The position numbers were made by a program, and so were the translations under genes. Positions 1-64,000 of a stretch of DNA of 64,000 nucleotides are shown piece by piece (the first letter of the stretch is position 1; each line of letters opens with the position of its first letter). Source of the stretch: Pseudovirgaria hyperparasitica (lineage: Eukaryota); assembly GCA_010093815.1 (NCBI GenBank), contig ML996583.1, one strand, 5' to 3'. Below the pieces are notes generated by a model. The model was not told the origin of the DNA. It did no database searches and saw only the letters and a list, made by a program, of their open reading frames with translations.

Positions 1-1540
1 TCTTTTTTTAGATTCTTATAGTTAGATAAAATATATTCTATTTCTCTATACTTATAGTAATAAAGTATACTATAATTCTACTATTTTATAATAGATATTA
101 TATTTAAGTCTATATCTTATTCTTTTCTATATTAAGAAGTACCGCCTTAATTATTTTAGTATCCTCTTAATATATTTCTACTCTAATTTATACTCTTCTA
201 GTACTAATTATAGTAAGATTACTCTTAATTAAATATATTTAATTAATCTTATTTCTAATCTATATAGAGTTCGTCGGTTTTACCTAGAGAGCTATATTTC
301 TTAAGAATATAGTAGTATTTATTAGCTTTCTTCTCTAATTTATATAGATAGTTAAAACTTAATAATACTATTTCTAGTCTTTTATAGATTAATAGAAGTA
401 GTACTTTATAAAACTAGAATATATAAATATTTTCCTATAGTATAGGGATATTATTCTATAGGTTTTAGAGGTATTATAGTAGTTAAGTAGGTATCTAGTT
501 TAGTTATTATACTACGCTTCTTAACTTAGATAGTACCTTTCTTTTATATTCTCCGTCCGTTCTAAGAGTATTTAGTATAAATATAGCTAAATATTTCTAG
601 GTTATTATAGGTAGTAGCTATACTTCCTTCTATCTATTCTATTAATTATAGAATTATAACTCTAGGTATTATTCTCTAAATAAAATATATTATACTTTAA
701 TAGAAAAGAGTAGAGGGTTATTAAGGAAGTACTTTTTATAGTCTCTCTTCTAGTCTTTCTACTCCTTTTAGTTCTTCTCTATAAATATAGTTAGATCTTT
801 AGATTTTAGTATATCTAGAGAAGAAGTAGAGTAAATTAGTAATAAAGCGGCCGGGAGTATAATAGATTATTATAACTCTAATAGTAGGTAAACTAATTCC
901 GCCTAAATTAGTATAGAAAGTTATCTATCTACTATTATTCGGCGTAGTTCTTTAAGAGACTCCTTAAGTTCTTATCTCTTTATAAGAAGTTTTATACGTT
1001 CTATCTACTCTTTAAGAGTTTAAATCTCTTAAGTCTAATTTATAATATATTTCTAAAGTTTAGTAATAGTTTATTATAATACCTTATATAGCTCCGCTAT
1101 AACTTATTATCTAGCTTTATATTATTAGAAGTTACTTAGTATATCTACTATTTCTTTATTAGAAAGTTCTATAATTTAGTCTAATATCTCTACTTCTTAA
1201 TTAGAAATAGCTAGAATTAATACTAATTATAGAGGATCTCTATTATTTAATATAGTATTACTTATTTCTATAGTAGATTATATTAACCTTCTTAGTTCTA
1301 GTTAGACTATCTTAACTATAGTACTATATAGAGAGTAATTTAAATATAAGAATAGAGTTATTAGATAGTAGTATAGTTAGATAGAATAATAGAGTATATT
1401 CTATTATAGAATAAAAATACTACTAAACCCTTTTAGTAGAAGTCTAAGAGTATATATATAAAGGGACGCCGATCTATCTAGTATATAACTATTTACTACC
1501 CTTTATACTACCTTCTAACTATATTAGCTAAGGTACGTAT
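1..1540 (-). mobile_element. Heavily RIP-mutated 5' part (gag + part of 5' LTR) of an older Ty3/Gypsy LTR retrotransposon, truncated by the window edge
   Basis: Minus-strand codons at 59..18 (tac tat aag tat aga gaa ata gaa tat att tta tct aac tat) have exact CX2CX4HX4C spacing once RIP is reversed. The junction at 1323-1350 (actatatagagagtaatttaaa|tataag) mirrors the leader/LTR junction of the outer element at 20763-20790. Its LTR probably runs 1345-1540 and resumes at 21028-21060. Confidence 0.55.
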
Positions 1541-1778
1541 TGTAAAGAGTAAAGACGTAGGATAGTAGTCTAATAGTTCATAGAGAGATATAGGAATGTA
1601 TTTATAGAGTCATCTCACTCTTATACGAGGTTGATTCCTAATAAGTAGGAATTAGTTTATACGGTCTACTTATATAGTAACCTCGCTTAACTTAGCTAAC
1701 TTAACCTAGCTCTAGCCACTACGTGGCTATATAGATTAGAATAGTCTATATAGGTCCGTTATAGTTCCCGTTCTAATA
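1541..1778 (-). repeat. 3' LTR of outer element
   Basis: Starts TGTAAAGAG and ends TTCTAATA (RIP of CCTAACA); aligns end to end with 20785-21022, and the differences inspected are transitions. Confidence 0.92.
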
Positions 1779-2257
1779 ATATTCTTCTTCTTTTTATACT
1801 TCGCCCCAAAGTACTTAAGTATATATAATTCTAAGTCTCTATAATCTATCATATACCTATATATCCATAACTAAGTTCCTATAACGTTATAACTATCCTT
1901 AATATAGGTGAACTCGAGATTCTAGTTTACTTTTATTAGTTTATACACGCGCTTATCCCTTACTTCGTGGCTACTATCTAGGATATATAATTACTACTTT
2001 AGTTAAGTATATATTTAGCTTCGCTCGCCTTTAATTTTATTCTCTAGTATATCTACCTCGCTCTTAAGGTAAGTCGTTAATTCATATACTATCTTCCCTA
2101 GTTTAGGTTTAGAAGGGTCTATAGTGGTCTATTCTTATTAGAACCGGTCCTATATAACCTATTTACGTTATTACGGTTACTAATTTAGCTTCGTTAATCG
2201 CCGTTAAGGGTAGACGAATATTTCTTCCTTAGATCTCTAGCTAATATATATATATAG

Positions 2258-3660
2258 ATGTCTAATACTAGTTCTATCTCTAAGCCTGCCTCCTTCTCTC
2301 GTAAGACTCGCTCTAAAGATATCGCCTCCTCCCCGGCTACGCTAGCTAAGAAGCCTATCTATCGCGGTAGCACGAAGGCGCGCTCTAAGTCGGAGAAGAG
2401 AGTAGCTAGGGCTGCTACTACTACTACCTCTACTACTAATATAGCTACTAGTCGCTCTAATCTAGGTGATCCTAGTACTAAACTTATAGATAAAGTGGTT
2501 ATAGATTCTCCTCTTACTCTAAAGCGCACGCCGTCTACTCTACCTCCTCTAGAGGATAAAGAAGATCTCGTTATAGACGATAATCGCGAGCCCTCGCGCT
2601 TACCCACGCCGCCGCCTTGCCGCTCTTCCTTCCGGTCTAATATAGACTAATTTAGTCGCTCTAGGTTCTTTTAGAACCTTAATATTTACTCTAAACCCTA
2701 GCCTACTAATAATAAGGCCTAGGTCGCCGAGGATACTAAACGTAGTCACGGTTTACGCTATAGAAAAACGGCAAACTATAGTTCGATATACTATAAGTAT
2801 ATTAAGGGCTATATAGCCGGCTCTAAATATCTCTTTTGCTCGGACTCTAGTATTAGCTATTACTCTACTAACCGCAACGGGCCTATACGCCCTATCTTTA
2901 CTCTATCTACCCGCTACCGCCGCTATACCGTGACTAGTAAGACTTATCTATAGGTAAGTATAATAGGCTATCTTAATCTAGTATAATCTAAAGTGGTCTG
3001 CGCTAATATATTCTTAGATTCCTATATATATATAAGATATATATAACGACCTTCGCGTCTACAAGACCCTCGGGGGTCCTTATAGCCGCCTATCTATTAT
3101 ATAGAGAGAGTTTAGGGAGCGCTATAAGCTCTTCCTAGAGGTTATTAAAGTATAAGTTACGAGTATATTAATTATTTTTAATACCTATTGATTTTTCTAG
3201 CCGCCGTAAGATCCCTAGCGCCTAGGCTATCTATTCTAGGGAGTCTATTCTAGCTATAGAGGCCGTAGAGAGGATTCGCTCTATCCCCCCCCATCTATCT
3301 CGCGCTACTAACAGATCTTATAAGAGGTCTACTATTTCTCCCTCTAAGTCGCCTTATAAGAGGGTATATATTCCCTTCTAGATTATTCTAGATTATATTA
3401 GCTAACTTTAGACCTAGTCGCTACGCTCTAGCGCTTAAGGCTCTTCCCTCTAGGCTCTAACGGATTAGGTTATTACTCTAGAGGCTAAGGTCGTCGTCCT
3501 CCGCCGCTATATCGTGCGGTTAGAGAGAACTATACTAGAGGTTAGGACGGATAATAAGATAGAGGAGTAGCTCTATGGTTCTAGCTCTATATATTAGCTC
3601 TATACCTAGCTCTATATATTCTAGATCTACTATAGGTGGTGCGCGCCGGCTCTATTTACC
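2258..3660 (+). pseudogene. RIP-mutated, intron-containing antisense ORF in the 3' region of the outer retrotransposon; Ser/Thr/Pro-rich N-terminus and putative Cys-rich domain
   Basis: The ATG at 2258 frame continues through RIP-type TAA/TAG stops to a GTAAGT donor at 2954, GCTAAT branch at 3002 and TTAG acceptor at 3017. A second intron-like segment lies at ~3364-3417 (GTATAT..GCTAAC..CTAG). 3' end approximate. Confidence 0.5.
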
Positions 3661-4099
3661 TAGCTTTTATCCGTTTTAGTCCTTTTTAGACCGTTTAGAT
3701 ACCCGTTAGCTAGTTTCTAGTAATTTAATTCTTAACTTAATAATATTATATATACGCTCGCTTAGCTTATAACTATCGGTTTCTATATTCTAATTTTCCT
3801 TAAGTTATCTAAGTATGGGCACCATATATAAATTAGTTTATCTCTATAAATTCTATTAGAGTACCCGAACTAGTAGCCTAGTAGTTATTAGTTCGGGTAC
3901 TCTAACCTTTTATATTTCGTATTAAGAGTTTAATTCTATGGTAGGGTACCTTTTTTTAGGTTCTTAGTTCTATGTTTTTCTCGTGTATAATGGTCTATAT
4001 TAGTCTATTCTAGACTCTTCTATGTTATTCTATTATGGTATATCGCGTCGCGTTTCTAAAATGGTTATTTACGCTTTCTTCGTGTCTAGTAACCATATA

Positions 4100-7000
4100 A
4101 CGCTTAAATTATAGGGCTGCTATATAGAGTTTTCCTAGTGCGCGTCTAGATTTCCTAGTTTAGTACTTCGTTCTCTATAGTATCCTTCTTCTTTTTATAA
4201 TAACCGCGACGTCGCTATACTTATATTAATAATATACTATTCTATATCTTTTACTTATACGTAGCTATTATAGAACTTAAGATATATACCGCTAGTTCCT
4301 AGGTGTCCTCGTTCTTAGTATAGTCCTTCTAACGGATTCTATATTTCTAAATACCGTCTTTATTAATTCTATGTTCGATAATATAGTCTACTTCGAACAC
4401 GTCTAGTCTATCTTAGAGTATAATAGAGTGTAACTACACGTTCATGCGGCCATACATATTAGATCGAAATCTTTCGAGTAGTAAGACGTGGAACACGTTA
4501 TAGATTCTTATATCGCTTCCTAAGTCGAGCTCGTAGGCTCTTATACTAATATAACGTTTGATTCGGAAGGGACTAGCCATTTTATAATCGAGCTTCTTAT
4601 TTACTCGCGATATTCGTATATTATAGATATTAAGAAGGACCTCGTTGCCCTCCTCGTACGTCTAATCCTTAGCTAACCTATTATAGTACTTTGTATATAA
4701 GTCGTTTACTTATTAGATTATAGCGCGATAGTTACGTATAGTTTTGAAGATTTTAATTACTAATTCCTAAGCGTAGACGTTCACGTCTATTATTCGATTA
4801 AATTAGACCATCTAAGGCTTAAAACCTATCCTTAGACTACGTCCGAGGTTCGCCTAGAAAGGTATAATATCTATTATACTATAACGACTATTATTATATA
4901 CGAACTCTACTATGCTTAGTAGGGAGGCCTAGTCGTCCTACTCGAAATTATAGAATACGCGTAGGTAGGCCTTAAGCGTCTAGTTCTATCGCTCTATCTA
5001 GCTATCCGTCTAAGGATGAAATACTATAGATATATTTCTATTTATACTTACCATTTTATAGAATAACGTCTAGAATTTAGACGTGAAGGTACTTCCTCGG
5101 TCTATAACGATTCTTTTTAGTATACTATAGACCTTAATAATCTTATTCTAGAATACCTACGCTAGTTCTTTAGATATAATCGTCTTCTATACCGGGATAT
5201 ACCTAGACATCTTTATAAGTCTATCTATAATAATAAGAATAGAATTATAACTTATTCTAAGTATCTCGCTTAGAGATAAGTTAACTATAAAGTCTATAGT
5301 AACGTCTTTCTATATAAAGAGGGGGGCTAAAAGAGGCTATAAATTCCTATATAGCTTATGCCTAGGGGCCTTCGTTCTTTAATAAATCGGATAAGTAGCT
5401 ATCTATTCTTTAATATACTTAGGTATATCTTCCTAAAAATAGTACTAACGAATTAAGCTTAGGGTACATATATACCTAAAGTATTCTACTAGGTTAGCGT
5501 CATAGTATCGACTAACTACATTAAATCGCGCGTTACCCATTAGTATATAGTACTTTCTATTATAGTAAAGTAAGCTATCCACGAAGGTCTACTTATAGTC
5601 TACTTTAGTCCGTAATAACCTATCTTACTATATTTTACGTAACTTTAAAACTATCGGGTCTATCTTCTATAGATCTACGATTAACTAGGCGAGGTTAATT
5701 AGATATTTACGCCGGGTATTATTACCCTTCCCAACAGCGCTAATAAACGGCCTACTAGAGACTTTAGTACCGCGTCTTTAGTTACCGGCTTCGGTCTTAG
5801 AGATTCGATTACCGGTATCGATGTTAGTATCTCGCTAATCGCCTAATAACTTAAAATCTAACCTTATCCTTAAGAGTTAGGCCTATAGCTACTCTAGGAC
5901 CCTATAGCTACTATAATCCTAGGCACCTTCTTTATAGTTAGGTCTTCTTAATATTCTATTAGCTAGATTTATACTTCTAGGTCGATAGTAGATTATAAAG
6001 TAAAAGTTTATAAGCTACTTAGTCTATCGGACCTATTAACGGTTTAAAACCGTTATACTTATAAACCCCTTTAACTTATAGTAATTAGTTAGTAACTCGA
6101 CGTTATATATAGTACCTTTAAGATAATATCGCTACTATTTAAACGACTCTACTATTACTAGTAGCTCTTAGTTATAGATAGTATATCTAGTCTTAATATC
6201 GACTATTTTGCGTGAGAAGAACGTAACTAGATACTATTAGACCTTTTTAGACTTAGTTAGTCTAGGCTAGAAGAGAATACCTAAGATTATAAATTCTAAC
6301 GCGTCGGTTTTAACGCGGATAGGTTTAGTCGGGTCGAAGTACACTAGTAATAGGGTAGTTATAAATGCCTCTTTGATTTTCTCGAAGAAGGCCCTTTCGC
6401 CTTCTAATAATTCTATAGGCTATAATTTAATATTATACTATTTCTATCTACCGCGGACCGTAATAGACGAATCTATAGTAGTAGTGCACGCGTTAAGTAG
6501 TACTACTAGCCGGGAGAAATACTTAACGAATTTTTAGTAGTAATTAGTAAATCTAATAAAGACACGTATATCTCGAACCGATTTTAGTTTAGGCCAGTCT
6601 ACGATAGTAGCGACCCTGTCCCTTTCTATAGTTATACCTTAATTAGTAATAATAAAGCTAAGGAAGTTAACGTGGTCCTAGTGGAACTTATATTTAGATA
6701 GCTTAATATATAGCTTATATTTTTCTAGTCTATCTAGGACTACGGGTACGTGCTAGATATATTCTTCTTTATTATTAGAGAAGATAAGAATGTTATTAAG
6801 GTATACGATGCACGTCGTGTTAAGTAGACCTACTAGCGCGTTATTAATGTACGCTTAGAAGGTTCCTAGCGCGTTAGTTAGTCTAAAAGGGACTACTATA
6901 TACTCGAAGTATCTATAACGGGTCCTAAACGCCGTTTTCTACTTATCGCCCTTCTTAATATATAGGCGGTAGTAGGTATCGCGTAGATCGAGCTTAGTAA

Positions 7001-7370
7001 AGATCTTCGCGCGCCCTAGTCTATTAATAGACTTAGAGATAAGAGGTAGTAGGTAACAATTCTTTCGTATAATATTATTTAGGCTATAGTAGTTAATATA
7101 TAGACGGAGACTCCTATCCTTCTTCTTTATAAAGAGGATTAGAGCTCTAGCTAGAGATATACTAGGTCTAATCTATCCTCGCGTAAGGTTCTTTTTAATA
7201 TATTTTCGGAGGACCTATAGCTCGGGTTCTAATAGAGGGTAGATGGGTCCGTATAGGGGTTATTAACCGTCTTTAAGGTTAATAGTAAGGTTAGTAGATT
7301 AGTATTAAGGTAATTCGGACGAGTCGATCGCTAACGCGATATATTAGTATATTTTATACTAATATAGTAG
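4100..7370 (-). pseudogene. pol: Outer element pol remnant: reverse transcriptase, RNase H, integrase, chromodomain
   Basis: Minus frame reads ..LYGPIYPLLEPEL..ILFIKKKDRSLRLYINY..; YLDD appears as YLNN at 6792-6803; chromodomain YRIR*KDY..EDT*E at ~4280-4345; many TAA/TAG stops derived from CAA/CAG/TGG. 3' end approximate. Confidence 0.85.
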
Positions 7371-7739
7371 TGTAGTGAGCCATCGCCACGTGTGTCCCTT
7401 TTATAAATAGCTGTGTTCCTAGTATAGTAGTCGCGACGAACTCACAAGTATCTCTCCTAGGTATTATAAGTTCTCTTTGAACGCACGACTTCTTATTAGT
7501 TCTCTTTTATAATAGGACGGGTCTATATAATACTCTTAATTAATTCTTTAATAGCTAAGCCTAATAATCAATACCCATAGAGGCCCATAAACGTAAGAAA
7601 AGGTCGAATAGTCGAATATTAGTGATAGGGGAGCGCCGAGCAGAATGACCAAGGAAAACGCCCTCCTTAAATATATAATGAAGCCATGTAATCGAGCTAG
7701 GGACACATACATATGGGGCTGCAGGAGCGGCCTTCTATA
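7371..7739 (-). repeat. 3' LTR of inner element
   Basis: TGTAGTGAGCCATCG...CCTTCTATA; same length as, and alignable with, 18437-18805. Confidence 0.92.
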
Positions 7740-7899
7740 TATACCTCCCCGGCCCATAGAACTACTACCCTTAGTAGTATAGTAACCGTGTAAGAAACCG
7801 TGTAAAGAACGCCTAAAAGAAAGACCTTAATACGAATAAAATGCGCCCCTAGTAAACCTCTCGGCGCGGGTAAACCTTAGCCCGGATTATTAGTCAAGG

Positions 7900-10800
7900 G
7901 CAGCCCTTAACTAATAATCAGGCAGGTTTTCAGGCGCCTAATCTTAGTACTTAAGGTCGCGAGCCAGCTCCTAAAGAATCGTGTCGCTTATCTTAGAGAG
8001 GTTAGATTCCTTCTTATCGGATAGTTCGTTAGGCCTCTCCTATCCGTAGAAGTTCTCTTTAACGTTATCTAGGCCCGCGTTAGACTCGAATTTCTTAAAA
8101 TTAATTAGCCGCTTAGCGGCGCGTGCCTCGTTAAATTCCTTCTAGAACGACCTATCCCTATAGACTAGCCTTTCCTACCTTACCATTTTCTTAAAGGTCT
8201 CCATGAATACCCTCGAGCCCTCCTTAAACTAGGCGTCTACCTTAGCTTTAAGTTATTAAGGACTTACGTTAAGCCACGTAGCTACTTCTTCTTTTACCTC
8301 CTAGCTATCCCATCTTTTACGGCCGACTAATACGTTACTAACGGCGTTAAAACTCGGGAGTTAAACTACGGCTAGGAAGGTAAAAGGAATCGCGCCGTAT
8401 TTATTAGAAAATCCTAACGGAGACGTGGGTCCCGGAGTTAAATTCCTATGAGCTACTGCGAGTTATTCCTATATACCTATTTCAGGCACTTCCATTATCA
8501 TGTAATCAGGGCTAATCGTGATATACCATGGAAGTATCATGCGTCTTCCACCCTTTATAGGACCCTAGGCGCCGTACATTATTAGTGGGCTAGAGATACG
8601 CACTTTAAGGGACTAGTAGGGGACCGGGACGAAGGGACTAAATCGTTTCTTATTGTCCGTATTATAGATCTTATCATTAATAGCCGTGATTATACCGTTT
8701 CGATTGACCCCCTCGCGGAGCTTGGCCTTTAACTACTATTTGTTTAAGAACTTATGGGAGCGGGGAATAATTATAGTATAGTCGTTACTTCGTTCGTCGT
8801 CGAGACTAATACTCCCCTAGATTATATTAAACCCGTATCTATCGCTAGGATCGAGAATTCGATTGATGGCGTTATCGAGATGCTTAAAACCCGTCTTATC
8901 GCCTCTATCCTAGGACTTCGCATAGTACGGGTACGAGATTAGATAGTAGTTAAGATCGGGCCGAAGAGCGACATAGGTAAGCTAGTAAAGTAGGCATTAC
9001 CTAATAAACTATTAGATATAGGAGTGGTATATAGTTCGTAGCCAGCCGTAGTTCGATTTCTTATTAAACATGCGCTAGTAGTACTTATATATATTAAATT
9101 CATCCCTCGCGAGTTCTAGGATACTCTTATTAAGTATAGAGGTCGTCTTTTTTAAGTGGCTTAAAGAGCCCTTTAATGTTAATACTTCCGGTACGTTCCC
9201 ACTCGTCGAAGAGTTACCTACCTATCCTACCGTCCTCCTTCTAAATCATAAATATAATACTAGTAAGGATGGTTTTAATATTAATAACTTACTTCGGGGT
9301 CTCTAGGGCCTAGTAACGATAGACACCTAATGCCTCTATCGGATAAGATAGCCACGCGTACTTCGCGAACTAGGTATAGCGGTCCTTATAAACTTTAAGG
9401 GCCCCCACGTTATCTCTAAACTTATATACTATTTTAAGTCTCGCTACTAGGTTCAAGTGGGACACGCTAATAAGCATATCATTCTTTCTAGCCACGTCTT
9501 AGTAATGCTTATAGTAGACTTTATACGGAACAGCCATATTACCTATCTACGCTTTCTAGCGCACTAGTAGGGCCATTCCCTTAATACTCGTGAAATTCTT
9601 CTTTAATAATATAGCTGCCTTAAAAGTCTTCGTCACTAAAGGCGCGTATTAATACTTCTTAGGCTCGTCCTCTTCCTCGACCGATACTATCGTCTTAGGG
9701 TACGAACTAAGAATAACCGGGGATTATCGTATAGGCGCCCCTGGTAATTACTAAGGGCCGGTAGATAAGGCACGTCCACGAGTAGGTTTTATCGGCGTGG
9801 CCATAATAGGTACTAAAGAGGTTCTCGCATGGCCCGGTAAGGGACGTATACTAGTAGTAGTAGAAGGAATACTTACTTCGAACGGATGACTAGCTTCGAA
9901 GAGATAACGTACTACTAAACTAGGAGACGTGCTTCGTAGAGGGGACTTTACCGTAGGCGTTACCTACGCTAGTTTTAGCGACGGTAAGGTCTAAGGCGGA
10001 GGCAATGCACTTATCTCTTTGATTTATAGATAGTATTCGACGGGCCTATGAACCATTCTACTTATCCGTGACTATTAACTAGCGGGGATAATAAGTCCCG
10101 TCTTATTATGGAACGTTAGTTCATTTTATCGGCTAGGGTAGTTCGAGAGTTACTAGAGAGATAGACCGTCCTTATTACTATCGCTAGCTAGGGCGGTATC
10201 GATATTAGAGCTCTAAAGATATACCTTAATTCCCCTTCCCTTCTATCCCTGGCCGATTTAGAACTATAGAGATACGTTTAACTAGTTCCTCGCTCTCGCC
10301 CATATCCGCATTCGTAAGAGCGCTACTAGCTTTTCCATGAAGTTCTATGTTTACTAGAGCTATCCGAGGGCGGATTAGAGTAACTAGCCGTCGTTATTAG
10401 GGAGGTCTTTTCGCTAGTTTTATAGGATCGCATTTTTAGCTTTTAGGATATGGGAGTTAGTATCTCTTCCACGACGAATTATCTCGTGGACTTCTTTCGG
10501 AATAGAGGAGTTAATCTTTACCTTACTATATCCTATTACGGCTCCTACTTCCTAGAAGAGGTTAACTATGCTACTTAAGAGCTATTCTACGAGGCTAGTA
10601 ATATAAAGGAGATTATTAAACATATCTAGAATATAGTCCCATCGCTCTTACGGGTCCTAGATAGTAATAATTCGGTTAATAGTAGACTCATTTACTTCCG
10701 TAGCTTCTATAGCCTATCTATACGGAGTAGTAGATGGCCTCGATACCACGATAGCCGTTAATGGCCCTACTTTAGTACTCACGACTCTTAACTAGGACCG

Positions 10801-10970
10801 CGTCTATCTTATTAGTACTTAACGATCTTATAACTCTTCATAGGTAGGCGTTTTCTTTTTCGGCGGGGCTATTATTATTATCGGTTCTATCGGCGAGTTA
10901 CGTTCTAAGGAGAGGTAGTTTAAGCGAGGCGGAAGTGGAGGAGGAGGTTTTATTAATTAAGGAGGTATAG
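7900..10970 (-). pseudogene. Unidentified RIP-mutated cargo gene remnant between integrase and 3' LTR of the inner element
   Basis: Coding-like minus-strand stretch with a Pro-rich start and PRRKRKR basic patch (~10845-10970) and splice-donor-like GTGAGT (~10780) and GTAAGT (~9875). No domain recognised; boundaries approximate. Confidence 0.35.
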
Positions 10971-11549
10971 AGAGGTGTAAGAGGGAAGAGTTATATACTA
11001 TCTTAAGTTCTCTTTTATGCCTCCTCGAATGCCGGGTATATAGTGATTTTTATAAATGATCCTTGCTAACGGCCGTAGGCCCGTATACGTGTCGAATCTA
11101 TGAATGAATATATACTAGGTATATAGGAAATCTATGAATGAATATGTCTACCGGGTATATAGCGGAATCTATAAATGAATAGATACCGGGTATATTCTTA
11201 TCCTTATGAGACTTCCTATAAGTATCTTTTTCTCCTATACCTCCTCCTTCTTTTCTTCCTTATTAGTTTCTAATAGGGCCCGTTTCATAGTAACGAAATA
11301 GGCCTTCGATAGGTAGGCTTCGATTATACGACCGGCTTTAATATATAGTAGATGGAATTCGCGTAAACGCCATTATATCTTCTTTCGAGCATTACTTGCT
11401 TTAATAATAAGTTTTATCATTTTATAGTGATGATAGGGTTTATCATCCTCTTTCGATGATAGAGTTTATCGTTCTTTTTCGATGATGGAGTTCATCGTCA
11501 TGAGACTACTTTTATAAGCATCCCTTCCCTCCTTAAAAAAAACTTCTAT

Positions 11550-14500
11550 CCCCTAGAAGAAGATATTAATTCTAGGGAAACGTAAATATTCTTCTCTATT
11601 AAAGTCTTGCGGAGTAGGAATTACCACTTCCACCCGGGTTCGTATGGCGTCATCAAGGTATTCCGTAAGTTATTTATGATAGTTTTCCTTATTGCTACTC
11701 TCCTTATTTTCCTTAGTAATTCTTCTAATTAGTAGTCGCGAGGGCTCGTCGTAACTCTCGTTACTTATATTTCTTATAAAATATTTCTTTAACCTATGGC
11801 TAGGAAACGTCCCTCTAAGCATGGCTCTATTAAGCTCCGCGAGCTTATAAGTATAATTAAACACGGACTGGATTCTATATAGCCCCCTCTAATACTACCT
11901 TAGCTTCCGCCCTATATCCTTCTATCGCTATAAGTCGTATAGAAGGATAATCATATTAACTAGTAACGACTCTTAACGAAGGTGATGGTCGTCATTCCAT
12001 GCCTCTCTTAATTCCTTACGCGTTCGTATCGCGTGGGCATGGGCCTCCTTAAGATCCTCGGATCTTCTCTTAAGTTATCTAGCTCGAAGAGTAAGTAAGT
12101 CGGATGTCGATCGCACCTCGTTCTAAGGGAGCATTTAGAGCGACTCGAATTCGACTTCGATAGACATGATTAGTTTATAGCCGAGCATAAGGTATACGGT
12201 ACTATACCCTATACTAGCACGTGTCGTTATTCTATCTGCCTAGATAACCGCATAGAGGTGGCCGGGCTAGTTCTTGAATCCGCTATTAGTTATCTTCGCG
12301 AGAGTATTAGCGAGTAGTATAAAACTTCTCTCGATAATCCTATTTACTCAGGGATTATACGTAGACGTAACCTTCTAATAAATTCCATAGAGTCGGAGGA
12401 GCTCCTCTATAGCACCTATATTTTCTCTACCACCATTATAGGTAATTTTAGGAATGATTCCGTATCTATAGATCACGTTCTTAAAGAGGAACTTTACGAC
12501 GACTATGGACGTGGCCGCCGTATATACCTCCGCCTTAGTCTATCCGCTTAGCTATTCTCGTATAGATACTACTTTACTATACTCTATAGAAGGTAGTAGC
12601 GTCGTTACGTCTAAGTATATTCTTTACTAAAGAATAGGCGTTATAACGTAGTAGAGCCCTTTATTAAGACCTCCGAGGAGTTTACTTCGTTATTAATATT
12701 TATTATAGGTTTTCACGTGCTATCGCACGTCTCTACGTATACCTACCTACTAATACTTATCCTTAATCCTTCCGAGGGTCCCTTCGCTACCTCTATAATC
12801 TATCTTATTATAAGTGGCGGTAATTATACGCGCCCTAGTATTCGGATCCTTAATTACTCGTATGTATTAGCGATGCCTATCTCCTCTCCGCTAGAGTATT
12901 CGGTCATATATAAGGAACTTTAGGTAGTTGGTTATAAAGGCCTTATATACTCGGTCGGTTAGGTCGGTTAGCCTCTTAAGTATAGTAAGGTACTTCGTAA
13001 TCCTCTACTATTTATCACTATATTCATCTATTAAGGGAGACTTAATAGCGGTATAGTCGAGTATCCCTATCATGTAATCTCTCCCGCTAACGGGCTTAAT
13101 TAACGACGTCTCTAGCACGTCTATATATAGAGCTATATCTATAAACTCGTCTAGGTTAAAGGTAGAGACGTCTAGTAGTTCTTCTCCTTCGTATATCCGT
13201 AAGATACTATTAGCGACTATATTACGCTTCCTAGGTACATGCCTAACTATAAAGTTTTATAGCTAAATCCACGCGAGCCACCTAGTAACGAGCGCCCCTA
13301 GTAAGTTAGTTACGGTACGGTTAATTTAAGCGACTAGAGTATTCGCGTCTATTTCTATAATAAAGTATATACTATAGAGGTATTACTAGAACTTCTATAA
13401 CGCGTAGAGGAGGGCTCGGTACTCTAGCTTCACGGTGTCGTAGTTTCTCTTAGCTTTTAACTATATTCCTCTATTATACCGCGATAGCTAATATTTACGA
13501 TCCTCGTTCTCCTATATTAACGTAGCTCCCTATCTAACGTTACTAGAGTCTACTACTAGGATTATATCTCCCGTACCTATCCCGTACCGTAACGTTATTA
13601 GTACGGGAGTAGTAGTTAGAGCTATCTTTAGCGCGTCCATCGAGGTCTACTCCTTAGCTATCTACTACTAGGCCGATTTATTCTTTAATAGTGTAAATAG
13701 CGGCGATGCGATAACAGCGTACCCGGGGATCTATATCCGGAAATATATATAAACGCTAAGGAAGGCTTATACATTCGTTATATTTTTATAGGGTTTCTAG
13801 TCCCTAATAGTAGTAACCTTTTTATTACTCGGTCGCCTCCCTTTAATATCGTAGACGTATCCTATAACGTTGGTAGCTTCAACATACTACTAAGTCTTCT
13901 TACTACTTAGGGCGTATCCGGCGCGCTCTATATCCGCGAGAACCTTATCCACGTTAATTAAATATTCTAGAATATACCTACGAATTCTAGGTAGGGCCTC
14001 CTTAGAGTTATATTTCGTCATAGGTCCTTTAATACCTAAGTTATCTAGAAATGGTAGAGCCCTCTCTAGGATGTGTTCTTATATAATAGTTAATATAATC
14101 CTAACGAACTAAGCTACTAAATTAGTAGCCCCTTAAGGTAATATTATCCCGCGTAGTAATCCTAGGGGCGTTATAAACCCCGTTAAGTCTCGGTAATACT
14201 CTACTAATAGAATCTAATCGTATCCTAAGAAGAAGTCGGTAAACGTTAAGACGGCTATCCCCGTAAAGTACTCCGAGAACTCTTTACACGAGGGCGGCGT
14301 GGCCGTATTACGAATAGTAACTCGGTTGATTTCTATCGCCGAATTAATTAACCTGTAATCTCGTTCCTTATTAGCTTCCTTCTTCTTTTCCACGAGAAAA
14401 TAGGCGTTTTAATAAGGACTACTATAGGGCTTAAGCCTTCTACTATTAAGACGCTCTTTTAGGATCGTGAGTACCTTCCTATAAAGGGCTCTAGGAATAT

Positions 14501-17500
14501 TAAAGTTCTTAGCCTATTATACCTTATGTTCTACCGTTCGGATCTCCTACGGAGGTACTACCTCTTCGTTAAATTTACTAAGGTATAAGAATTCCCATGC
14601 TAGTGCTTCCTTGCGATATAATAAGATCGTATATAGTAACTTAAGTTCTGTAGGACGTAGCTCCATTCTAATCTTTAGCTAACTTATATATAGAGGCGTT
14701 AGACATGTTCCTAGCGGGATAGTTACCCTTCGAGGCTCTATTAGCCTATTAAACGCGTTAAGGCCTAGATAGACGGCTGGAAGAAGTACCTACTATGCGA
14801 TTACTCGTTCACGCTAGTCTAGATACCCTAATAGATTCCTAGGAACCTTTCGGTAGGCTTCGGAGTTATCCACGGGGTGTACTTTAACTCCCTTTCTTTT
14901 ATATATAGTAGCTATACTAAATCCCTTTAATACCCCGGATGAATACTATCTTTAGAGGCCGGTGGAGCCTACTATAAGCTATTCTATTATCATGCCTTAT
15001 TTATATACGAAGGTAGCGTACCTTGCCGCCGTAACTAGGGCGGCTAAGTCATCTTTTCTTAATAACTAAGTAACATTTTCAGGCCGGATTTTCTCGGAAA
15101 GTAACTCTATATAACTTATTTCTATATCCGTATAAAAATATAGCCTATCCCCTTCGTTAGTAGGTTTACCGGACCCTATTTAGTATAGATTATTAGTTAA
15201 GGGTAGCCCTTAACTAATAATCCGGCTTAACTCCGGCTTCCGGCGATATACTCCGCTATATAGTTAGTCTCTAGCCACGGAGTTACCCTTCTTCTCTAAG
15301 ACTAGAATATACTTATCCGGACTAGTTTCGAAGGTTATATATTCTTATCTATATATAGAGTAGACTATTAAGAGTACTTACCTAGAGGCTAACCTCTACA
15401 CCGTAAGTAAGGCCTATCTAGTATATGGCTCCCCTAGGATAAGGTCATAATTAAGTTCGCTATATACGAATATCGAAGTGGCCGTAATAATCCGACCTAT
15501 ATAGATAGGGTATTACTATACTATTTCTATAAATAGAGTACTATACTAAGTAGCGCTAACTAAACTTAAGTTCTTTATATATAGTAGAAGCGAAGATATC
15601 GCTAGCCTAAGACGCCTCGTAGTATCTAGTCGAATGCTATTTACCTATACGCCACTATTAAATAGTACTATACTAGTCGCCCTTTTAGGACTAACTTCTA
15701 TGGGGTACCTCGGATACTCGGCTACTAGCCTTACTATCCCTTCCTTAAGCTAATTAATATCTTATTACGTGATGGCCGTCCCCGTGGTATAGAGGGGTAC
15801 TAATACGTTAAGTTTATTTATCTCGGGAGCCATAGCATGGTCGTTTCTTCCTTTCTTCTCGGCTCTCTCTTCTCGAGCCTTACGGACCTCTCTAGCTATA
15901 AAGTTAGGGGCGCCCTTCTCGAATACCGTATAACGTAAGTCGCTATTAAGGCTTAATAGTTCGCTAATAGTAATGTTTATAGTTATCTCTAGAACGCGCA
16001 CTAGCTATGCTTCGCTAGCTTCTATACTTAGCTACTATCCTTTGCGTAGATAGTTATTAAGCTTAACGCCTCGGATACGTGTCTTTTAACTAGGATTTAG
16101 GCTATCCCCTTTATCTATCTTATCCTCCGGCGCCGTTGGCTCTTATTTAGACGTTCTCTAGTCGCTACTCTTCTCGCCGTCCTTCTATTCCTTAATAATC
16201 CTTACGTACTACCCTTCACGCATTCCGTAGAGATAGGTAATCTTTCTTTCCTTAGTACGATTAGGTATACTCTTCGTGATCCCCCTTCTAGATATTATAA
16301 GTATAGCGGGCTCTTCTAGGGCTATCTCCTCGTGGATATATCTATTACTAGCCACGTTAAAGCGTTTATAGAATTCTATATATCTATCTTTCTTACTCTC
16401 GGGCGACGTGACTTCTTCTTCCGAATCGCTATCCGCCGAGGCCTAGTAGGGACCCTTCGTAGGTTTTATACTAATACTATATACTAGCACCCTCTATGAA
16501 GCGTTAATGTTTACTATAGATATAGAAACCTTTACTCCTCCTCCGTACTAGCTTAGACCGTTTTAAACCGTTACTACGTAGTTCCGGATAGCTTATAGAG
16601 TAGCTTATGGCCCTACCGAGAAGGGTAGTAATAGGATTTCTTCTCTATTCGCCCCGAAACGCCCTTAGAATACTCGCACCCCGTTAATATTTAGTAATCC
16701 GTCTCTAATATATCCTACCATCTCCGGATATCTATATATTAGGTAATCTCCTCCGCACGTAATACACACGATCGGTCTTCGAGGCCTATCCTAGGCCATA
16801 ACGCCTCCTTAGGAGTCTCGGGTAGAGACGTATTCTCTATTCTATATATAATTCTATAGATAAACTTACGTTAGTTCTATAGGCATGCCTCGTGCTTAGG
16901 GATGTACTAAAAGATTTAGCCTTCGCGCCTACTAGTTAATAATAGCCGAAAGTAGCTTAGGTTCGTACTTCTTAAGGGATAGGAATAAGGAATTAGAGGT
17001 AAAGTAGGACTTCATCTTAATTAACGTGAGGTCTAGTTTACTAAATCTCTCTACCATCTCGTTAAACTTATCTAATTCTAGCGCGACGTATACTACGACT
17101 AGAGAGGGGTAGTTAAATTTATTAGTTCTTCTTTCTTTATATAACTACTCTTCTAAGCCGGTCTTCTTACTCCCTATCTTTAATTTATAGTATATAGCTA
17201 TGGCCAGCTCTTATACGGCTAAGTACTTATTAATATAAGCCAGTTCCTTAAGTGCTCTAGCCTTTCGTGATACGAAGCTATAGATAATTACCTAGTTATA
17301 ACTATATACTTCCATCGTGAGTTAACATTTCTCTATAGCCCGAGCCTTAAGACTATTAGGTAGCCCTTCTAGGAAGAGCTCTATTCGCGAATACAAGCTT
17401 AGGCTTCCTTTAGCCGTAAGTTTCTCCGTAATAATATGATACCGGGAGTAGTATATAGGGAGAGAGTAGAATGGGTCTACTTTAACCATTTCCATATATT

Positions 17501-18400
17501 TTCGGATAAAGTGGATGGTGCCTTCCTCGAGGGCAGAGTCAAATAGAGAGAATTCCTTTAATAATTCTTCACGTAGCGTGGCCTACTACTATTTCTAAAA
17601 CCTACTTATTCCTTTAATAGTAGGACGGAGATAGTCCTCGTAGTATAACAGTAGGGAGGTTATCTTCTTATTAGACGGAACTTCGTAGTTTATATATATG
17701 TCCTCGTACTTCCGAAGGAAGGCTATGATGTTTATTCCTTTAAAGCGCTCGGGGGCTAGGGTAGGTAGAGATACTATCCTTCCTTATTGCGTAAATGCTA
17801 CGAAGAAGTTAAGCATCTCTCTACGAGTTACTAGGTCGTTGTTTTAAGCTCCTATCGCACTATTACTAGTAGTAGGTGTGCTAGTAGAGACGCTAGGGGT
17901 AAGGTTATTAGTTAAGGGATTACCTTAACTAAAGGTTAGCCTAATGCGTCTACCTATAACACCCATTATCCCTTCTCCATATTAACTAATCCCTTTATAA
18001 GGTGAACTATTACTATCGTCTTTATCGATATAAGGTTCACGGTATCCTACTTGTATTATTATCTTTATATAAGGCGTTTCTAAAGTGGTATACTCGTGTA
18101 GCCGTATTTATGAATAACAGCTATAGTAGTACTAAACAGGTTATATTTATCGTTTTTAAACTCTTCTTTACTACTTCATCTAGCCCTATTTTATATCCTA
18201 TTCCCCTAAGACATTTTCAAGTCGCGCTATCACCCGTGTTAGCATGCGCATGCTTTTTACGGCTACTTTTAAGAGGCTAGCCCCTAGCGACTCCGGACTC
18301 CCTGTTTTCCGGACTCGTGGCTTTAATCTAGTAAGTCTAGACTACCTTATTAGGCACGCTATATACTTCCCCTAAGCTAGTTTTAGAGTCCTAATCTCCC
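11550..18400 (-). pseudogene. Inner element gag-pol remnant (gag, zinc knuckle, protease, RT, RNase H, integrase)
   Basis: gag-like APERFKGINIIAFLRKYED at ~17700-17760; CITCGGD(H)..(C) knuckle at ~16725-16770; protease LF(D)SG at ~15650-15670; RT PFLD(D)LGIKGP at ~14025-14055; integrase (D)GGREN at ~12420-12440 and YNPE..GIIER at ~12330-12360. Confidence 0.85.
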
Positions 18401-18415
18401 CCTATAAGTTCGTAG

Positions 18416-18432
18416 TCCGGGTACGACCTCCA
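18416..18432 (-). promoter_or_regulatory. Primer-binding site of inner element, complementary to a tRNA-Gln 3' end
   Basis: Minus strand TGGAGGTCGTACCCGGA, 4 nt inside the 5' LTR. Plus strand TCCGGGTACGACCTCCA ends in CCA and resembles the recalled yeast tRNA-Gln end (..UCCGGGUAAGACCUCCA). Confidence 0.7.
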
Positions 18433-18436
18433 AAAT

Positions 18437-18805
18437 TATGGTAAGCTATCGCCACGTGTGTCCCTTTTATAAATGGCTGTATTCCTAGTATAGTAGTCGC
18501 GACGAACTCATAAGTATCTCTCCTAGGTATTATAAGTTCTCTTTGAACGCATGACTTCTTATTAGTTCTCTTTTACGATAGGACGGGTCTATATAATACT
18601 CTTAATTAATTCTTTAATAGCTAAGCCTAATAATCAATACCCATAGAGGCCCATGAACGTAAGGAAAGGTCGAATAGTCGAATATTAGTAATGGGGGAGC
18701 GCCGAGCAGAATGACCAAGGAAAACGCCCTCCTTAAATATACAATGAAGCCATGTAATCGAGCCAGGGACACATACATGTAGGGCTGCAGGAGCGGCCTT
18801 CCATA
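18437..18805 (-). repeat. 5' LTR of inner element
   Basis: Direct repeat of 7371-7739, followed by TSD GTAG. Confidence 0.92.
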
Positions 18806-18809
18806 GTAG

Positions 18810-20762
18810 GTTTTCGTCTACTTTAATACTAAGCTCTCTATTTTAAGTAAGTAAGAGGACGTAGATAGCGGAGATTACCTTTTCGTAGTCCTTCTAGAAT
18901 TATTCGTCATCGACTAGCTATACTAGGTTCTATTATAGTAGGTATATACGCTAGCCAGCTGTTTTCTAGATAAAGTCTAGTTTCGGGTTATATTTTTCGA
19001 GCTATAGTATACCGAGGATTATATTAAAGGGACTGTCTACCATGATAAAGGTTAAGTAGTAGGGTTTCTACTTCCCTCTACTATCCTAGATACTATATTT
19101 AATAGTATAGATACTCTATGATTTAATAGGACCGTCGATACTATGGAAGGTAGTATCTATTAGTACTTAAATATCGACATTAAGTTCTCGTACTCGTTAA
19201 GTCGATATAACATTAGTAGCTAAACCGCTATTAAGTATTATAGTCTAATATTATCTATAAGGGACCTCGATAGGCCTAGCCTATAGTTTGATATACTAGT
19301 TGGCTAGTTATCTCTCTATTTTAGTTACGTCTATAAGTCGTAAGGGTTCCTTATAGATAGTTAGTTTTTTATATTATATACCGGGTAGTTAGACGCGATA
19401 TATCCTAGCTACTAGCACTTATAGTATATAACTAACTTAGTATCTATATTAGTATTCGGTAGTTTCCCTAAGCGGTACTCGGGTGCTATATAGCCTATTC
19501 TACTATAGGTGTAGTAGGTAACTTTAGGTTATTTATACGAGTCGTTTCTCGCGTCTCGATATATTAACTAGTAGAAAGATCCACGGTACGGGCCTCGTCT
19601 TCTCGAGTTCATAGAGTAGTAGCGCCTATAAGATATTCCGCGCGATCTATTACTAAACCGGTCCTCTTTAGATAATTTTATATTAGATTAGATTAATAGG
19701 GATAGTCGTACGCCTATATAACGTTAGTTATTTATTATACGCTAATATTGTTCTACGAGATTCGCGAGTACCTAAAGGTTAGTAGAGATAGATATTATAA
19801 GGTTAATGCGTTCCTTTACGCTTAGGTTAAGGGACCTTTTAAAGTCGTCGTATTATTAAACTATATAATCTTCCTTAGCTTCTCTCTAAAGAGGTCGGAG
19901 GTATTTAAGGAGTTATAACGGGGATTATCTCTCTCGCTATTAAGTCTTAAAGATATGGCTCTAAGTCTATTCGCGTCGCTTGGCTCTATCGCCGAAGTAT
20001 TAAAGAAGGAATTTGGTAAACGTATCCTAGTTATATATATCCTTAGAGTATTTAATTTAATATACTATCTAACGTTTAGATAGCGTTAGGTCTAGATAGT
20101 TCTATACGAACCTAATCTTATTACTATCGTTCGTGAATAGATGGAAGAATCGGCTATACTAGTAAGCCTATTTATAAAAGCTCCTTCTAGTTTTACTGTT
20201 AAAGTAAGGTAGTTTCTTAGACTAAGGTAACTAGGATAGTAATAGACTTAGTTAGACTATTTCGGCTTAAGTTAGTCTATATTAGTATAGATTAGTTACT
20301 ACTAGCACTAAAGCGCGTAGTACGGCTTCGAGTCTAGCGGTTTATTCTTACGCTTTATTAAGTTCACGAAGTTACTACTTAAGCTAAGCCTAACGCTATC
20401 TCTCCGTGTATAGCTTAGTATATATATTATTATAAGGCGTGGTTAATGTTAGTTAGTTCTAATAAATTAATTCGTTAACGTTAATAGGGTCTAGTCTTAT
20501 AGTAAGGATAGGTCTAGTATAGTATAAACTAGACCGCGATAGAGTATAATAGACTCCTTCCTTATTATCTAGATAATCTTCTACGGTTATACGGAATACC
20601 GTACTAGTTATTAGTATAATAGCCTATAGAGTATACTTATCGGTAGAGGTGGTCGTAGGGAGACTATTCTCTTTATTTAGATTTAGAGAGAGTCTCTCGT
20701 ATAAGGTAGTACCACGGGTATTATAGCGCGTAGTAGGAGCTATCTCTATAAGCTACCGTCAT
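18810..20762 (-). pseudogene. gag: Outer element gag and aspartic protease remnant
   Basis: ATG at 20762 just inside the 5' LTR; knuckle (C)YKC**LG(H)IASN(C) at ~19385-19427; protease L(D)SG at ~19220-19240; frame joins the RT start at 7370 across the nested insertion. Confidence 0.8.
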
Positions 20763-20784
20763 ACTATATAGAGAGAAATTAAAA

Positions 20785-21022
20785 TATAAAGAGTAAAGAC
20801 GTAGGATAGTAGTCTAATAGTTTATAGAGAGATATAGGAATGTATTTATAGAGTTATCTTACTCTTATACGAGGTTGATTCCTAATAAGTAGAAATCGGT
20901 TTATACGGTCTACTTATATAGTGACCTCGCTTAACTTAGCTAACTTAACCTAGCTCTAGCTACTACGTGGCTATATGGATTAGAATGGTCCATATAGATC
21001 CGTTATGGTTCCCGTCCTAACA
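20785..21022 (-). repeat. 5' LTR of outer element
   Basis: TATAAAGAG (RIP of TGTAAAGAG)...CCTAACA followed by TSD CGTAT. Confidence 0.92.
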
Positions 21023-21641
21023 CGTATAGATTAGGTTATATCTAAGACTAAGTTCTAATAATTTTACCCTTAGATAGTACGTATAGATACGGAGATTATT
21101 AGTTAAGAACTACCCTTAACTAATATTTAAGGTTCTCCCGGGGTTCCTCCGGTATATATTAGATAGTAGTTATATATAAGTAGTATACTCTACTCTTAAA
21201 GTAGTAGCTTTATAATTCGATTCTTTTAGTATAGTTAGTTAGTATATAGAGTCTATCTTCTTATAATTATATTATTATCTTATTATCTTATTATCTCTTA
21301 ATACTATAAATCTATCTATATATAGATTAATTAAGATATATATAAATCTAGTATAGTCTTTAGCTAATTTCTAATAGAAATACTAATAGTAAATAGCTAT
21401 TAAGAGATTATCTTCTAAATATAGTATTATAAGAAGATAGATAAGATATAGTTATTAAGTATCTTAAGATTAAAGATTAAGAAGATATATAGATATATAC
21501 TTAAATTATATGATTTATTAGTAGATTAGCTTATTAGTAGATATATTAACTTATATATATATATAAGTACTAAGAGAAATAAATTTAAGTAAATAATAAA
21601 TAGAGTATATTAATTCTTATGGCTTATTTTATATATATACT

Positions 21642-24600
21642 TTAAGCCCATTGAATTTCTTTTAATGTACTCTTAATATTCTTCGCTAGTACGATAACTA
21701 ACTCTGACATTAATACCAATACCTCCCTTGCTTGATCCTCGTTAAGTAGATAATCTGGCACGGCTATCTTCAACCATATCTGGTCTCTCTGCTGCACCGC
21801 AATTAAAATGACCTGTCTCCTCCGCGGCGGTACACCCCTTTCCAGTCTCGTTCCTGGCACGCCACTTAGCTTTAGTGGTCCCTTGCCCTCGACCTCTGCA
21901 CCACGGAAATTGACCACAGATCCGAAATCGCCGTCTCCAGGCACCATAGTATTTGTTTCCGTAAACGTCCGACCCGCCGTCACCCCGAGTATAGTGGGCA
22001 GCTCCACGAGTTCATGGGCCATAGCATCGATATACTGGTTTTGCAGATCGATAAGCAGTTGGTGCACCGTCAGGTCTGCTGATGCAGCGACACGCAGGAG
22101 GATTGTGTTCGTACATAGGCCGACACAGGTCGTGGTGTCGGATACACGTCCACTGTTACGCCCATTGGTCATCATACCAAACACAACGGGAACTGGACTG
22201 AGGTTTGGGGAAGTGGCCAGTGCGCTTAGTGTGCTGGGCCGGTGCTGAGTCAAGCGAACGAGGATCAGAGACCATGCGGCATTGACGATAGTTGCGAGGG
22301 TGATGCCCTCGACAGGCGGAATAGGTGGGGTATGTAGCGTGGGAAGGGACCATTGGGGCGACGACATAGGAGACGGGCCTGAAGGGAGATGTGTTATCAG
22401 GTGGCCCGAGAGGCGGGATCGCCAGAAGTCGATGGATTCCGAGGAGGACTTCTGACGCAACAATTCTTCAATGTGGGCTGAGTATTGGGTGGCGGGAGCG
22501 AGAGCCTGGTCTTCGTAAAGAGCCTGCAGGTCCGAGAAAAGGACTTCGAGGGCATATCCATCAAACTGGGCGTGGGAAAGGCGGATAACGAGGACGCTGC
22601 GGCTGGAAGGTGTTGAGATGTGTGTGAATCTTGTGATTGGTCTATCGAGGGGGGGTAATGTGAGGTCGTCCTGGGAGCATAACTTCGAAACTTGATCGTC
22701 TAGGTTTCCGGATTCCATCCGTGACTGAACAAGCCCCTCGGGGGGCTGGAAAGGAATCACTTGGCCTATCTGACCATTTATCATTCGGAACACCACACGC
22801 AAGATCTCGTGCCGCTCGGCTAGCAGCCGACAAGCTGAAAGCAATTTGGCATCGTCGATACGTTCAGCAAAATCGAAGATGAAATACTGAAGAGATTCAC
22901 GAAGTCGAACTTGCTGGGCCTCTGTGAGAGGGAGTACCTTTTGTATGTCTGTGGAAGGCAGCTCCTTCGTCGATGCTGCAGCAAACAAATCGTCCTCTCC
23001 TGTGAACCCAAACTCTGCGCTAATCAACCCCCTTGTATCGATACGCATTCCTTTGATTTTGTCAAAGTGGCAGACTGATGCGGCCAGGTCGGATATCTTG
23101 GGATGACGGAGAATTTCCGAAACTTGGATTTGCACGCTGAACTTACGAAGACGGTTGACGAGACTAATTGCGAGAAGTGAGTCTCCTCCTAGGTCGAAGA
23201 AAGAGTCGTCTAGGCCAACACTCTCGGGCTCCCGGTTGAACAATTCGGCAAAAGCCATTTGGAGCACCTTTTCGGCTTCGTTATAAGGCACTCTCCTCGT
23301 TTGATGGAACCCAGTGTACTTGTCAAGGTCCGCAGCTGAGAGAGAGTCTGCTTTGGACTGTAGCAGCTTTACGTCGGTCTTCCCGTTGATCGAGACAGGA
23401 AACTTGTAGAGCGTAAAATACTTTGTTGGGCGCATATATGAGGGGAGTTTGGCTGCTAATGTCTGGTCAGTATCTGTTAGTTTCTTACGAGTGATCTGGG
23501 TTGGTCTTGTGAAGATCGGGGTAGTCGAGACGAGTCTCGCATCCTCATCGTTCTCTGCCACCAGAGATGGCATCTCGATAAAAGCCGCAAGGATGTGATT
23601 CAGACTGCTTGTTCTACTGGAGATTGTGGTCACAAGAACGGAACTAGCCATGGGCAAACACTGTGCGATAACATTCTCTACCTCGCCAGCTTCCAGTCGT
23701 TGTCCACGAATCTTGATCTGATTGTCTTTCCGTCCGCAGAAAAAGATGGACCCATCTCGTTCAGAAAGCCTAGCAAGATCGCCTGTCTTGTAAAAGCGTC
23801 CTTCATACGATGAGCCTCGAAAGCTTGATACCCAACTTGGGTTGGACACAAATACTGCAGCTGTCTTCTCGGGCTCATGGAGATAGCCACGACCTACAAT
23901 CGGCCCTTCAAGAACCAACTCGCCCACAGCGCCTGGACCTAGGAGGGTGTTGTGGTTGTCCGGATCAACAATCCAGGCAATACATCCTACAGGATAGCCA
24001 ATGTTTGTAGGATCCGCACCCGGTTTTACCGAGGTCGTAAGTGTTGCTGTCACTGAACACTCCGAGGGACCATATCCGTTGATCAGCCTGACTTTGTCTG
24101 CCCATATGTCAACATCGTGGGGCTTCATTGCTTCGCCTCCAAGGACAAGGGCCTTTGCACATGGGATACTATCTGGTCTGATGAGCCTGGCAAGAGATGG
24201 TGTAAGGTCTAGTACATTGGCCTTCAATCTAACTGCAACCTCGGAGAAACTGTCTCTTCTCTCTGAGTCCGAGAGAACACAGACACAGCCTCCGGCGAGC
24301 CAAGTCATAAAGTGGTCTGATATGCTCGTATCAAAGGCGTATGATGCGAATTGAAGATATCTTGTCTGCTCATCAAGGCCAAATGCCTCTTTCTGAGTCA
24401 CAAGAGCTGTGCAATAATTGCGATGCTCTATTACGACTCCTTTAGGCTTCCCGGTGCTGCCTGAAGTGAAAACACAATATACGGCATTCTCGGGGGTTGC
24501 CTTGCTCAATGCATGGATCTCGGTATCGGGTTCTTTATTGTTCGTATCGTCGGTGCAGTCTACGATCACGACATTTGCCATAAGCTGGCTGGCCAATGGC

Positions 24601-25061
24601 TGCTGCTGTGAAGAACATACGACGAGTTTTGCTCTACTCGTGTCACATATTTCTTGCAAGCGGCGCCTGGGATGCGAGGGGTCCATAAGAATGAATGCAC
24701 CGCCGGCCTTGAGTACCCCAAGCATTGCTATAGATGTCCAACGTGATTTTTCGAACAGCAATGGTACAAAGGATTCGGGTCCCACATCATACGAAATGAG
24801 ACGTAACGCCAAGTGTGTAGAAAGAGTGTCGAGTTCTCGATAGCTAAATTGACCAGTCGATGAGAACACGGCTGGAGCATCAGCTCTTTCGAGACAGCGT
24901 TCACGAATAATGTCGTGCAGACAGACATCGACCGATGTGACTTCATTCGCATTGAAACGTCGCAAGTGCTGGTGATCAGCATTCGAAATGACACCGAGCG
25001 ACTCAGCGGTATTGGACGATAGATCCTTACTGCTTGGAAATGTATCGGGTCGTAGGGCCAT
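21642..25061 (-). CDS. Single-module nonribosomal peptide synthetase, A-T-C(T), 1139 aa, intronless
   Basis: A-domain motifs YCVFTSGSTGKPKG, FASYAFD, NGYGPSE, YKTGDL, GRKDNQIKIRGQRLE, NGKTD; thiolation motif FFDLGGDSL; terminal-type condensation motif SHAQFDG. Confidence 0.95.
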   Translation of the reverse strand: MALRPDTFPSSKDLSSNTAESLGVISNADHQHLRRFNANEVTSVDVCLHDIIRERCLERADAPAVFSSTGQFSYRELDTLSTHLALRLISYDVGPESFVPLLFEKSRWTSIAMLGVLKAGGAFILMDPSHPRRRLQEICDTSRAKLVVCSSQQQPLASQLMANVVIVDCTDDTNNKEPDTEIHALSKATPENAVYCVFTSGSTGKPKGVVIEHRNYCTALVTQKEAFGLDEQTRYLQFASYAFDTSISDHFMTWLAGGCVCVLSDSERRDSFSEVAVRLKANVLDLTPSLARLIRPDSIPCAKALVLGGEAMKPHDVDIWADKVRLINGYGPSECSVTATLTTSVKPGADPTNIGYPVGCIAWIVDPDNHNTLLGPGAVGELVLEGPIVGRGYLHEPEKTAAVFVSNPSWVSSFRGSSYEGRFYKTGDLARLSERDGSIFFCGRKDNQIKIRGQRLEAGEVENVIAQCLPMASSVLVTTISSRTSSLNHILAAFIEMPSLVAENDEDARLVSTTPIFTRPTQITRKKLTDTDQTLAAKLPSYMRPTKYFTLYKFPVSINGKTDVKLLQSKADSLSAADLDKYTGFHQTRRVPYNEAEKVLQMAFAELFNREPESVGLDDSFFDLGGDSLLAISLVNRLRKFSVQIQVSEILRHPKISDLAASVCHFDKIKGMRIDTRGLISAEFGFTGEDDLFAAASTKELPSTDIQKVLPLTEAQQVRLRESLQYFIFDFAERIDDAKLLSACRLLAERHEILRVVFRMINGQIGQVIPFQPPEGLVQSRMESGNLDDQVSKLCSQDDLTLPPLDRPITRFTHISTPSSRSVLVIRLSHAQFDGYALEVLFSDLQALYEDQALAPATQYSAHIEELLRQKSSSESIDFWRSRLSGHLITHLPSGPSPMSSPQWSLPTLHTPPIPPVEGITLATIVNAAWSLILVRLTQHRPSTLSALATSPNLSPVPVVFGMMTNGRNSGRVSDTTTCVGLCTNTILLRVAASADLTVHQLLIDLQNQYIDAMAHELVELPTILGVTAGRTFTETNTMVPGDGDFGSVVNFRGAEVEGKGPLKLSGVPGTRLERGVPPRRRQVILIAVQQRDQIWLKIAVPDYLLNEDQAREVLVLMSELVIVLAKNIKSTLKEIQWA

Positions 25062-26295
25062 AGTACGTGAGTCCTTCTATCGATGATCTCGGGCAGACGT
25101 ACGGTATGGACTGAAGGCTGTTATGTTTACTCTCAAGTCGATTTAAGAGGGAGCGTAAGAACGAAATGAATGACTAGGAGCGACATTTTACCTAATTGGT
25201 AAGTTCACCAGCTGGGGTCTTAGTCTTTGTCGTTTGAATGGGATTTAGCTATAGTGGGCGGGAGGATCTTCATGCACTGTTGTCGATTATGGATTAGTAC
25301 TGATGCAATGTCTTTGATCCACCCCGATCCTAGGAGTCCACTAATCTACTGCAATCACGACTCTGTTTGATTGGTGCGGACTTGCATTGTTCAACACCCG
25401 GACGATGCATGCGATCAAGCAAGACCGTAAGGTAACAACCAATTGCACGAATTTCGACCTGTCAATTCTTACTCTTAGCCTTGCCGAGAATCACTGCAGA
25501 CTTATGCGCAAGACCTACCATGCATTGCCTCTTTACGTTGCATGCGGCATGTCCCTGAGCTTGATTTGTGCCACGAAGCCTCTAGGTCAAGCCTCTACTA
25601 CACATCGGCTCCAATGGCCATCGTTTGTCCGCCCTGCCCATAAGCGTTTAGACGTTGTCTGCTAGTCGTCTAACTCTCATGGAGCAACGTCCAGTCCGGG
25701 TGGGATATCTTACGGCGAAACCTCCAGGAACGTATCTTCAATGAGAGCCTCAAAACGCTTGGCCACGCCTACCTCATAGGTACGAGTTATAAATAATTGA
25801 CGTGAACGATCGGAGTGCGATGCACACCTACGCCAAGAGTCACCCTAGTGATACAAACTTTTGAATTTCGATCCCGACCAAGGAAGCAAAGAAATTGCAA
25901 GCAAATACCATATTTGGAGGCGGGTAACTGATATCTTGAGTACAGGTAGGGTCGTAATAGGGGCCGTCATTGTATATGCCGAGTCCGCAGAGTCCTCTGA
26001 AGGTACTGGTACGGGATGGCAAACAGGTGACGATTGAGGGGAGTGACGGGCGGACGGCATGGTAACCTGGGATGGCAATATGAACAGCATCGGAGGTTTC
26101 TTCCATTGTGCTACCGTCTCCGAGTGAAGTAGCCCGAATGAGCCTTGTTCGCGCGCGAAACGGTTTTTCATTGTGAGAAACATTTAGACTACATGTTGAC
26201 CTAACAGTGTTTGCTAAGACTCGAGCTCCCATGAAGATAGTGAACAGAGTTGAATAGGCACCCCAGACATACTTATACATAATCAAGTTAATCAC

Positions 26296-28106
26296 TCATG
26301 CGTCATTACGCGAGGTAGAGACTTCCTCCTCCGGATCCGAATCGTGATGCATCCCCTTTGATGTCCGTCCAGCCTCGTCAGCCACTGTCAACGGGCGATT
26401 CTCGACTAAGAGCATGGTGACGATATAAATCAGGGTTAGTGGGACGTTCGACCCAAACACGAACTGGAGGCCGCGCATATATGCTTGAGGATTCGAAGTT
26501 TCATATTCTTGGATATCCATAGCCATCGTCATGGCGTTAGTGCTGGGGGTATGCTGTGCTCCAGCAATAAAAGTGTTCAAGAGTGCCCCGCAAACTGTAG
26601 CCGTAAGCATCATCGCAAGGACGTATGTGGCATGGATTCTAAAAACCCGGTTGAGAAGTGCGTACCTATCGTCCCTATAGCTCCCCCAAGCGTACGGAAG
26701 AAACTACGTAAGCCCGGAATAATGGACCTGTCTTCTTTCTCGCAGAGTGCTAACAGCGCGATCAGAGCTGGCAGAGAGCTACAGCCCTGAGAAAACCCCT
26801 CTAGCACACCCTGAGCTATGAACTCCCAAGCCGGGGTTTCTAAGGTGAACAGTGCTTTCCATAGCGATGCAATCACCCACACGAGCGCCCCTACTACGAG
26901 TGTCGAGTAGTATCCATCGGTCTTTGAGATGTATATCCCACTGAGAAGGGAGAATACAAGTTGAGACATGAGACGCGGCATAATGAAGAATCCAGCTTTC
27001 GAGGCATCCATATGCAGAGCATTTTGAAAATAGAGTGGAATATAGTAGAGGTTCACCCAGAAGATCCAACCGAAGATGAAGTAATGTCCGAGGAGTAAAT
27101 TGACAGGAAGACTTTTTGTGAAAAGATGCACTATCATAGTGTCAGAATATTGTCCACGAACAAGCAGGAAATGTTATCACGAGTGCGAACATACCAGGCA
27201 CAATCGGATCGAAAGCCCGTAGCTCTAGTCTGACGAAAAGGAGCATGAGAAGGAACCCAGTCACAAGCATTGCAATCAAGATGGGGGAATTCCACGGAAT
27301 GGCGTTGCCACCTTGAGATAAGGGTACCTGTCCAATGAATACGATCAGAGTTTAGAGTCTACCAGGAGCTATGGGAAGTGACTGACCAGAAGCAAGATAA
27401 TTGCAGCCATAACTGTGACCAGTCCTGACCAATCAAGGGCGCGGAACTTGTTCCAGGTCTTACCACTGGCCTTTGACTCCGGCAGCGTGATAACAAGCAG
27501 GACGAGTGCAAGCCCAATCATGACACTAAGGAGATGGAATGCGAGTCTCCACGACGCGCGGTCGGCAAGAAACCCACCGGCAAGAGGTCCAATGACACTA
27601 CCGGTATTCCCTAATACAGCAAGGATGCTATCGAAATAACCACGCTCCTTGAGCGGGACGGTGTCAGTGATTACGACTTGGATCAAGGCGTTGATTGACC
27701 CGGAGCCAAATCCAGTCACGGCTCGAGTAGCAAATAGTTGCCAAGGCTGTGAGGCCAGGCCAGAGAGGATGTTACCGATGGCCATGACGGATAAAGAAGT
27801 TAGCATGAGGCTTTTAAGACCAAAAATCTGAGAAAGTCTCCCAGTCACGAGCTGGACGCTCGTGCTTGTGACGAAGAAGCTGGCCCCAATCCATGAGAAC
27901 GATGAACCGACATGAAGGTCCTTCGCAACGGCTGGGAGAATGGAAGTGATGGCAGTCTGATCGAGAGAAAAGACAAGCTGAACGAGAGAGACCGCAGTAA
28001 CAATGATAATCTGTCGAGACAAAGGAAACTCCTTTGGCTGTCCTGCGCCCCTGGAATGTTCCGACCGTAGAAGACATGTGTGTTCATCGGCCTTGGCTTG
28101 GGCCAT
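26296..28106 (-). CDS. MFS drug/H+ antiporter (DHA2-like, 14-TM), 3 introns
   Basis: ORFs 27369-28106, 26610-27137 and 26296-26613 join through GT..AG introns; motifs SLDQTAI, GRLSQIFG, GPLAGGFL, YIPLYFQ, FFRTLGGAIG. Confidence 0.9.
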
Positions 28107-29348
28107 GGTTGAGAGAAGAAGTGGTGAGCCGGCGGGATGGATGGTGATGGGGACAAAAAGGAATGAATGTGAAGAGAGAAGAAGAGAGCAGCGTCCTCAG
28201 CGGGCGGAACAATCGATGATGCAAGAACAGCTCGAAAACCATGACTGCAGATTATGTTCCTCATTTTGGATTGGGTTTGTGTTGCCATCGATCGGGTCAG
28301 CTCATTTGTTCCTTTCTCCGCAGTGCCAGCCGCAAAGCATAGACGTCCCCTGCTCGGTTAGATCCGATCAGAGCTCGGATCTATCACAGACGCACGGGTC
28401 TGCCACAGCACAGCACAACAAAGCACAAACACAGCGCCCTCTACCTCCTTTGTTTTCTTCTTTTCATTTTTCTTTACCTATGCTCCTTCACTTTTGCCGG
28501 ACTCCTCGGGTCTGCCTGGTGGACTACACTGTCTTCGGCATAATTGCTTTTTTTCTAGCAGAAGAGGACGTACTTAATCTCCTCTCAAGATTCCCACCAC
28601 CACCTCTGCATCGAAACCCGACGTCCCCTAGGGACACTCTTGCGACCCATCCCCGCTTATCGACACATCCCTATACTCATCATGTACCTAGAATTCTACT
28701 ACTTCTGTCTCTAAGACTGACAAGAGTATAATCTGCTGCTAGAGAGCATACGAAATCTGTCAAAGAGCTAGGTCATATAAGAGCTGCATAAAATCAGGCG
28801 TGGGAAATGCCCAGTGGAAGACAAGCTCTCTCTTGTTGTATGGCAGAACACGGTTCCAACCGGATCTGTTGATAGCAATGTATCAAGGAGTGAAGGGGTT
28901 GCGTTTCCAGTTGTCAACTAGTACTTCTGACCTTCTGGCTAACAGTGCGACCCGCAGCGAGGGCTCAGCAACGCTTCGTAACGTACGGCCAGAGTTATCG
29001 ACCGAGGACTCCCAAGCTTCACACCATAAGCCCGACTGTTTCTTGTATAGTCATACCTGCTTTGGATGCTTTCCTTAAGATTATGACAATTGTACCTCCA
29101 AGCCCGGATAAATCAGCTTTGCCGCTTAGGTTCTAGCCTCAATAACCATGCTCAGATCCTCAATGTCAAACCCTTTGATAATCTAACCGACATGTCATGT
29201 CGCTTGTTGTTATCTATCTGATGCCTATCTGATGCCAGCTCAGTATAATTGAGCCACAGAGTAGTCGAGCCTCGCTAAAAGCAATGGTCACTGACTGACT
29301 TCGTTAGCTTCCGCATGCATACAGCTTAACTGACTAAACCACTTACCT

Positions 29349-31074
29349 CTATGATTTGGCTTTGAGAGTCATAGTAATCACTGCAATGAACGTCCACAAC
29401 CCTGCAGCGCCCCAGAAGATAGCCCCAGGGGGTAAAAAGCTGGATTTCAGGATCAGGCTATATGCAAAGGACCATGCCGCTGGTCCGATGAGCCGGGCAA
29501 GCGACAGAATGAACGCGACCCTAGTGTAAAATTGAGGCACGGTCTCACCGATGCCCAGATGCTGTGCGCCAAATGACCTCAAAGAGTCCATGCTCCCATG
29601 CGCCATCGCAAAGCTGCACATTCCAATCAAGTAGACGGGAGCTATGGAGAACCCCATGGCAAAGCAGGCGAGAAGTTCGTCCAAGACGCATGCCCGGATT
29701 ATGAGTATGTCTTGCGCGGTGTGCGAATAGAAGTGCGACAACACATACCTTCGAAGTGGTGGTAGACACATGAGCACGACCCAGCCGATCAAGTCTAATA
29801 GGGCCAGCCATTGATTGGTCGTAGAAAGGTCCCAGGAAAGCGTCGTAGAGGTGAACTGGGGGAAAAGTTCTCGAATCTTCCACGCATTGGCGTGCAAAAT
29901 GAAGAATATCAGACACATTTTTGGAATGTGTGTCATTCGGAAAAGCGAGAAAAGTACTGTGAAAGTCTCCCGGACCGAGGAACGTATGATCATAAAGGCA
30001 ATCTCCTATCGGCCAACGTTAGCAGGCCCCAAAGGGAGGTCAACATGTTCCACGTACCGAGATTGGCTGCATCGCAGCAGAGGCCTTTGGTCGGGGCAAT
30101 AGTGGTTCCGTAGACGTTCCATCCTCCTCTCCCACCCCGATTTGGGATGTTAGAAGAAAGTAATGGGCTGCAGTTATCAGGAATCCAAGGATAGAACAAG
30201 AGTTAAGGACCCAAACGTGACTGCGGAGTAAAGCAGACCCGATTACAGTTCCCGCCATCTTAGAAACATTCCAAATTGCAGTTTGATAGTAATTGGAGAT
30301 GCTCCTATTGGTAAAGTTCGTTAGACACAGTCACAAAGACGATGACGGACTCACAAGTTGCTCTCATCGCATGTTTCGGCGATCACGGAATACAGTAGAG
30401 TCGAAAGAACTGCATCACCGCCTCCGATCCCGTCGATGAAGGTCGCTGCCAAAGCACCGTAGGCATCCCAGCGTTTTTGAAAGTAGACTTCGTGTGTTAA
30501 CCCGGGCCCAGCGGCGCTAGCTACTCGCCAGACCTACTCACAAGATATGGTATAGAGCGATAGTGAAATCGCAGTAGCCAAAGCATTGAGAAACAGGAGT
30601 GGTCTGAAACCGACAACGGGGAGGAGCTTCTGATAGGCAGCTAGGACGAAGATACCTATTGGTTGATTAGCATGAGTGAGGGCTCCCGATGCTCACACAT
30701 ATTCAGAAGCTAGGGATGTCATTACCGGGGAGGGCCGAGACGAAGAAGTCAGCACCAACGAAAGATGCGACTGTGGATTGAATCTCTTCCGTCTTGCATA
30801 GAGCTTCGGGAACGGATAAGGACCCGGTCGTCGAGAGGAGTGCTGGGTCATGATCGAGATATTGAATACGACAACGCGACTGTTCGTAAAGATACACCCT
30901 GGAGGTATTCTGGAGAGCGCGGGCAATGGAGCTAAAAGCCATTATACTGGATATGAGCCATATAGTGTGCCCGTCGCGACGCTTGAGCCAGACGGTGTCC
31001 ATGGCAACTAGTAGAGACGATGCTCGCTGGTGACCGATTCGAGGAGATTCGAGAGGCTCGTTGACAGACAACAT
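29349..31074 (-). CDS. MFS transporter (MFS_1, SLC46-like), 4 introns
   Basis: Five exons assembled with canonical donors (GTAATG, GTGAGT x2, GTACGT) and CTAA(C/T)-type branch sites; hydrophobic helices; DGIGGG motif and the typical N-terminal Cys loop (RCRI..LCKTEEIQ). Confidence 0.8.
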
Positions 31075-31941
31075 TGTCCGCGCAGTATCTATTCAGCTAT
31101 ATGTGATGCATAGGATCTACTATAGCGGTCAGAAGGACATGCTAATGTATTAGCTGCAACGGGTGACACGTTATGTGACTGTACATTAGAGTGCGGGTGG
31201 GACTGACTGCGCAGAGGATGGGAGGGAGGGTTGGTGAGGGATTCGGTAGACCAGTGGGGTTGGGTGGATTGTGGATTCATTAGGCAGGTATGGACTGGAC
31301 TGTACCTTCGATTAATTCGCCCAATCCGTGAATGCTAAGGTATAGATTGGTGGGTCTCATTCGTTGCGCGCGGCACGGCTCGGGCCCTGGGTGGCCGCTG
31401 TCAGTAGTTGCGGTCCCCAAGGGTCATCCCACGCGTAGACCCTACTTAGCATGATCACGGCAGCAGCTGGCTCTCCACAGAAGCCTAGAACAATGATCAC
31501 AGGAGCAGATCTATGTCTAACATGATCATAGGGGCTTATTCTAGGAAAGCTAGTTAGCTTAGCTAGAGCTACTCAATTGAGACAATACAGCCCAGCTTAA
31601 CTAAGAGTAGTAGTATTTGTATTGCTATACTACCATAACTAAGTTCTCTATCTTCTCTAGTACTAAACTCTATAAATGCATGATATTGTATATAGTCAGC
31701 TATTAATCTATCGTGGGGCATACTAGGCAGATAAATAAGAAACGTAAATGTCGACTTCCTTCTTATAGGTGACCTCTACTGCTCTATGTCTCTATCCTCC
31801 CTAGTCAGTGCGTTATCAGTGGGATGTACTTAGTACCGTTACCCATTCGAGAATGATCGCAACAGCTGACATCTGCTGTTTCAGCCCGGAACCGCACCAT
31901 GCTAGTATTTCTGTCTCTGGTGATATTTAGCCGCGGTCCAT

Positions 31942-33780
31942 TCATAACCTGCCGTGTAGTCCGTAGTCTTCAATTGTGAGGGAAAGGAGGAAGAGAGCCG
32001 ATATCAGGACAGCATACGAAACAAATATACTCTGTATTGCCCTGGTATATGCCGTCAAGATCTGATCATTCTCTTGGCGTGAAGTATTCAAGTCTATTAG
32101 CGAAAATGCTGAAGAAATGAGCCGCTTGATCAGCTGAGCACTGAATTTTCCATGGAGCTGACTTAGTAGAACGCTGTTTAGGATAGCTCCTGACACTGAA
32201 TTTGTCATCAATCGATGTAATTTAATATGTCGGAGCATACTGACCTGTAATACCGATGGAGCCGCCCATATCTCGGAGAAAGTTGCGGATTACTGTAATG
32301 ACTGCCCGGTCCTCATTTCGAGAGCCAGCAAGAAGTCCTATTAATACTGGAAAGAAGTGAGCAAACCCTTTTCTACAGCAGATCATAATTCTCACCAGGC
32401 TGTAAGCAAGAACCAACCCCAATTCCCTCAAAGATACCTATTACGCACAGTAGCCAGATTGGTGTCTCTCGATTATAAGTGAAAGCTTTTACAATTGCCG
32501 CTACGGCCCATAGTCCAGTCCCGATGACAATCATGGGCATGTAATGTCCACAGCGAGTAATAATGACTCCGCTTAGTCCCGACGTGATGCCGTGTGCGAT
32601 GACCAGAGGTAGGATATACGAACCAGCCAAAGCCGGGCTCCAGCCTCGTACATTTTGGAGGTATAGTGGAAGTGAGAAAAGATTTCCCCAGAAGCACCAG
32701 CCAATGATTAGATTGACAGCAAGAAGTGTATTCGTTGATCTCCCGCAGGAGAAAACGTGTCCTACCAATCATAAGCTTAATATAAACTCAGTATGATCTA
32801 AGTTAGGTAAACCGAATCAATGACTTACTTGGTAGGACTGGAGTTTTGGCCATGTTACGTTCCACAAATACCAATAACGCAAAGCAGAGACCGCTCAGGG
32901 TGAGCAAGATGATCAAAGTTGGAGAGCCCCAACCCCAAGTTGAGCCACCTTGAGAGATTGGGACCTGCAAAGCTATCAGCCGAGGGCCCGAGCCGTGAGT
33001 CTCTAAAGATATTACCAGGAATAGTATAGTGCCACCCACTGTGAGAAGTATGCCAGCGTAATCGACCATGCGGATCTTCTGCCACACATTCTCAGGGGAT
33101 GTGGACTGTGGCAACACCAGTGCTAGGTATGAAACCGCAATCGCTACTAGAGGGCAAATAAACCAGAATGCCCAGCGCCATGAAGTTACTTCACTGAGCC
33201 AGCCGCCGATTATGGGTCCCAATCCATTACCAAAGGCTACAGAAATGCCTATAATTCCGAAATAATAACCGCGCTGATTCAGGGTTGTGATGTCCGAGAT
33301 AGTGATCTGAACAAGGGCGTTGATTGATCCTGCGCCTAGTCCAGTAAAGGCACGAGCAGCGTACAGTTGAATAGGCGTCTGAGATAGACCTGATAAGAGA
33401 TTCCCAAAGCCCATAACCAGCAGAGCGATTATTAGGCAATTTTTTCGGCCGAATATATCGGAGATGCGTCCATTTACTAATTGGGTACTTGTACTTGTGA
33501 GTAAGAAACTCGTGCCCACCCATGAGATCGACTGTCCTATACCAAGGCCCAAGGCTATCGAAGGCAAGGCGGTTGCAATGGCAGTCTGGTCAAGAAATGA
33601 GATGAACTGTACAAGAGCAAGGGCGGGAAAGATAGCAAGAAGTCTCCTTCGGGGAAGGACAAACGTCTGGTGGTCTGTGAGCTTTGGTACAGGCCTTAAG
33701 GGTGTCCGTTCGTTTGTTCTACTGTCCAGTGAGTCTTCGTGATAGCTATTGTCAAAACGGAGATCGGAAGCAATGCTCAT
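31942..33780 (-). CDS. MFS drug/H+ antiporter (DHA2-like), 4 introns; paralogue of 26296-28106
   Basis: FLDQTAIATALP, GRISDIFGRK, WRWAFWF, LPLYLQNVRG, FLRDMGGSIG; first ATG at 33780. Confidence 0.9.
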
Positions 33781-34362
33781 CTCGATGGTTGGTGGTCGAT
33801 ATCGAAGAGCATCGTCTGCAAAGAACGCAGGCGACACTACCGGGATCCTAAATGCCAGAATGACTAAGTCTGATGCGTATTAAACGGAGATGTCTTGATA
33901 CACATCAGTCATACTGCGAAATAAGAGTGTGCGGCCAGGTTTCTTGCTTCTTGGCTGGGTTGCTGCAGACCTACTCTTTTCCTGGCGGCCGATCTGCAGA
34001 TGGATGTCTTGCGATTCGACACTGCAGATTCCTAGAGTTATGGTCAGAAGACATGCCACGGCTCACCACATACTAGTAGTATACTGTGCATGATGCACGC
34101 TGCAGCATAGTCTGGCAAGGGACTAATGCAACGCGCATTGATTCGGCACAGTCCGTTACATGGATGTACTCGGTCAGCAATGCGAGCCGCAAGACCCCTC
34201 CCTTCTTGCGTGTATTTTTAATGTTTTTATATTTCGAAGCGAGTAATCAGTGATGTAGCTAAGTCAGTATTGACGTTTTGGTTTTAGAATTGCTCGACTA
34301 CTATTTCATCATCCAGTGGGTCGACGAAAGAGTGCTCACAATTTCTTGCAAATCCGGCGAGC

Positions 34363-35435
34363 ATGCTCAACACCAAAGAATTCAACGCCCTCGATCTGGC
34401 GCAACCGACCAACTTCAATGCTATGATGAAGAGTGGCGAGTTGCTTTGGGGAACCACCTGTCGAATCCCTAGCGAGGAGTCTGCCCGCATTTTGGCCTCT
34501 CTCCCACACCAATTCTGCTTCATAGACAGCGTAAGCTTTCAATGCAAACTACATCCTCTATTGCGCCAGGTTCTAATATCTGCATTCGATTCGGAACAGG
34601 AACACACTCCTATTGGTCCTACGGAGCTTGCTCGTCTCATTCGAGCAATACAATATTTTTCATGCGGGTCTATGGTTCCGCTTGTCCGCGTCCCAGCCAA
34701 CAGCCCTGATCTGATCACATACGCCCTTAATGCTGGTGCAGGAGGAGTTATAAAACCACATATTCAAAATGCCACCGAAGCGCGTGAGTTTGCAAAACTT
34801 GCGCGTTTCCCGCCTCACGGTATAAGGAGCTTTCCACCTGGTGCCTTTGTCGGGGATCAGGCGCGCGCGCCACCTGGTAAGTCTGTTTACGACGTCTGGA
34901 ACGAGCATATCGCGGTCATCTGTCAGATAGAAGATGTAGAGGGGGTGAGGAATATAGACGAGATCGCTGGAGTAGCCGGAGGTGAGTGCGCCAATTCCTT
35001 GAATATTCTCTGAATGGAAGCACAGCCATGTCCGTAAGATTCGTACTTATCCTGTTATCAGTGGACGCGCTCATGGTTGGCGCAAGCGACCTTCGATTTT
35101 CACTTGGATTGGAAGCTGGGAGTCCAGACGGAGATGAAGAGTGCTTCGTGCAGAGCCTGTCGAAAATTCAGAGAGCCGCCAAGAGACATGGACTACCAGT
35201 TCTCGGATTTGGAACATCTCCCGAGGTGTTGCGGAAACGCATCGCACTCGGCTGGACAGCGTTCGTGATCCACAGTGATGTGGCAGGCCTGTTCCAGTCG
35301 GGGATACAGAGCTTGGAGACGTTCAGCGGTGCAGCCTTGAAGTTGAAACAGGTGGTGACGAAGAGTGGACTTGTCACCAATGGTGAGGTGAGGACGTTGA
35401 GTACGGATAGTCTTATGAATAAGCCAGATGAATAA
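34363..35435 (+). CDS. HpcH/HpaI class II aldolase family protein
   Basis: After removing introns 34531-34599 and 34982-35061: FIDSEH, PLVRVP, LNAGAGG, RFPPHGIRS, QIED, VDALMVGASDL. Confidence 0.92.
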
Positions 35436-35613
35436 GCGGTAATTTAACATGCACCACTTAGCCAATTGGTGACTGAACGGAGTCCCGACCGCCTTCAAGT
35501 TACATTGTGCCCAGGTGCATTTCCTTCAGTCAACTAATTGTGCCACTGACTGTCTTCGAATATATCTACCATGAAGCTTCTCTCATGTCCCCGGTCAACA
35601 TTCAGACTAAAGC

Positions 35614-36464
35614 ATGGCGTATATCCTGTACGGATACGAGCGAAATCCTAGGACCCGTGTGTGCCGCATTATTGTAAGCTGCTCGTAATCTGCCCAAATA
35701 TATACTCGTGGGAAAGCTAAATTGAACGTAGGCCGCAGCGGAAGGGATCGAACTTAGTCTGTCTGAGGTTGTTCCTCGACGAGGTGTAAATAAAGCCAAG
35801 TACATGGAGCGCTTTCCACGCAGTCGTGGTAAGATACCTGCATTAGAAACTGCCGATACTCGATTGACCGAAACCATTGCTATTGCGGTTGTATGGTCTA
35901 ACACCCTCACTGGCTTTTACTGTTACTGATGCCTCTAGTATCTTGCCACATTGCATAATCGCTCACGATTGATGGGTGACGGCTCCCCGCAAGAAACAGC
36001 TGAAATCCTATCGTGGGCAAACTGGGCAAACCAGGAATTTCTTCAGATTGCTGCTCAATGGTGTGCATCCTTTCGATCTAGCAACACTGGTCGAAGCTTA
36101 CATACATGGCAGGTTTCTTCCTCTCATTCCATCGTTCACCGATCCTCCATCGTACAACAAGGATGCTGTCTCAGCAGGTCGCGCCGCAACACTTGATATC
36201 CTGGAATTTCTTGAAACGCACCTCACGTCTCGAATATATATTGCTACTGAGCACATATCCATTGCTGACATCATGCTTGTTATATACATATCTCGATTAT
36301 TTGAATGGGTTTTAGACCGCAAATGGAGAGAGGTACATCCTTCAGTCATGGGCTACTTCGAGAGGGTCACAAGCTTTAACGCGGTTCAAGCGGTAATACC
36401 GCGACATGACTTCATCATGATTGAAGAGGAGACTCCCAACAAGATGCCAGACAGGATCAAGTGA
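35614..36464 (+). CDS. Glutathione S-transferase, EF1Bgamma N-terminal class (no EF1G C-terminal domain), 3 introns
   Basis: Spliced product MAYILYGYERNPRTRV..FPRSRGKIPALE..LTETIAIA..SIADIML..WREVHPSVMGYFE; GST cis-Pro loop (KIP), (T)E motif and N-capping SIAD. Confidence 0.85.
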
Positions 36465-36502
36465 AGGGTCAATTCCGTCGTAATTAGAAGTCCGTCTAAA
36501 TA

Positions 36503-38096
36503 TCAAAGTGCTACCGTCGCCTTGACTGTGGCATCTATACTTGCGATTGTATGATCCATATTTTGTGCATTGAGCCCACTATAACCGGCGCAGGTAAGGA
36601 TCTGTACGCTTCTTGTAATATGGGTATTGACTCACGCTATAGAGACCCGACCAGAATCCTGAATATATACGTGGTACTGTTCACGAAGGATAATGATTTG
36701 CTCTGGTGCAAGTCCGATATAACTACTGAAGTCAGCCAAATTATGATCATTAGATCTCTCCCGGTTCCTGAACGTACGAAAACATTCCCTTTTGATCTGT
36801 GACGTGGCTCCAGTGACCCGGGGTTCCTAATCGCTCGAGACCCTGTCGAAGCTGCAGTCTTCTCTGCCTCAGATCTACAGCCATAGATCGTACTTGTCTT
36901 CTCCACTGATCCTCCAATTCTGGATCCAGTAATATTGTCTCTACAATTGTTGCGCCGAAGTCGGGCATTGCACCTGTTTCAGCACGCGCTTGCAACCGCA
37001 TTTGTACTTCCATGCGTTCACGCACACTTTCATCCGGCACTACGAAGGACAAGACGCCAACTCTTTCGCAATACAGTCCAAAGCACTTGCCGTACGTTGC
37101 AGCGAGCAGTAATGGAATACCACGCTCTGCGAAATGACGAAAGCCTGCGAGGTCTTCGTCAATACAACCACTAGCTAGCCCAGGATATGCTGCATCCCAA
37201 AAGGCGAAGTGACCATGCTGCTCGAACACCGTCGCTAACGACTTCCATTGCTCGAGTGAAGGGTCACATCCTGTTGGGTTATGGGCTCCGGTTTGTAGTA
37301 CGACTACAGATTGGGATGGTAGGCCACTCAATGTCGCCCGAAAAGAATCGAAATCGAAAGCCTGTGTGACTGAGTTGAAGTACGGCACGTAATGTGCTTC
37401 GATACCTTGGCTGGTGAAGACATTGCTATGATTTGCTGTGAGGTGTGTTAGCGAATCGCAAAATCATCTCTGAAAGTCGGTTCTCTCACCCCACGACTCG
37501 GTCGGTATGAAGACTTTAGGTCTCTGGGTCGTCTTCCACGGCTCGTAGTGGTTTCTGAGCAAGACAGCACCCATGTGACAGGCTCCACTTCCACCCAGAG
37601 CTTGCATTGATACAATCCTGTTGACTGCATCAACATTGTTCCCATGGTTTGCTCGCCATAAGGAGAATACCTGTTGTTTTTCACAAGGAGACTATCCGTG
37701 CCAAAGAAAAGTCTCTGGCTAACATCACGAAAGCTTCGTGTACCCAGGTGCGATTGGCGATACTCGTGGTTCCACTCGAGATCACTGAACATTCGACGTT
37801 TCGCCTGTCGAATGTGTTCATTACTTTGACCTAGAAAACGATCGGGTAGGCGAGCACACCTCTTTCACAGCTGGCAAAACGTATGGCAGCCCGTCACTCG
37901 TTCTAAAAGCCCCAACCATGAGATTTGTCTTCAGAGGATGCCTGTCCGCTCGGAATGCTTCAAGTAAGTTCTCCAAGGTCTCTACTCCAACATGTTAGCT
38001 TGAAAACTTGAATTGCTTTGTGACAAAGTTTGCGGTTGGTCTACCTAATTGACCCTTAGGTATATTTCGAAACGGGTAGGGGTAAGCAATTTCCAT
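36503..38096 (-). CDS. Divergent aspartate aminotransferase-family (fold I PLP) enzyme, multi-intron
   Basis: Spliced product from ATG 38096 (MEIAYPYPF..KTNLMVGAFRT..PYVLPAV); GAHNPTGCD, WDAAYPG, PLP-lysine motif TYGKCFGLYCERVG, QKGMFSY, SGRVS; stop TGA at 36503-36505. Confidence 0.9.
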
Positions 38097-38349
38097 GGTT
38101 TATATGAAGTCCACAGTTCTTTGAGTCCCTTGTTACGCGAAAACATATTTTACGAAAGAGAGCGTCGAGCGGGAGATGAGTCTTCTTTTATCATACGCAC
38201 AGTGGCTTCACGTGATTACATGAAGTTACTTTTCTCTACGTGTCACATAAAAGGCTTTGGGGCCTTAATATGCGTTTAGGACAGCAACTATACTCTGAGA
38301 CCCGTCTTATCGACATTGTCTTACTAAAAATTCCGGAGCATCGCAGTCA

Positions 38350-39993
38350 TTACAGCAAGCTCCTGGGCTCCTGCAAATAATCTATAGAAGTCCTTTGAGC
38401 AGCTTTCAATGCTACTTGTAGAAGACCTAACAAAGTCTCCTTGTCCTCTAGACCTGCAGAGATCCGAACGATCGTCTCCATAATACCGTGGCTTGCTGCC
38501 CATTGCTTCTCGTTCTGAAGAACCATCTGCACGTATGGTTGAGCTAGAGTGTGGTGCAGCCCAAGCGATGGCCCTTTCAGGACGTGCAGGTTATCGAAAA
38601 ACGCTACGGCAGCGGCGACTGTCTTGAAGTCTATGGTAAGTAGGCAGCCATATCCTGGTGTGAAGTCATCCACCTGTTCCCACATGCGCTCCTCGTAGTA
38701 ACGTGCCGATGGACTGACTTTCGGGTAGTACACTGCCTTTACCACGCTGCAAGGGTCCTTAGTCAAAGGATACGCATAGTCAGCTAGATACGCTGCGTTA
38801 GTATTGAGGATAGACTGCCTGCGCAAGAAGTTCCGGCTGTTATGCTCGAGTTGTATTGCATCGTCAATGTACACATTGTTTGTGTACGACGATACGAGTG
38901 ACTTTTTCAAGGTTTCGTGATGCGGAGAGGCTGCGTTGAGGGTCAGGCTACCGGCTAGAAGGTCGGCAAATCCATTGAATGACTTCGAAAGAGAAGTTAC
39001 AACAACATCGGCGACTGGCATGACATTGACATTGGCAAATGTACCAATGGTGTCATCCACGATTACAAGGAAGTCGAACCGGTCTGCAAGTCGACGAACT
39101 CGGCTTAGGTCAACTGTCCACAACAGTGGATTGGACGGACATTCGCACCATACTGCCTGCACTTTGATGCCTTGAGCCAGGTCGGTCTCGAATCGGTCAA
39201 TCTCGGCATCTGTTCCCATGCTATAGAAATGCAGCCCTGGACCGTATGTCTGGAGCATTTTGATTGTCAGTTCGTAGGGAAAGCCAATGATGGCGCTGGC
39301 TAGTCCGCGCCATTGTAGGAGGAGGTGGTGTAGGTGATAAATTGCTGACATTCCGGAAGGATACAAGAATACATCGCTAGGGTCTGAGATGCGAAGGAAC
39401 CCAGCGATGCGACCTTGGATGACCTGGTATGGAGAAACTAGCGGGGCTAAATCCGCTCCCGCTCTCACTCCCGCTCCCGCTGGCGTCAGGGGGCCGAGAG
39501 GGATCGCCGCGTAGGATTGGCCCACGTGGTCAGTCATATCCTTGAGCGTGAGACATTTCTCCGCTAAACGGGATGAAATACCCGTACCTGTCAGGCGCCA
39601 GAACAGTGCTCCAGCCACTGAGAGGTCCGCGGGAAACACAGTAGCCCAGAGGTGAACGGACATGGCTTCATTCCCGAATTGGCGCGCTACCAGTCGGACA
39701 TTCTTGGCACCCTTGTGCTTCACAAGATATTCCCTGCATGCAGACGCATGCAACTCACTAGGGAACAGCAGAAGCATATCGGTGGTGTCTAAATCTCGCT
39801 GACAGTGTTCATTGAGTCTTCGTATATCTTGGTGGAGAAATGACCGCGGATAGCCGTTCCGCAGTGCCTTCATCACCCGTAAATCCCCCCCACCAAGTCC
39901 ACACATGTCTCGCCATGTCGGAATCTGGACAGAAATGGCGTGTCGAGCTTCCGGTATCGCAGTTCCCAAGGGTGGTAGGCTTACGCGAGCCAT
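38350..39993 (-). CDS. Cystathionine gamma-synthase-like (Str2/Met-7 type) PLP enzyme, intronless
   Basis: HAISVQIPTW, GYPRSFLH, TGTGISSR, YPSGMSAI, ECPSNPLL, VDDTIG, SLSKSF(N)G (PLP Lys), KGPSLG, VRISAGLE. Confidence 0.92.
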   Translation of the reverse strand: MARVSLPPLGTAIPEARHAISVQIPTWRDMCGLGGGDLRVMKALRNGYPRSFLHQDIRRLNEHCQRDLDTTDMLLLFPSELHASACREYLVKHKGAKNVRLVARQFGNEAMSVHLWATVFPADLSVAGALFWRLTGTGISSRLAEKCLTLKDMTDHVGQSYAAIPLGPLTPAGAGVRAGADLAPLVSPYQVIQGRIAGFLRISDPSDVFLYPSGMSAIYHLHHLLLQWRGLASAIIGFPYELTIKMLQTYGPGLHFYSMGTDAEIDRFETDLAQGIKVQAVWCECPSNPLLWTVDLSRVRRLADRFDFLVIVDDTIGTFANVNVMPVADVVVTSLSKSFNGFADLLAGSLTLNAASPHHETLKKSLVSSYTNNVYIDDAIQLEHNSRNFLRRQSILNTNAAYLADYAYPLTKDPCSVVKAVYYPKVSPSARYYEERMWEQVDDFTPGYGCLLTIDFKTVAAAVAFFDNLHVLKGPSLGLHHTLAQPYVQMVLQNEKQWAASHGIMETIVRISAGLEDKETLLGLLQVALKAAQRTSIDYLQEPRSLL

Positions 39994-40619
39994 TTTTGGT
40001 TTCTAAACAGGTGTGCCTGAATGACTTGAATGAATGATGAATGAAAGTTTGTATGGCCATGCAAACGAGGCAATGCTGGAGTCTGGTTCATTTATGCTCC
40101 ACGCTTGGTAATTGGCTGGGGCGTCCACGACGGCGCTTGTAGTCATGCAAGGTCAGCATTCCTGCAATGTCGTGCCATTCAGTGATCACATCCATGCAGC
40201 TCCATAATGAGAGAAAGTAAGCTTCCGATGGAGCGAGTATTCCTAGTTATGGCAATACCATACCAGGACTTCGACCTTCATATGGACCCGAATAAACGGA
40301 CAGTCCTTTAACTCCAGTGATTGAAGCCATGGCCTAAGACCAGTTCTAGGTTTCTACGTCAACACCGAAGGAAAGCTCAAACAACACTCTTCAGATGTCG
40401 AGAAAGAGAAGGGGACTACACGCTAAAGAGGCGCTGACGAGGGGCATCATCTTGTCGCCATTGACCGTAAACGAAAAGGTCTTACTATTACAACCGAATC
40501 CGGTAGTTGTCGACCAAGACAGAGGTGGCTTAACCTCCAACTACCCCGAGGCAACTCTCTCATACCTCAGTAATTGCAACTCCCACAATGCTGTCACTGA
40601 CATCGTATGGAATTTCACC

Positions 40620-41529
40620 CTAGCTCTTCGCCATAACCACAGCATCTATTTCTGATCCCGCTCGTACGAGTATCTCTACGATCTGAACAAAACCTCCCTC
40701 GGCGGCATAATGCAAAGCTGTTTTTCCTGCCTGGTCAACGTCATCGACCGGTATGCTATGCTCCAATGCGTATCTAACCACCGCTTCGTGGCCATATTTT
40801 GCTGCCAGATGTAGAATCGTGCACCCATGCAGATCGACTGATAGCGGGTTAGCACCGCTTTGCAAGAGCAAATCTACCACCCTCGAATGGCCGAGGGCGG
40901 CCGCGGAAAGAAGTGCTGTTCTCCCCACTGCTGGGTATCGTGGATCTGGCTGTCCTATAGACAGGGCCACTATCAGTCATGGTACGTGGAGTGCAGCAAG
41001 GTGTTCGGAACTAGACGACGGCCGTGATCGAAAACACACTTCCCTAGGAAGCACAGATCGCATGTGAAAGTTGAACAAACGAAGGCAACCTACCGCAGAT
41101 ACCCTCAATCTCTGCCAACTCATGACTGTCCACCGTGTATGATGTCAAACGCTGATTTTGGTTCTCTATCATTCCAGCCGATGGGACATTAGTGTTGGAG
41201 GTCGGATCACCGAAAGCAAATTCCAGAGCCGCATCCCACTCTAATAGTGTAGGTGAGGTACTTTGAGACTGAGTCAACGAAGGGTGATTGTTGAATGGTA
41301 GCATGTCGGGGGTAGAGCTTGATGTAATGCCTTGCGACTGGTCCTGCTGTTTCGGGTGCTTCCGGCGCTCTCGCACGCTCTGCCCTATGAAGGGAATATC
41401 AGTACAAGATCACGTATAGCTACGAAAGGAAGCCACTGTAATACTGTAGTTACGCTGCGCGAGCCTATTACGCGTCCTCTTTCGCTCAAGCTCGGACGGC
41501 TCAAACCGTGGAACGTGTTCACCGAGCAT
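40620..41529 (-). CDS. bANK transcription factor (bZIP-type basic region + ankyrin repeats, TOXE/APS2-like)
   Basis: Exon 1 + 2: ERKRTRNRLAQRNYR.. with no leucine zipper; last exon has ankyrin repeats (GRTALLSAA, GCTILHLAA, GKTALHYAA); a phase-1 intron from ~41093 to ~40958 joins them. Confidence 0.88.
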
Positions 41530-43944
41530 GATGAAGCTGTGATAGAGCCGGAATGACGCTGCATCGTAGAAGAAAGACGTCAATGTTCGCCTCCAGAGAG
41601 ACGCCGTGAGACTTTGCAAAACGACATCTCAAACTCCCCTGCCTACTGTGTCACGTGTGCCCAATCGAACTGAAGCTGCAGGGGTTGCCGGCGCAGTTAT
41701 CGGCGTCGAGTCTGAGGGCCGATCTCGCGAGTGTGCACGGACAACTCTTCGTACTACGCTAAGTGCGGCCATGGCTGGCTGAAGATGTAGCCAAAGCTGC
41801 AGACGGCCGAGAGGGATCCACGGCATAGCAAGTGATGAGTATACGTGGGGATTTTGTTGACAAATGTGAGCGAATTAGCGCACGGGACATCCATGGGCGA
41901 TCCCCATCTACCTAGGTATGGTCCATTCATAGAGGGATGTGCCTCAGGGAATGGGTACTCACGATCTGATTCTTTACGGGTCAGCGAAAGCCAGGCTGGT
42001 GTACTCATAGAGTCAAGAAGTACCACGAGTCGACTGTTTTGAGGGTCATGTTGTAGCAGTCCCGGAGTTCATGCTAAGGTCTATAATGAGGTGGTGGTGG
42101 TAGGACGACGCGAGTCTCCATTTCATGCTAGAACTATCCGGATACACTTTACTCGGGGCAATCTCGCAATAGATCAATGGAAATACGGCCCGAGCTTAGC
42201 ACCATCCCCTTATAACTTTTTCGGCATGACTAAATATTCTACTGAGCATGGTTGCATCAGAAAACTTCATAGAAAGATTCGTTAACTAGAAGTAGCATTT
42301 TGGCTTCCGTTAGTCTTGTGAAGCAAGAGCTCTACTATGAGCTCATAAGCTCTGCCTTCCAATAAGCGAATTCACGTCTGATAGGCGCGGGTTCGACAAG
42401 GCAACTAGGCGTCATTGGAGTTATAGCTGGCGATATGCCCCTCTAATTTTCAAAGCATAATTTCACGGGTGTTTCTCACCGGTGTGTGGTTATGACTGCG
42501 ACTAAGTATGCCAGAATATACTAATACTTTACCCATGAGACATACCTTCATTGTTTTATGATTCCAATCATCAGTTCGCTCGTAGAGCAAAGACTTTACA
42601 AATACAGCCAGACGACACGCAATAATGCCTGTCAGCGCGCTTAACATTTGATAGCACCAGATCCATATTATTTAGCATTTTAGTAAAGTACATGGCAGAC
42701 AAATTCAGGTCTAGAAAGGGCCTTCACATCATCTCTCTCGTGACCATCATCGTAGGAACTGCCCTTGCCCCTCTATCCCAGTCGTGAGTACTTATATCAT
42801 TCATGCCTACAATCTAGAGACTGTTGCTTGTATGCCTCCCTCGATGTAGTTCCTCTGCTTTGTCTTAAGCGAGCACCACAGGCGGCGTCTTAGTCTGCAG
42901 CATTGATGGTTGGCTTGTCAACCATTGCTCGCAATACTGACCCGGATACAATGCCCAGACCTTGGGCATAATCACATCGTCCGTAAGCGCCGGTTAATAC
43001 CTGATTCTCATCTTTGAGCTTTAAGTAGATCACGTAGTCATCAAGGATGTTACTAAAGTCCTTCGATAGCAGGCATCCTAGTTCAATTCTACTGCAACTG
43101 GCCTACATGGTCCTCACCTTTACTGCTATACTCCTGTGAAATTATCTTGCCGTTACTTCTCATTAAGCCAGAGCTAAACGACTCCCTATATTTCACAGAA
43201 TAAATTCTAACAGGGTCTGAAACTCTACTAACCTCGTATAACAGAAACACCACTTCAACAAGCGCTTCCGCGTTTTGCGGGAGTATGCTCAGTAAGCCCT
43301 GAGTTTTGACCCCTCTTCTCACCTACATATTCTATACAGCTACACTGTACTCCCCTTACATGTCTTTCACGCTTCTGGCTAGGGAAGCTTTCCTGCTCTT
43401 GGCCTCTTTCTTGGCCTCTAAGTACCTGGAATCGTATTAGCATTCTGGACTAGCAGACGGATATGGGTATCGAAGTCCTGCAGCAGCACGAGCACAGTGG
43501 GTTATAAAGTTGCAGCTGCGGTAGTGGTCTGTGCCGGAACCTTGCTCAAATGTGTAGCGTCTGTTGAACTATACGGTAAGTAAACATTATGATATTATCA
43601 GCTATGGGTTTTCTATCATGCCTAGACGTTCTAAGGGACAGCAAGCAGGAAGGCTAAGTCTGTCCGGTCCTCAAGCCGGCCGATCAAAGGCCTTTCCTCT
43701 TTATACTGTTAGCTACACGTTAGGCATCCACTGGAGACTTTTTCTGGGTCTTTGGTCGATATCAAAGGATATTCCAGAATGAGCATATTATTTGGTGATA
43801 CTACATGATAGCTCTACTGTCTTAATTTATATCAACTAACTCTGCTTCAACCTAGCTAGCTGTAATATCATTGTATTGATACTCGCTCCTATAAGCAAGA
43901 ATAGAGAGCGTAAAGCGCTGGATGAAGTCGCAGAATATCAAGTT

Positions 43945-46306
43945 TCAGTAGGTAGTTGCGCCATATAGGTCCATACTTTTGTCAATGTCCAGTGACGTGG
44001 CGGCATCATGTATTCTTGTAACGATTATCTCTTGCCATCTCTATAGGAGAGACATAGTCAGTACACTCTCTCGTGGTCACTTGACTTCCTAAGTCCTGTG
44101 TGTCAACATACCTTTGCATTGCTCATATTGCCAGCAGTAAGGCTCGAAGCGAGTCCAGGGAACGGATCTGCATTCGCATAATAGGCGGCAGGCCCGAAAA
44201 CAACGTGTTTTGCCCAAGGTCGATCATCTAAGCCAGCTTCGTAGATAAATTGACGTTCGAAACCTTTGTACCGGCGATTTATCTCCCGTACCAGCCCCTC
44301 TGTACTCCTCGGGTTCGTGTCAAATGACTTTGCCCGCAGGGCGTCCGCTTGCGCTTCAAACTCCTCTCCAGCAGCACGGAGCACCATCAACGCTTCCTCG
44401 AGGGGTAAGAAGCTGAATACATCTGATGATTCGGGGACTATCTTGCTCTTGAGTATTCTCACGAAGCCCTGGAGCTCGGTAACGTACTCCTTCACACTGA
44501 GTGGAAGTATAGGACTTTCAGACAGCGCACCTACCATCAAAGCCCACACTTTTGCGACCGCGGTATGGTACTCCCAAGTGGGATCTCCAAAATTATCCAT
44601 CCAATTGAGGCCATCGAAAGCAGAGTGGTAAGGGTAGATGGGATCTTTGGACCCAGCTGCGTAACCCATGTCAAGGCTACTTATCCCCAAGGAGTCCAGG
44701 AATATGGCACCATCGCTGCTGCTTCCGGGGGAGACTTTACCGTCCCACTCCTCAAGCAACGTCTGACCTTTGACGGATTGATTTGGTGACAGAACACTAC
44801 CCATCGCATCTTCAATGACCGGGCGGAGTAGAGGACTAGAGTGTATTCTAAAGGTCTTGCCGCTTGTCGCAACAACGACATTAAGGTATGCGACCGTATG
44901 CCCTGAGAGCCAAGCACGATTAGCCTCTGTCCATTCTGTAGAGCCTAGGTGGGCATATTCTTGGCCGTCCCAGCTCCCAAACATGATTGTTCGTCGAGGC
45001 TTCCAGCCGCGTCGAAGTGCCAGTCCGAGGCTGCGGATCACTTCGTTCATTGCAGCCGAGCCACTGTTCGGATCGCCACCACCAGGCGACCATGAGTCTC
45101 GGTGGTTGCCTATGATGATGACTTCGTCTTCGATCTGTCCAGGGATTGACCCAATAACGTTCCAGATAGGAGTTATCGTGAAGTTTTGAAGGCTGTCTAG
45201 ATTGACGATCAAGTGGCTAGGGGAAGGGCCGACGTTATATTGCACTCCCCTATAACCAAGCCCACCACCTTGCCAACCCTGTCCAATGTTGTCTGCTTTA
45301 GGGCCATGGCCGTTGAGAGCTTTAAGAAAGGGGAGCGCATCTGCAAAGGAGATCGGAATCGAGGGGATAGATGGCAAGGAGAGTTTTCTCCTCAAATATT
45401 CTTCCCTTGAGGGACAATCAGAAGGCGTGAAATTACCAAGCGGAGGTACTGTGATTATGATGATTACAATTAGCGTATATCAAGATAATAAACAGCAAAG
45501 ATCTTACAGTGTAGAACAACTGAGCCTCGCTCGATGGTTGTTGGGTTACGGGCAGGTCCATTTGGAAAGGCCTCGAAGCCGTTATCTTCTGTGATTTCCC
45601 CATCTTGCTGAGGATCAGTATACATAATCACAGCAGCAATGCCGAATTCCTCTGCGACCTGGACTTTGACACTGCGCCCGACCATCCCGTATTTAACTAT
45701 CGCAATCATTCCTTCTAGTTCAACATCTAGATTGAGGAGCTCATCGTAGTCCTCCCGAGTGCCGAAATTCGCATAGACATACTGCCTGCTGACGTTTCCA
45801 CTAGCCGAATAACCGTGGAAGGATGGAAACCGGGCACCAAGATTGCCATTATCACCGAGATCCTCTCGCAATCGCGCTTCGTAGAGCCGGCTTACGTCTG
45901 AGCCGTTCTGCTTCAACAGAGTGAGACTCTGATGGACTGGATAATTCAGATATACATCGTAGGGCACAACTTGGACTTTTGGAACCCCAAATTCTTTCCA
46001 CCTATCTCGGGTCCACAAAGCCTGACTTTCGTTTGTCCCGGCTAAATGGAGTCCGCTCCCATAGTAGCTAGTCCACTCTCTGACCTTTGTGCCGTTAGGG
46101 GTTTCTTGGAGGATCTGTTGAAGCTGTCTGTACGATATATGTCCCTGCCCGTGCAGGGCAGTGAAATAAGGGAGGTCATCCCAGAAGTGTAAGCTCGAGA
46201 AGACAAAGAGCAGTGAACAGACAAGGGCGGCAACTGAAGCAGTTCGGTGGGTAGTAGCTGTCCTTGCTGCCGGCTGTGGCAGGTATAACAACAGCTCCGA
46301 CTTCAT
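43945..46306 (-). CDS. Peptidase M28 (glutamate carboxypeptidase II / transferrin-receptor-like) homologue with PA domain; catalytic residues altered
   Basis: N-terminal TM helix; HLAG, FHGYSASG, YANFG, PA domain, GNHRDSW, GGDPNSG, SWDGQEY, YLNVVVA, YHSAFD, GLDDRPWAKHVVFGP; 2 introns; stop TGA at 43945. Confidence 0.9.
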
Positions 46307-46880
46307 TGTTGAGTCGTGCTTACGGGTGGCTCAGCTCAGCATGTACAATTGCCACTAAAACAGACGCAGCAATATGGTATTGATGCTCTCTGAAGTAAAA
46401 AATAATTCCCAAACCAAAATTAAAAACTTACGTACTCTCCATACTTCCGTATGAGTGGTTACAGACAGTAGAGGCACAAGATGGGCTTGCAGTGTACCAC
46501 CTTCATTATGGAAGTAAAAGTCGGTGAGATGTCAGAGAACAAAGGAATGCCAAGGCGTTAAAAAGTAAAGTCAACACCCGGACATCCTGCAGCTTCACTG
46601 CATTGGCGCCGAATCCATCTGTGCAGGCTGATTCGACGAGACGACTTCCTTGTCGGGTACTAGTGTAAATCAGCATCCATTCTCAAGGAGCAACCGTAAC
46701 TTATGGCATTACCAGTTCCTAACACGAAATTCCGAACTTAGCGACATGTCTCCGTCAATGCATATTATGATGTCTAAGCTCTGTCGAACAAGGAATAGGC
46801 AGATCGTGTCTGTACTTTGCTCACACAAGGGTCCCCAACTGTCTCGTTCATGAAACTACTCGTATCCAGAGCCCTTGACA

Positions 46881-47855
46881 ATGACCCAATATGATCGCTT
46901 GGTACGAAGTTTCAGAGCTTTAAGAAGGATAGCAAAGCATGCTTCCAGCCCGATTGGTATTTGGGGGAACAAGACCTCAACAAGACCTCGTCAGTCAAAT
47001 TAGATGCTCACGTCACTACCTTTAGCCTAACTACTGATATGTCAATCAGAATCATCATATTCAATTCCACATCTTCGAGTGGATCCTAATGTTAAGCCAA
47101 TCGCACCCAAGCATGTCGCTGAGATCCACCAAATTCTGGAGTCGTGCGGTATCTCGAAGGTCACGCTCGCGTACGCGGATCCAGAGAGCGACTTTCTCAA
47201 GCACCTCATTCTGAACCTCAACAAACATTTTCAACATGGCCCACCCATCACACACAGCTCATCACGGGGCTGGTTCTGGGATGTGCGACCGACCTCTGCT
47301 TCCCTGGAAGCTGACAGTCAGAAAGCCCGCTCCGAGACCATGGAGAGCTTTCCCTGGCACACAGATTGCAGCTACGAGGCTTGTCCACCACGCTTCTTTG
47401 CTCTGCACGTACTACAGCCCGACAGATGTGGAGGTGGGAATCTTTCTGTGCTTGACGTAGACCAAGCCGTACGGCTGCTTCCAAAGCAAACGCAGGATCA
47501 ACTCCTGCGCCCTGAATTCGAGATAGCGGTCCCAGAAGAATTTTGCAAAGGAGGCGAATCGAGGGTTACCGGAAGTCTTTTAGGGAATGGGTCCGGAGAG
47601 GCGGCGTTTCAGCTCCGGTACCGAGATGATATCGTTCGACCTTTGACAAAAGGCGCTGCTCTAGCACTTGAAGAGCTGCGTCAGCTTCTCCAGAGCGCGG
47701 CGGTCAAGCCGCTCGTCTTGCAACTCACACCAGTTCTCCTTCCTGCTGGATCTGTCATACTTATTGACAACAGGCGTTGGTTACACGCTCGAGATCAAGT
47801 GAAGGACCCAGACCGCCACCTCAGAAGAGTACGCTGGGATGCACGGCCATTTTAA
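46881..47855 (+). CDS. TauD/TfdA-family Fe(II)/2-oxoglutarate dioxygenase
   Basis: ATG 46881, intron 46957-47049; facial-triad motifs FPWHTD and DNRRWLHAR, followed by RHLRRVRW. Confidence 0.9.
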
Positions 47856-47924
47856 GAAGTTGATGCGCAACCAATGTCGATTTAGGTCTTCCAGAAGTTC
47901 AGTACAGGGTATTACTGATTCCTA

Positions 47925-49517
47925 TCACATTCTTAGAAAGCACTGTTTGTCCAAAGCTAGTCCCGCCTCCTGGGGCCAATACAGCCTATCAATCTTGCCG
48001 TGTGCACCCCCAAAGATCAACTTGAAGCTATCTGCCTGAACATAGGTAGTGACCCGCCCTCGCTTCGCTTGCTCATTTCGATCCGCCATCCACAAGAATG
48101 TATCATGCTCATAGTGTGTTAACAGCCAAGCCTGACTCTCCAATCCTTGGAACAATACTTCCAACCCCCCAGCTTGCCGTTGTCGAACGACAATGACCCA
48201 ATCGTGCTCTTCATTGAGGTATGACCCGACATATACCTCCAGCGGCTTGGGCTTTGTATCTGGCGCTCTTACCTTCTCTAATTTACTCCTCGCTACGCGA
48301 ATACTCTCCGCATGGTTCTTTGCAGCCTCCTTTGCATAAGCGACAAAGTCTGTCGGCACCGGCGACTCAATCAGTGCCTCGATCAGTGCCATCGCAATCC
48401 AGCCCGACGCATCGCCTAGCCCTATGGAATTGGTACACACGACAACGCTAGCGTCCAACTCGGGTAGCAGTGCGAGAGAATTGCTATAGCCGGGTACACT
48501 GCCCGCATGGGCGATGAGGGGGCCGCACTGAACACCGGGAACGATTCTTGGCAGCGTTTTAACGTGGAAACCGTTACAGCCCATGCCGGCAATGGTACTA
48601 GGCAGAGCGGTGCGGTAGAAGCCGAAGGCGTAGGACTTTTCATTGACGGATCTGGAGACGAAGGCATGACCAGAGAGTTGCGCAGTGACTTCGCGGAGAA
48701 CGCTTGGGGACGAATTAGTTGCCTGTCCCTGCTCAGATCTGAGGGACCTGAGAAGGGCGATGGAATAGGTCAGGAGATCGTGTGGGCTGGAGTGAAGACC
48801 CATTGCAGGCGCCATGATTGTCCTTTCGCTGATGGGTGTTTGCGGAAGGGGATAAAGGTCGGCATTGTCGAGAGCGGCATATGGTCTGGCTAAATTATCT
48901 CCTGCAACATCGACAGGCTGAGCCGTCGTATGGCGGAGTCCCAAAGGCTCGATGATGCGTGTGGTTATGAATTGTCCATAAGTCATTCCAGTCAACTTTT
49001 CAATGACCTCTCCGACAATCGCATAGCCCCAGTTGCTGTAGCCCCAGCTTCCGCGAAATGAACCAGTGAGTTCTAGATTGCGGTATGCATCTAGTAACTT
49101 ATCTTTGGGCAACAGCAACTGTCCATCTGAGCCCAACCACCAGAGGTTTGATCTTGATAATCCACTTCGGTGACAAAGCAGGTCCTCGATTGTCACATTT
49201 TCGGTAACTATAGCGTCTTTGCTTCGGAAGTTAGGCAGGACGTCCTTGATGTGCGAATCCCATTTCACTTTGCCTTCAGCCACCAGTAGACCGATGGCAG
49301 ATGCAGTGAACGTTTTGGCGAGTGTTCCCAGGGCATAGATACCGTCTGAGTGGGTGGGTAACTGCTTTTCAATATCGAGAAAGCCGCTATTGAAAAGATA
49401 GATATTTTCTCCACGTAGGCTTATCCCCACAGAGACTCCAGGTGTACCGCAGATTTTACAAAGCTCTTTGATCTCAGACTCGAGGTCCCGAAATCGGTTG
49501 ACCAGACTCGAGCTCAT
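47925..49517 (-). CDS. Beta-lactamase/peptidase S12 fold protein with C-terminal DUF3471-like domain; SxxK serine replaced by Thr
   Basis: GTLAK (for SxxK), DLLCHRSGL, YSN, HAGS; likely start MSSSLVNRF at 49517; intronless. Confidence 0.88.
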   Translation of the reverse strand: MSSSLVNRFRDLESEIKELCKICGTPGVSVGISLRGENIYLFNSGFLDIEKQLPTHSDGIYALGTLAKTFTASAIGLLVAEGKVKWDSHIKDVLPNFRSKDAIVTENVTIEDLLCHRSGLSRSNLWWLGSDGQLLLPKDKLLDAYRNLELTGSFRGSWGYSNWGYAIVGEVIEKLTGMTYGQFITTRIIEPLGLRHTTAQPVDVAGDNLARPYAALDNADLYPLPQTPISERTIMAPAMGLHSSPHDLLTYSIALLRSLRSEQGQATNSSPSVLREVTAQLSGHAFVSRSVNEKSYAFGFYRTALPSTIAGMGCNGFHVKTLPRIVPGVQCGPLIAHAGSVPGYSNSLALLPELDASVVVCTNSIGLGDASGWIAMALIEALIESPVPTDFVAYAKEAAKNHAESIRVARSKLEKVRAPDTKPKPLEVYVGSYLNEEHDWVIVVRQRQAGGLEVLFQGLESQAWLLTHYEHDTFLWMADRNEQAKRGRVTTYVQADSFKLIFGGAHGKIDRLYWPQEAGLALDKQCFLRM

Positions 49518-49997
49518 GTCGATCAATTTCTGATCAGCACAACTCCTTTCAGGGCAGGATAGACTTGAAGACTTCAGAAGGGATCTTGTGATGAGATTTC
49601 TCAACCCACTGTGCGAAATTATTAAAAACGTGCATTTGTAATAAAATACATGCTCGTGGGGCATGCTGTCGCTAACGCCGATTCTCCTCTTGTTGATCGC
49701 AAGCTAGGCTTAAAATGACGCTGCATTACATCTGCGATGCACAGTAGAGTAAGGGATGCGGGGTATCTCTCCGCTGCAAGACAATGCAGACGTACGTGCC
49801 GATATGGTGCATACTGTACAGCTGTTGTAATTCCCAAGACCGGGATGGGAGTCCTGCATGAAAGAAACGACGTCGTGGTAAATAGAAACAGAGTGCATTG
49901 ATACGGGAGCAAGATTATGTCAGAATACGGTGAGAGGAGTTTTTTGACCGACAGCTCATTTGTTCGGCAGAGAAATCGACAAGGAGCAGATTACACG

Positions 49998-50818
49998 ATG
50001 TCGAATTCACAATATGAGAAGACCACAAAGAACGGTGTTGTACGCTATCGCGGACGAGGTAGGCTGTCAAGGGTCCTTCAGAAAGCTTCACTTACCCAGA
50101 TTACCCCCTAGGGAAATATGATTTTGAGACGGTTCATTCTATAATCGATGAAGCACCGATTCTTCATGTGTCTTTCACTCCACTCGACGACGACTTCCCA
50201 GCAATATTACCAATGTTTGGTTGTATGGGTCTCTTTCCATCTGATGACACCAATAGTGTAGGCAGGACCAGCTCGCTTTATCTCCATGGTTACGCAGCGA
50301 GCAGGATGTTTCGAACGTCTAGAGGGGAGGATGCAGGTCTGAAAATCACGGTTGCTGCCACTATACTGGATGGAATCGTTCTTGCATTAACGCCCAACCA
50401 CCATAGTGCAAACTACCGGTCAGCTGTGGTGTTTGGCCACGCATATCTAGTAACGGATGAGGCAGAACGGTGGTGGGCGATGAAGCATGTAACAAACAGT
50501 ATTGTGCCAGAGCGTTGGGAAAACACACGCATTCCGCCAACAGACGCCGAAGCGAAGGCGACGGGCATAATACGCGTCGAAATCGAGACTGGAAGTGCGA
50601 AGATTCGAACGGGAACCACGGGCGAAGATCGAAACGACTTGAAGGACGAGGGGCTCCGCAAAAGAGTTTGGGCAGGAGTGCTTCCGATGTGGACACGATA
50701 TGGGCAACCAACGCCAGCGCCGACGAATATGACGGACAAAACACCAGAGTACATCTCGCGCTTTGTTGATGATAGCAACAAGCAGCAAGAGGACTACGCA
50801 ATGAAGGTTGCGTTGTAA
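49998..50818 (+). CDS. Flavin-nucleotide-binding split-barrel protein (pyridoxamine 5'-phosphate oxidase-like / NimA-like)
   Basis: ATG 49998, intron 50059-50111; RGKYDFETVHSIID, LHVSF, LYLHG, DGIVLAL..HHSANYRSAVVFG, SAKIRTG, VWAGVLP. Confidence 0.88.
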
Positions 50819-51663
50819 TGGCATGGTCGGATGAAAAGACGGAATATATTAGCGATTGCTGAATTTTTAGATGGATGCCTAAGGCATCATAACCTATGGC
50901 ATCTTCAACTCGTCCTCCTTAGATGACATCAATAAACCCCCAATTCGGTGAATGCATCAGTGTGCTCGGCGAAATGACTTCTGCGTTAGAAATCACATCT
51001 ACAGCATTGTTCTAGAGCCTGTACTTCACAGGCTTGTCGGCTAATGGATCCGCCCATACTGAGAGTTCGATATCGAGGGCGGTCCATCGGAACGAACAAT
51101 CATGCAGTCTCTACCATCTTGACAGCTTGCTATACCTGGCGGACTGTGCAAAGACGCTCTCTCCACGGTGTCTCGAGCACTCTGAATGACCCATAGTCAC
51201 CTAGTCACCCATTGTCCGCCTCCCATGCCAGCTTTGAAAGTTGGTCCGGCATTAAAGTCGCGAGTTATAGTGACTTAATGATACTGGCCTGAATCATAAA
51301 ACTTACAAACCGGCTGGATATGAGGGCAAGTCTTCAGAGGTGGGAGTGCCCAGCTCAACGAACGCATCGGTTGTTGGCACAGTACATGAAGGCAATTCGC
51401 TCACCGTTCTACTCTTTTCGAGTTCTGCCTGCATGTCGGCCAATCGTGCAATTCATTGTACATCTTCAAAGCCTCGGCAGCGATGATATTACTGTACTAG
51501 TGTGTCTACAGAGCTACCCTCTCAAGAGGCCTTGATTCACTTGGTCTTGTAAACCGCAATATCGGCCATCTCCTACCAAGAACTGACGGCTGGCTGCAGC
51601 CACAGATCTTGCACACACTTGGATGGAAGCCTCATCCAAGGCTTCCTCAGCCAATATGCATAA

Positions 51664-53239
51664 TCAAACGGTTATCGATGTTGGAAGTTGCTGACCAATA
51701 AACCCAGCTTGGTCCCAAAAGCTAGCATGGACTTTACGGTCACCTTCCCAAGCCCAACGCGCGTGCTGGACAGCGAAGTTCTGCAAATTCAAGACGGTCA
51801 GCATACCTCTCGGACGAACTGAAGACAGGCTCGGTCTTACGTCGATGATCAAGACATCACCCGCTTGCCAACTGATATCGGATCCTAGCTTATGTTGCCA
51901 TTCATCCATCTTAGCCAGCCACTCAGCAGCGATAGGCTCGTCCTTTTCGATTCCAGCAAACTGTAACTTCGGATCAGCCAGCGGCCTCAGAGTTTTTTAA
52001 ACTGCTTACGTAGGGTGGTATGGCTGTGGCTTCTTCGCCGTCTTTGGTCTTGTACGTGTGAGGTGGCTCCCACGTGTTGTTAACCTTGGCGTTGGTGTAT
52101 CTGGTGGACATAGCCTAGAACGCAACAAGTTAAACAAGAGTCAGCCCAAGAGAGTAGGGCTAATGTACATTGAAGATAGTCGGAAGCTTGCTGGTCGGGT
52201 GGATTCGCGTTCCTAGCATCTGTCAGTAGCTTCTTCATGTGAGACTACATCGAGACTCACCAGGGACCCTATGCACAACATTCAAATCTCCATTCTCCTC
52301 CCATGTCCAGTCAAACCCTCTCCTCTGCCACTCTGGCAGACTGACATCCTTGGACGCCTCTTCGGACCAGCCTCCTCTCTTGGCCAGATCCAAAATGCGC
52401 TCCTCGACGTGTTTTTTCTTCCGCTCCTCGCTCCAGGTTGAGACATCCTCTCCATTAGATGGCCCGAACGCGTTTGCCTTGTATAGACCATTGCCTCCCA
52501 CGATTCCCCCAACCTGTGAAGCTGTGTGTGGGATATGATATACGAGACCTTTGGTGCCGCACTTCTCAACGAATTCTGGAGCGGACTTCTTGAGACGGTC
52601 ATAAAGTGCCACTGAAGAGGTAATGTTGGTCTCGCCACCCCTACCTGGCGGGATCTGGCAGAATAGGATCAAGTATCCAGGGTGCACTGGAGAGACGGCA
52701 TACTCATTATGCCAACCGATAAAGTGAGATGGGGGTCCCCTAGTGAGAAATGCATTCAGCTTACACGATCGATCAATCCTATACAACGACTACGGAGAGA
52801 TGGAAGATTCAATGGCAAACTTTGAGGTCCGGCGAAACGGAAGATCTACTCACTCATTCGTGGTCATGACGTTCTTCGCCAATGGTCTTCTCAGAACCTC
52901 CATTCCCACATGCACGTGAGGATACCATGCACCTTCGCCCTTCCCTGCAAGGGCAGACAGAAACTCCGAAAAGTCCTCAGGGTCCTTCAATGGCAAACCC
53001 TTGATGTTGATTGCACCGCCATTGGCGTCCAGTAGTTCTCGAATCTTGCTGTGGCCACTAGTATCGCTGGGCTGGGCAGCTAGCTGTGCAATTTCTTTGA
53101 GAATTTCGTCCTTAGTGGCTTGCTTCGAGGGTGCAATAACGAGAGGGAATTTGATCGAGGGCTGGTCCGGCGCGTCGATAATCTTCATATCATTCTGGTA
53201 GGGCTCTTCTCTGACAACCCAGAACTCTTCGACAGCCAT
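51664..53239 (-). CDS. Clavaminate-synthase-like / SyrP-type Fe(II)/2-oxoglutarate dioxygenase, multi-intron
   Basis: Exons join TTNE|GPPSHFIGWHNEY..LFCQIPPGRGGET..WQAGDVLIID|NFAVQHAR..RKVHAS; H-x-E...H triad. Confidence 0.88.
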
Positions 53240-55145
53240 TTTCGGGTGACTGACAATGATGTACAAATTTCTCGTTCTGTAGGAAAGCTATGGAGAAGGG
53301 AAGTTTCAAGATCTGGTGTCTTTTAGTATGATACTCCGATAGTGTGGGATCTGATCATGGGTGACCAAGCATTGTTCTGGTACGTTGATCATTGTATTAA
53401 ATTCACTGTAATGCGTGGATCTCTTTCACTAGTATCACTTGTCACACGAGGAGAAAACAGACTACCCCGCATCAAAGGTAGAGGGAAGCATTGACAGTGC
53501 ATGCATATGTAAGGTTGAGTAACCCAGCATATGCAATGTCGAGTGCGATGCACGGTAAGGTGCAAGGATGATTAGAGCATCCGGATGCATTGTCGAAACA
53601 CACTTCAACTACAGCATCCGTCGCCATAGAGCCTAACTGAAATCGTCTGATGCCCGCATGTCCAGTTATTCATGCACAGTAGCTTCTACTGCATACATGA
53701 TACACAAAGGACAGTGTTATCGTAACATCTGCAGTTTAAGCGGGAGGCATCTTTCGCGTAGACCGAAATCACATGAATACTGATGCTTCACGTTCATTCT
53801 ACCTGATCGTCTGGTCCAGTCCTCGCCGACGTCAAAGGAGCTTGCACACGCCTGGGAAGAGACAAGGACTGAAAGCTTAGGCAGATATATATTCATCGCG
53901 ACTAGTAATACAGAAAACACCACCTCTCTCCGAACCATCAAGAGTCGCGCCCAACGGCACGCCATCGTCGTCAATGTCATAATCATACGTCTCTGCTTCG
54001 CGCAATGACCAAGACATGTAGACAGCGTCATTACTATGCAGCAGTATTGTTGCCACATCATGTCACGCAACTGTGTGGGTCGTGTATTATGAAGGCGTCG
54101 ATAAGAGCGTAACCATAACAGCATCGTATAGTTGTACTAGCTAGGCTCAGAGACTATGGCTTGGCCAAGATATCATCCTGTCCATTATGGACAAGTGTCG
54201 CGAATGATCTCATTCGCTTTGCCAGGAAAGTTTGGAGAGGGTGCACCGTGGCGTGGTGCTCGATAACGTGCTTGTCGATCAGCCTTGAAGTGAGGTGTTA
54301 CAAAGAGTACACTTAAGTCATGGTGGAGTCACTCCCCGAGGTAATCGTTTCAGGGATCCTAGAGTCATGAATGGCGAGACGAAGAGCTACAAGTATGATG
54401 TTTTCGTGATTTTGGGCGAGTTAAACTGTAGTTCGTTCCCTTCAGAAGCATGACACAGAATATATACTAATGGTGAGTCAAAACGTATGATATAACTTAC
54501 ATCTAACATTCCATGAAAGACTGGTCTGGCCGTTATGCGACTCTATGAATGGTCCGCTCTTCGATGTGGGATGCTCATATATAATATCCTTCTCCGGGCA
54601 ATGTGATGTTCTAAATAACGACTCTGGCCCTACGTGCTATCAGCAGACAATATTTCTTCCATGTCCCAACATAAGAAACGGCATGCTATTTTTCGCAATA
54701 GAATTCGTAGATAGCCGTGCAGATAGATGGGTATTAGGAGTTCCTCTTCCTCCACGAAGAAAATCCGTCGATCTCCAAAGTAGGTCTGGAACGTTCAATC
54801 TAAGAACTTTTTATATGATATCTCATGTAGCGGGCAAAGTCTTGGGTGTCACTTTGCCACAACGAACAATCCACTAGGAGTCGCCTATCTGCATAAATTG
54901 ACACTTTGTACCATAGGTTTGATCTAAGGAGTATGTTCACTGCACTGGGAGATACCGATGACTCTCTGCCATCAAGCAGACTCCTCCCTCTGTCTAGAAG
55001 ATACAACGTTAGGAGATACTATGGTAAAAGTGTGCCTCATTGATGAAGTCACTCATTCATGATAATGTGCTACTATGCCTTGCTCGAGAGCGACTAAGAA
55101 ACGTAAATCCCAACTCAGTCCTCACTGGAGACACACAAATGGCAC

Positions 55146-55186
55146 ATTCTGAATTCTGAATTCTGAATTCTGAATTCTGAATTCTG
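55146..55186. repeat. (ATTCTGA)n heptamer microsatellite, ~6 copies
   Basis: Read directly from the sequence. Confidence 0.95.
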
Positions 55187-57879
55187 TATTATTCAGAGAA
55201 ACTTTCTGGAACAACATGAAACTCGTGCTGTAGACACACACGCGAAACAGCCACGAAATAAGGCCAAAGCCACAGCCAAATCTTAGTAGTCTTCTGCTCT
55301 TTAGAACGATATATAATCCCCCTGCGCTCACTCAATTGATGGAAGCTTTACTATTTGTCTACCCCTAGCACCACCCTCTGGGAATTTGTGGGGAATTAAA
55401 GCCGGGTCAAAGCACCTGATCGAGTAGACCAGGTACGTAGCAGTGGTACTCATACAGCGATGACTCTCCTTATCGGAAGCAGGGGAGACGACTGACGCGA
55501 CGAGCTAGCAGAAGCAGAAACAGAACGACCTACGAAAAAGGTCGGGACTGCCCAAGTAAGTAGAAGATAGCGACGGTAAACTGGCTGGGTTGGGGAAATG
55601 GGGCTGGGCGGCGTAACAAACGGATATCTCCTTTGCCAGCCGTACAGCCGAGCAGCTAGCTGTCAACCAGAGATCAGCGTATTGATATCATAGAAACCAG
55701 TAGAAGATATCAGACCAAAGACAAGGATCATCTATCTATCTAACGTGTGGGGTGTGTAGACACACCCCACGTCGGCTAGGACTTGTTGTATCAATACGAA
55801 AAGGTATCTAGATGAGACCCAAGGTCTGTCTCGCGGAATGAAATGGGAAAGTAATGAAAACCGGAATGGCGAACAAATCAATTTAGTTGGCGGCTCTGAG
55901 AATGTGCCAAGATGTAAGATTGTTTTGTCATGGGTTCCGCCCGAGTGGAAGGGCGATAATATCTCGTTCATCATGATGTCTAGTGTTGAGTCACTACTAC
56001 TGTCATCAGTATCCCCTGCGATAGAGAACCAGGGCCTGTGCCGTCTGATGATATTTATTACACTGTATATTACACCATTCTGGGGGGAGGGCAGTTATCA
56101 GGGCTTGGGTAAAGAATGATCTGTCAAAGTAGACAGGCGTCATTGAAGACGCTCATGTCACTCGCGGGATTTGAGAAACCGAGATCGTGATACATCTGTC
56201 CCTCCTCGTGCGATTGGATGCCCCTGTTGCCATGCGGCATAGATGTGATGTATCTTGTCACCCCACGGACAGGGGTACCGTGGGCGATCGACGCTGTCAG
56301 CCCTATGTATGATAGTGAGCACGTCGTCTCTTGGGACAACATCCCTGACTCAGCGTGTTAGCACCCGTTGGGGATCCTCGTGGAATCGTGCGGCGTAGCA
56401 ATGCGATCCAGTTAGTGCAGCAGGGGAACATCAGGGATCTTGCAGGGCGTCAATATGGACGAACTCCTTGCTCCTTGCCCCATGTGTGTTTCTAGCATAG
56501 TGAATCGCGTGCGACGCGCGTAAGATGTCGAAAGCGTTGTCATTTGAGAGTTGAATGCAAAGCTTCGGGATGCAAGCACGCAGACCAGGATGTAATGCAT
56601 AGACTTGTGGTCACTGGACCTACGAACGGCCTGTTGCCATTGAATATCGTTGCGGGAGCATATAACCGGCGGAAGCTGACCCTCGATGACTAGCTAGCAA
56701 GGAGGCGCATGCCGATTGATCGGTTGCCGTCATCTTTTGTTGGGCTGCAACAATTGTCAGAGAGTGCCGTCGTGATCAATAGTCACAATGTTTCAAGTAG
56801 ACGTACCAATGCAAGAGGGAATGAGCACCAAGACGTGGACGCCGACGAATTAGTCATTGGAGGCGTACTGGAGACCTTCGCGTTTGTATTGACCTGATGC
56901 GCCGCAGATACGCAAATCTCATCGTAGAGAATCCGTCCTAAGTCTATGTGGCACAGCGATGAGTAGTGATTGATGTGGGCCTGAGTCTCAGCAGATATGT
57001 GTATCGAAGTGGTGGGTCTAAACAGGGAAGATGCCCTGGAAGACATGAATTGATGCAACATTAGCCACTATCCACGAGCAGCCGAGGATCAGCAATCGGA
57101 CCCGGATGGTGGATCGAGGCCCGAGAGCTTGAGTCTAGATACTCAGCTGTGCCGAGTCTAGGGTAATTGTGCGGCTCGCGGCTGCCATGGTTGGCTTCTG
57201 AATGGCTCGGAGCTGCGACCGAGACGTGTAGGATCCAGCCACAAAAGACCGAAAGCGCAACCACCAATCAAGTAGCACCGTAGTGTAGTGATCTACAACG
57301 TTGACGGTTCGTCCAGTAAGGTATTGGTCAAGGAAGTCCTACGCTTACTACGAACGATCCGGAGTTAAGGGAATTCCGTTCGCCTCTTCCTACTCAACCC
57401 CTGATTTGTCGTCGTACGTCCTTGCTCGTCGTTGAGTTTAGGCTGCACGACCGAAAATGATAGACGGTAATGGAGAGCCGTGAGTAGAGGACATCGCCAA
57501 GTTGCCAAGCGTGACAGCAGTCTCTCTTATACATTCATATCTGTGTATATGTCCCCCTCCTCCAGGAACCTCTGTCGTACAATGCCGAAATGGTGTAGTT
57601 GCTACCATGACACGATGGGAATAAAAGGCCAAACTACCACCCAATATGCCAAATCCTCCCAAGCCCGGCGTGCAATACGCAATGCGGTAAATCAGTACTC
57701 AAAGATTGCAGCGCTATCCACCCAATGAACAACTAAAATGCTTGCAGCCACCTCATGCCGGGGTATAAAGAAATTCTGTAGAATGAGAAATCTTGCCACC
57801 AAAGCCTGATCTGAAGTAAAGTAATCGAATATGACAATGATACAAGTCGACAAGGTATGACCGAATCATAGCCATCGTC

Positions 57880-60800
57880 CTAGCCAAATGAGGAATGCAC
57901 AGATCGAACTCCTGACGCGCGTCGTGAAGGTGGGTTGCCCGTCGGATCGCCTGGAGAGTACATCTGATACGTGCTGGATGCTCTTCGCGATCCTCTGATG
58001 CTATCTAAAGCTTGGCCAAGAATCCCATAATCTTTGTTAAGAGCCGGTGCAAGGTTCGAGTATGTCTTGCATTTTTGCATCGTCCTCTCAAGGAGTTCGG
58101 GGACTTCGTGCACTGGGGTGAACCCTTCGAGGTCTTTAAACCATACAGGCTCGCAGCATTGTGCAAGAACCAAGCAATTTCCAAATTGACTGTCGTCTCA
58201 TGTTAGCTATTTATTTATATTATATTATAATGAAAGATACTCACGCATGAATTGTGCCAAAAATATTCGTCACCTTGAGACGTGTTCGGATACCGTCGAA
58301 AGCTTTCGTACTCCGGATCGAGGACCACATGCAAGCGTGAGCAAGCAGCATGCTCCTGATGGCTTTGGTGCTGATACCCTCCCGAGAATGAGTTGGATCA
58401 CTATCAAGAAGAGCTTCCAGTGAGCCCCCCCATTCTGCTTCAAGGAGCTTTGAAGCCGTCAAGCTCTCTTTTCGGGATCTAATGTAAGTCCATGCTCGTT
58501 TAAGTACGTCTTGGTCGGCTTCTGGGCAATGGTATACGTAGTGTAGGTATGGTCGAGTAATGACTGTTTCTGCGCCGTAGTATTTCCCTCGTAGCCTGGC
58601 AATATTCAGATCTGTGGGAGGATCGTCATAATCATCCCAATCTACGCCCATCGCTTTACTCGCGTTTCGCCAATTATACAGCCAATTGAGAAACGAAGGC
58701 ATGCCTGTTGACGCCGCTCTACTAAATGGAGGTTCGTAGAGGCCAGCTGGGAGGTTGTGTGGTGACTGATTCCACAAGGTGGAAAGATGCATTGGGACCT
58801 GATTGAGGATCTTACGCAACTGAATCTGTGCTGAATACAACACTATGATAATGTCGCGCTGGTCGTTGACTTGCCCCGTTTCGCCAGACACTGCTTGATC
58901 TTGCGCTTCGTTGAGATCTGGGAAACTACCATCAATGCCCTTCGGATAAGCAACTCTGTCTTCCCAGGTTGTTATATGACTTATCGGTAGCGGTAACTCT
59001 GCGAGGATATCACTAGGTATAGTTTAGTTTACTATTTATGGTGTGCCATAGCTCTAGACTAACCTTTCAAGCTGTACTGCTGACCAATATACGAACTTAA
59101 GGAGATTCATCTTGGTTTTGAACCTGGCCACCTCACTGGGCAGTAGATCATCGGGATGCTCCTGGCGATTATAATCTCGCCATTCAGCGGGGTCCGTAGG
59201 GTCAGGCTTGATATATAGGTGGTTTCTACGGCGAATTAGCGTTCTGCTTGATTCATATAGCTGGAAAGTAAGGTACATTTTAAGGTTGAACCTAATGACC
59301 CGGGCTGCTGAATTAATCCAACTATAGCTCTCTAGGCCACGACCGAGTTGATTCATGTAGAGGCTCGCTAGTAGAAACGCCTGAGCATGGTAAAGTTCGT
59401 TACCACCGTGCATATTTCCAAGGATATCGGACGCATACGCATAGTAGTGTAGACCAGGAATAACGTCTAGATTCATCAGTTCCTTATTTAAGCGTGCTGG
59501 GCTGCCTGGATCTTTGTCTTCGACGGGCGACCGAAGACCTGTAGAGGTTACAGGTGAATATCGCATTCGTGTCGAAGGAGAGTGGATTGACTCGGCAATT
59601 TCCTTGCGAGTGTTGAGGGCACCCCTGAGCGGTCTATCTTCATGCAGAACTGCGCCCAATGCAAGTACAAGCAGGATGATTGCATTCGTTATGGTCCCTT
59701 CAGCCTTTGGAGGCCGAACATGGCTTTGTGCAGGTCGTGCGTAGATCGGAACGGTGGTGGGCTCGCCCTCATCGACATCCATTCTCTGTCTTTTCGTCGG
59801 TCGATGATGATCTGAAAGGTGCTGAGGAATGGGTAGGGGAGATTTTGTACTGGCTGGAGGGTTCATTCTGTCTATAAATGCGTCCACCTGTTTCTTTAGC
59901 CGTGCTTTATCGAGGAAAGGATGCAAGACATGCATATGATCCAGATAACTCGCGAGAAGTCTATTAACCGTGGTTGGCGTAAAATCGAGGCGATTCGCCT
60001 TATCATTATAACCATAGGGAGCTTGGCCGCTGTCTGACGTAGAAGACAACGACAGAGTTTCGCTGTCGGCTTCGCTGCCCGCGGGACTACCAACTTGCTG
60101 CGCCCGGTCGTTATGTGTTAGACCTTCACCCCGACCGTATATCCGTAGACTACCCCGATCCTCTTCAATCTTAAGGGGGTAATTCTCCAAGAGAGGCACA
60201 ATGGAATTGAAATACTTTGCCATGGCTGGCCATGTTTTCAAGAGGTAATGAGCAGCGGTTCTATGCTCATCGAAGTCATTTAGCTCTCGCCGGTACTGGT
60301 GTTGTTGCTGGGGTTGTTGCTGATCCTGATGTTGATACTGTTGTGGATGATTTGGGGGTGCTGGTTGAGAATGAGTGCCATTTGCGCACGGACCGTTTTC
60401 GAGACGAGTCAATCTGCGGTTCAAGCTTGCTTCAATCTGTTCACCTTTCTCCTGTATAGCGTTCAACTTCTCCATGACTAGTTGAAATGATTTGTCGGCC
60501 CTTTGCTTGTTAATCGATGATTGCCACGCTTGCTTTGCAAACTTACTTTTGAGGGGGAACCTCCGCATATTCACACTCGATATTCTGTTCTTTACAGAAC
60601 AAGCAGGGTCGATTTTCATCACACTTTTGTTTTCGAAGACGACAATTCTTGCAGGCCTACGAATGGTTTAGTCTCATAAGTCTAGATTACTCTGAATACG
60701 AATGCATGACGCACCTGTTGAGCGCGAACTGTGCGCTTCTTGGTGGACAAAGTTGCAGGCCAGTATGCATTCTGGGTAGCGATTGGTGACACCCCGTAAG

Positions 60801-61253
60801 AAGAATGCGCAGGAGTCATAGAGGGAGCAGAGTAATTGTGATTGGGCGGCGCATGGGCATAGTGATGCCCGTTACCATTGTGCTGTGAGGGATCGTACAT
60901 GACCGGACGATGTTCAACTTGAGGTGCTGCGGGCGGCTGATATTGAAGAGGTTGCGAGTCCGTAACGAAACCAGGGCCAGGCTCCGAAGTGGGAAGACCT
61001 GAGGGAGGAGGAACGACAGGAGAAGGGCCTACAGGAGAAGGACCTACAGTAGAAGCCGAGAGAGGAGGAACTGAAAGAGGAGGGCCTGATAGATGAGGTC
61101 TGTGTTCTCGTGGTGGGTGATGGTGATGATGATGGTCTCCTTCTGGAGAGCGAGATATGGCAGGTGTATGGGAAAGGGTAAGGTGAGGGTTGGGATGCTG
61201 TGAATGCCCGTATGAAGCTTGAGATGGAGCTATGGGAGTTACATGACCAAGTG

Positions 61254-61335
<82 letters not shown>

Positions 61336-61668
61336 ATGGTGATGGTGATGAAGTTGTTGTTGATCCTGTTGAAGAGGAGGGTGAGGAAGAGCCCTGGGAT
61401 CAGAAGGATATTGAGAAGCGGGCGGAGGAGCGAATGATTGTTGTTGCGGCGTTGTTTGGCCAGAATGAGAAGTAGTATGTGAAATGGGAGGCGATGGACG
61501 GTACGGATATGGACGTTGAGAATGGGGCGGGGCGTACCGAGAGTCCTGGTCCTGTTGATATGGATGGGGAGTGTGGGTAGGGCCAGCATCGGGATCAGGT
61601 TTGTAGGACGGGCCATCACCACGTGGGATAGAGGGAGGAAAGTGAGAATCTGGTCCCTCAGTTTTCAT
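57880..61668 (-). CDS. Zn(II)2Cys6 transcription factor, McrA/VAD-3-like, with Pro/Gln/His-rich N-terminus and polyQ
   Basis: After removing intron 60657-60714: RAQQACKNCRLRKQKCDENRPCLFCKEQNIECEY (C6 cluster). Fungal TF middle region HMHVLHPFL and C-terminal ARLRGKYYGA and VTNIFGTIHA. Family assignment is from recalled motifs; the start could be 61716. Confidence 0.88.
61255..61335 (-). repeat. (CAACAG)n repeat encoding a ~26-residue polyglutamine tract
   Basis: Near-perfect TGTTGC hexamer array on the plus strand, in frame with the TF exon. Confidence 0.95.
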
Positions 61669-62262
61669 TATGGCCGTGGAGTAAAGGAATGAATATGCGA
61701 GAAGCGGTTGGGCCATAGGCGGAGCAAAGTGCACAGGATGCCTGGAGACAAGCGGTGAACAGGCTCGAGCGTAGCAAAGAGAATGACAGGGAGCGCGAGG
61801 CCGATCGGGCGGGATGAGGGAGTTTCGAGAACAGAGCAGGAACAAAGCTATGCTCTGGTGTTATTGTCAGGGTGGTGGTGGTGGTGGTGCGTCATTGGCA
61901 CGATGCATGAGGTTGACAAGAAATAGATGGCCTGGTTGCGAAGGCGTTAAAGATGGCACGGGGCAGGTCAGCCAAGAGAGGTGGTAGCGAAAGAAAATGA
62001 GCAGAAGCTGGGGCTCACTAACGAGAGCGGAGGAGAGGGGTGTTTTTTTTTTGGGACAGTAGTATACTGAAAAGTCGTTGTGTCGTCGGGATGTGTTTTT
62101 TTTTCGAAAAGAAGAAACGAGGAGGGGCGGGCGTTAGGTAGCTTGACAAGGTACAAGAAGTGATCCTAGAGATAGAGTGGAGTGGAGCTACGTTTGGAGT
62201 TTAGTTCCGTCTATTCGTTCTAGTAGAGAGGGGAGGAAGATTAGCCACTATGTATGTATACT

Positions 62263-62361
62263 AGGAGGGGGGGAGTAGAGAAGAAGGGAGGGGGGGGGGG
62301 AGGAGAGAGAGAGAAGGGAGAGAGAAGTTAGAGGAGGAGAAGGAGAAGGAAGGGGGGGGGG
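62263..62361. repeat. Polypurine (G/GA) tract upstream of the Zn2Cys6 gene
   Basis: Runs of G and GA; a pyrimidine-rich tract on the gene's sense strand, typical of fungal promoters. Confidence 0.8.
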
Positions 62362-62689
62362 TGCAGTGGGAGAATGTGCAGGCTATGGTCTAGGGGCACT
62401 TACAATACGGTAAGTAATACATGATAGAATATTACAGCGCGGAACGTGTAACTACGGTAAGGGTTGAAAGAGATGGTAGATAGTAAAAGTAAAGGAAGGA
62501 GCTAGGGATAAGAATACTAGGTAAGCAGGGAAAGGAAAAAGTAAACGTAGAGCAAAGAGCAAAGAGCAAAGAGGGCGCGTTAGTTTTCAGTGACAGGGTG
62601 GGGAGAATAGTAGGGCTAGTCAGTTCAGTACCTAGGGAAGACAGCCAATAAGGCTAACAAGGCAGGAATTGGATCATATCACCTTAGGC

Positions 62690-62770
62690 ACCGATACTAC
62701 TGATACCATTAATACCAGTAATACCGCTAATACCACTGATACCACCACTAATTTTACCACTGATACCCAT
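62690..62770. repeat. Degenerate 9-bp tandem repeat (CT(A/G)ATACCA-like)
   Basis: gatactactgataccattaataccagtaataccgctaataccactgatacc. Confidence 0.7.
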
Positions 62771-63774
62771 AGCCCGTGTCTGCTAATATTACCACCACTA
62801 CCGCGAATACCACCAATGACAGTGATGCGACTTACTCACTTACCGCCAACTAGCTGCCTGCGCAGCGCTTGATTACCCTGTCTGCCAAGCCGAGCGCGTG
62901 GGAAGGCTGAAGGAAGCTTCGGAATGATCGCCTCAACGGATCAGAGTGCTGTATTACTACTTAGGCACGTAGTGGTAGTAACAGTAGTAGTGTTGATAGC
63001 AGTTGATGCTACTCCTAGACTAAGATGGTGACCATGTGTGTTGTCGATTTGAGATACTGTCTTGTTGGTCCTGGTGCTGTGCTGGTCCTTGTCCTTGTCC
63101 TTGTCGTCTGCACCGCGACATCTATGCCTGCTTTACGGCCAGAGAGACGTAGTGCCGTAGTGAGGGAGCGATGGCACTTGGTGATTAGAACATCTATCAT
63201 TATATTATGGCCATGCTCTACTTGGCTTCTCTAGAGCATGGCTTCTCGAGGTTACCCCATCCCGTCATACCACGTCCCATTCAGGACTCAGGAGGGCGTA
63301 GGGTGGAGTGTGTTTCCCTGTTACGGCCAGTAGTGAGCAGTGAACCGGAGCAGTGATGGCTGGCTGGCACTGGCTTGCGCCGTCGGACTAAGCTATGGAA
63401 AAGAAAACTGCCCAGGTGGCGCACACACGTCTCAGGCAAGCCTTGCTAACTTCTGAGTAGTAATCACCCTAAACCTCACCCTAGACCTCACCCTATCAAT
63501 TCTCATCCTCCTTATCCTTATTCGCTCATTAGTGCCCGAAAAGATTCGTCCTGGTCGGGGTCATTTAATCCACTACATGTTAGTACAGCACCAGAACAGC
63601 ACGAGAACAAGAGAACACATTAGCTGGCACATAAGCTACTACGTGAGGGCCCTATGATCGCCGGACTACTCCGGCCCACGGCACCGACGAAAGCAAATTG
63701 CCAGTGCCAGCCCAAAAGAAATAGCATCCACCGGTCGAGTACGTCCAGTAGCAGTGCCGACCAGGTGGTCTGAC

Positions 63775-63870
63775 AGATGCGGTTGCAGATGCAGATGCAG
63801 ACGCAGATGTGGGTGCAGATGCAGATGTAGATGGACAAGTAGATGTAGATGCAGACGTATATACAGATCA
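63775..63870. repeat. Degenerate (GCAGAT)n hexamer repeat
   Basis: gcagatgcagatgcagacgcagatgt...gtagatgcagac. Confidence 0.8.
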
Positions 63871-64000
63871 GCCGCCTGCAGCTACCATACATACTTACTC
63901 GTCCTCCAGGCTCTCCCTTAATTGTCCGGCTAGGTTCTTGGGACAATGCCAACATGCTGTCATTGCTATGTGTACGTAGATGGATGTAGTACTTCAGACA

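What the first reader, a model, noticed from the sequence alone, without database searches (positions are those of the whole stretch)
21642..53239. Apparently uncharacterised non-canonical amino acid gene cluster around a single-module NRPS
Seen: 13 adjacent, apparently intact genes bounded by a RIP block on the left and a 4.6-kb gene-free gap on the right. Nearly every enzyme works on amino acids or 2-oxo acids (PLP gamma-substitution enzyme, aminotransferase, pyruvate-type aldolase, two 2OG dioxygenases, A-T-C NRPS). There are three exporters and a dedicated regulator, but no PKS, terpene cyclase, P450 or methyltransferase. Known: parts of this toolkit occur in fungal pathways (citrinadin CndF, flavunoidine FlvA/FlvI, NK13650 AnkD, ibotenate IboG/IboH), but I recall none with this combination. 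Inference: the product is a small polar amino-acid or dipeptide-like antimetabolite or phytotoxin, a class standard organic extraction tends to miss.
Basis: partly seen in the sequence, partly recalled or inferred. Interest (0 to 1): 0.88.

Follow-up and report, generated by a model that had tools for sequence, protein, structure and literature searches.

The report
Orphan fungal amino-acid peptide gene cluster
A rust-hyperparasitic fungus carries a transcribed gene cluster whose core enzymes are also found side by side in distantly related fungi, and which probably makes an unknown small peptide from unusual amino acids.

Summary
They are an A-T-C NRPS, three MFS-type transporters, an HpcH aldolase, an EF1-gamma-class GST, an AspAT-like aminotransferase, a CndF-like PLP enzyme, a basic-region/ankyrin regulator, two TauD-type dioxygenases, a PNPOx-like flavoprotein, a GCPII-like protein and a beta-lactamase-fold protein. 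A source names the window's own aldolase as Pseudovirgaria hyperparasitica.

New here: the cluster is not a one-off. PLP, aldolase, GST and aminotransferase lie together in two independent metagenome lineages. One lineage adds an A-T-C NRPS with the same SHAQFDG motif. The other has an ATP-grasp ligase, an aspartate kinase, the flavoprotein and a TauD2 homologue instead. Pairs of these genes are adjacent or near in nine named species of five classes. Intron-skipping contigs show transcripts across 34.4-53.4 kb.

Ten literature searches found no characterised match; MIBiG was not available.

Best reading: a conserved cassette makes non-proteinogenic, probably dicarboxylic, amino acid(s), and the NRPS joins them into a small polar product. 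The chemistry is inferred. The GCPII-like and beta-lactamase-fold genes carry active-site substitutions and are not conserved, so they are doubtful members.

The parts
1..21600 (.). RIP-mutated AT-rich block forming the left border
   Evidence: GC 0.367, TpA/ApT 1.69, (CpA+TpG)/(ApC+GpT) 0.24. No copy or relic of any cluster gene inside it by tblastn.
21642..25061 (-). Single-module NRPS, A-T-C, 1139 aa, one exon
   Evidence: Pfam. Motifs A3, A4 (FDxS), A7, A8 (Lys), T (GGDS) and C3 (SHAQFDG) are intact. Equals own database protein P0001.
26296..28106 (-). MFS transporter 1 (model 535 aa, 4 exons; introns not checked with RNA)
   Evidence: MFS_1 1.1e-33 and 1.8e-08 on two ORFs; model.
29349..31074 (-). 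Divergent multi-TM protein, probably an MFS-like transporter (model 499 aa; uncertain)
   Evidence: No Pfam hit. 6 hydrophobic segments. 21 of 30 nearest Atlas clusters are MFS (lead only).
31942..33780 (-). MFS transporter 2 (model 548 aa), paralogue of transporter 1
   Evidence: MFS_1 2.7e-34; 39% identical to MFS1; start.
34363..35435 (+). HpcH/HpaI-family class II aldolase, 307 aa, 3 exons
   Evidence: Pfam 2.3e-13. Nearest solved structure is macrophomate synthase 1izc, 2.6e-18. Introns 34531-34599 and 34982-35061 come from RNA-type contigs.
35614..36464 (+). Glutathione S-transferase, EF1-gamma class, about 230 aa, 4 exons
   Evidence: GST_C 2.5e-08; 1nhy 6.9e-10; introns; model.
36503..38096 (-). 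AspAT-like aminotransferase of a distinct subfamily (TYGK at the PLP lysine), 418 aa, 7 exons
   Evidence: Aminotran_1_2 9.8e-37. Mitochondrial AspAT 3hlm 3.5e-48. Three of six introns seen; model. Subfamily.
38350..39993 (-). CndF-like Cys/Met-family PLP enzyme, 547 aa, one exon
   Evidence: CndF 8zif 1.5e-63 over residues 3-533. PLP lysine invariant in 16 of 16 aligned homologues.
40620..41529 (-). Basic-region + ankyrin (bANK-type) regulator, model 236 aa, 3 exons; 5' end uncertain
   Evidence: Ank_2 8e-24. Basic stretch read from the sequence. An RNA-type contig piece ends at 40953, at the modelled exon border.
43945..46306 (-). GCPII-like PA/M28/TFR_dimer protein, model 743 aa; probably not an active peptidase; doubtful member
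   Evidence: Pfam; GCPII 3.5e-61. The query has Q and V where GCPII has the E of 'DAEEF' and the D of 'INAD'. No homologue in related loci.
46881..47855 (+). TauD-family Fe/2OG dioxygenase 1, about 304 aa, 2 exons
   Evidence: TauD 7.4e-15. Nearest solved structures are asparagine oxygenase 2og5 (5.2e-07) and lysine 3-hydroxylase. Intron 46990-47049. No homologue in related loci.
47925..49812 (-). Beta-lactamase-fold + DUF3471 protein (530 aa from the ATG at 49517; a short 5' exon is possible); doubtful member
   Evidence: Pfam 2.4e-48. TLAK stands where the solved relative has SITK. No homologue in related loci.
49998..50818 (+). Pyridox_ox_2 (PNPOx-like split-barrel flavoprotein), about 255 aa, 2 exons
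   Evidence: Pfam 3.3e-32; 6rk0 3.7e-22; intron 50059-50111. 49% identical homologue next to the PLP gene in L001/L002.
51664..53239 (-). TauD-family dioxygenase 2, 416 aa, 6 exons
   Evidence: TauD 1.6e-11. All five introns seen in RNA-type contigs. 51% identical homologue beside the aldolase in L002.
53240..57880 (.). Stretch without a long ORF, right of the cluster
   Evidence: Longest stop-to-stop ORF is 139 aa. The 3 ORFs scanned had no Pfam hit. Not tested with RNA.

Best explanation
This is a transcribed, apparently uncharacterised secondary-metabolite cluster of Pseudovirgaria hyperparasitica. It is built around a four-gene cassette that is conserved across several classes of Pezizomycotina: a CndF-like PLP enzyme, an HpcH aldolase, a GST and an AspAT-like aminotransferase. 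A PNPOx-like flavoprotein and a TauD-type dioxygenase often go with it.

Proposed mechanism (every chemical step is inferred from the families, none was tested):
1. The PLP enzyme turns an O-acylhomoserine into an electrophilic vinylglycine ketimine and adds a nucleophile at C-gamma, as CndF does.
2. The metal-dependent aldolase joins a pyruvate or oxaloacetate-derived enolate to a carbonyl partner, giving a 4-hydroxy-2-oxo (di)acid.
3. The AspAT-like enzyme keeps both carboxylate-binding arginines and aminates that oxo acid. This is the logic known for 4-hydroxy-4-methylglutamate.
4. The two dioxygenases and the flavoprotein adjust the oxidation state.
5. The A-T-C NRPS loads one amino acid. 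Its terminal C domain passes it to the free amine or hydroxyl of a second building block and so releases a dipeptide-like, polar product.
6. The MFS pumps export the product, and the bANK protein controls the genes.

In another lineage an ATP-grasp ligase stands in place of the NRPS. This suggests the cassette makes the unusual building block and the ligase only joins it.
For: Gene content and intact motifs.

Linkage elsewhere:
- tblastn of the 14 window models against 12 metagenome loci. The models for MFS2 and the regulator had frame errors, so those two rows are void.
- L003-L005: NRPS, PLP, aldolase, GST and aminotransferase lie side by side. L006: the same without the NRPS, cut by the contig end.
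- L001/L002: flavoprotein, PLP, aminotransferase, GST, aldolase and TauD2.
- L007-L012 are too short to tell.
- L001 and L002 are identical, and L003-L006 are 94-97% alike, so these are two independent lineages.
- Pfam on the flanks: L004 has an A-T-C NRPS and an EgtD-like methyltransferase. L002 has an ATP-grasp enzyme and an aspartate kinase.

Named species, by locus tag or accession order:
- Adjacent: Aspergillus bertholletiae, Wetmoreana brouardii and Fulgogasparrea decipioides (PLP/aldolase); Aspergillus oryzae (PLP/aminotransferase).
- One gene between: Cercospora beticola, Drechmeria coniospora, Xylariaceae sp. FL0255.
- Seven accession numbers apart: Colletotrichum zoysiae, Xylona heveae.
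- One database protein (P0266) carries both GST and HpcH domains.

Other support:
- The window NRPS and the L004 NRPS share the C3 motif SHAQFDG. In AneB the second His and the Asp of this motif are essential and the first residue is dispensable (passages of PMC10720950).
- The aminotransferase belongs to a separate subfamily. The top 11 of 150 representatives score E 1e-78 to 5.5e-51, then there is a drop to 2.5e-46 and below. 10 of the 150 carry TYGK where the ordinary ones shown carry S-F/Y-A/S-K. L004 and L005 carry it too.
- Transcription: contigs of X3 and X4 skip 15 listed GT..AG or CT..AC introns, with 8 more not shown. Contigs of the DNA run X1 skip none.
- Precedents: CndF function (passages of PMC11331486); aldolase plus transaminase making 4-hydroxy-4-methylglutamate (passages of PMC7421883).
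Against: - No product, substrate or reaction was tested.
- The NRPS of L003-L005 is only about 30% identical to the window's. Its A4 pocket residues differ (DTxxS against DMxxI), so the loaded amino acid may differ.
- No CndE-like imine reductase family was found in the window.
- No homologue of TauD1, the GCPII-like gene, the beta-lactamase-fold gene, MFS1 or the third transporter appeared in the related loci. The models for MFS2 and the regulator were faulty, so those two were not tested.
- The genes compared are not linked in six species: Claviceps africana, Conoideocrella luteorostrata, Wetmoreana sp. 5, Oculimacula yallundae, Squamulea squamosa and Metarhizium rileyi (different contig lengths only). 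The hits there may be other paralogues.
- The two named NRPS/PLP pairs I checked are 18 and 118 accessions apart.
- The PLP tree did not make the linked copies one clade. The smallest group holding the window and all five linked copies has 74 of 110 rows.
- Transcript presence in one sample is not co-regulation.
- That R292 and R386 are kept was judged by eye from recalled AspAT numbering.
Confidence: 0.65

Rival explanations
1. The cluster is the same, but the PLP enzyme does sulfur chemistry. It carries out the family's classical C-S gamma-replacement (O-acylhomoserine plus a thiol). The conserved GST supplies or handles a glutathione or cysteine adduct. The product is then a thioether or otherwise sulfur-containing amino acid rather than a C-C-linked one.
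For: The GST is present in all six informative loci (L001-L006) and in the window. Pfam places the enzyme in Cys_Met_Meta_PP. TauD-family enzymes often act on sulfonates (family name only). One representative of the aminotransferase subfamily (P0293) is fused to an arylsulfotransferase domain. In gliotoxin-type clusters a GST starts a sulfur-insertion route (section 5 of the kaitocephalin preprint).
Against: The nearest solved relative by far is the C-C-forming CndF (1.5e-63, against about 1e-14 for cystathionine synthases and lyases). However, no fungal Str2-type enzyme is among the solved structures. No gamma-glutamyl transferase, dipeptidase or dithiol oxidase family was found. The GST is of the EF1-gamma class, which is not known to me as a sulfur-insertion class.
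Confidence: 0.15
2. It is a known cluster that my tools could not recognise. The product has already been linked to these genes in a paper or MIBiG entry outside the library I searched.
For: The cassette occurs in well-studied species (Aspergillus oryzae and A. flavus, Cercospora beticola). Subscription journals, where much fungal biosynthesis is published, are mostly not in the library. MIBiG was not available.
Against: Ten searches found nothing. None of the 120 + 120 + 40 homologues listed carries a biosynthetic name. A 2025 paper states that only a few putative fungal ATP-grasp enzymes had been reported (passages of PMC12568646).
Confidence: 0.12
3. The cassette is nutritional or catabolic, not biosynthetic. 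An aminotransferase plus an aldolase would break down a gamma-hydroxy amino acid, for example a 4-hydroxyglutamate-type route. The PLP enzyme, GST and TauD enzymes would scavenge sulfur or nitrogen. The NRPS would merely lie next to them.
For: AspAT plus an aldolase is also a catabolic pair (established for hydroxyproline breakdown; recalled). TauD, GST and Cys/Met PLP families are common in sulfur-limitation responses (recalled).
Against: A ligase (NRPS or ATP-grasp), an aspartate kinase and an EgtD-like methyltransferase are linked to the cassette in other lineages. The window also has a pathway-type regulator and three transporters, and the cluster abuts a RIP block. The aminotransferase is a specialised paralogue.
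Confidence: 0.08

Closest known systems
CndF, the PLP-dependent gamma-substitution enzyme of citrinadin biosynthesis (PDB 8zif)
   Same: Full-length similarity (E 1.5e-63, residues 3-533 against 13-551). The PLP lysine is conserved. It probably acts on O-acylhomoserine.
   Different: No CndE-like imine reductase and no citrinadin-type genes in the window. The gene is instead tied to an aldolase, a GST and an AspAT-like enzyme. The nucleophile is unknown. Closer unnamed homologues exist (56% and 54% identity).
Aldolase + transaminase pair that makes 4-hydroxy-4-methylglutamate for Sch210972 and harzianic acid
   Same: An aldolase and a transaminase encoded together in a fungal cluster, giving a gamma-hydroxy dicarboxylic amino acid (passages of PMC7421883). 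The aminotransferase here looks dicarboxylate-type.
   Different: There the amino acid feeds a PKS-NRPS tetramic acid. Here there is no PKS, and a PLP gamma-enzyme and a GST are always present. I could not compare sequences with those enzymes, because Kakule 2015 is not held.
Fungal single-module A-T-C NRPSs (AneB, ThmA, FlvI, DrcB, fumiquinazoline type)
   Same: Same A-T-C layout. The terminal C domain has the essential His and Asp. The expected role is to transfer one aminoacyl unit to a free alcohol or amine (passages of PMC10720950).
   Different: Best full-length hits are only 34-36% identical. No terpene or polyketide partner genes are present, so the acceptor is probably another amino acid.
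ank cluster (NK13650) of Aspergillus thermomutatus
   Same: A fungal amino-acid-derived polar product; the cluster contains a PLP enzyme and an ATP-grasp enzyme.
   Different: Its core is a tRNA-dependent cyclodipeptide synthase, with a NIS synthetase, an ABC transporter, an FMO and a methyltransferase (figure legend). None of these families is in the window.
kpb cluster (kaitocephalin) of Eupenicillium shearii
   Same: Amino acids joined into a polar, glutamate-like scaffold. It has two dioxygenases, PLP enzymes, a GST and an FMN enzyme.
   Different: It has a halogenase, an ornithine aminotransferase, an ACC-synthase-like enzyme, a gamma-glutamyl transferase and a dipeptidase (section 5). 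'HpcH' does not occur in the text.
ToxE-type bANK regulators of fungal peptide clusters (recalled)
   Same: A bZIP-like basic stretch followed by ankyrin repeats.
   Different: Only about 236 aa in my model. No sequence comparison with ToxE was made.

Membership tests
Fungal single-module NRPS (A-T-C) | Adenylation core motifs, including the Asp and Lys that hold an alpha-amino acid | tested here: met
   A3 SGSTGKPKG, A4 FDTS, A7 YKTGD and A8 GRKDNQIKIRG are present; Pfam 2.6e-62. That these are the amino-acid-binding Asp and Lys is recalled.
Fungal single-module NRPS (A-T-C) | Carrier serine, and the catalytic His and Asp of the C3 motif | tested here: met
   GGDS and SHAQFDG. His and Asp are essential and the first residue is dispensable in AneB.
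CndF-type PLP gamma-substitution enzymes | Full-length homology to CndF, with the PLP-binding lysine | tested here: met
   8zif E 1.5e-63. K329 is invariant in 16 of 16 sequences.
CndF-type PLP gamma-substitution enzymes | C-C bond formation between O-acetylhomoserine and a carbon nucleophile | not testable with these tools
   Needs an enzyme assay.
CndF-type PLP gamma-substitution enzymes | A partner imine reductase (CndE-like) in the cluster | tested here: not met
   No reductase family among the 83 ORFs scanned. Only a PNPOx-like flavoprotein is present.
4-hydroxy-4-methylglutamate module (Sch210972 type) | Aldolase and transaminase genes encoded together | tested here: met
   34363-35435 and 36503-38096, with the GST between them. 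The same trio occurs in L001-L006.
4-hydroxy-4-methylglutamate module (Sch210972 type) | A PKS-NRPS that takes up the amino acid | tested here: not met
   No PKS domain in the window.
ank (NK13650) cluster | AnkA-type cyclodipeptide synthase, NIS synthetase, ABC transporter, FMO, methyltransferase | tested here: not met
   No NIS, ABC, FMO or methyltransferase family was found in the window. AnkA has no conserved domain, so its absence could not be tested.
kpb (kaitocephalin) cluster | Flavin halogenase, ornithine aminotransferase, ACC-synthase-like enzyme, gamma-glutamyl transferase, dipeptidase | tested here: not met
   None of these families is in the window. Gene list.
bANK regulators | A basic DNA-binding stretch followed by ankyrin repeats | tested here: met
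   Ank_2 8e-24. The basic stretch lies in the upstream exons. DNA binding was not tested.
Glutamate carboxypeptidase II (active M28 peptidase) | Catalytic Glu and the full set of zinc ligands | tested here: not met
   The alignment to GCPII shows Q for the first E of DAEEF and V for the D of INAD. That these are Glu424 and Asp453 is recalled.
Serine beta-lactamase-fold hydrolases | SxxK nucleophile motif | tested here: not met
   TLAK is aligned to SITK. The YxN and HxG motifs are kept.
RIP-affected DNA | TpA/ApT well above, and (CpA+TpG)/(ApC+GpT) well below, the values of the coding DNA beside it | tested here: met
   1.69 and 0.24 in the block, against 0.77 and 1.22 in the genes.

The most novel reading that the evidence does not exclude
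The PLP-aldolase-GST-aminotransferase cassette would be an undescribed, widely spread fungal route. It would join two primary-metabolite units by a C-C bond into a new diamino or hydroxy-amino dicarboxylic acid, for example a diaminopimelate-like or glutamate-like antimetabolite. Different fungi would then attach a carrier amino acid with interchangeable ligases (an A-T-C NRPS here, an ATP-grasp enzyme elsewhere). That would be a fungal counterpart of bacterial 'Trojan-horse' dipeptides. In this hyperparasite it would act against rust fungi.
Probability: 0.2. Interest if true: 0.8.

Novelty: new variant of a known kind. Interest (0 to 1): 0.55.

Why it matters
Small polar amino-acid metabolites of fungi are under-sampled, because standard extraction loses them and cluster-finding software keys on large core enzymes.

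This window gives a concrete, transcribed example. It also gives a four-gene signature (CndF-like PLP enzyme, HpcH aldolase, EF1-gamma-class GST, TYGK-type aminotransferase) that can be searched for across fungi, including Aspergillus oryzae and A. flavus and Cercospora beticola.

If the product is an antimetabolite used by a rust hyperparasite, it could explain part of that biocontrol interaction. It could also supply new enzymes for making non-canonical amino acids.

The swap between NRPS and ATP-grasp around one cassette would be a clear case of modular pathway evolution.

Tried and rejected
- Whole genome: none is held for this window, so I could not look elsewhere in the genome for housekeeping paralogues or a homoserine acetyltransferase.
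- Earlier findings of this scan: three look-ups, nothing.
- RNA runs: no RNA holder listed. X3 and X4 have no recorded kind. I take them as RNA-derived only because their contigs skip introns. Contig depth was not used to rank genes.
- PLP tree of 110 of the 120 hits (10 rows under 480 aa dropped; FastTree): it did not separate aldolase-linked copies from the rest, and linkage is unknown for 104 rows. Uninformative.
- Stachelhaus code: not derived, because I had no reference A domain from a tool.
- Relics of an aspartate kinase, ATP-grasp enzyme, EgtD-like methyltransferase or second AMP-binding gene in the window: none found.
- NK13650 and kaitocephalin clusters: considered and rejected on gene content.
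- Kakule 2015 could not be read. Supplements were not consulted.
- My first automatic gene models were wrong for the aminotransferase, aldolase, GST, TauD1, TauD2, the flavoprotein and the regulator. They were rebuilt from the RNA-type joints.
- The MFS2 and regulator models used had frame errors, so their lack of hits in the loci means nothing.
- Structure prediction, fold search and complex prediction were not used, because they would not decide the open questions.

Full report
**What is there.** The window falls into two parts. Bases 1-21600 are AT-rich (GC 0.37) with strong RIP signatures: TpA/ApT 1.69 and (CpA+TpG)/(ApC+GpT) 0.24. From about 21700 onward the DNA is ordinary coding DNA (0.49, 0.77, 1.22). 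Pfam scans of 43 and then 40 stop-to-stop ORFs, my own splice-aware gene models and introns read from public contigs give 14 genes between 21642 and 53239:
- an A-T-C NRPS
- two clear MFS transporters, and a third multi-TM gene whose nearest Atlas clusters are mostly MFS (21 of 30, a lead only)
- an HpcH/HpaI aldolase
- a GST
- a class I aminotransferase
- a Cys/Met-family PLP enzyme
- a protein with a basic stretch followed by ankyrin repeats
- a PA/M28/TFR_dimer protein
- a TauD-family dioxygenase
- a beta-lactamase+DUF3471 protein
- a Pyridox_ox_2 flavoprotein
- a second TauD-family dioxygenase

Otherwise its inventory is right. No PKS, terpene cyclase, P450 or methyltransferase family was seen. 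To the right, 53.3-57.9 kb has no ORF longer than 139 aa.

**Organism.** The database copy of the window's aldolase (100% identical) is named by NCBI as a protein of Pseudovirgaria hyperparasitica. This is a dothideomycete described as a mycoparasite of rust sori (abstract in the listing).

**What the parts resemble.**
- PLP enzyme: matches CndF (PDB 8zif) over its whole length at E 1.5e-63. The next best solved proteins are BesB (about 1e-26) and ordinary cystathionine synthases and lyases (about 1e-14 and weaker). Its PLP lysine is invariant among 16 aligned homologues. CndF couples O-acetyl-L-homoserine with a beta-keto acid through a C-C bond (passages of PMC11331486).
- Aldolase: its second exon is closest to macrophomate synthase (2.6e-18) and to 2-dehydro-3-deoxyglucarate aldolase.
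- Aminotransferase: an AspAT relative (3.5e-48). By eye, using recalled AspAT numbering, it keeps K258, R266, R292 and R386, which fits a dicarboxylic substrate.
- TauD1: weakly resembles asparagine oxygenase and lysine 3-hydroxylase, both hydroxylases of free amino acids.
- TauD2: resembles only uncharacterised clavaminate-synthase-like proteins.
- GST: of the EF1-gamma class.
- NRPS: has intact A, T and C motifs, with SHAQFDG in the C domain. In the single-module NRPS AneB the second His and the Asp of this motif are essential and the first residue is not. Such A-T-C enzymes transfer one aminoacyl unit to a free alcohol or amine (passages of PMC10720950). Fungus-specific C subtypes with SHXXXD are described (passage).

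**Is it a cluster? Linkage elsewhere.** A scan of metagenome contigs with an alignment of PLP homologues gave 12 loci. I ran tblastn of the window's gene models against them.
- L003-L005 carry NRPS, PLP, aldolase, GST and aminotransferase next to each other.
- L006 carries the last four, and the contig ends before the PLP side.
- L001/L002 carry flavoprotein, PLP, aminotransferase, GST, aldolase and TauD2.
- L007-L012 are too short to say anything.
- L001 and L002 are identical, and L003-L006 are 94-97% alike. So these are two independent lineages, not six.

Pfam on the flanks shows that the L004 NRPS is also A-T-C, and it has the identical SHAQFDG motif. Beside it lie an EgtD-like methyltransferase and a further AMP-binding gene. 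L002 has no NRPS. Instead it has a 753-aa ATP-grasp enzyme and an aspartate kinase with an ACT domain.

In named genomes, locus tags and accession order place the PLP gene as follows:
- next to the aldolase in Aspergillus bertholletiae, Wetmoreana brouardii and Fulgogasparrea decipioides
- next to the aminotransferase in Aspergillus oryzae
- one gene away from its partner in Cercospora beticola, Drechmeria coniospora and Xylariaceae sp. FL0255
- seven accession numbers away in Colletotrichum zoysiae and Xylona heveae

One database protein carries both GST and HpcH domains.

Those hits may be other paralogues. The two named NRPS/PLP pairs I checked are 18 and 118 accessions apart.

**The aminotransferase is a specialised paralogue.** In a search of 1.84 billion representatives, 11 proteins stand apart at E 1e-78 to 5.5e-51. 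The ordinary AspATs follow at 2.5e-46 and weaker. Ten of the 150 listed carry TYGK at the PLP lysine, where the ordinary ones shown carry S-F/Y-A/S-K. Three more among the first 18 carry TFGK or TLGK; beyond the first 18 only the exact TYGK was looked for. The copies in L004 and L005 carry TYGK as well.

**Transcription.** Four public runs hold the stretch. Contigs of X3 and X4 (one sample, one study, kind not recorded) skip 15 listed introns with GT..AG or CT..AC ends, plus 8 not shown. Contigs of the DNA run X1 skip none. I therefore take X3 and X4 to be RNA-derived. Spliced contigs cover the aldolase, GST, aminotransferase, TauD1, flavoprotein and TauD2. Unspliced contigs cover the PLP gene, the main exon of the GCPII-like gene and the beta-lactamase-fold gene. 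The joints fixed or corrected my models for six genes. This shows transcripts exist in one sample.

**Doubtful members.**
- The GCPII-like protein aligns to human GCPII at 3.5e-61. It has Q where GCPII has the first E of DAEEF, and V where GCPII has the D of INAD. I recall these as the catalytic Glu424 and the zinc ligand Asp453.
- The beta-lactamase-fold protein has TLAK where its solved relative has the SxxK nucleophile motif.
- Neither gene, nor TauD1, has a homologue in the related loci.

They may be bystanders, binding proteins or lineage-specific additions.

**Comparison with the known.** Ten full-text searches found no cluster with this core.
- The ank/NK13650 cluster is built on a tRNA-dependent cyclodipeptide synthase, with NIS, ABC, FMO, methyltransferase and ATP-grasp genes (figure legend).
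- The kaitocephalin cluster has a halogenase, an ornithine aminotransferase, an ACC-synthase-like enzyme, a gamma-glutamyl transferase and a dipeptidase (sections 5 and 8).
- An aldolase plus a transaminase is the known route to 4-hydroxy-4-methylglutamate in Sch210972-type clusters, but there it feeds a PKS-NRPS (passages).
- A 2025 paper says only a few putative fungal ATP-grasp enzymes had been reported (passages).
- None of the homologue names listed is a biosynthetic name.

MIBiG could not be searched, and the library lacks most subscription journals. I therefore leave about a one-in-eight chance that the cluster is already assigned.

**How it most likely works.** Shown:
- gene content and intact motifs
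- a conserved four-gene cassette, with the flavoprotein and TauD2 also linked to it in a second lineage
- alternative ligases (NRPS or ATP-grasp)
- transcription in one sample

Inferred from the families:
- The PLP enzyme activates an O-acylhomoserine and adds a nucleophile at C-gamma.
- The aldolase builds a 4-hydroxy-2-oxo (di)acid from a pyruvate-type enolate.
- The AspAT-like enzyme aminates an oxo diacid.
- The dioxygenases and the flavoprotein tailor the intermediates.
- The NRPS loads one amino acid, and its C domain releases it onto the amine or hydroxyl of the second unit.
- The MFS pumps export the product.

Whether the two carbon-skeleton steps act in one line or make two separate building blocks is open. 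So is what the GST does, and whether the new gamma-bond is C-C or C-S.

**Verdict.** A real, intact, transcribed and apparently unassigned cluster. Its main interest is the widely conserved cassette rather than the NRPS. It is a good genome-mining target, but not a new kind of system.

Noticed in passing
window 42713, 48024, 50140 (contig ends of run X1): Loose ends of the DNA-run contigs read like loxP-type linker sequence. By recall this is most likely a mate-pair library linker left in the assembly graph, not biology.
   Followed up: no
window 43945-46306 (-): The GCPII-like protein has Q and V at two positions where human GCPII has an acidic residue (DAEEF, INAD). It is probably a non-catalytic homologue.
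   Followed up: partly
window 47925-49517 (-): The beta-lactamase-fold protein has Thr in place of the SxxK serine nucleophile, while the YxN and HxG motifs are kept.
   Followed up: partly
window 60685-61860 (-), and 61-63 kb: An ORF rich in Q, H and P with a long polyglutamine run and no Pfam hit. It coincides with strong GC skew (0.33-0.48). The neighbouring 537-aa ORF 59054-60667 also has no Pfam hit.
   Followed up: no
L002 322-2580 and 9987-11507; L004 8487-9627 and 18780-20162: Related clusters carry genes absent from the window. L002 has an ATP-grasp ligase and an aspartate kinase with an ACT domain. L004 and L006 have an EgtD-like methyltransferase and an extra AMP-binding gene. The window holds no relic of them.
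   Followed up: partly
proteins P0266 and P0293: P0266 (517 aa) carries GST and HpcH domains in one protein. P0293 (815 aa) joins an arylsulfotransferase domain to a cluster-type aminotransferase. Each may be a true fusion or a merged gene call.
   Followed up: no
window 26296-28106 and 31942-33780: The two clear MFS transporters are paralogues of each other (39% identity over 300 residues).
   Followed up: no
listing (PMC9030584): A paper on swainsonine clusters names this species five times, so the genome may also hold a SWN cluster elsewhere. I saw the listing only, and it does not concern this window.
   Followed up: no
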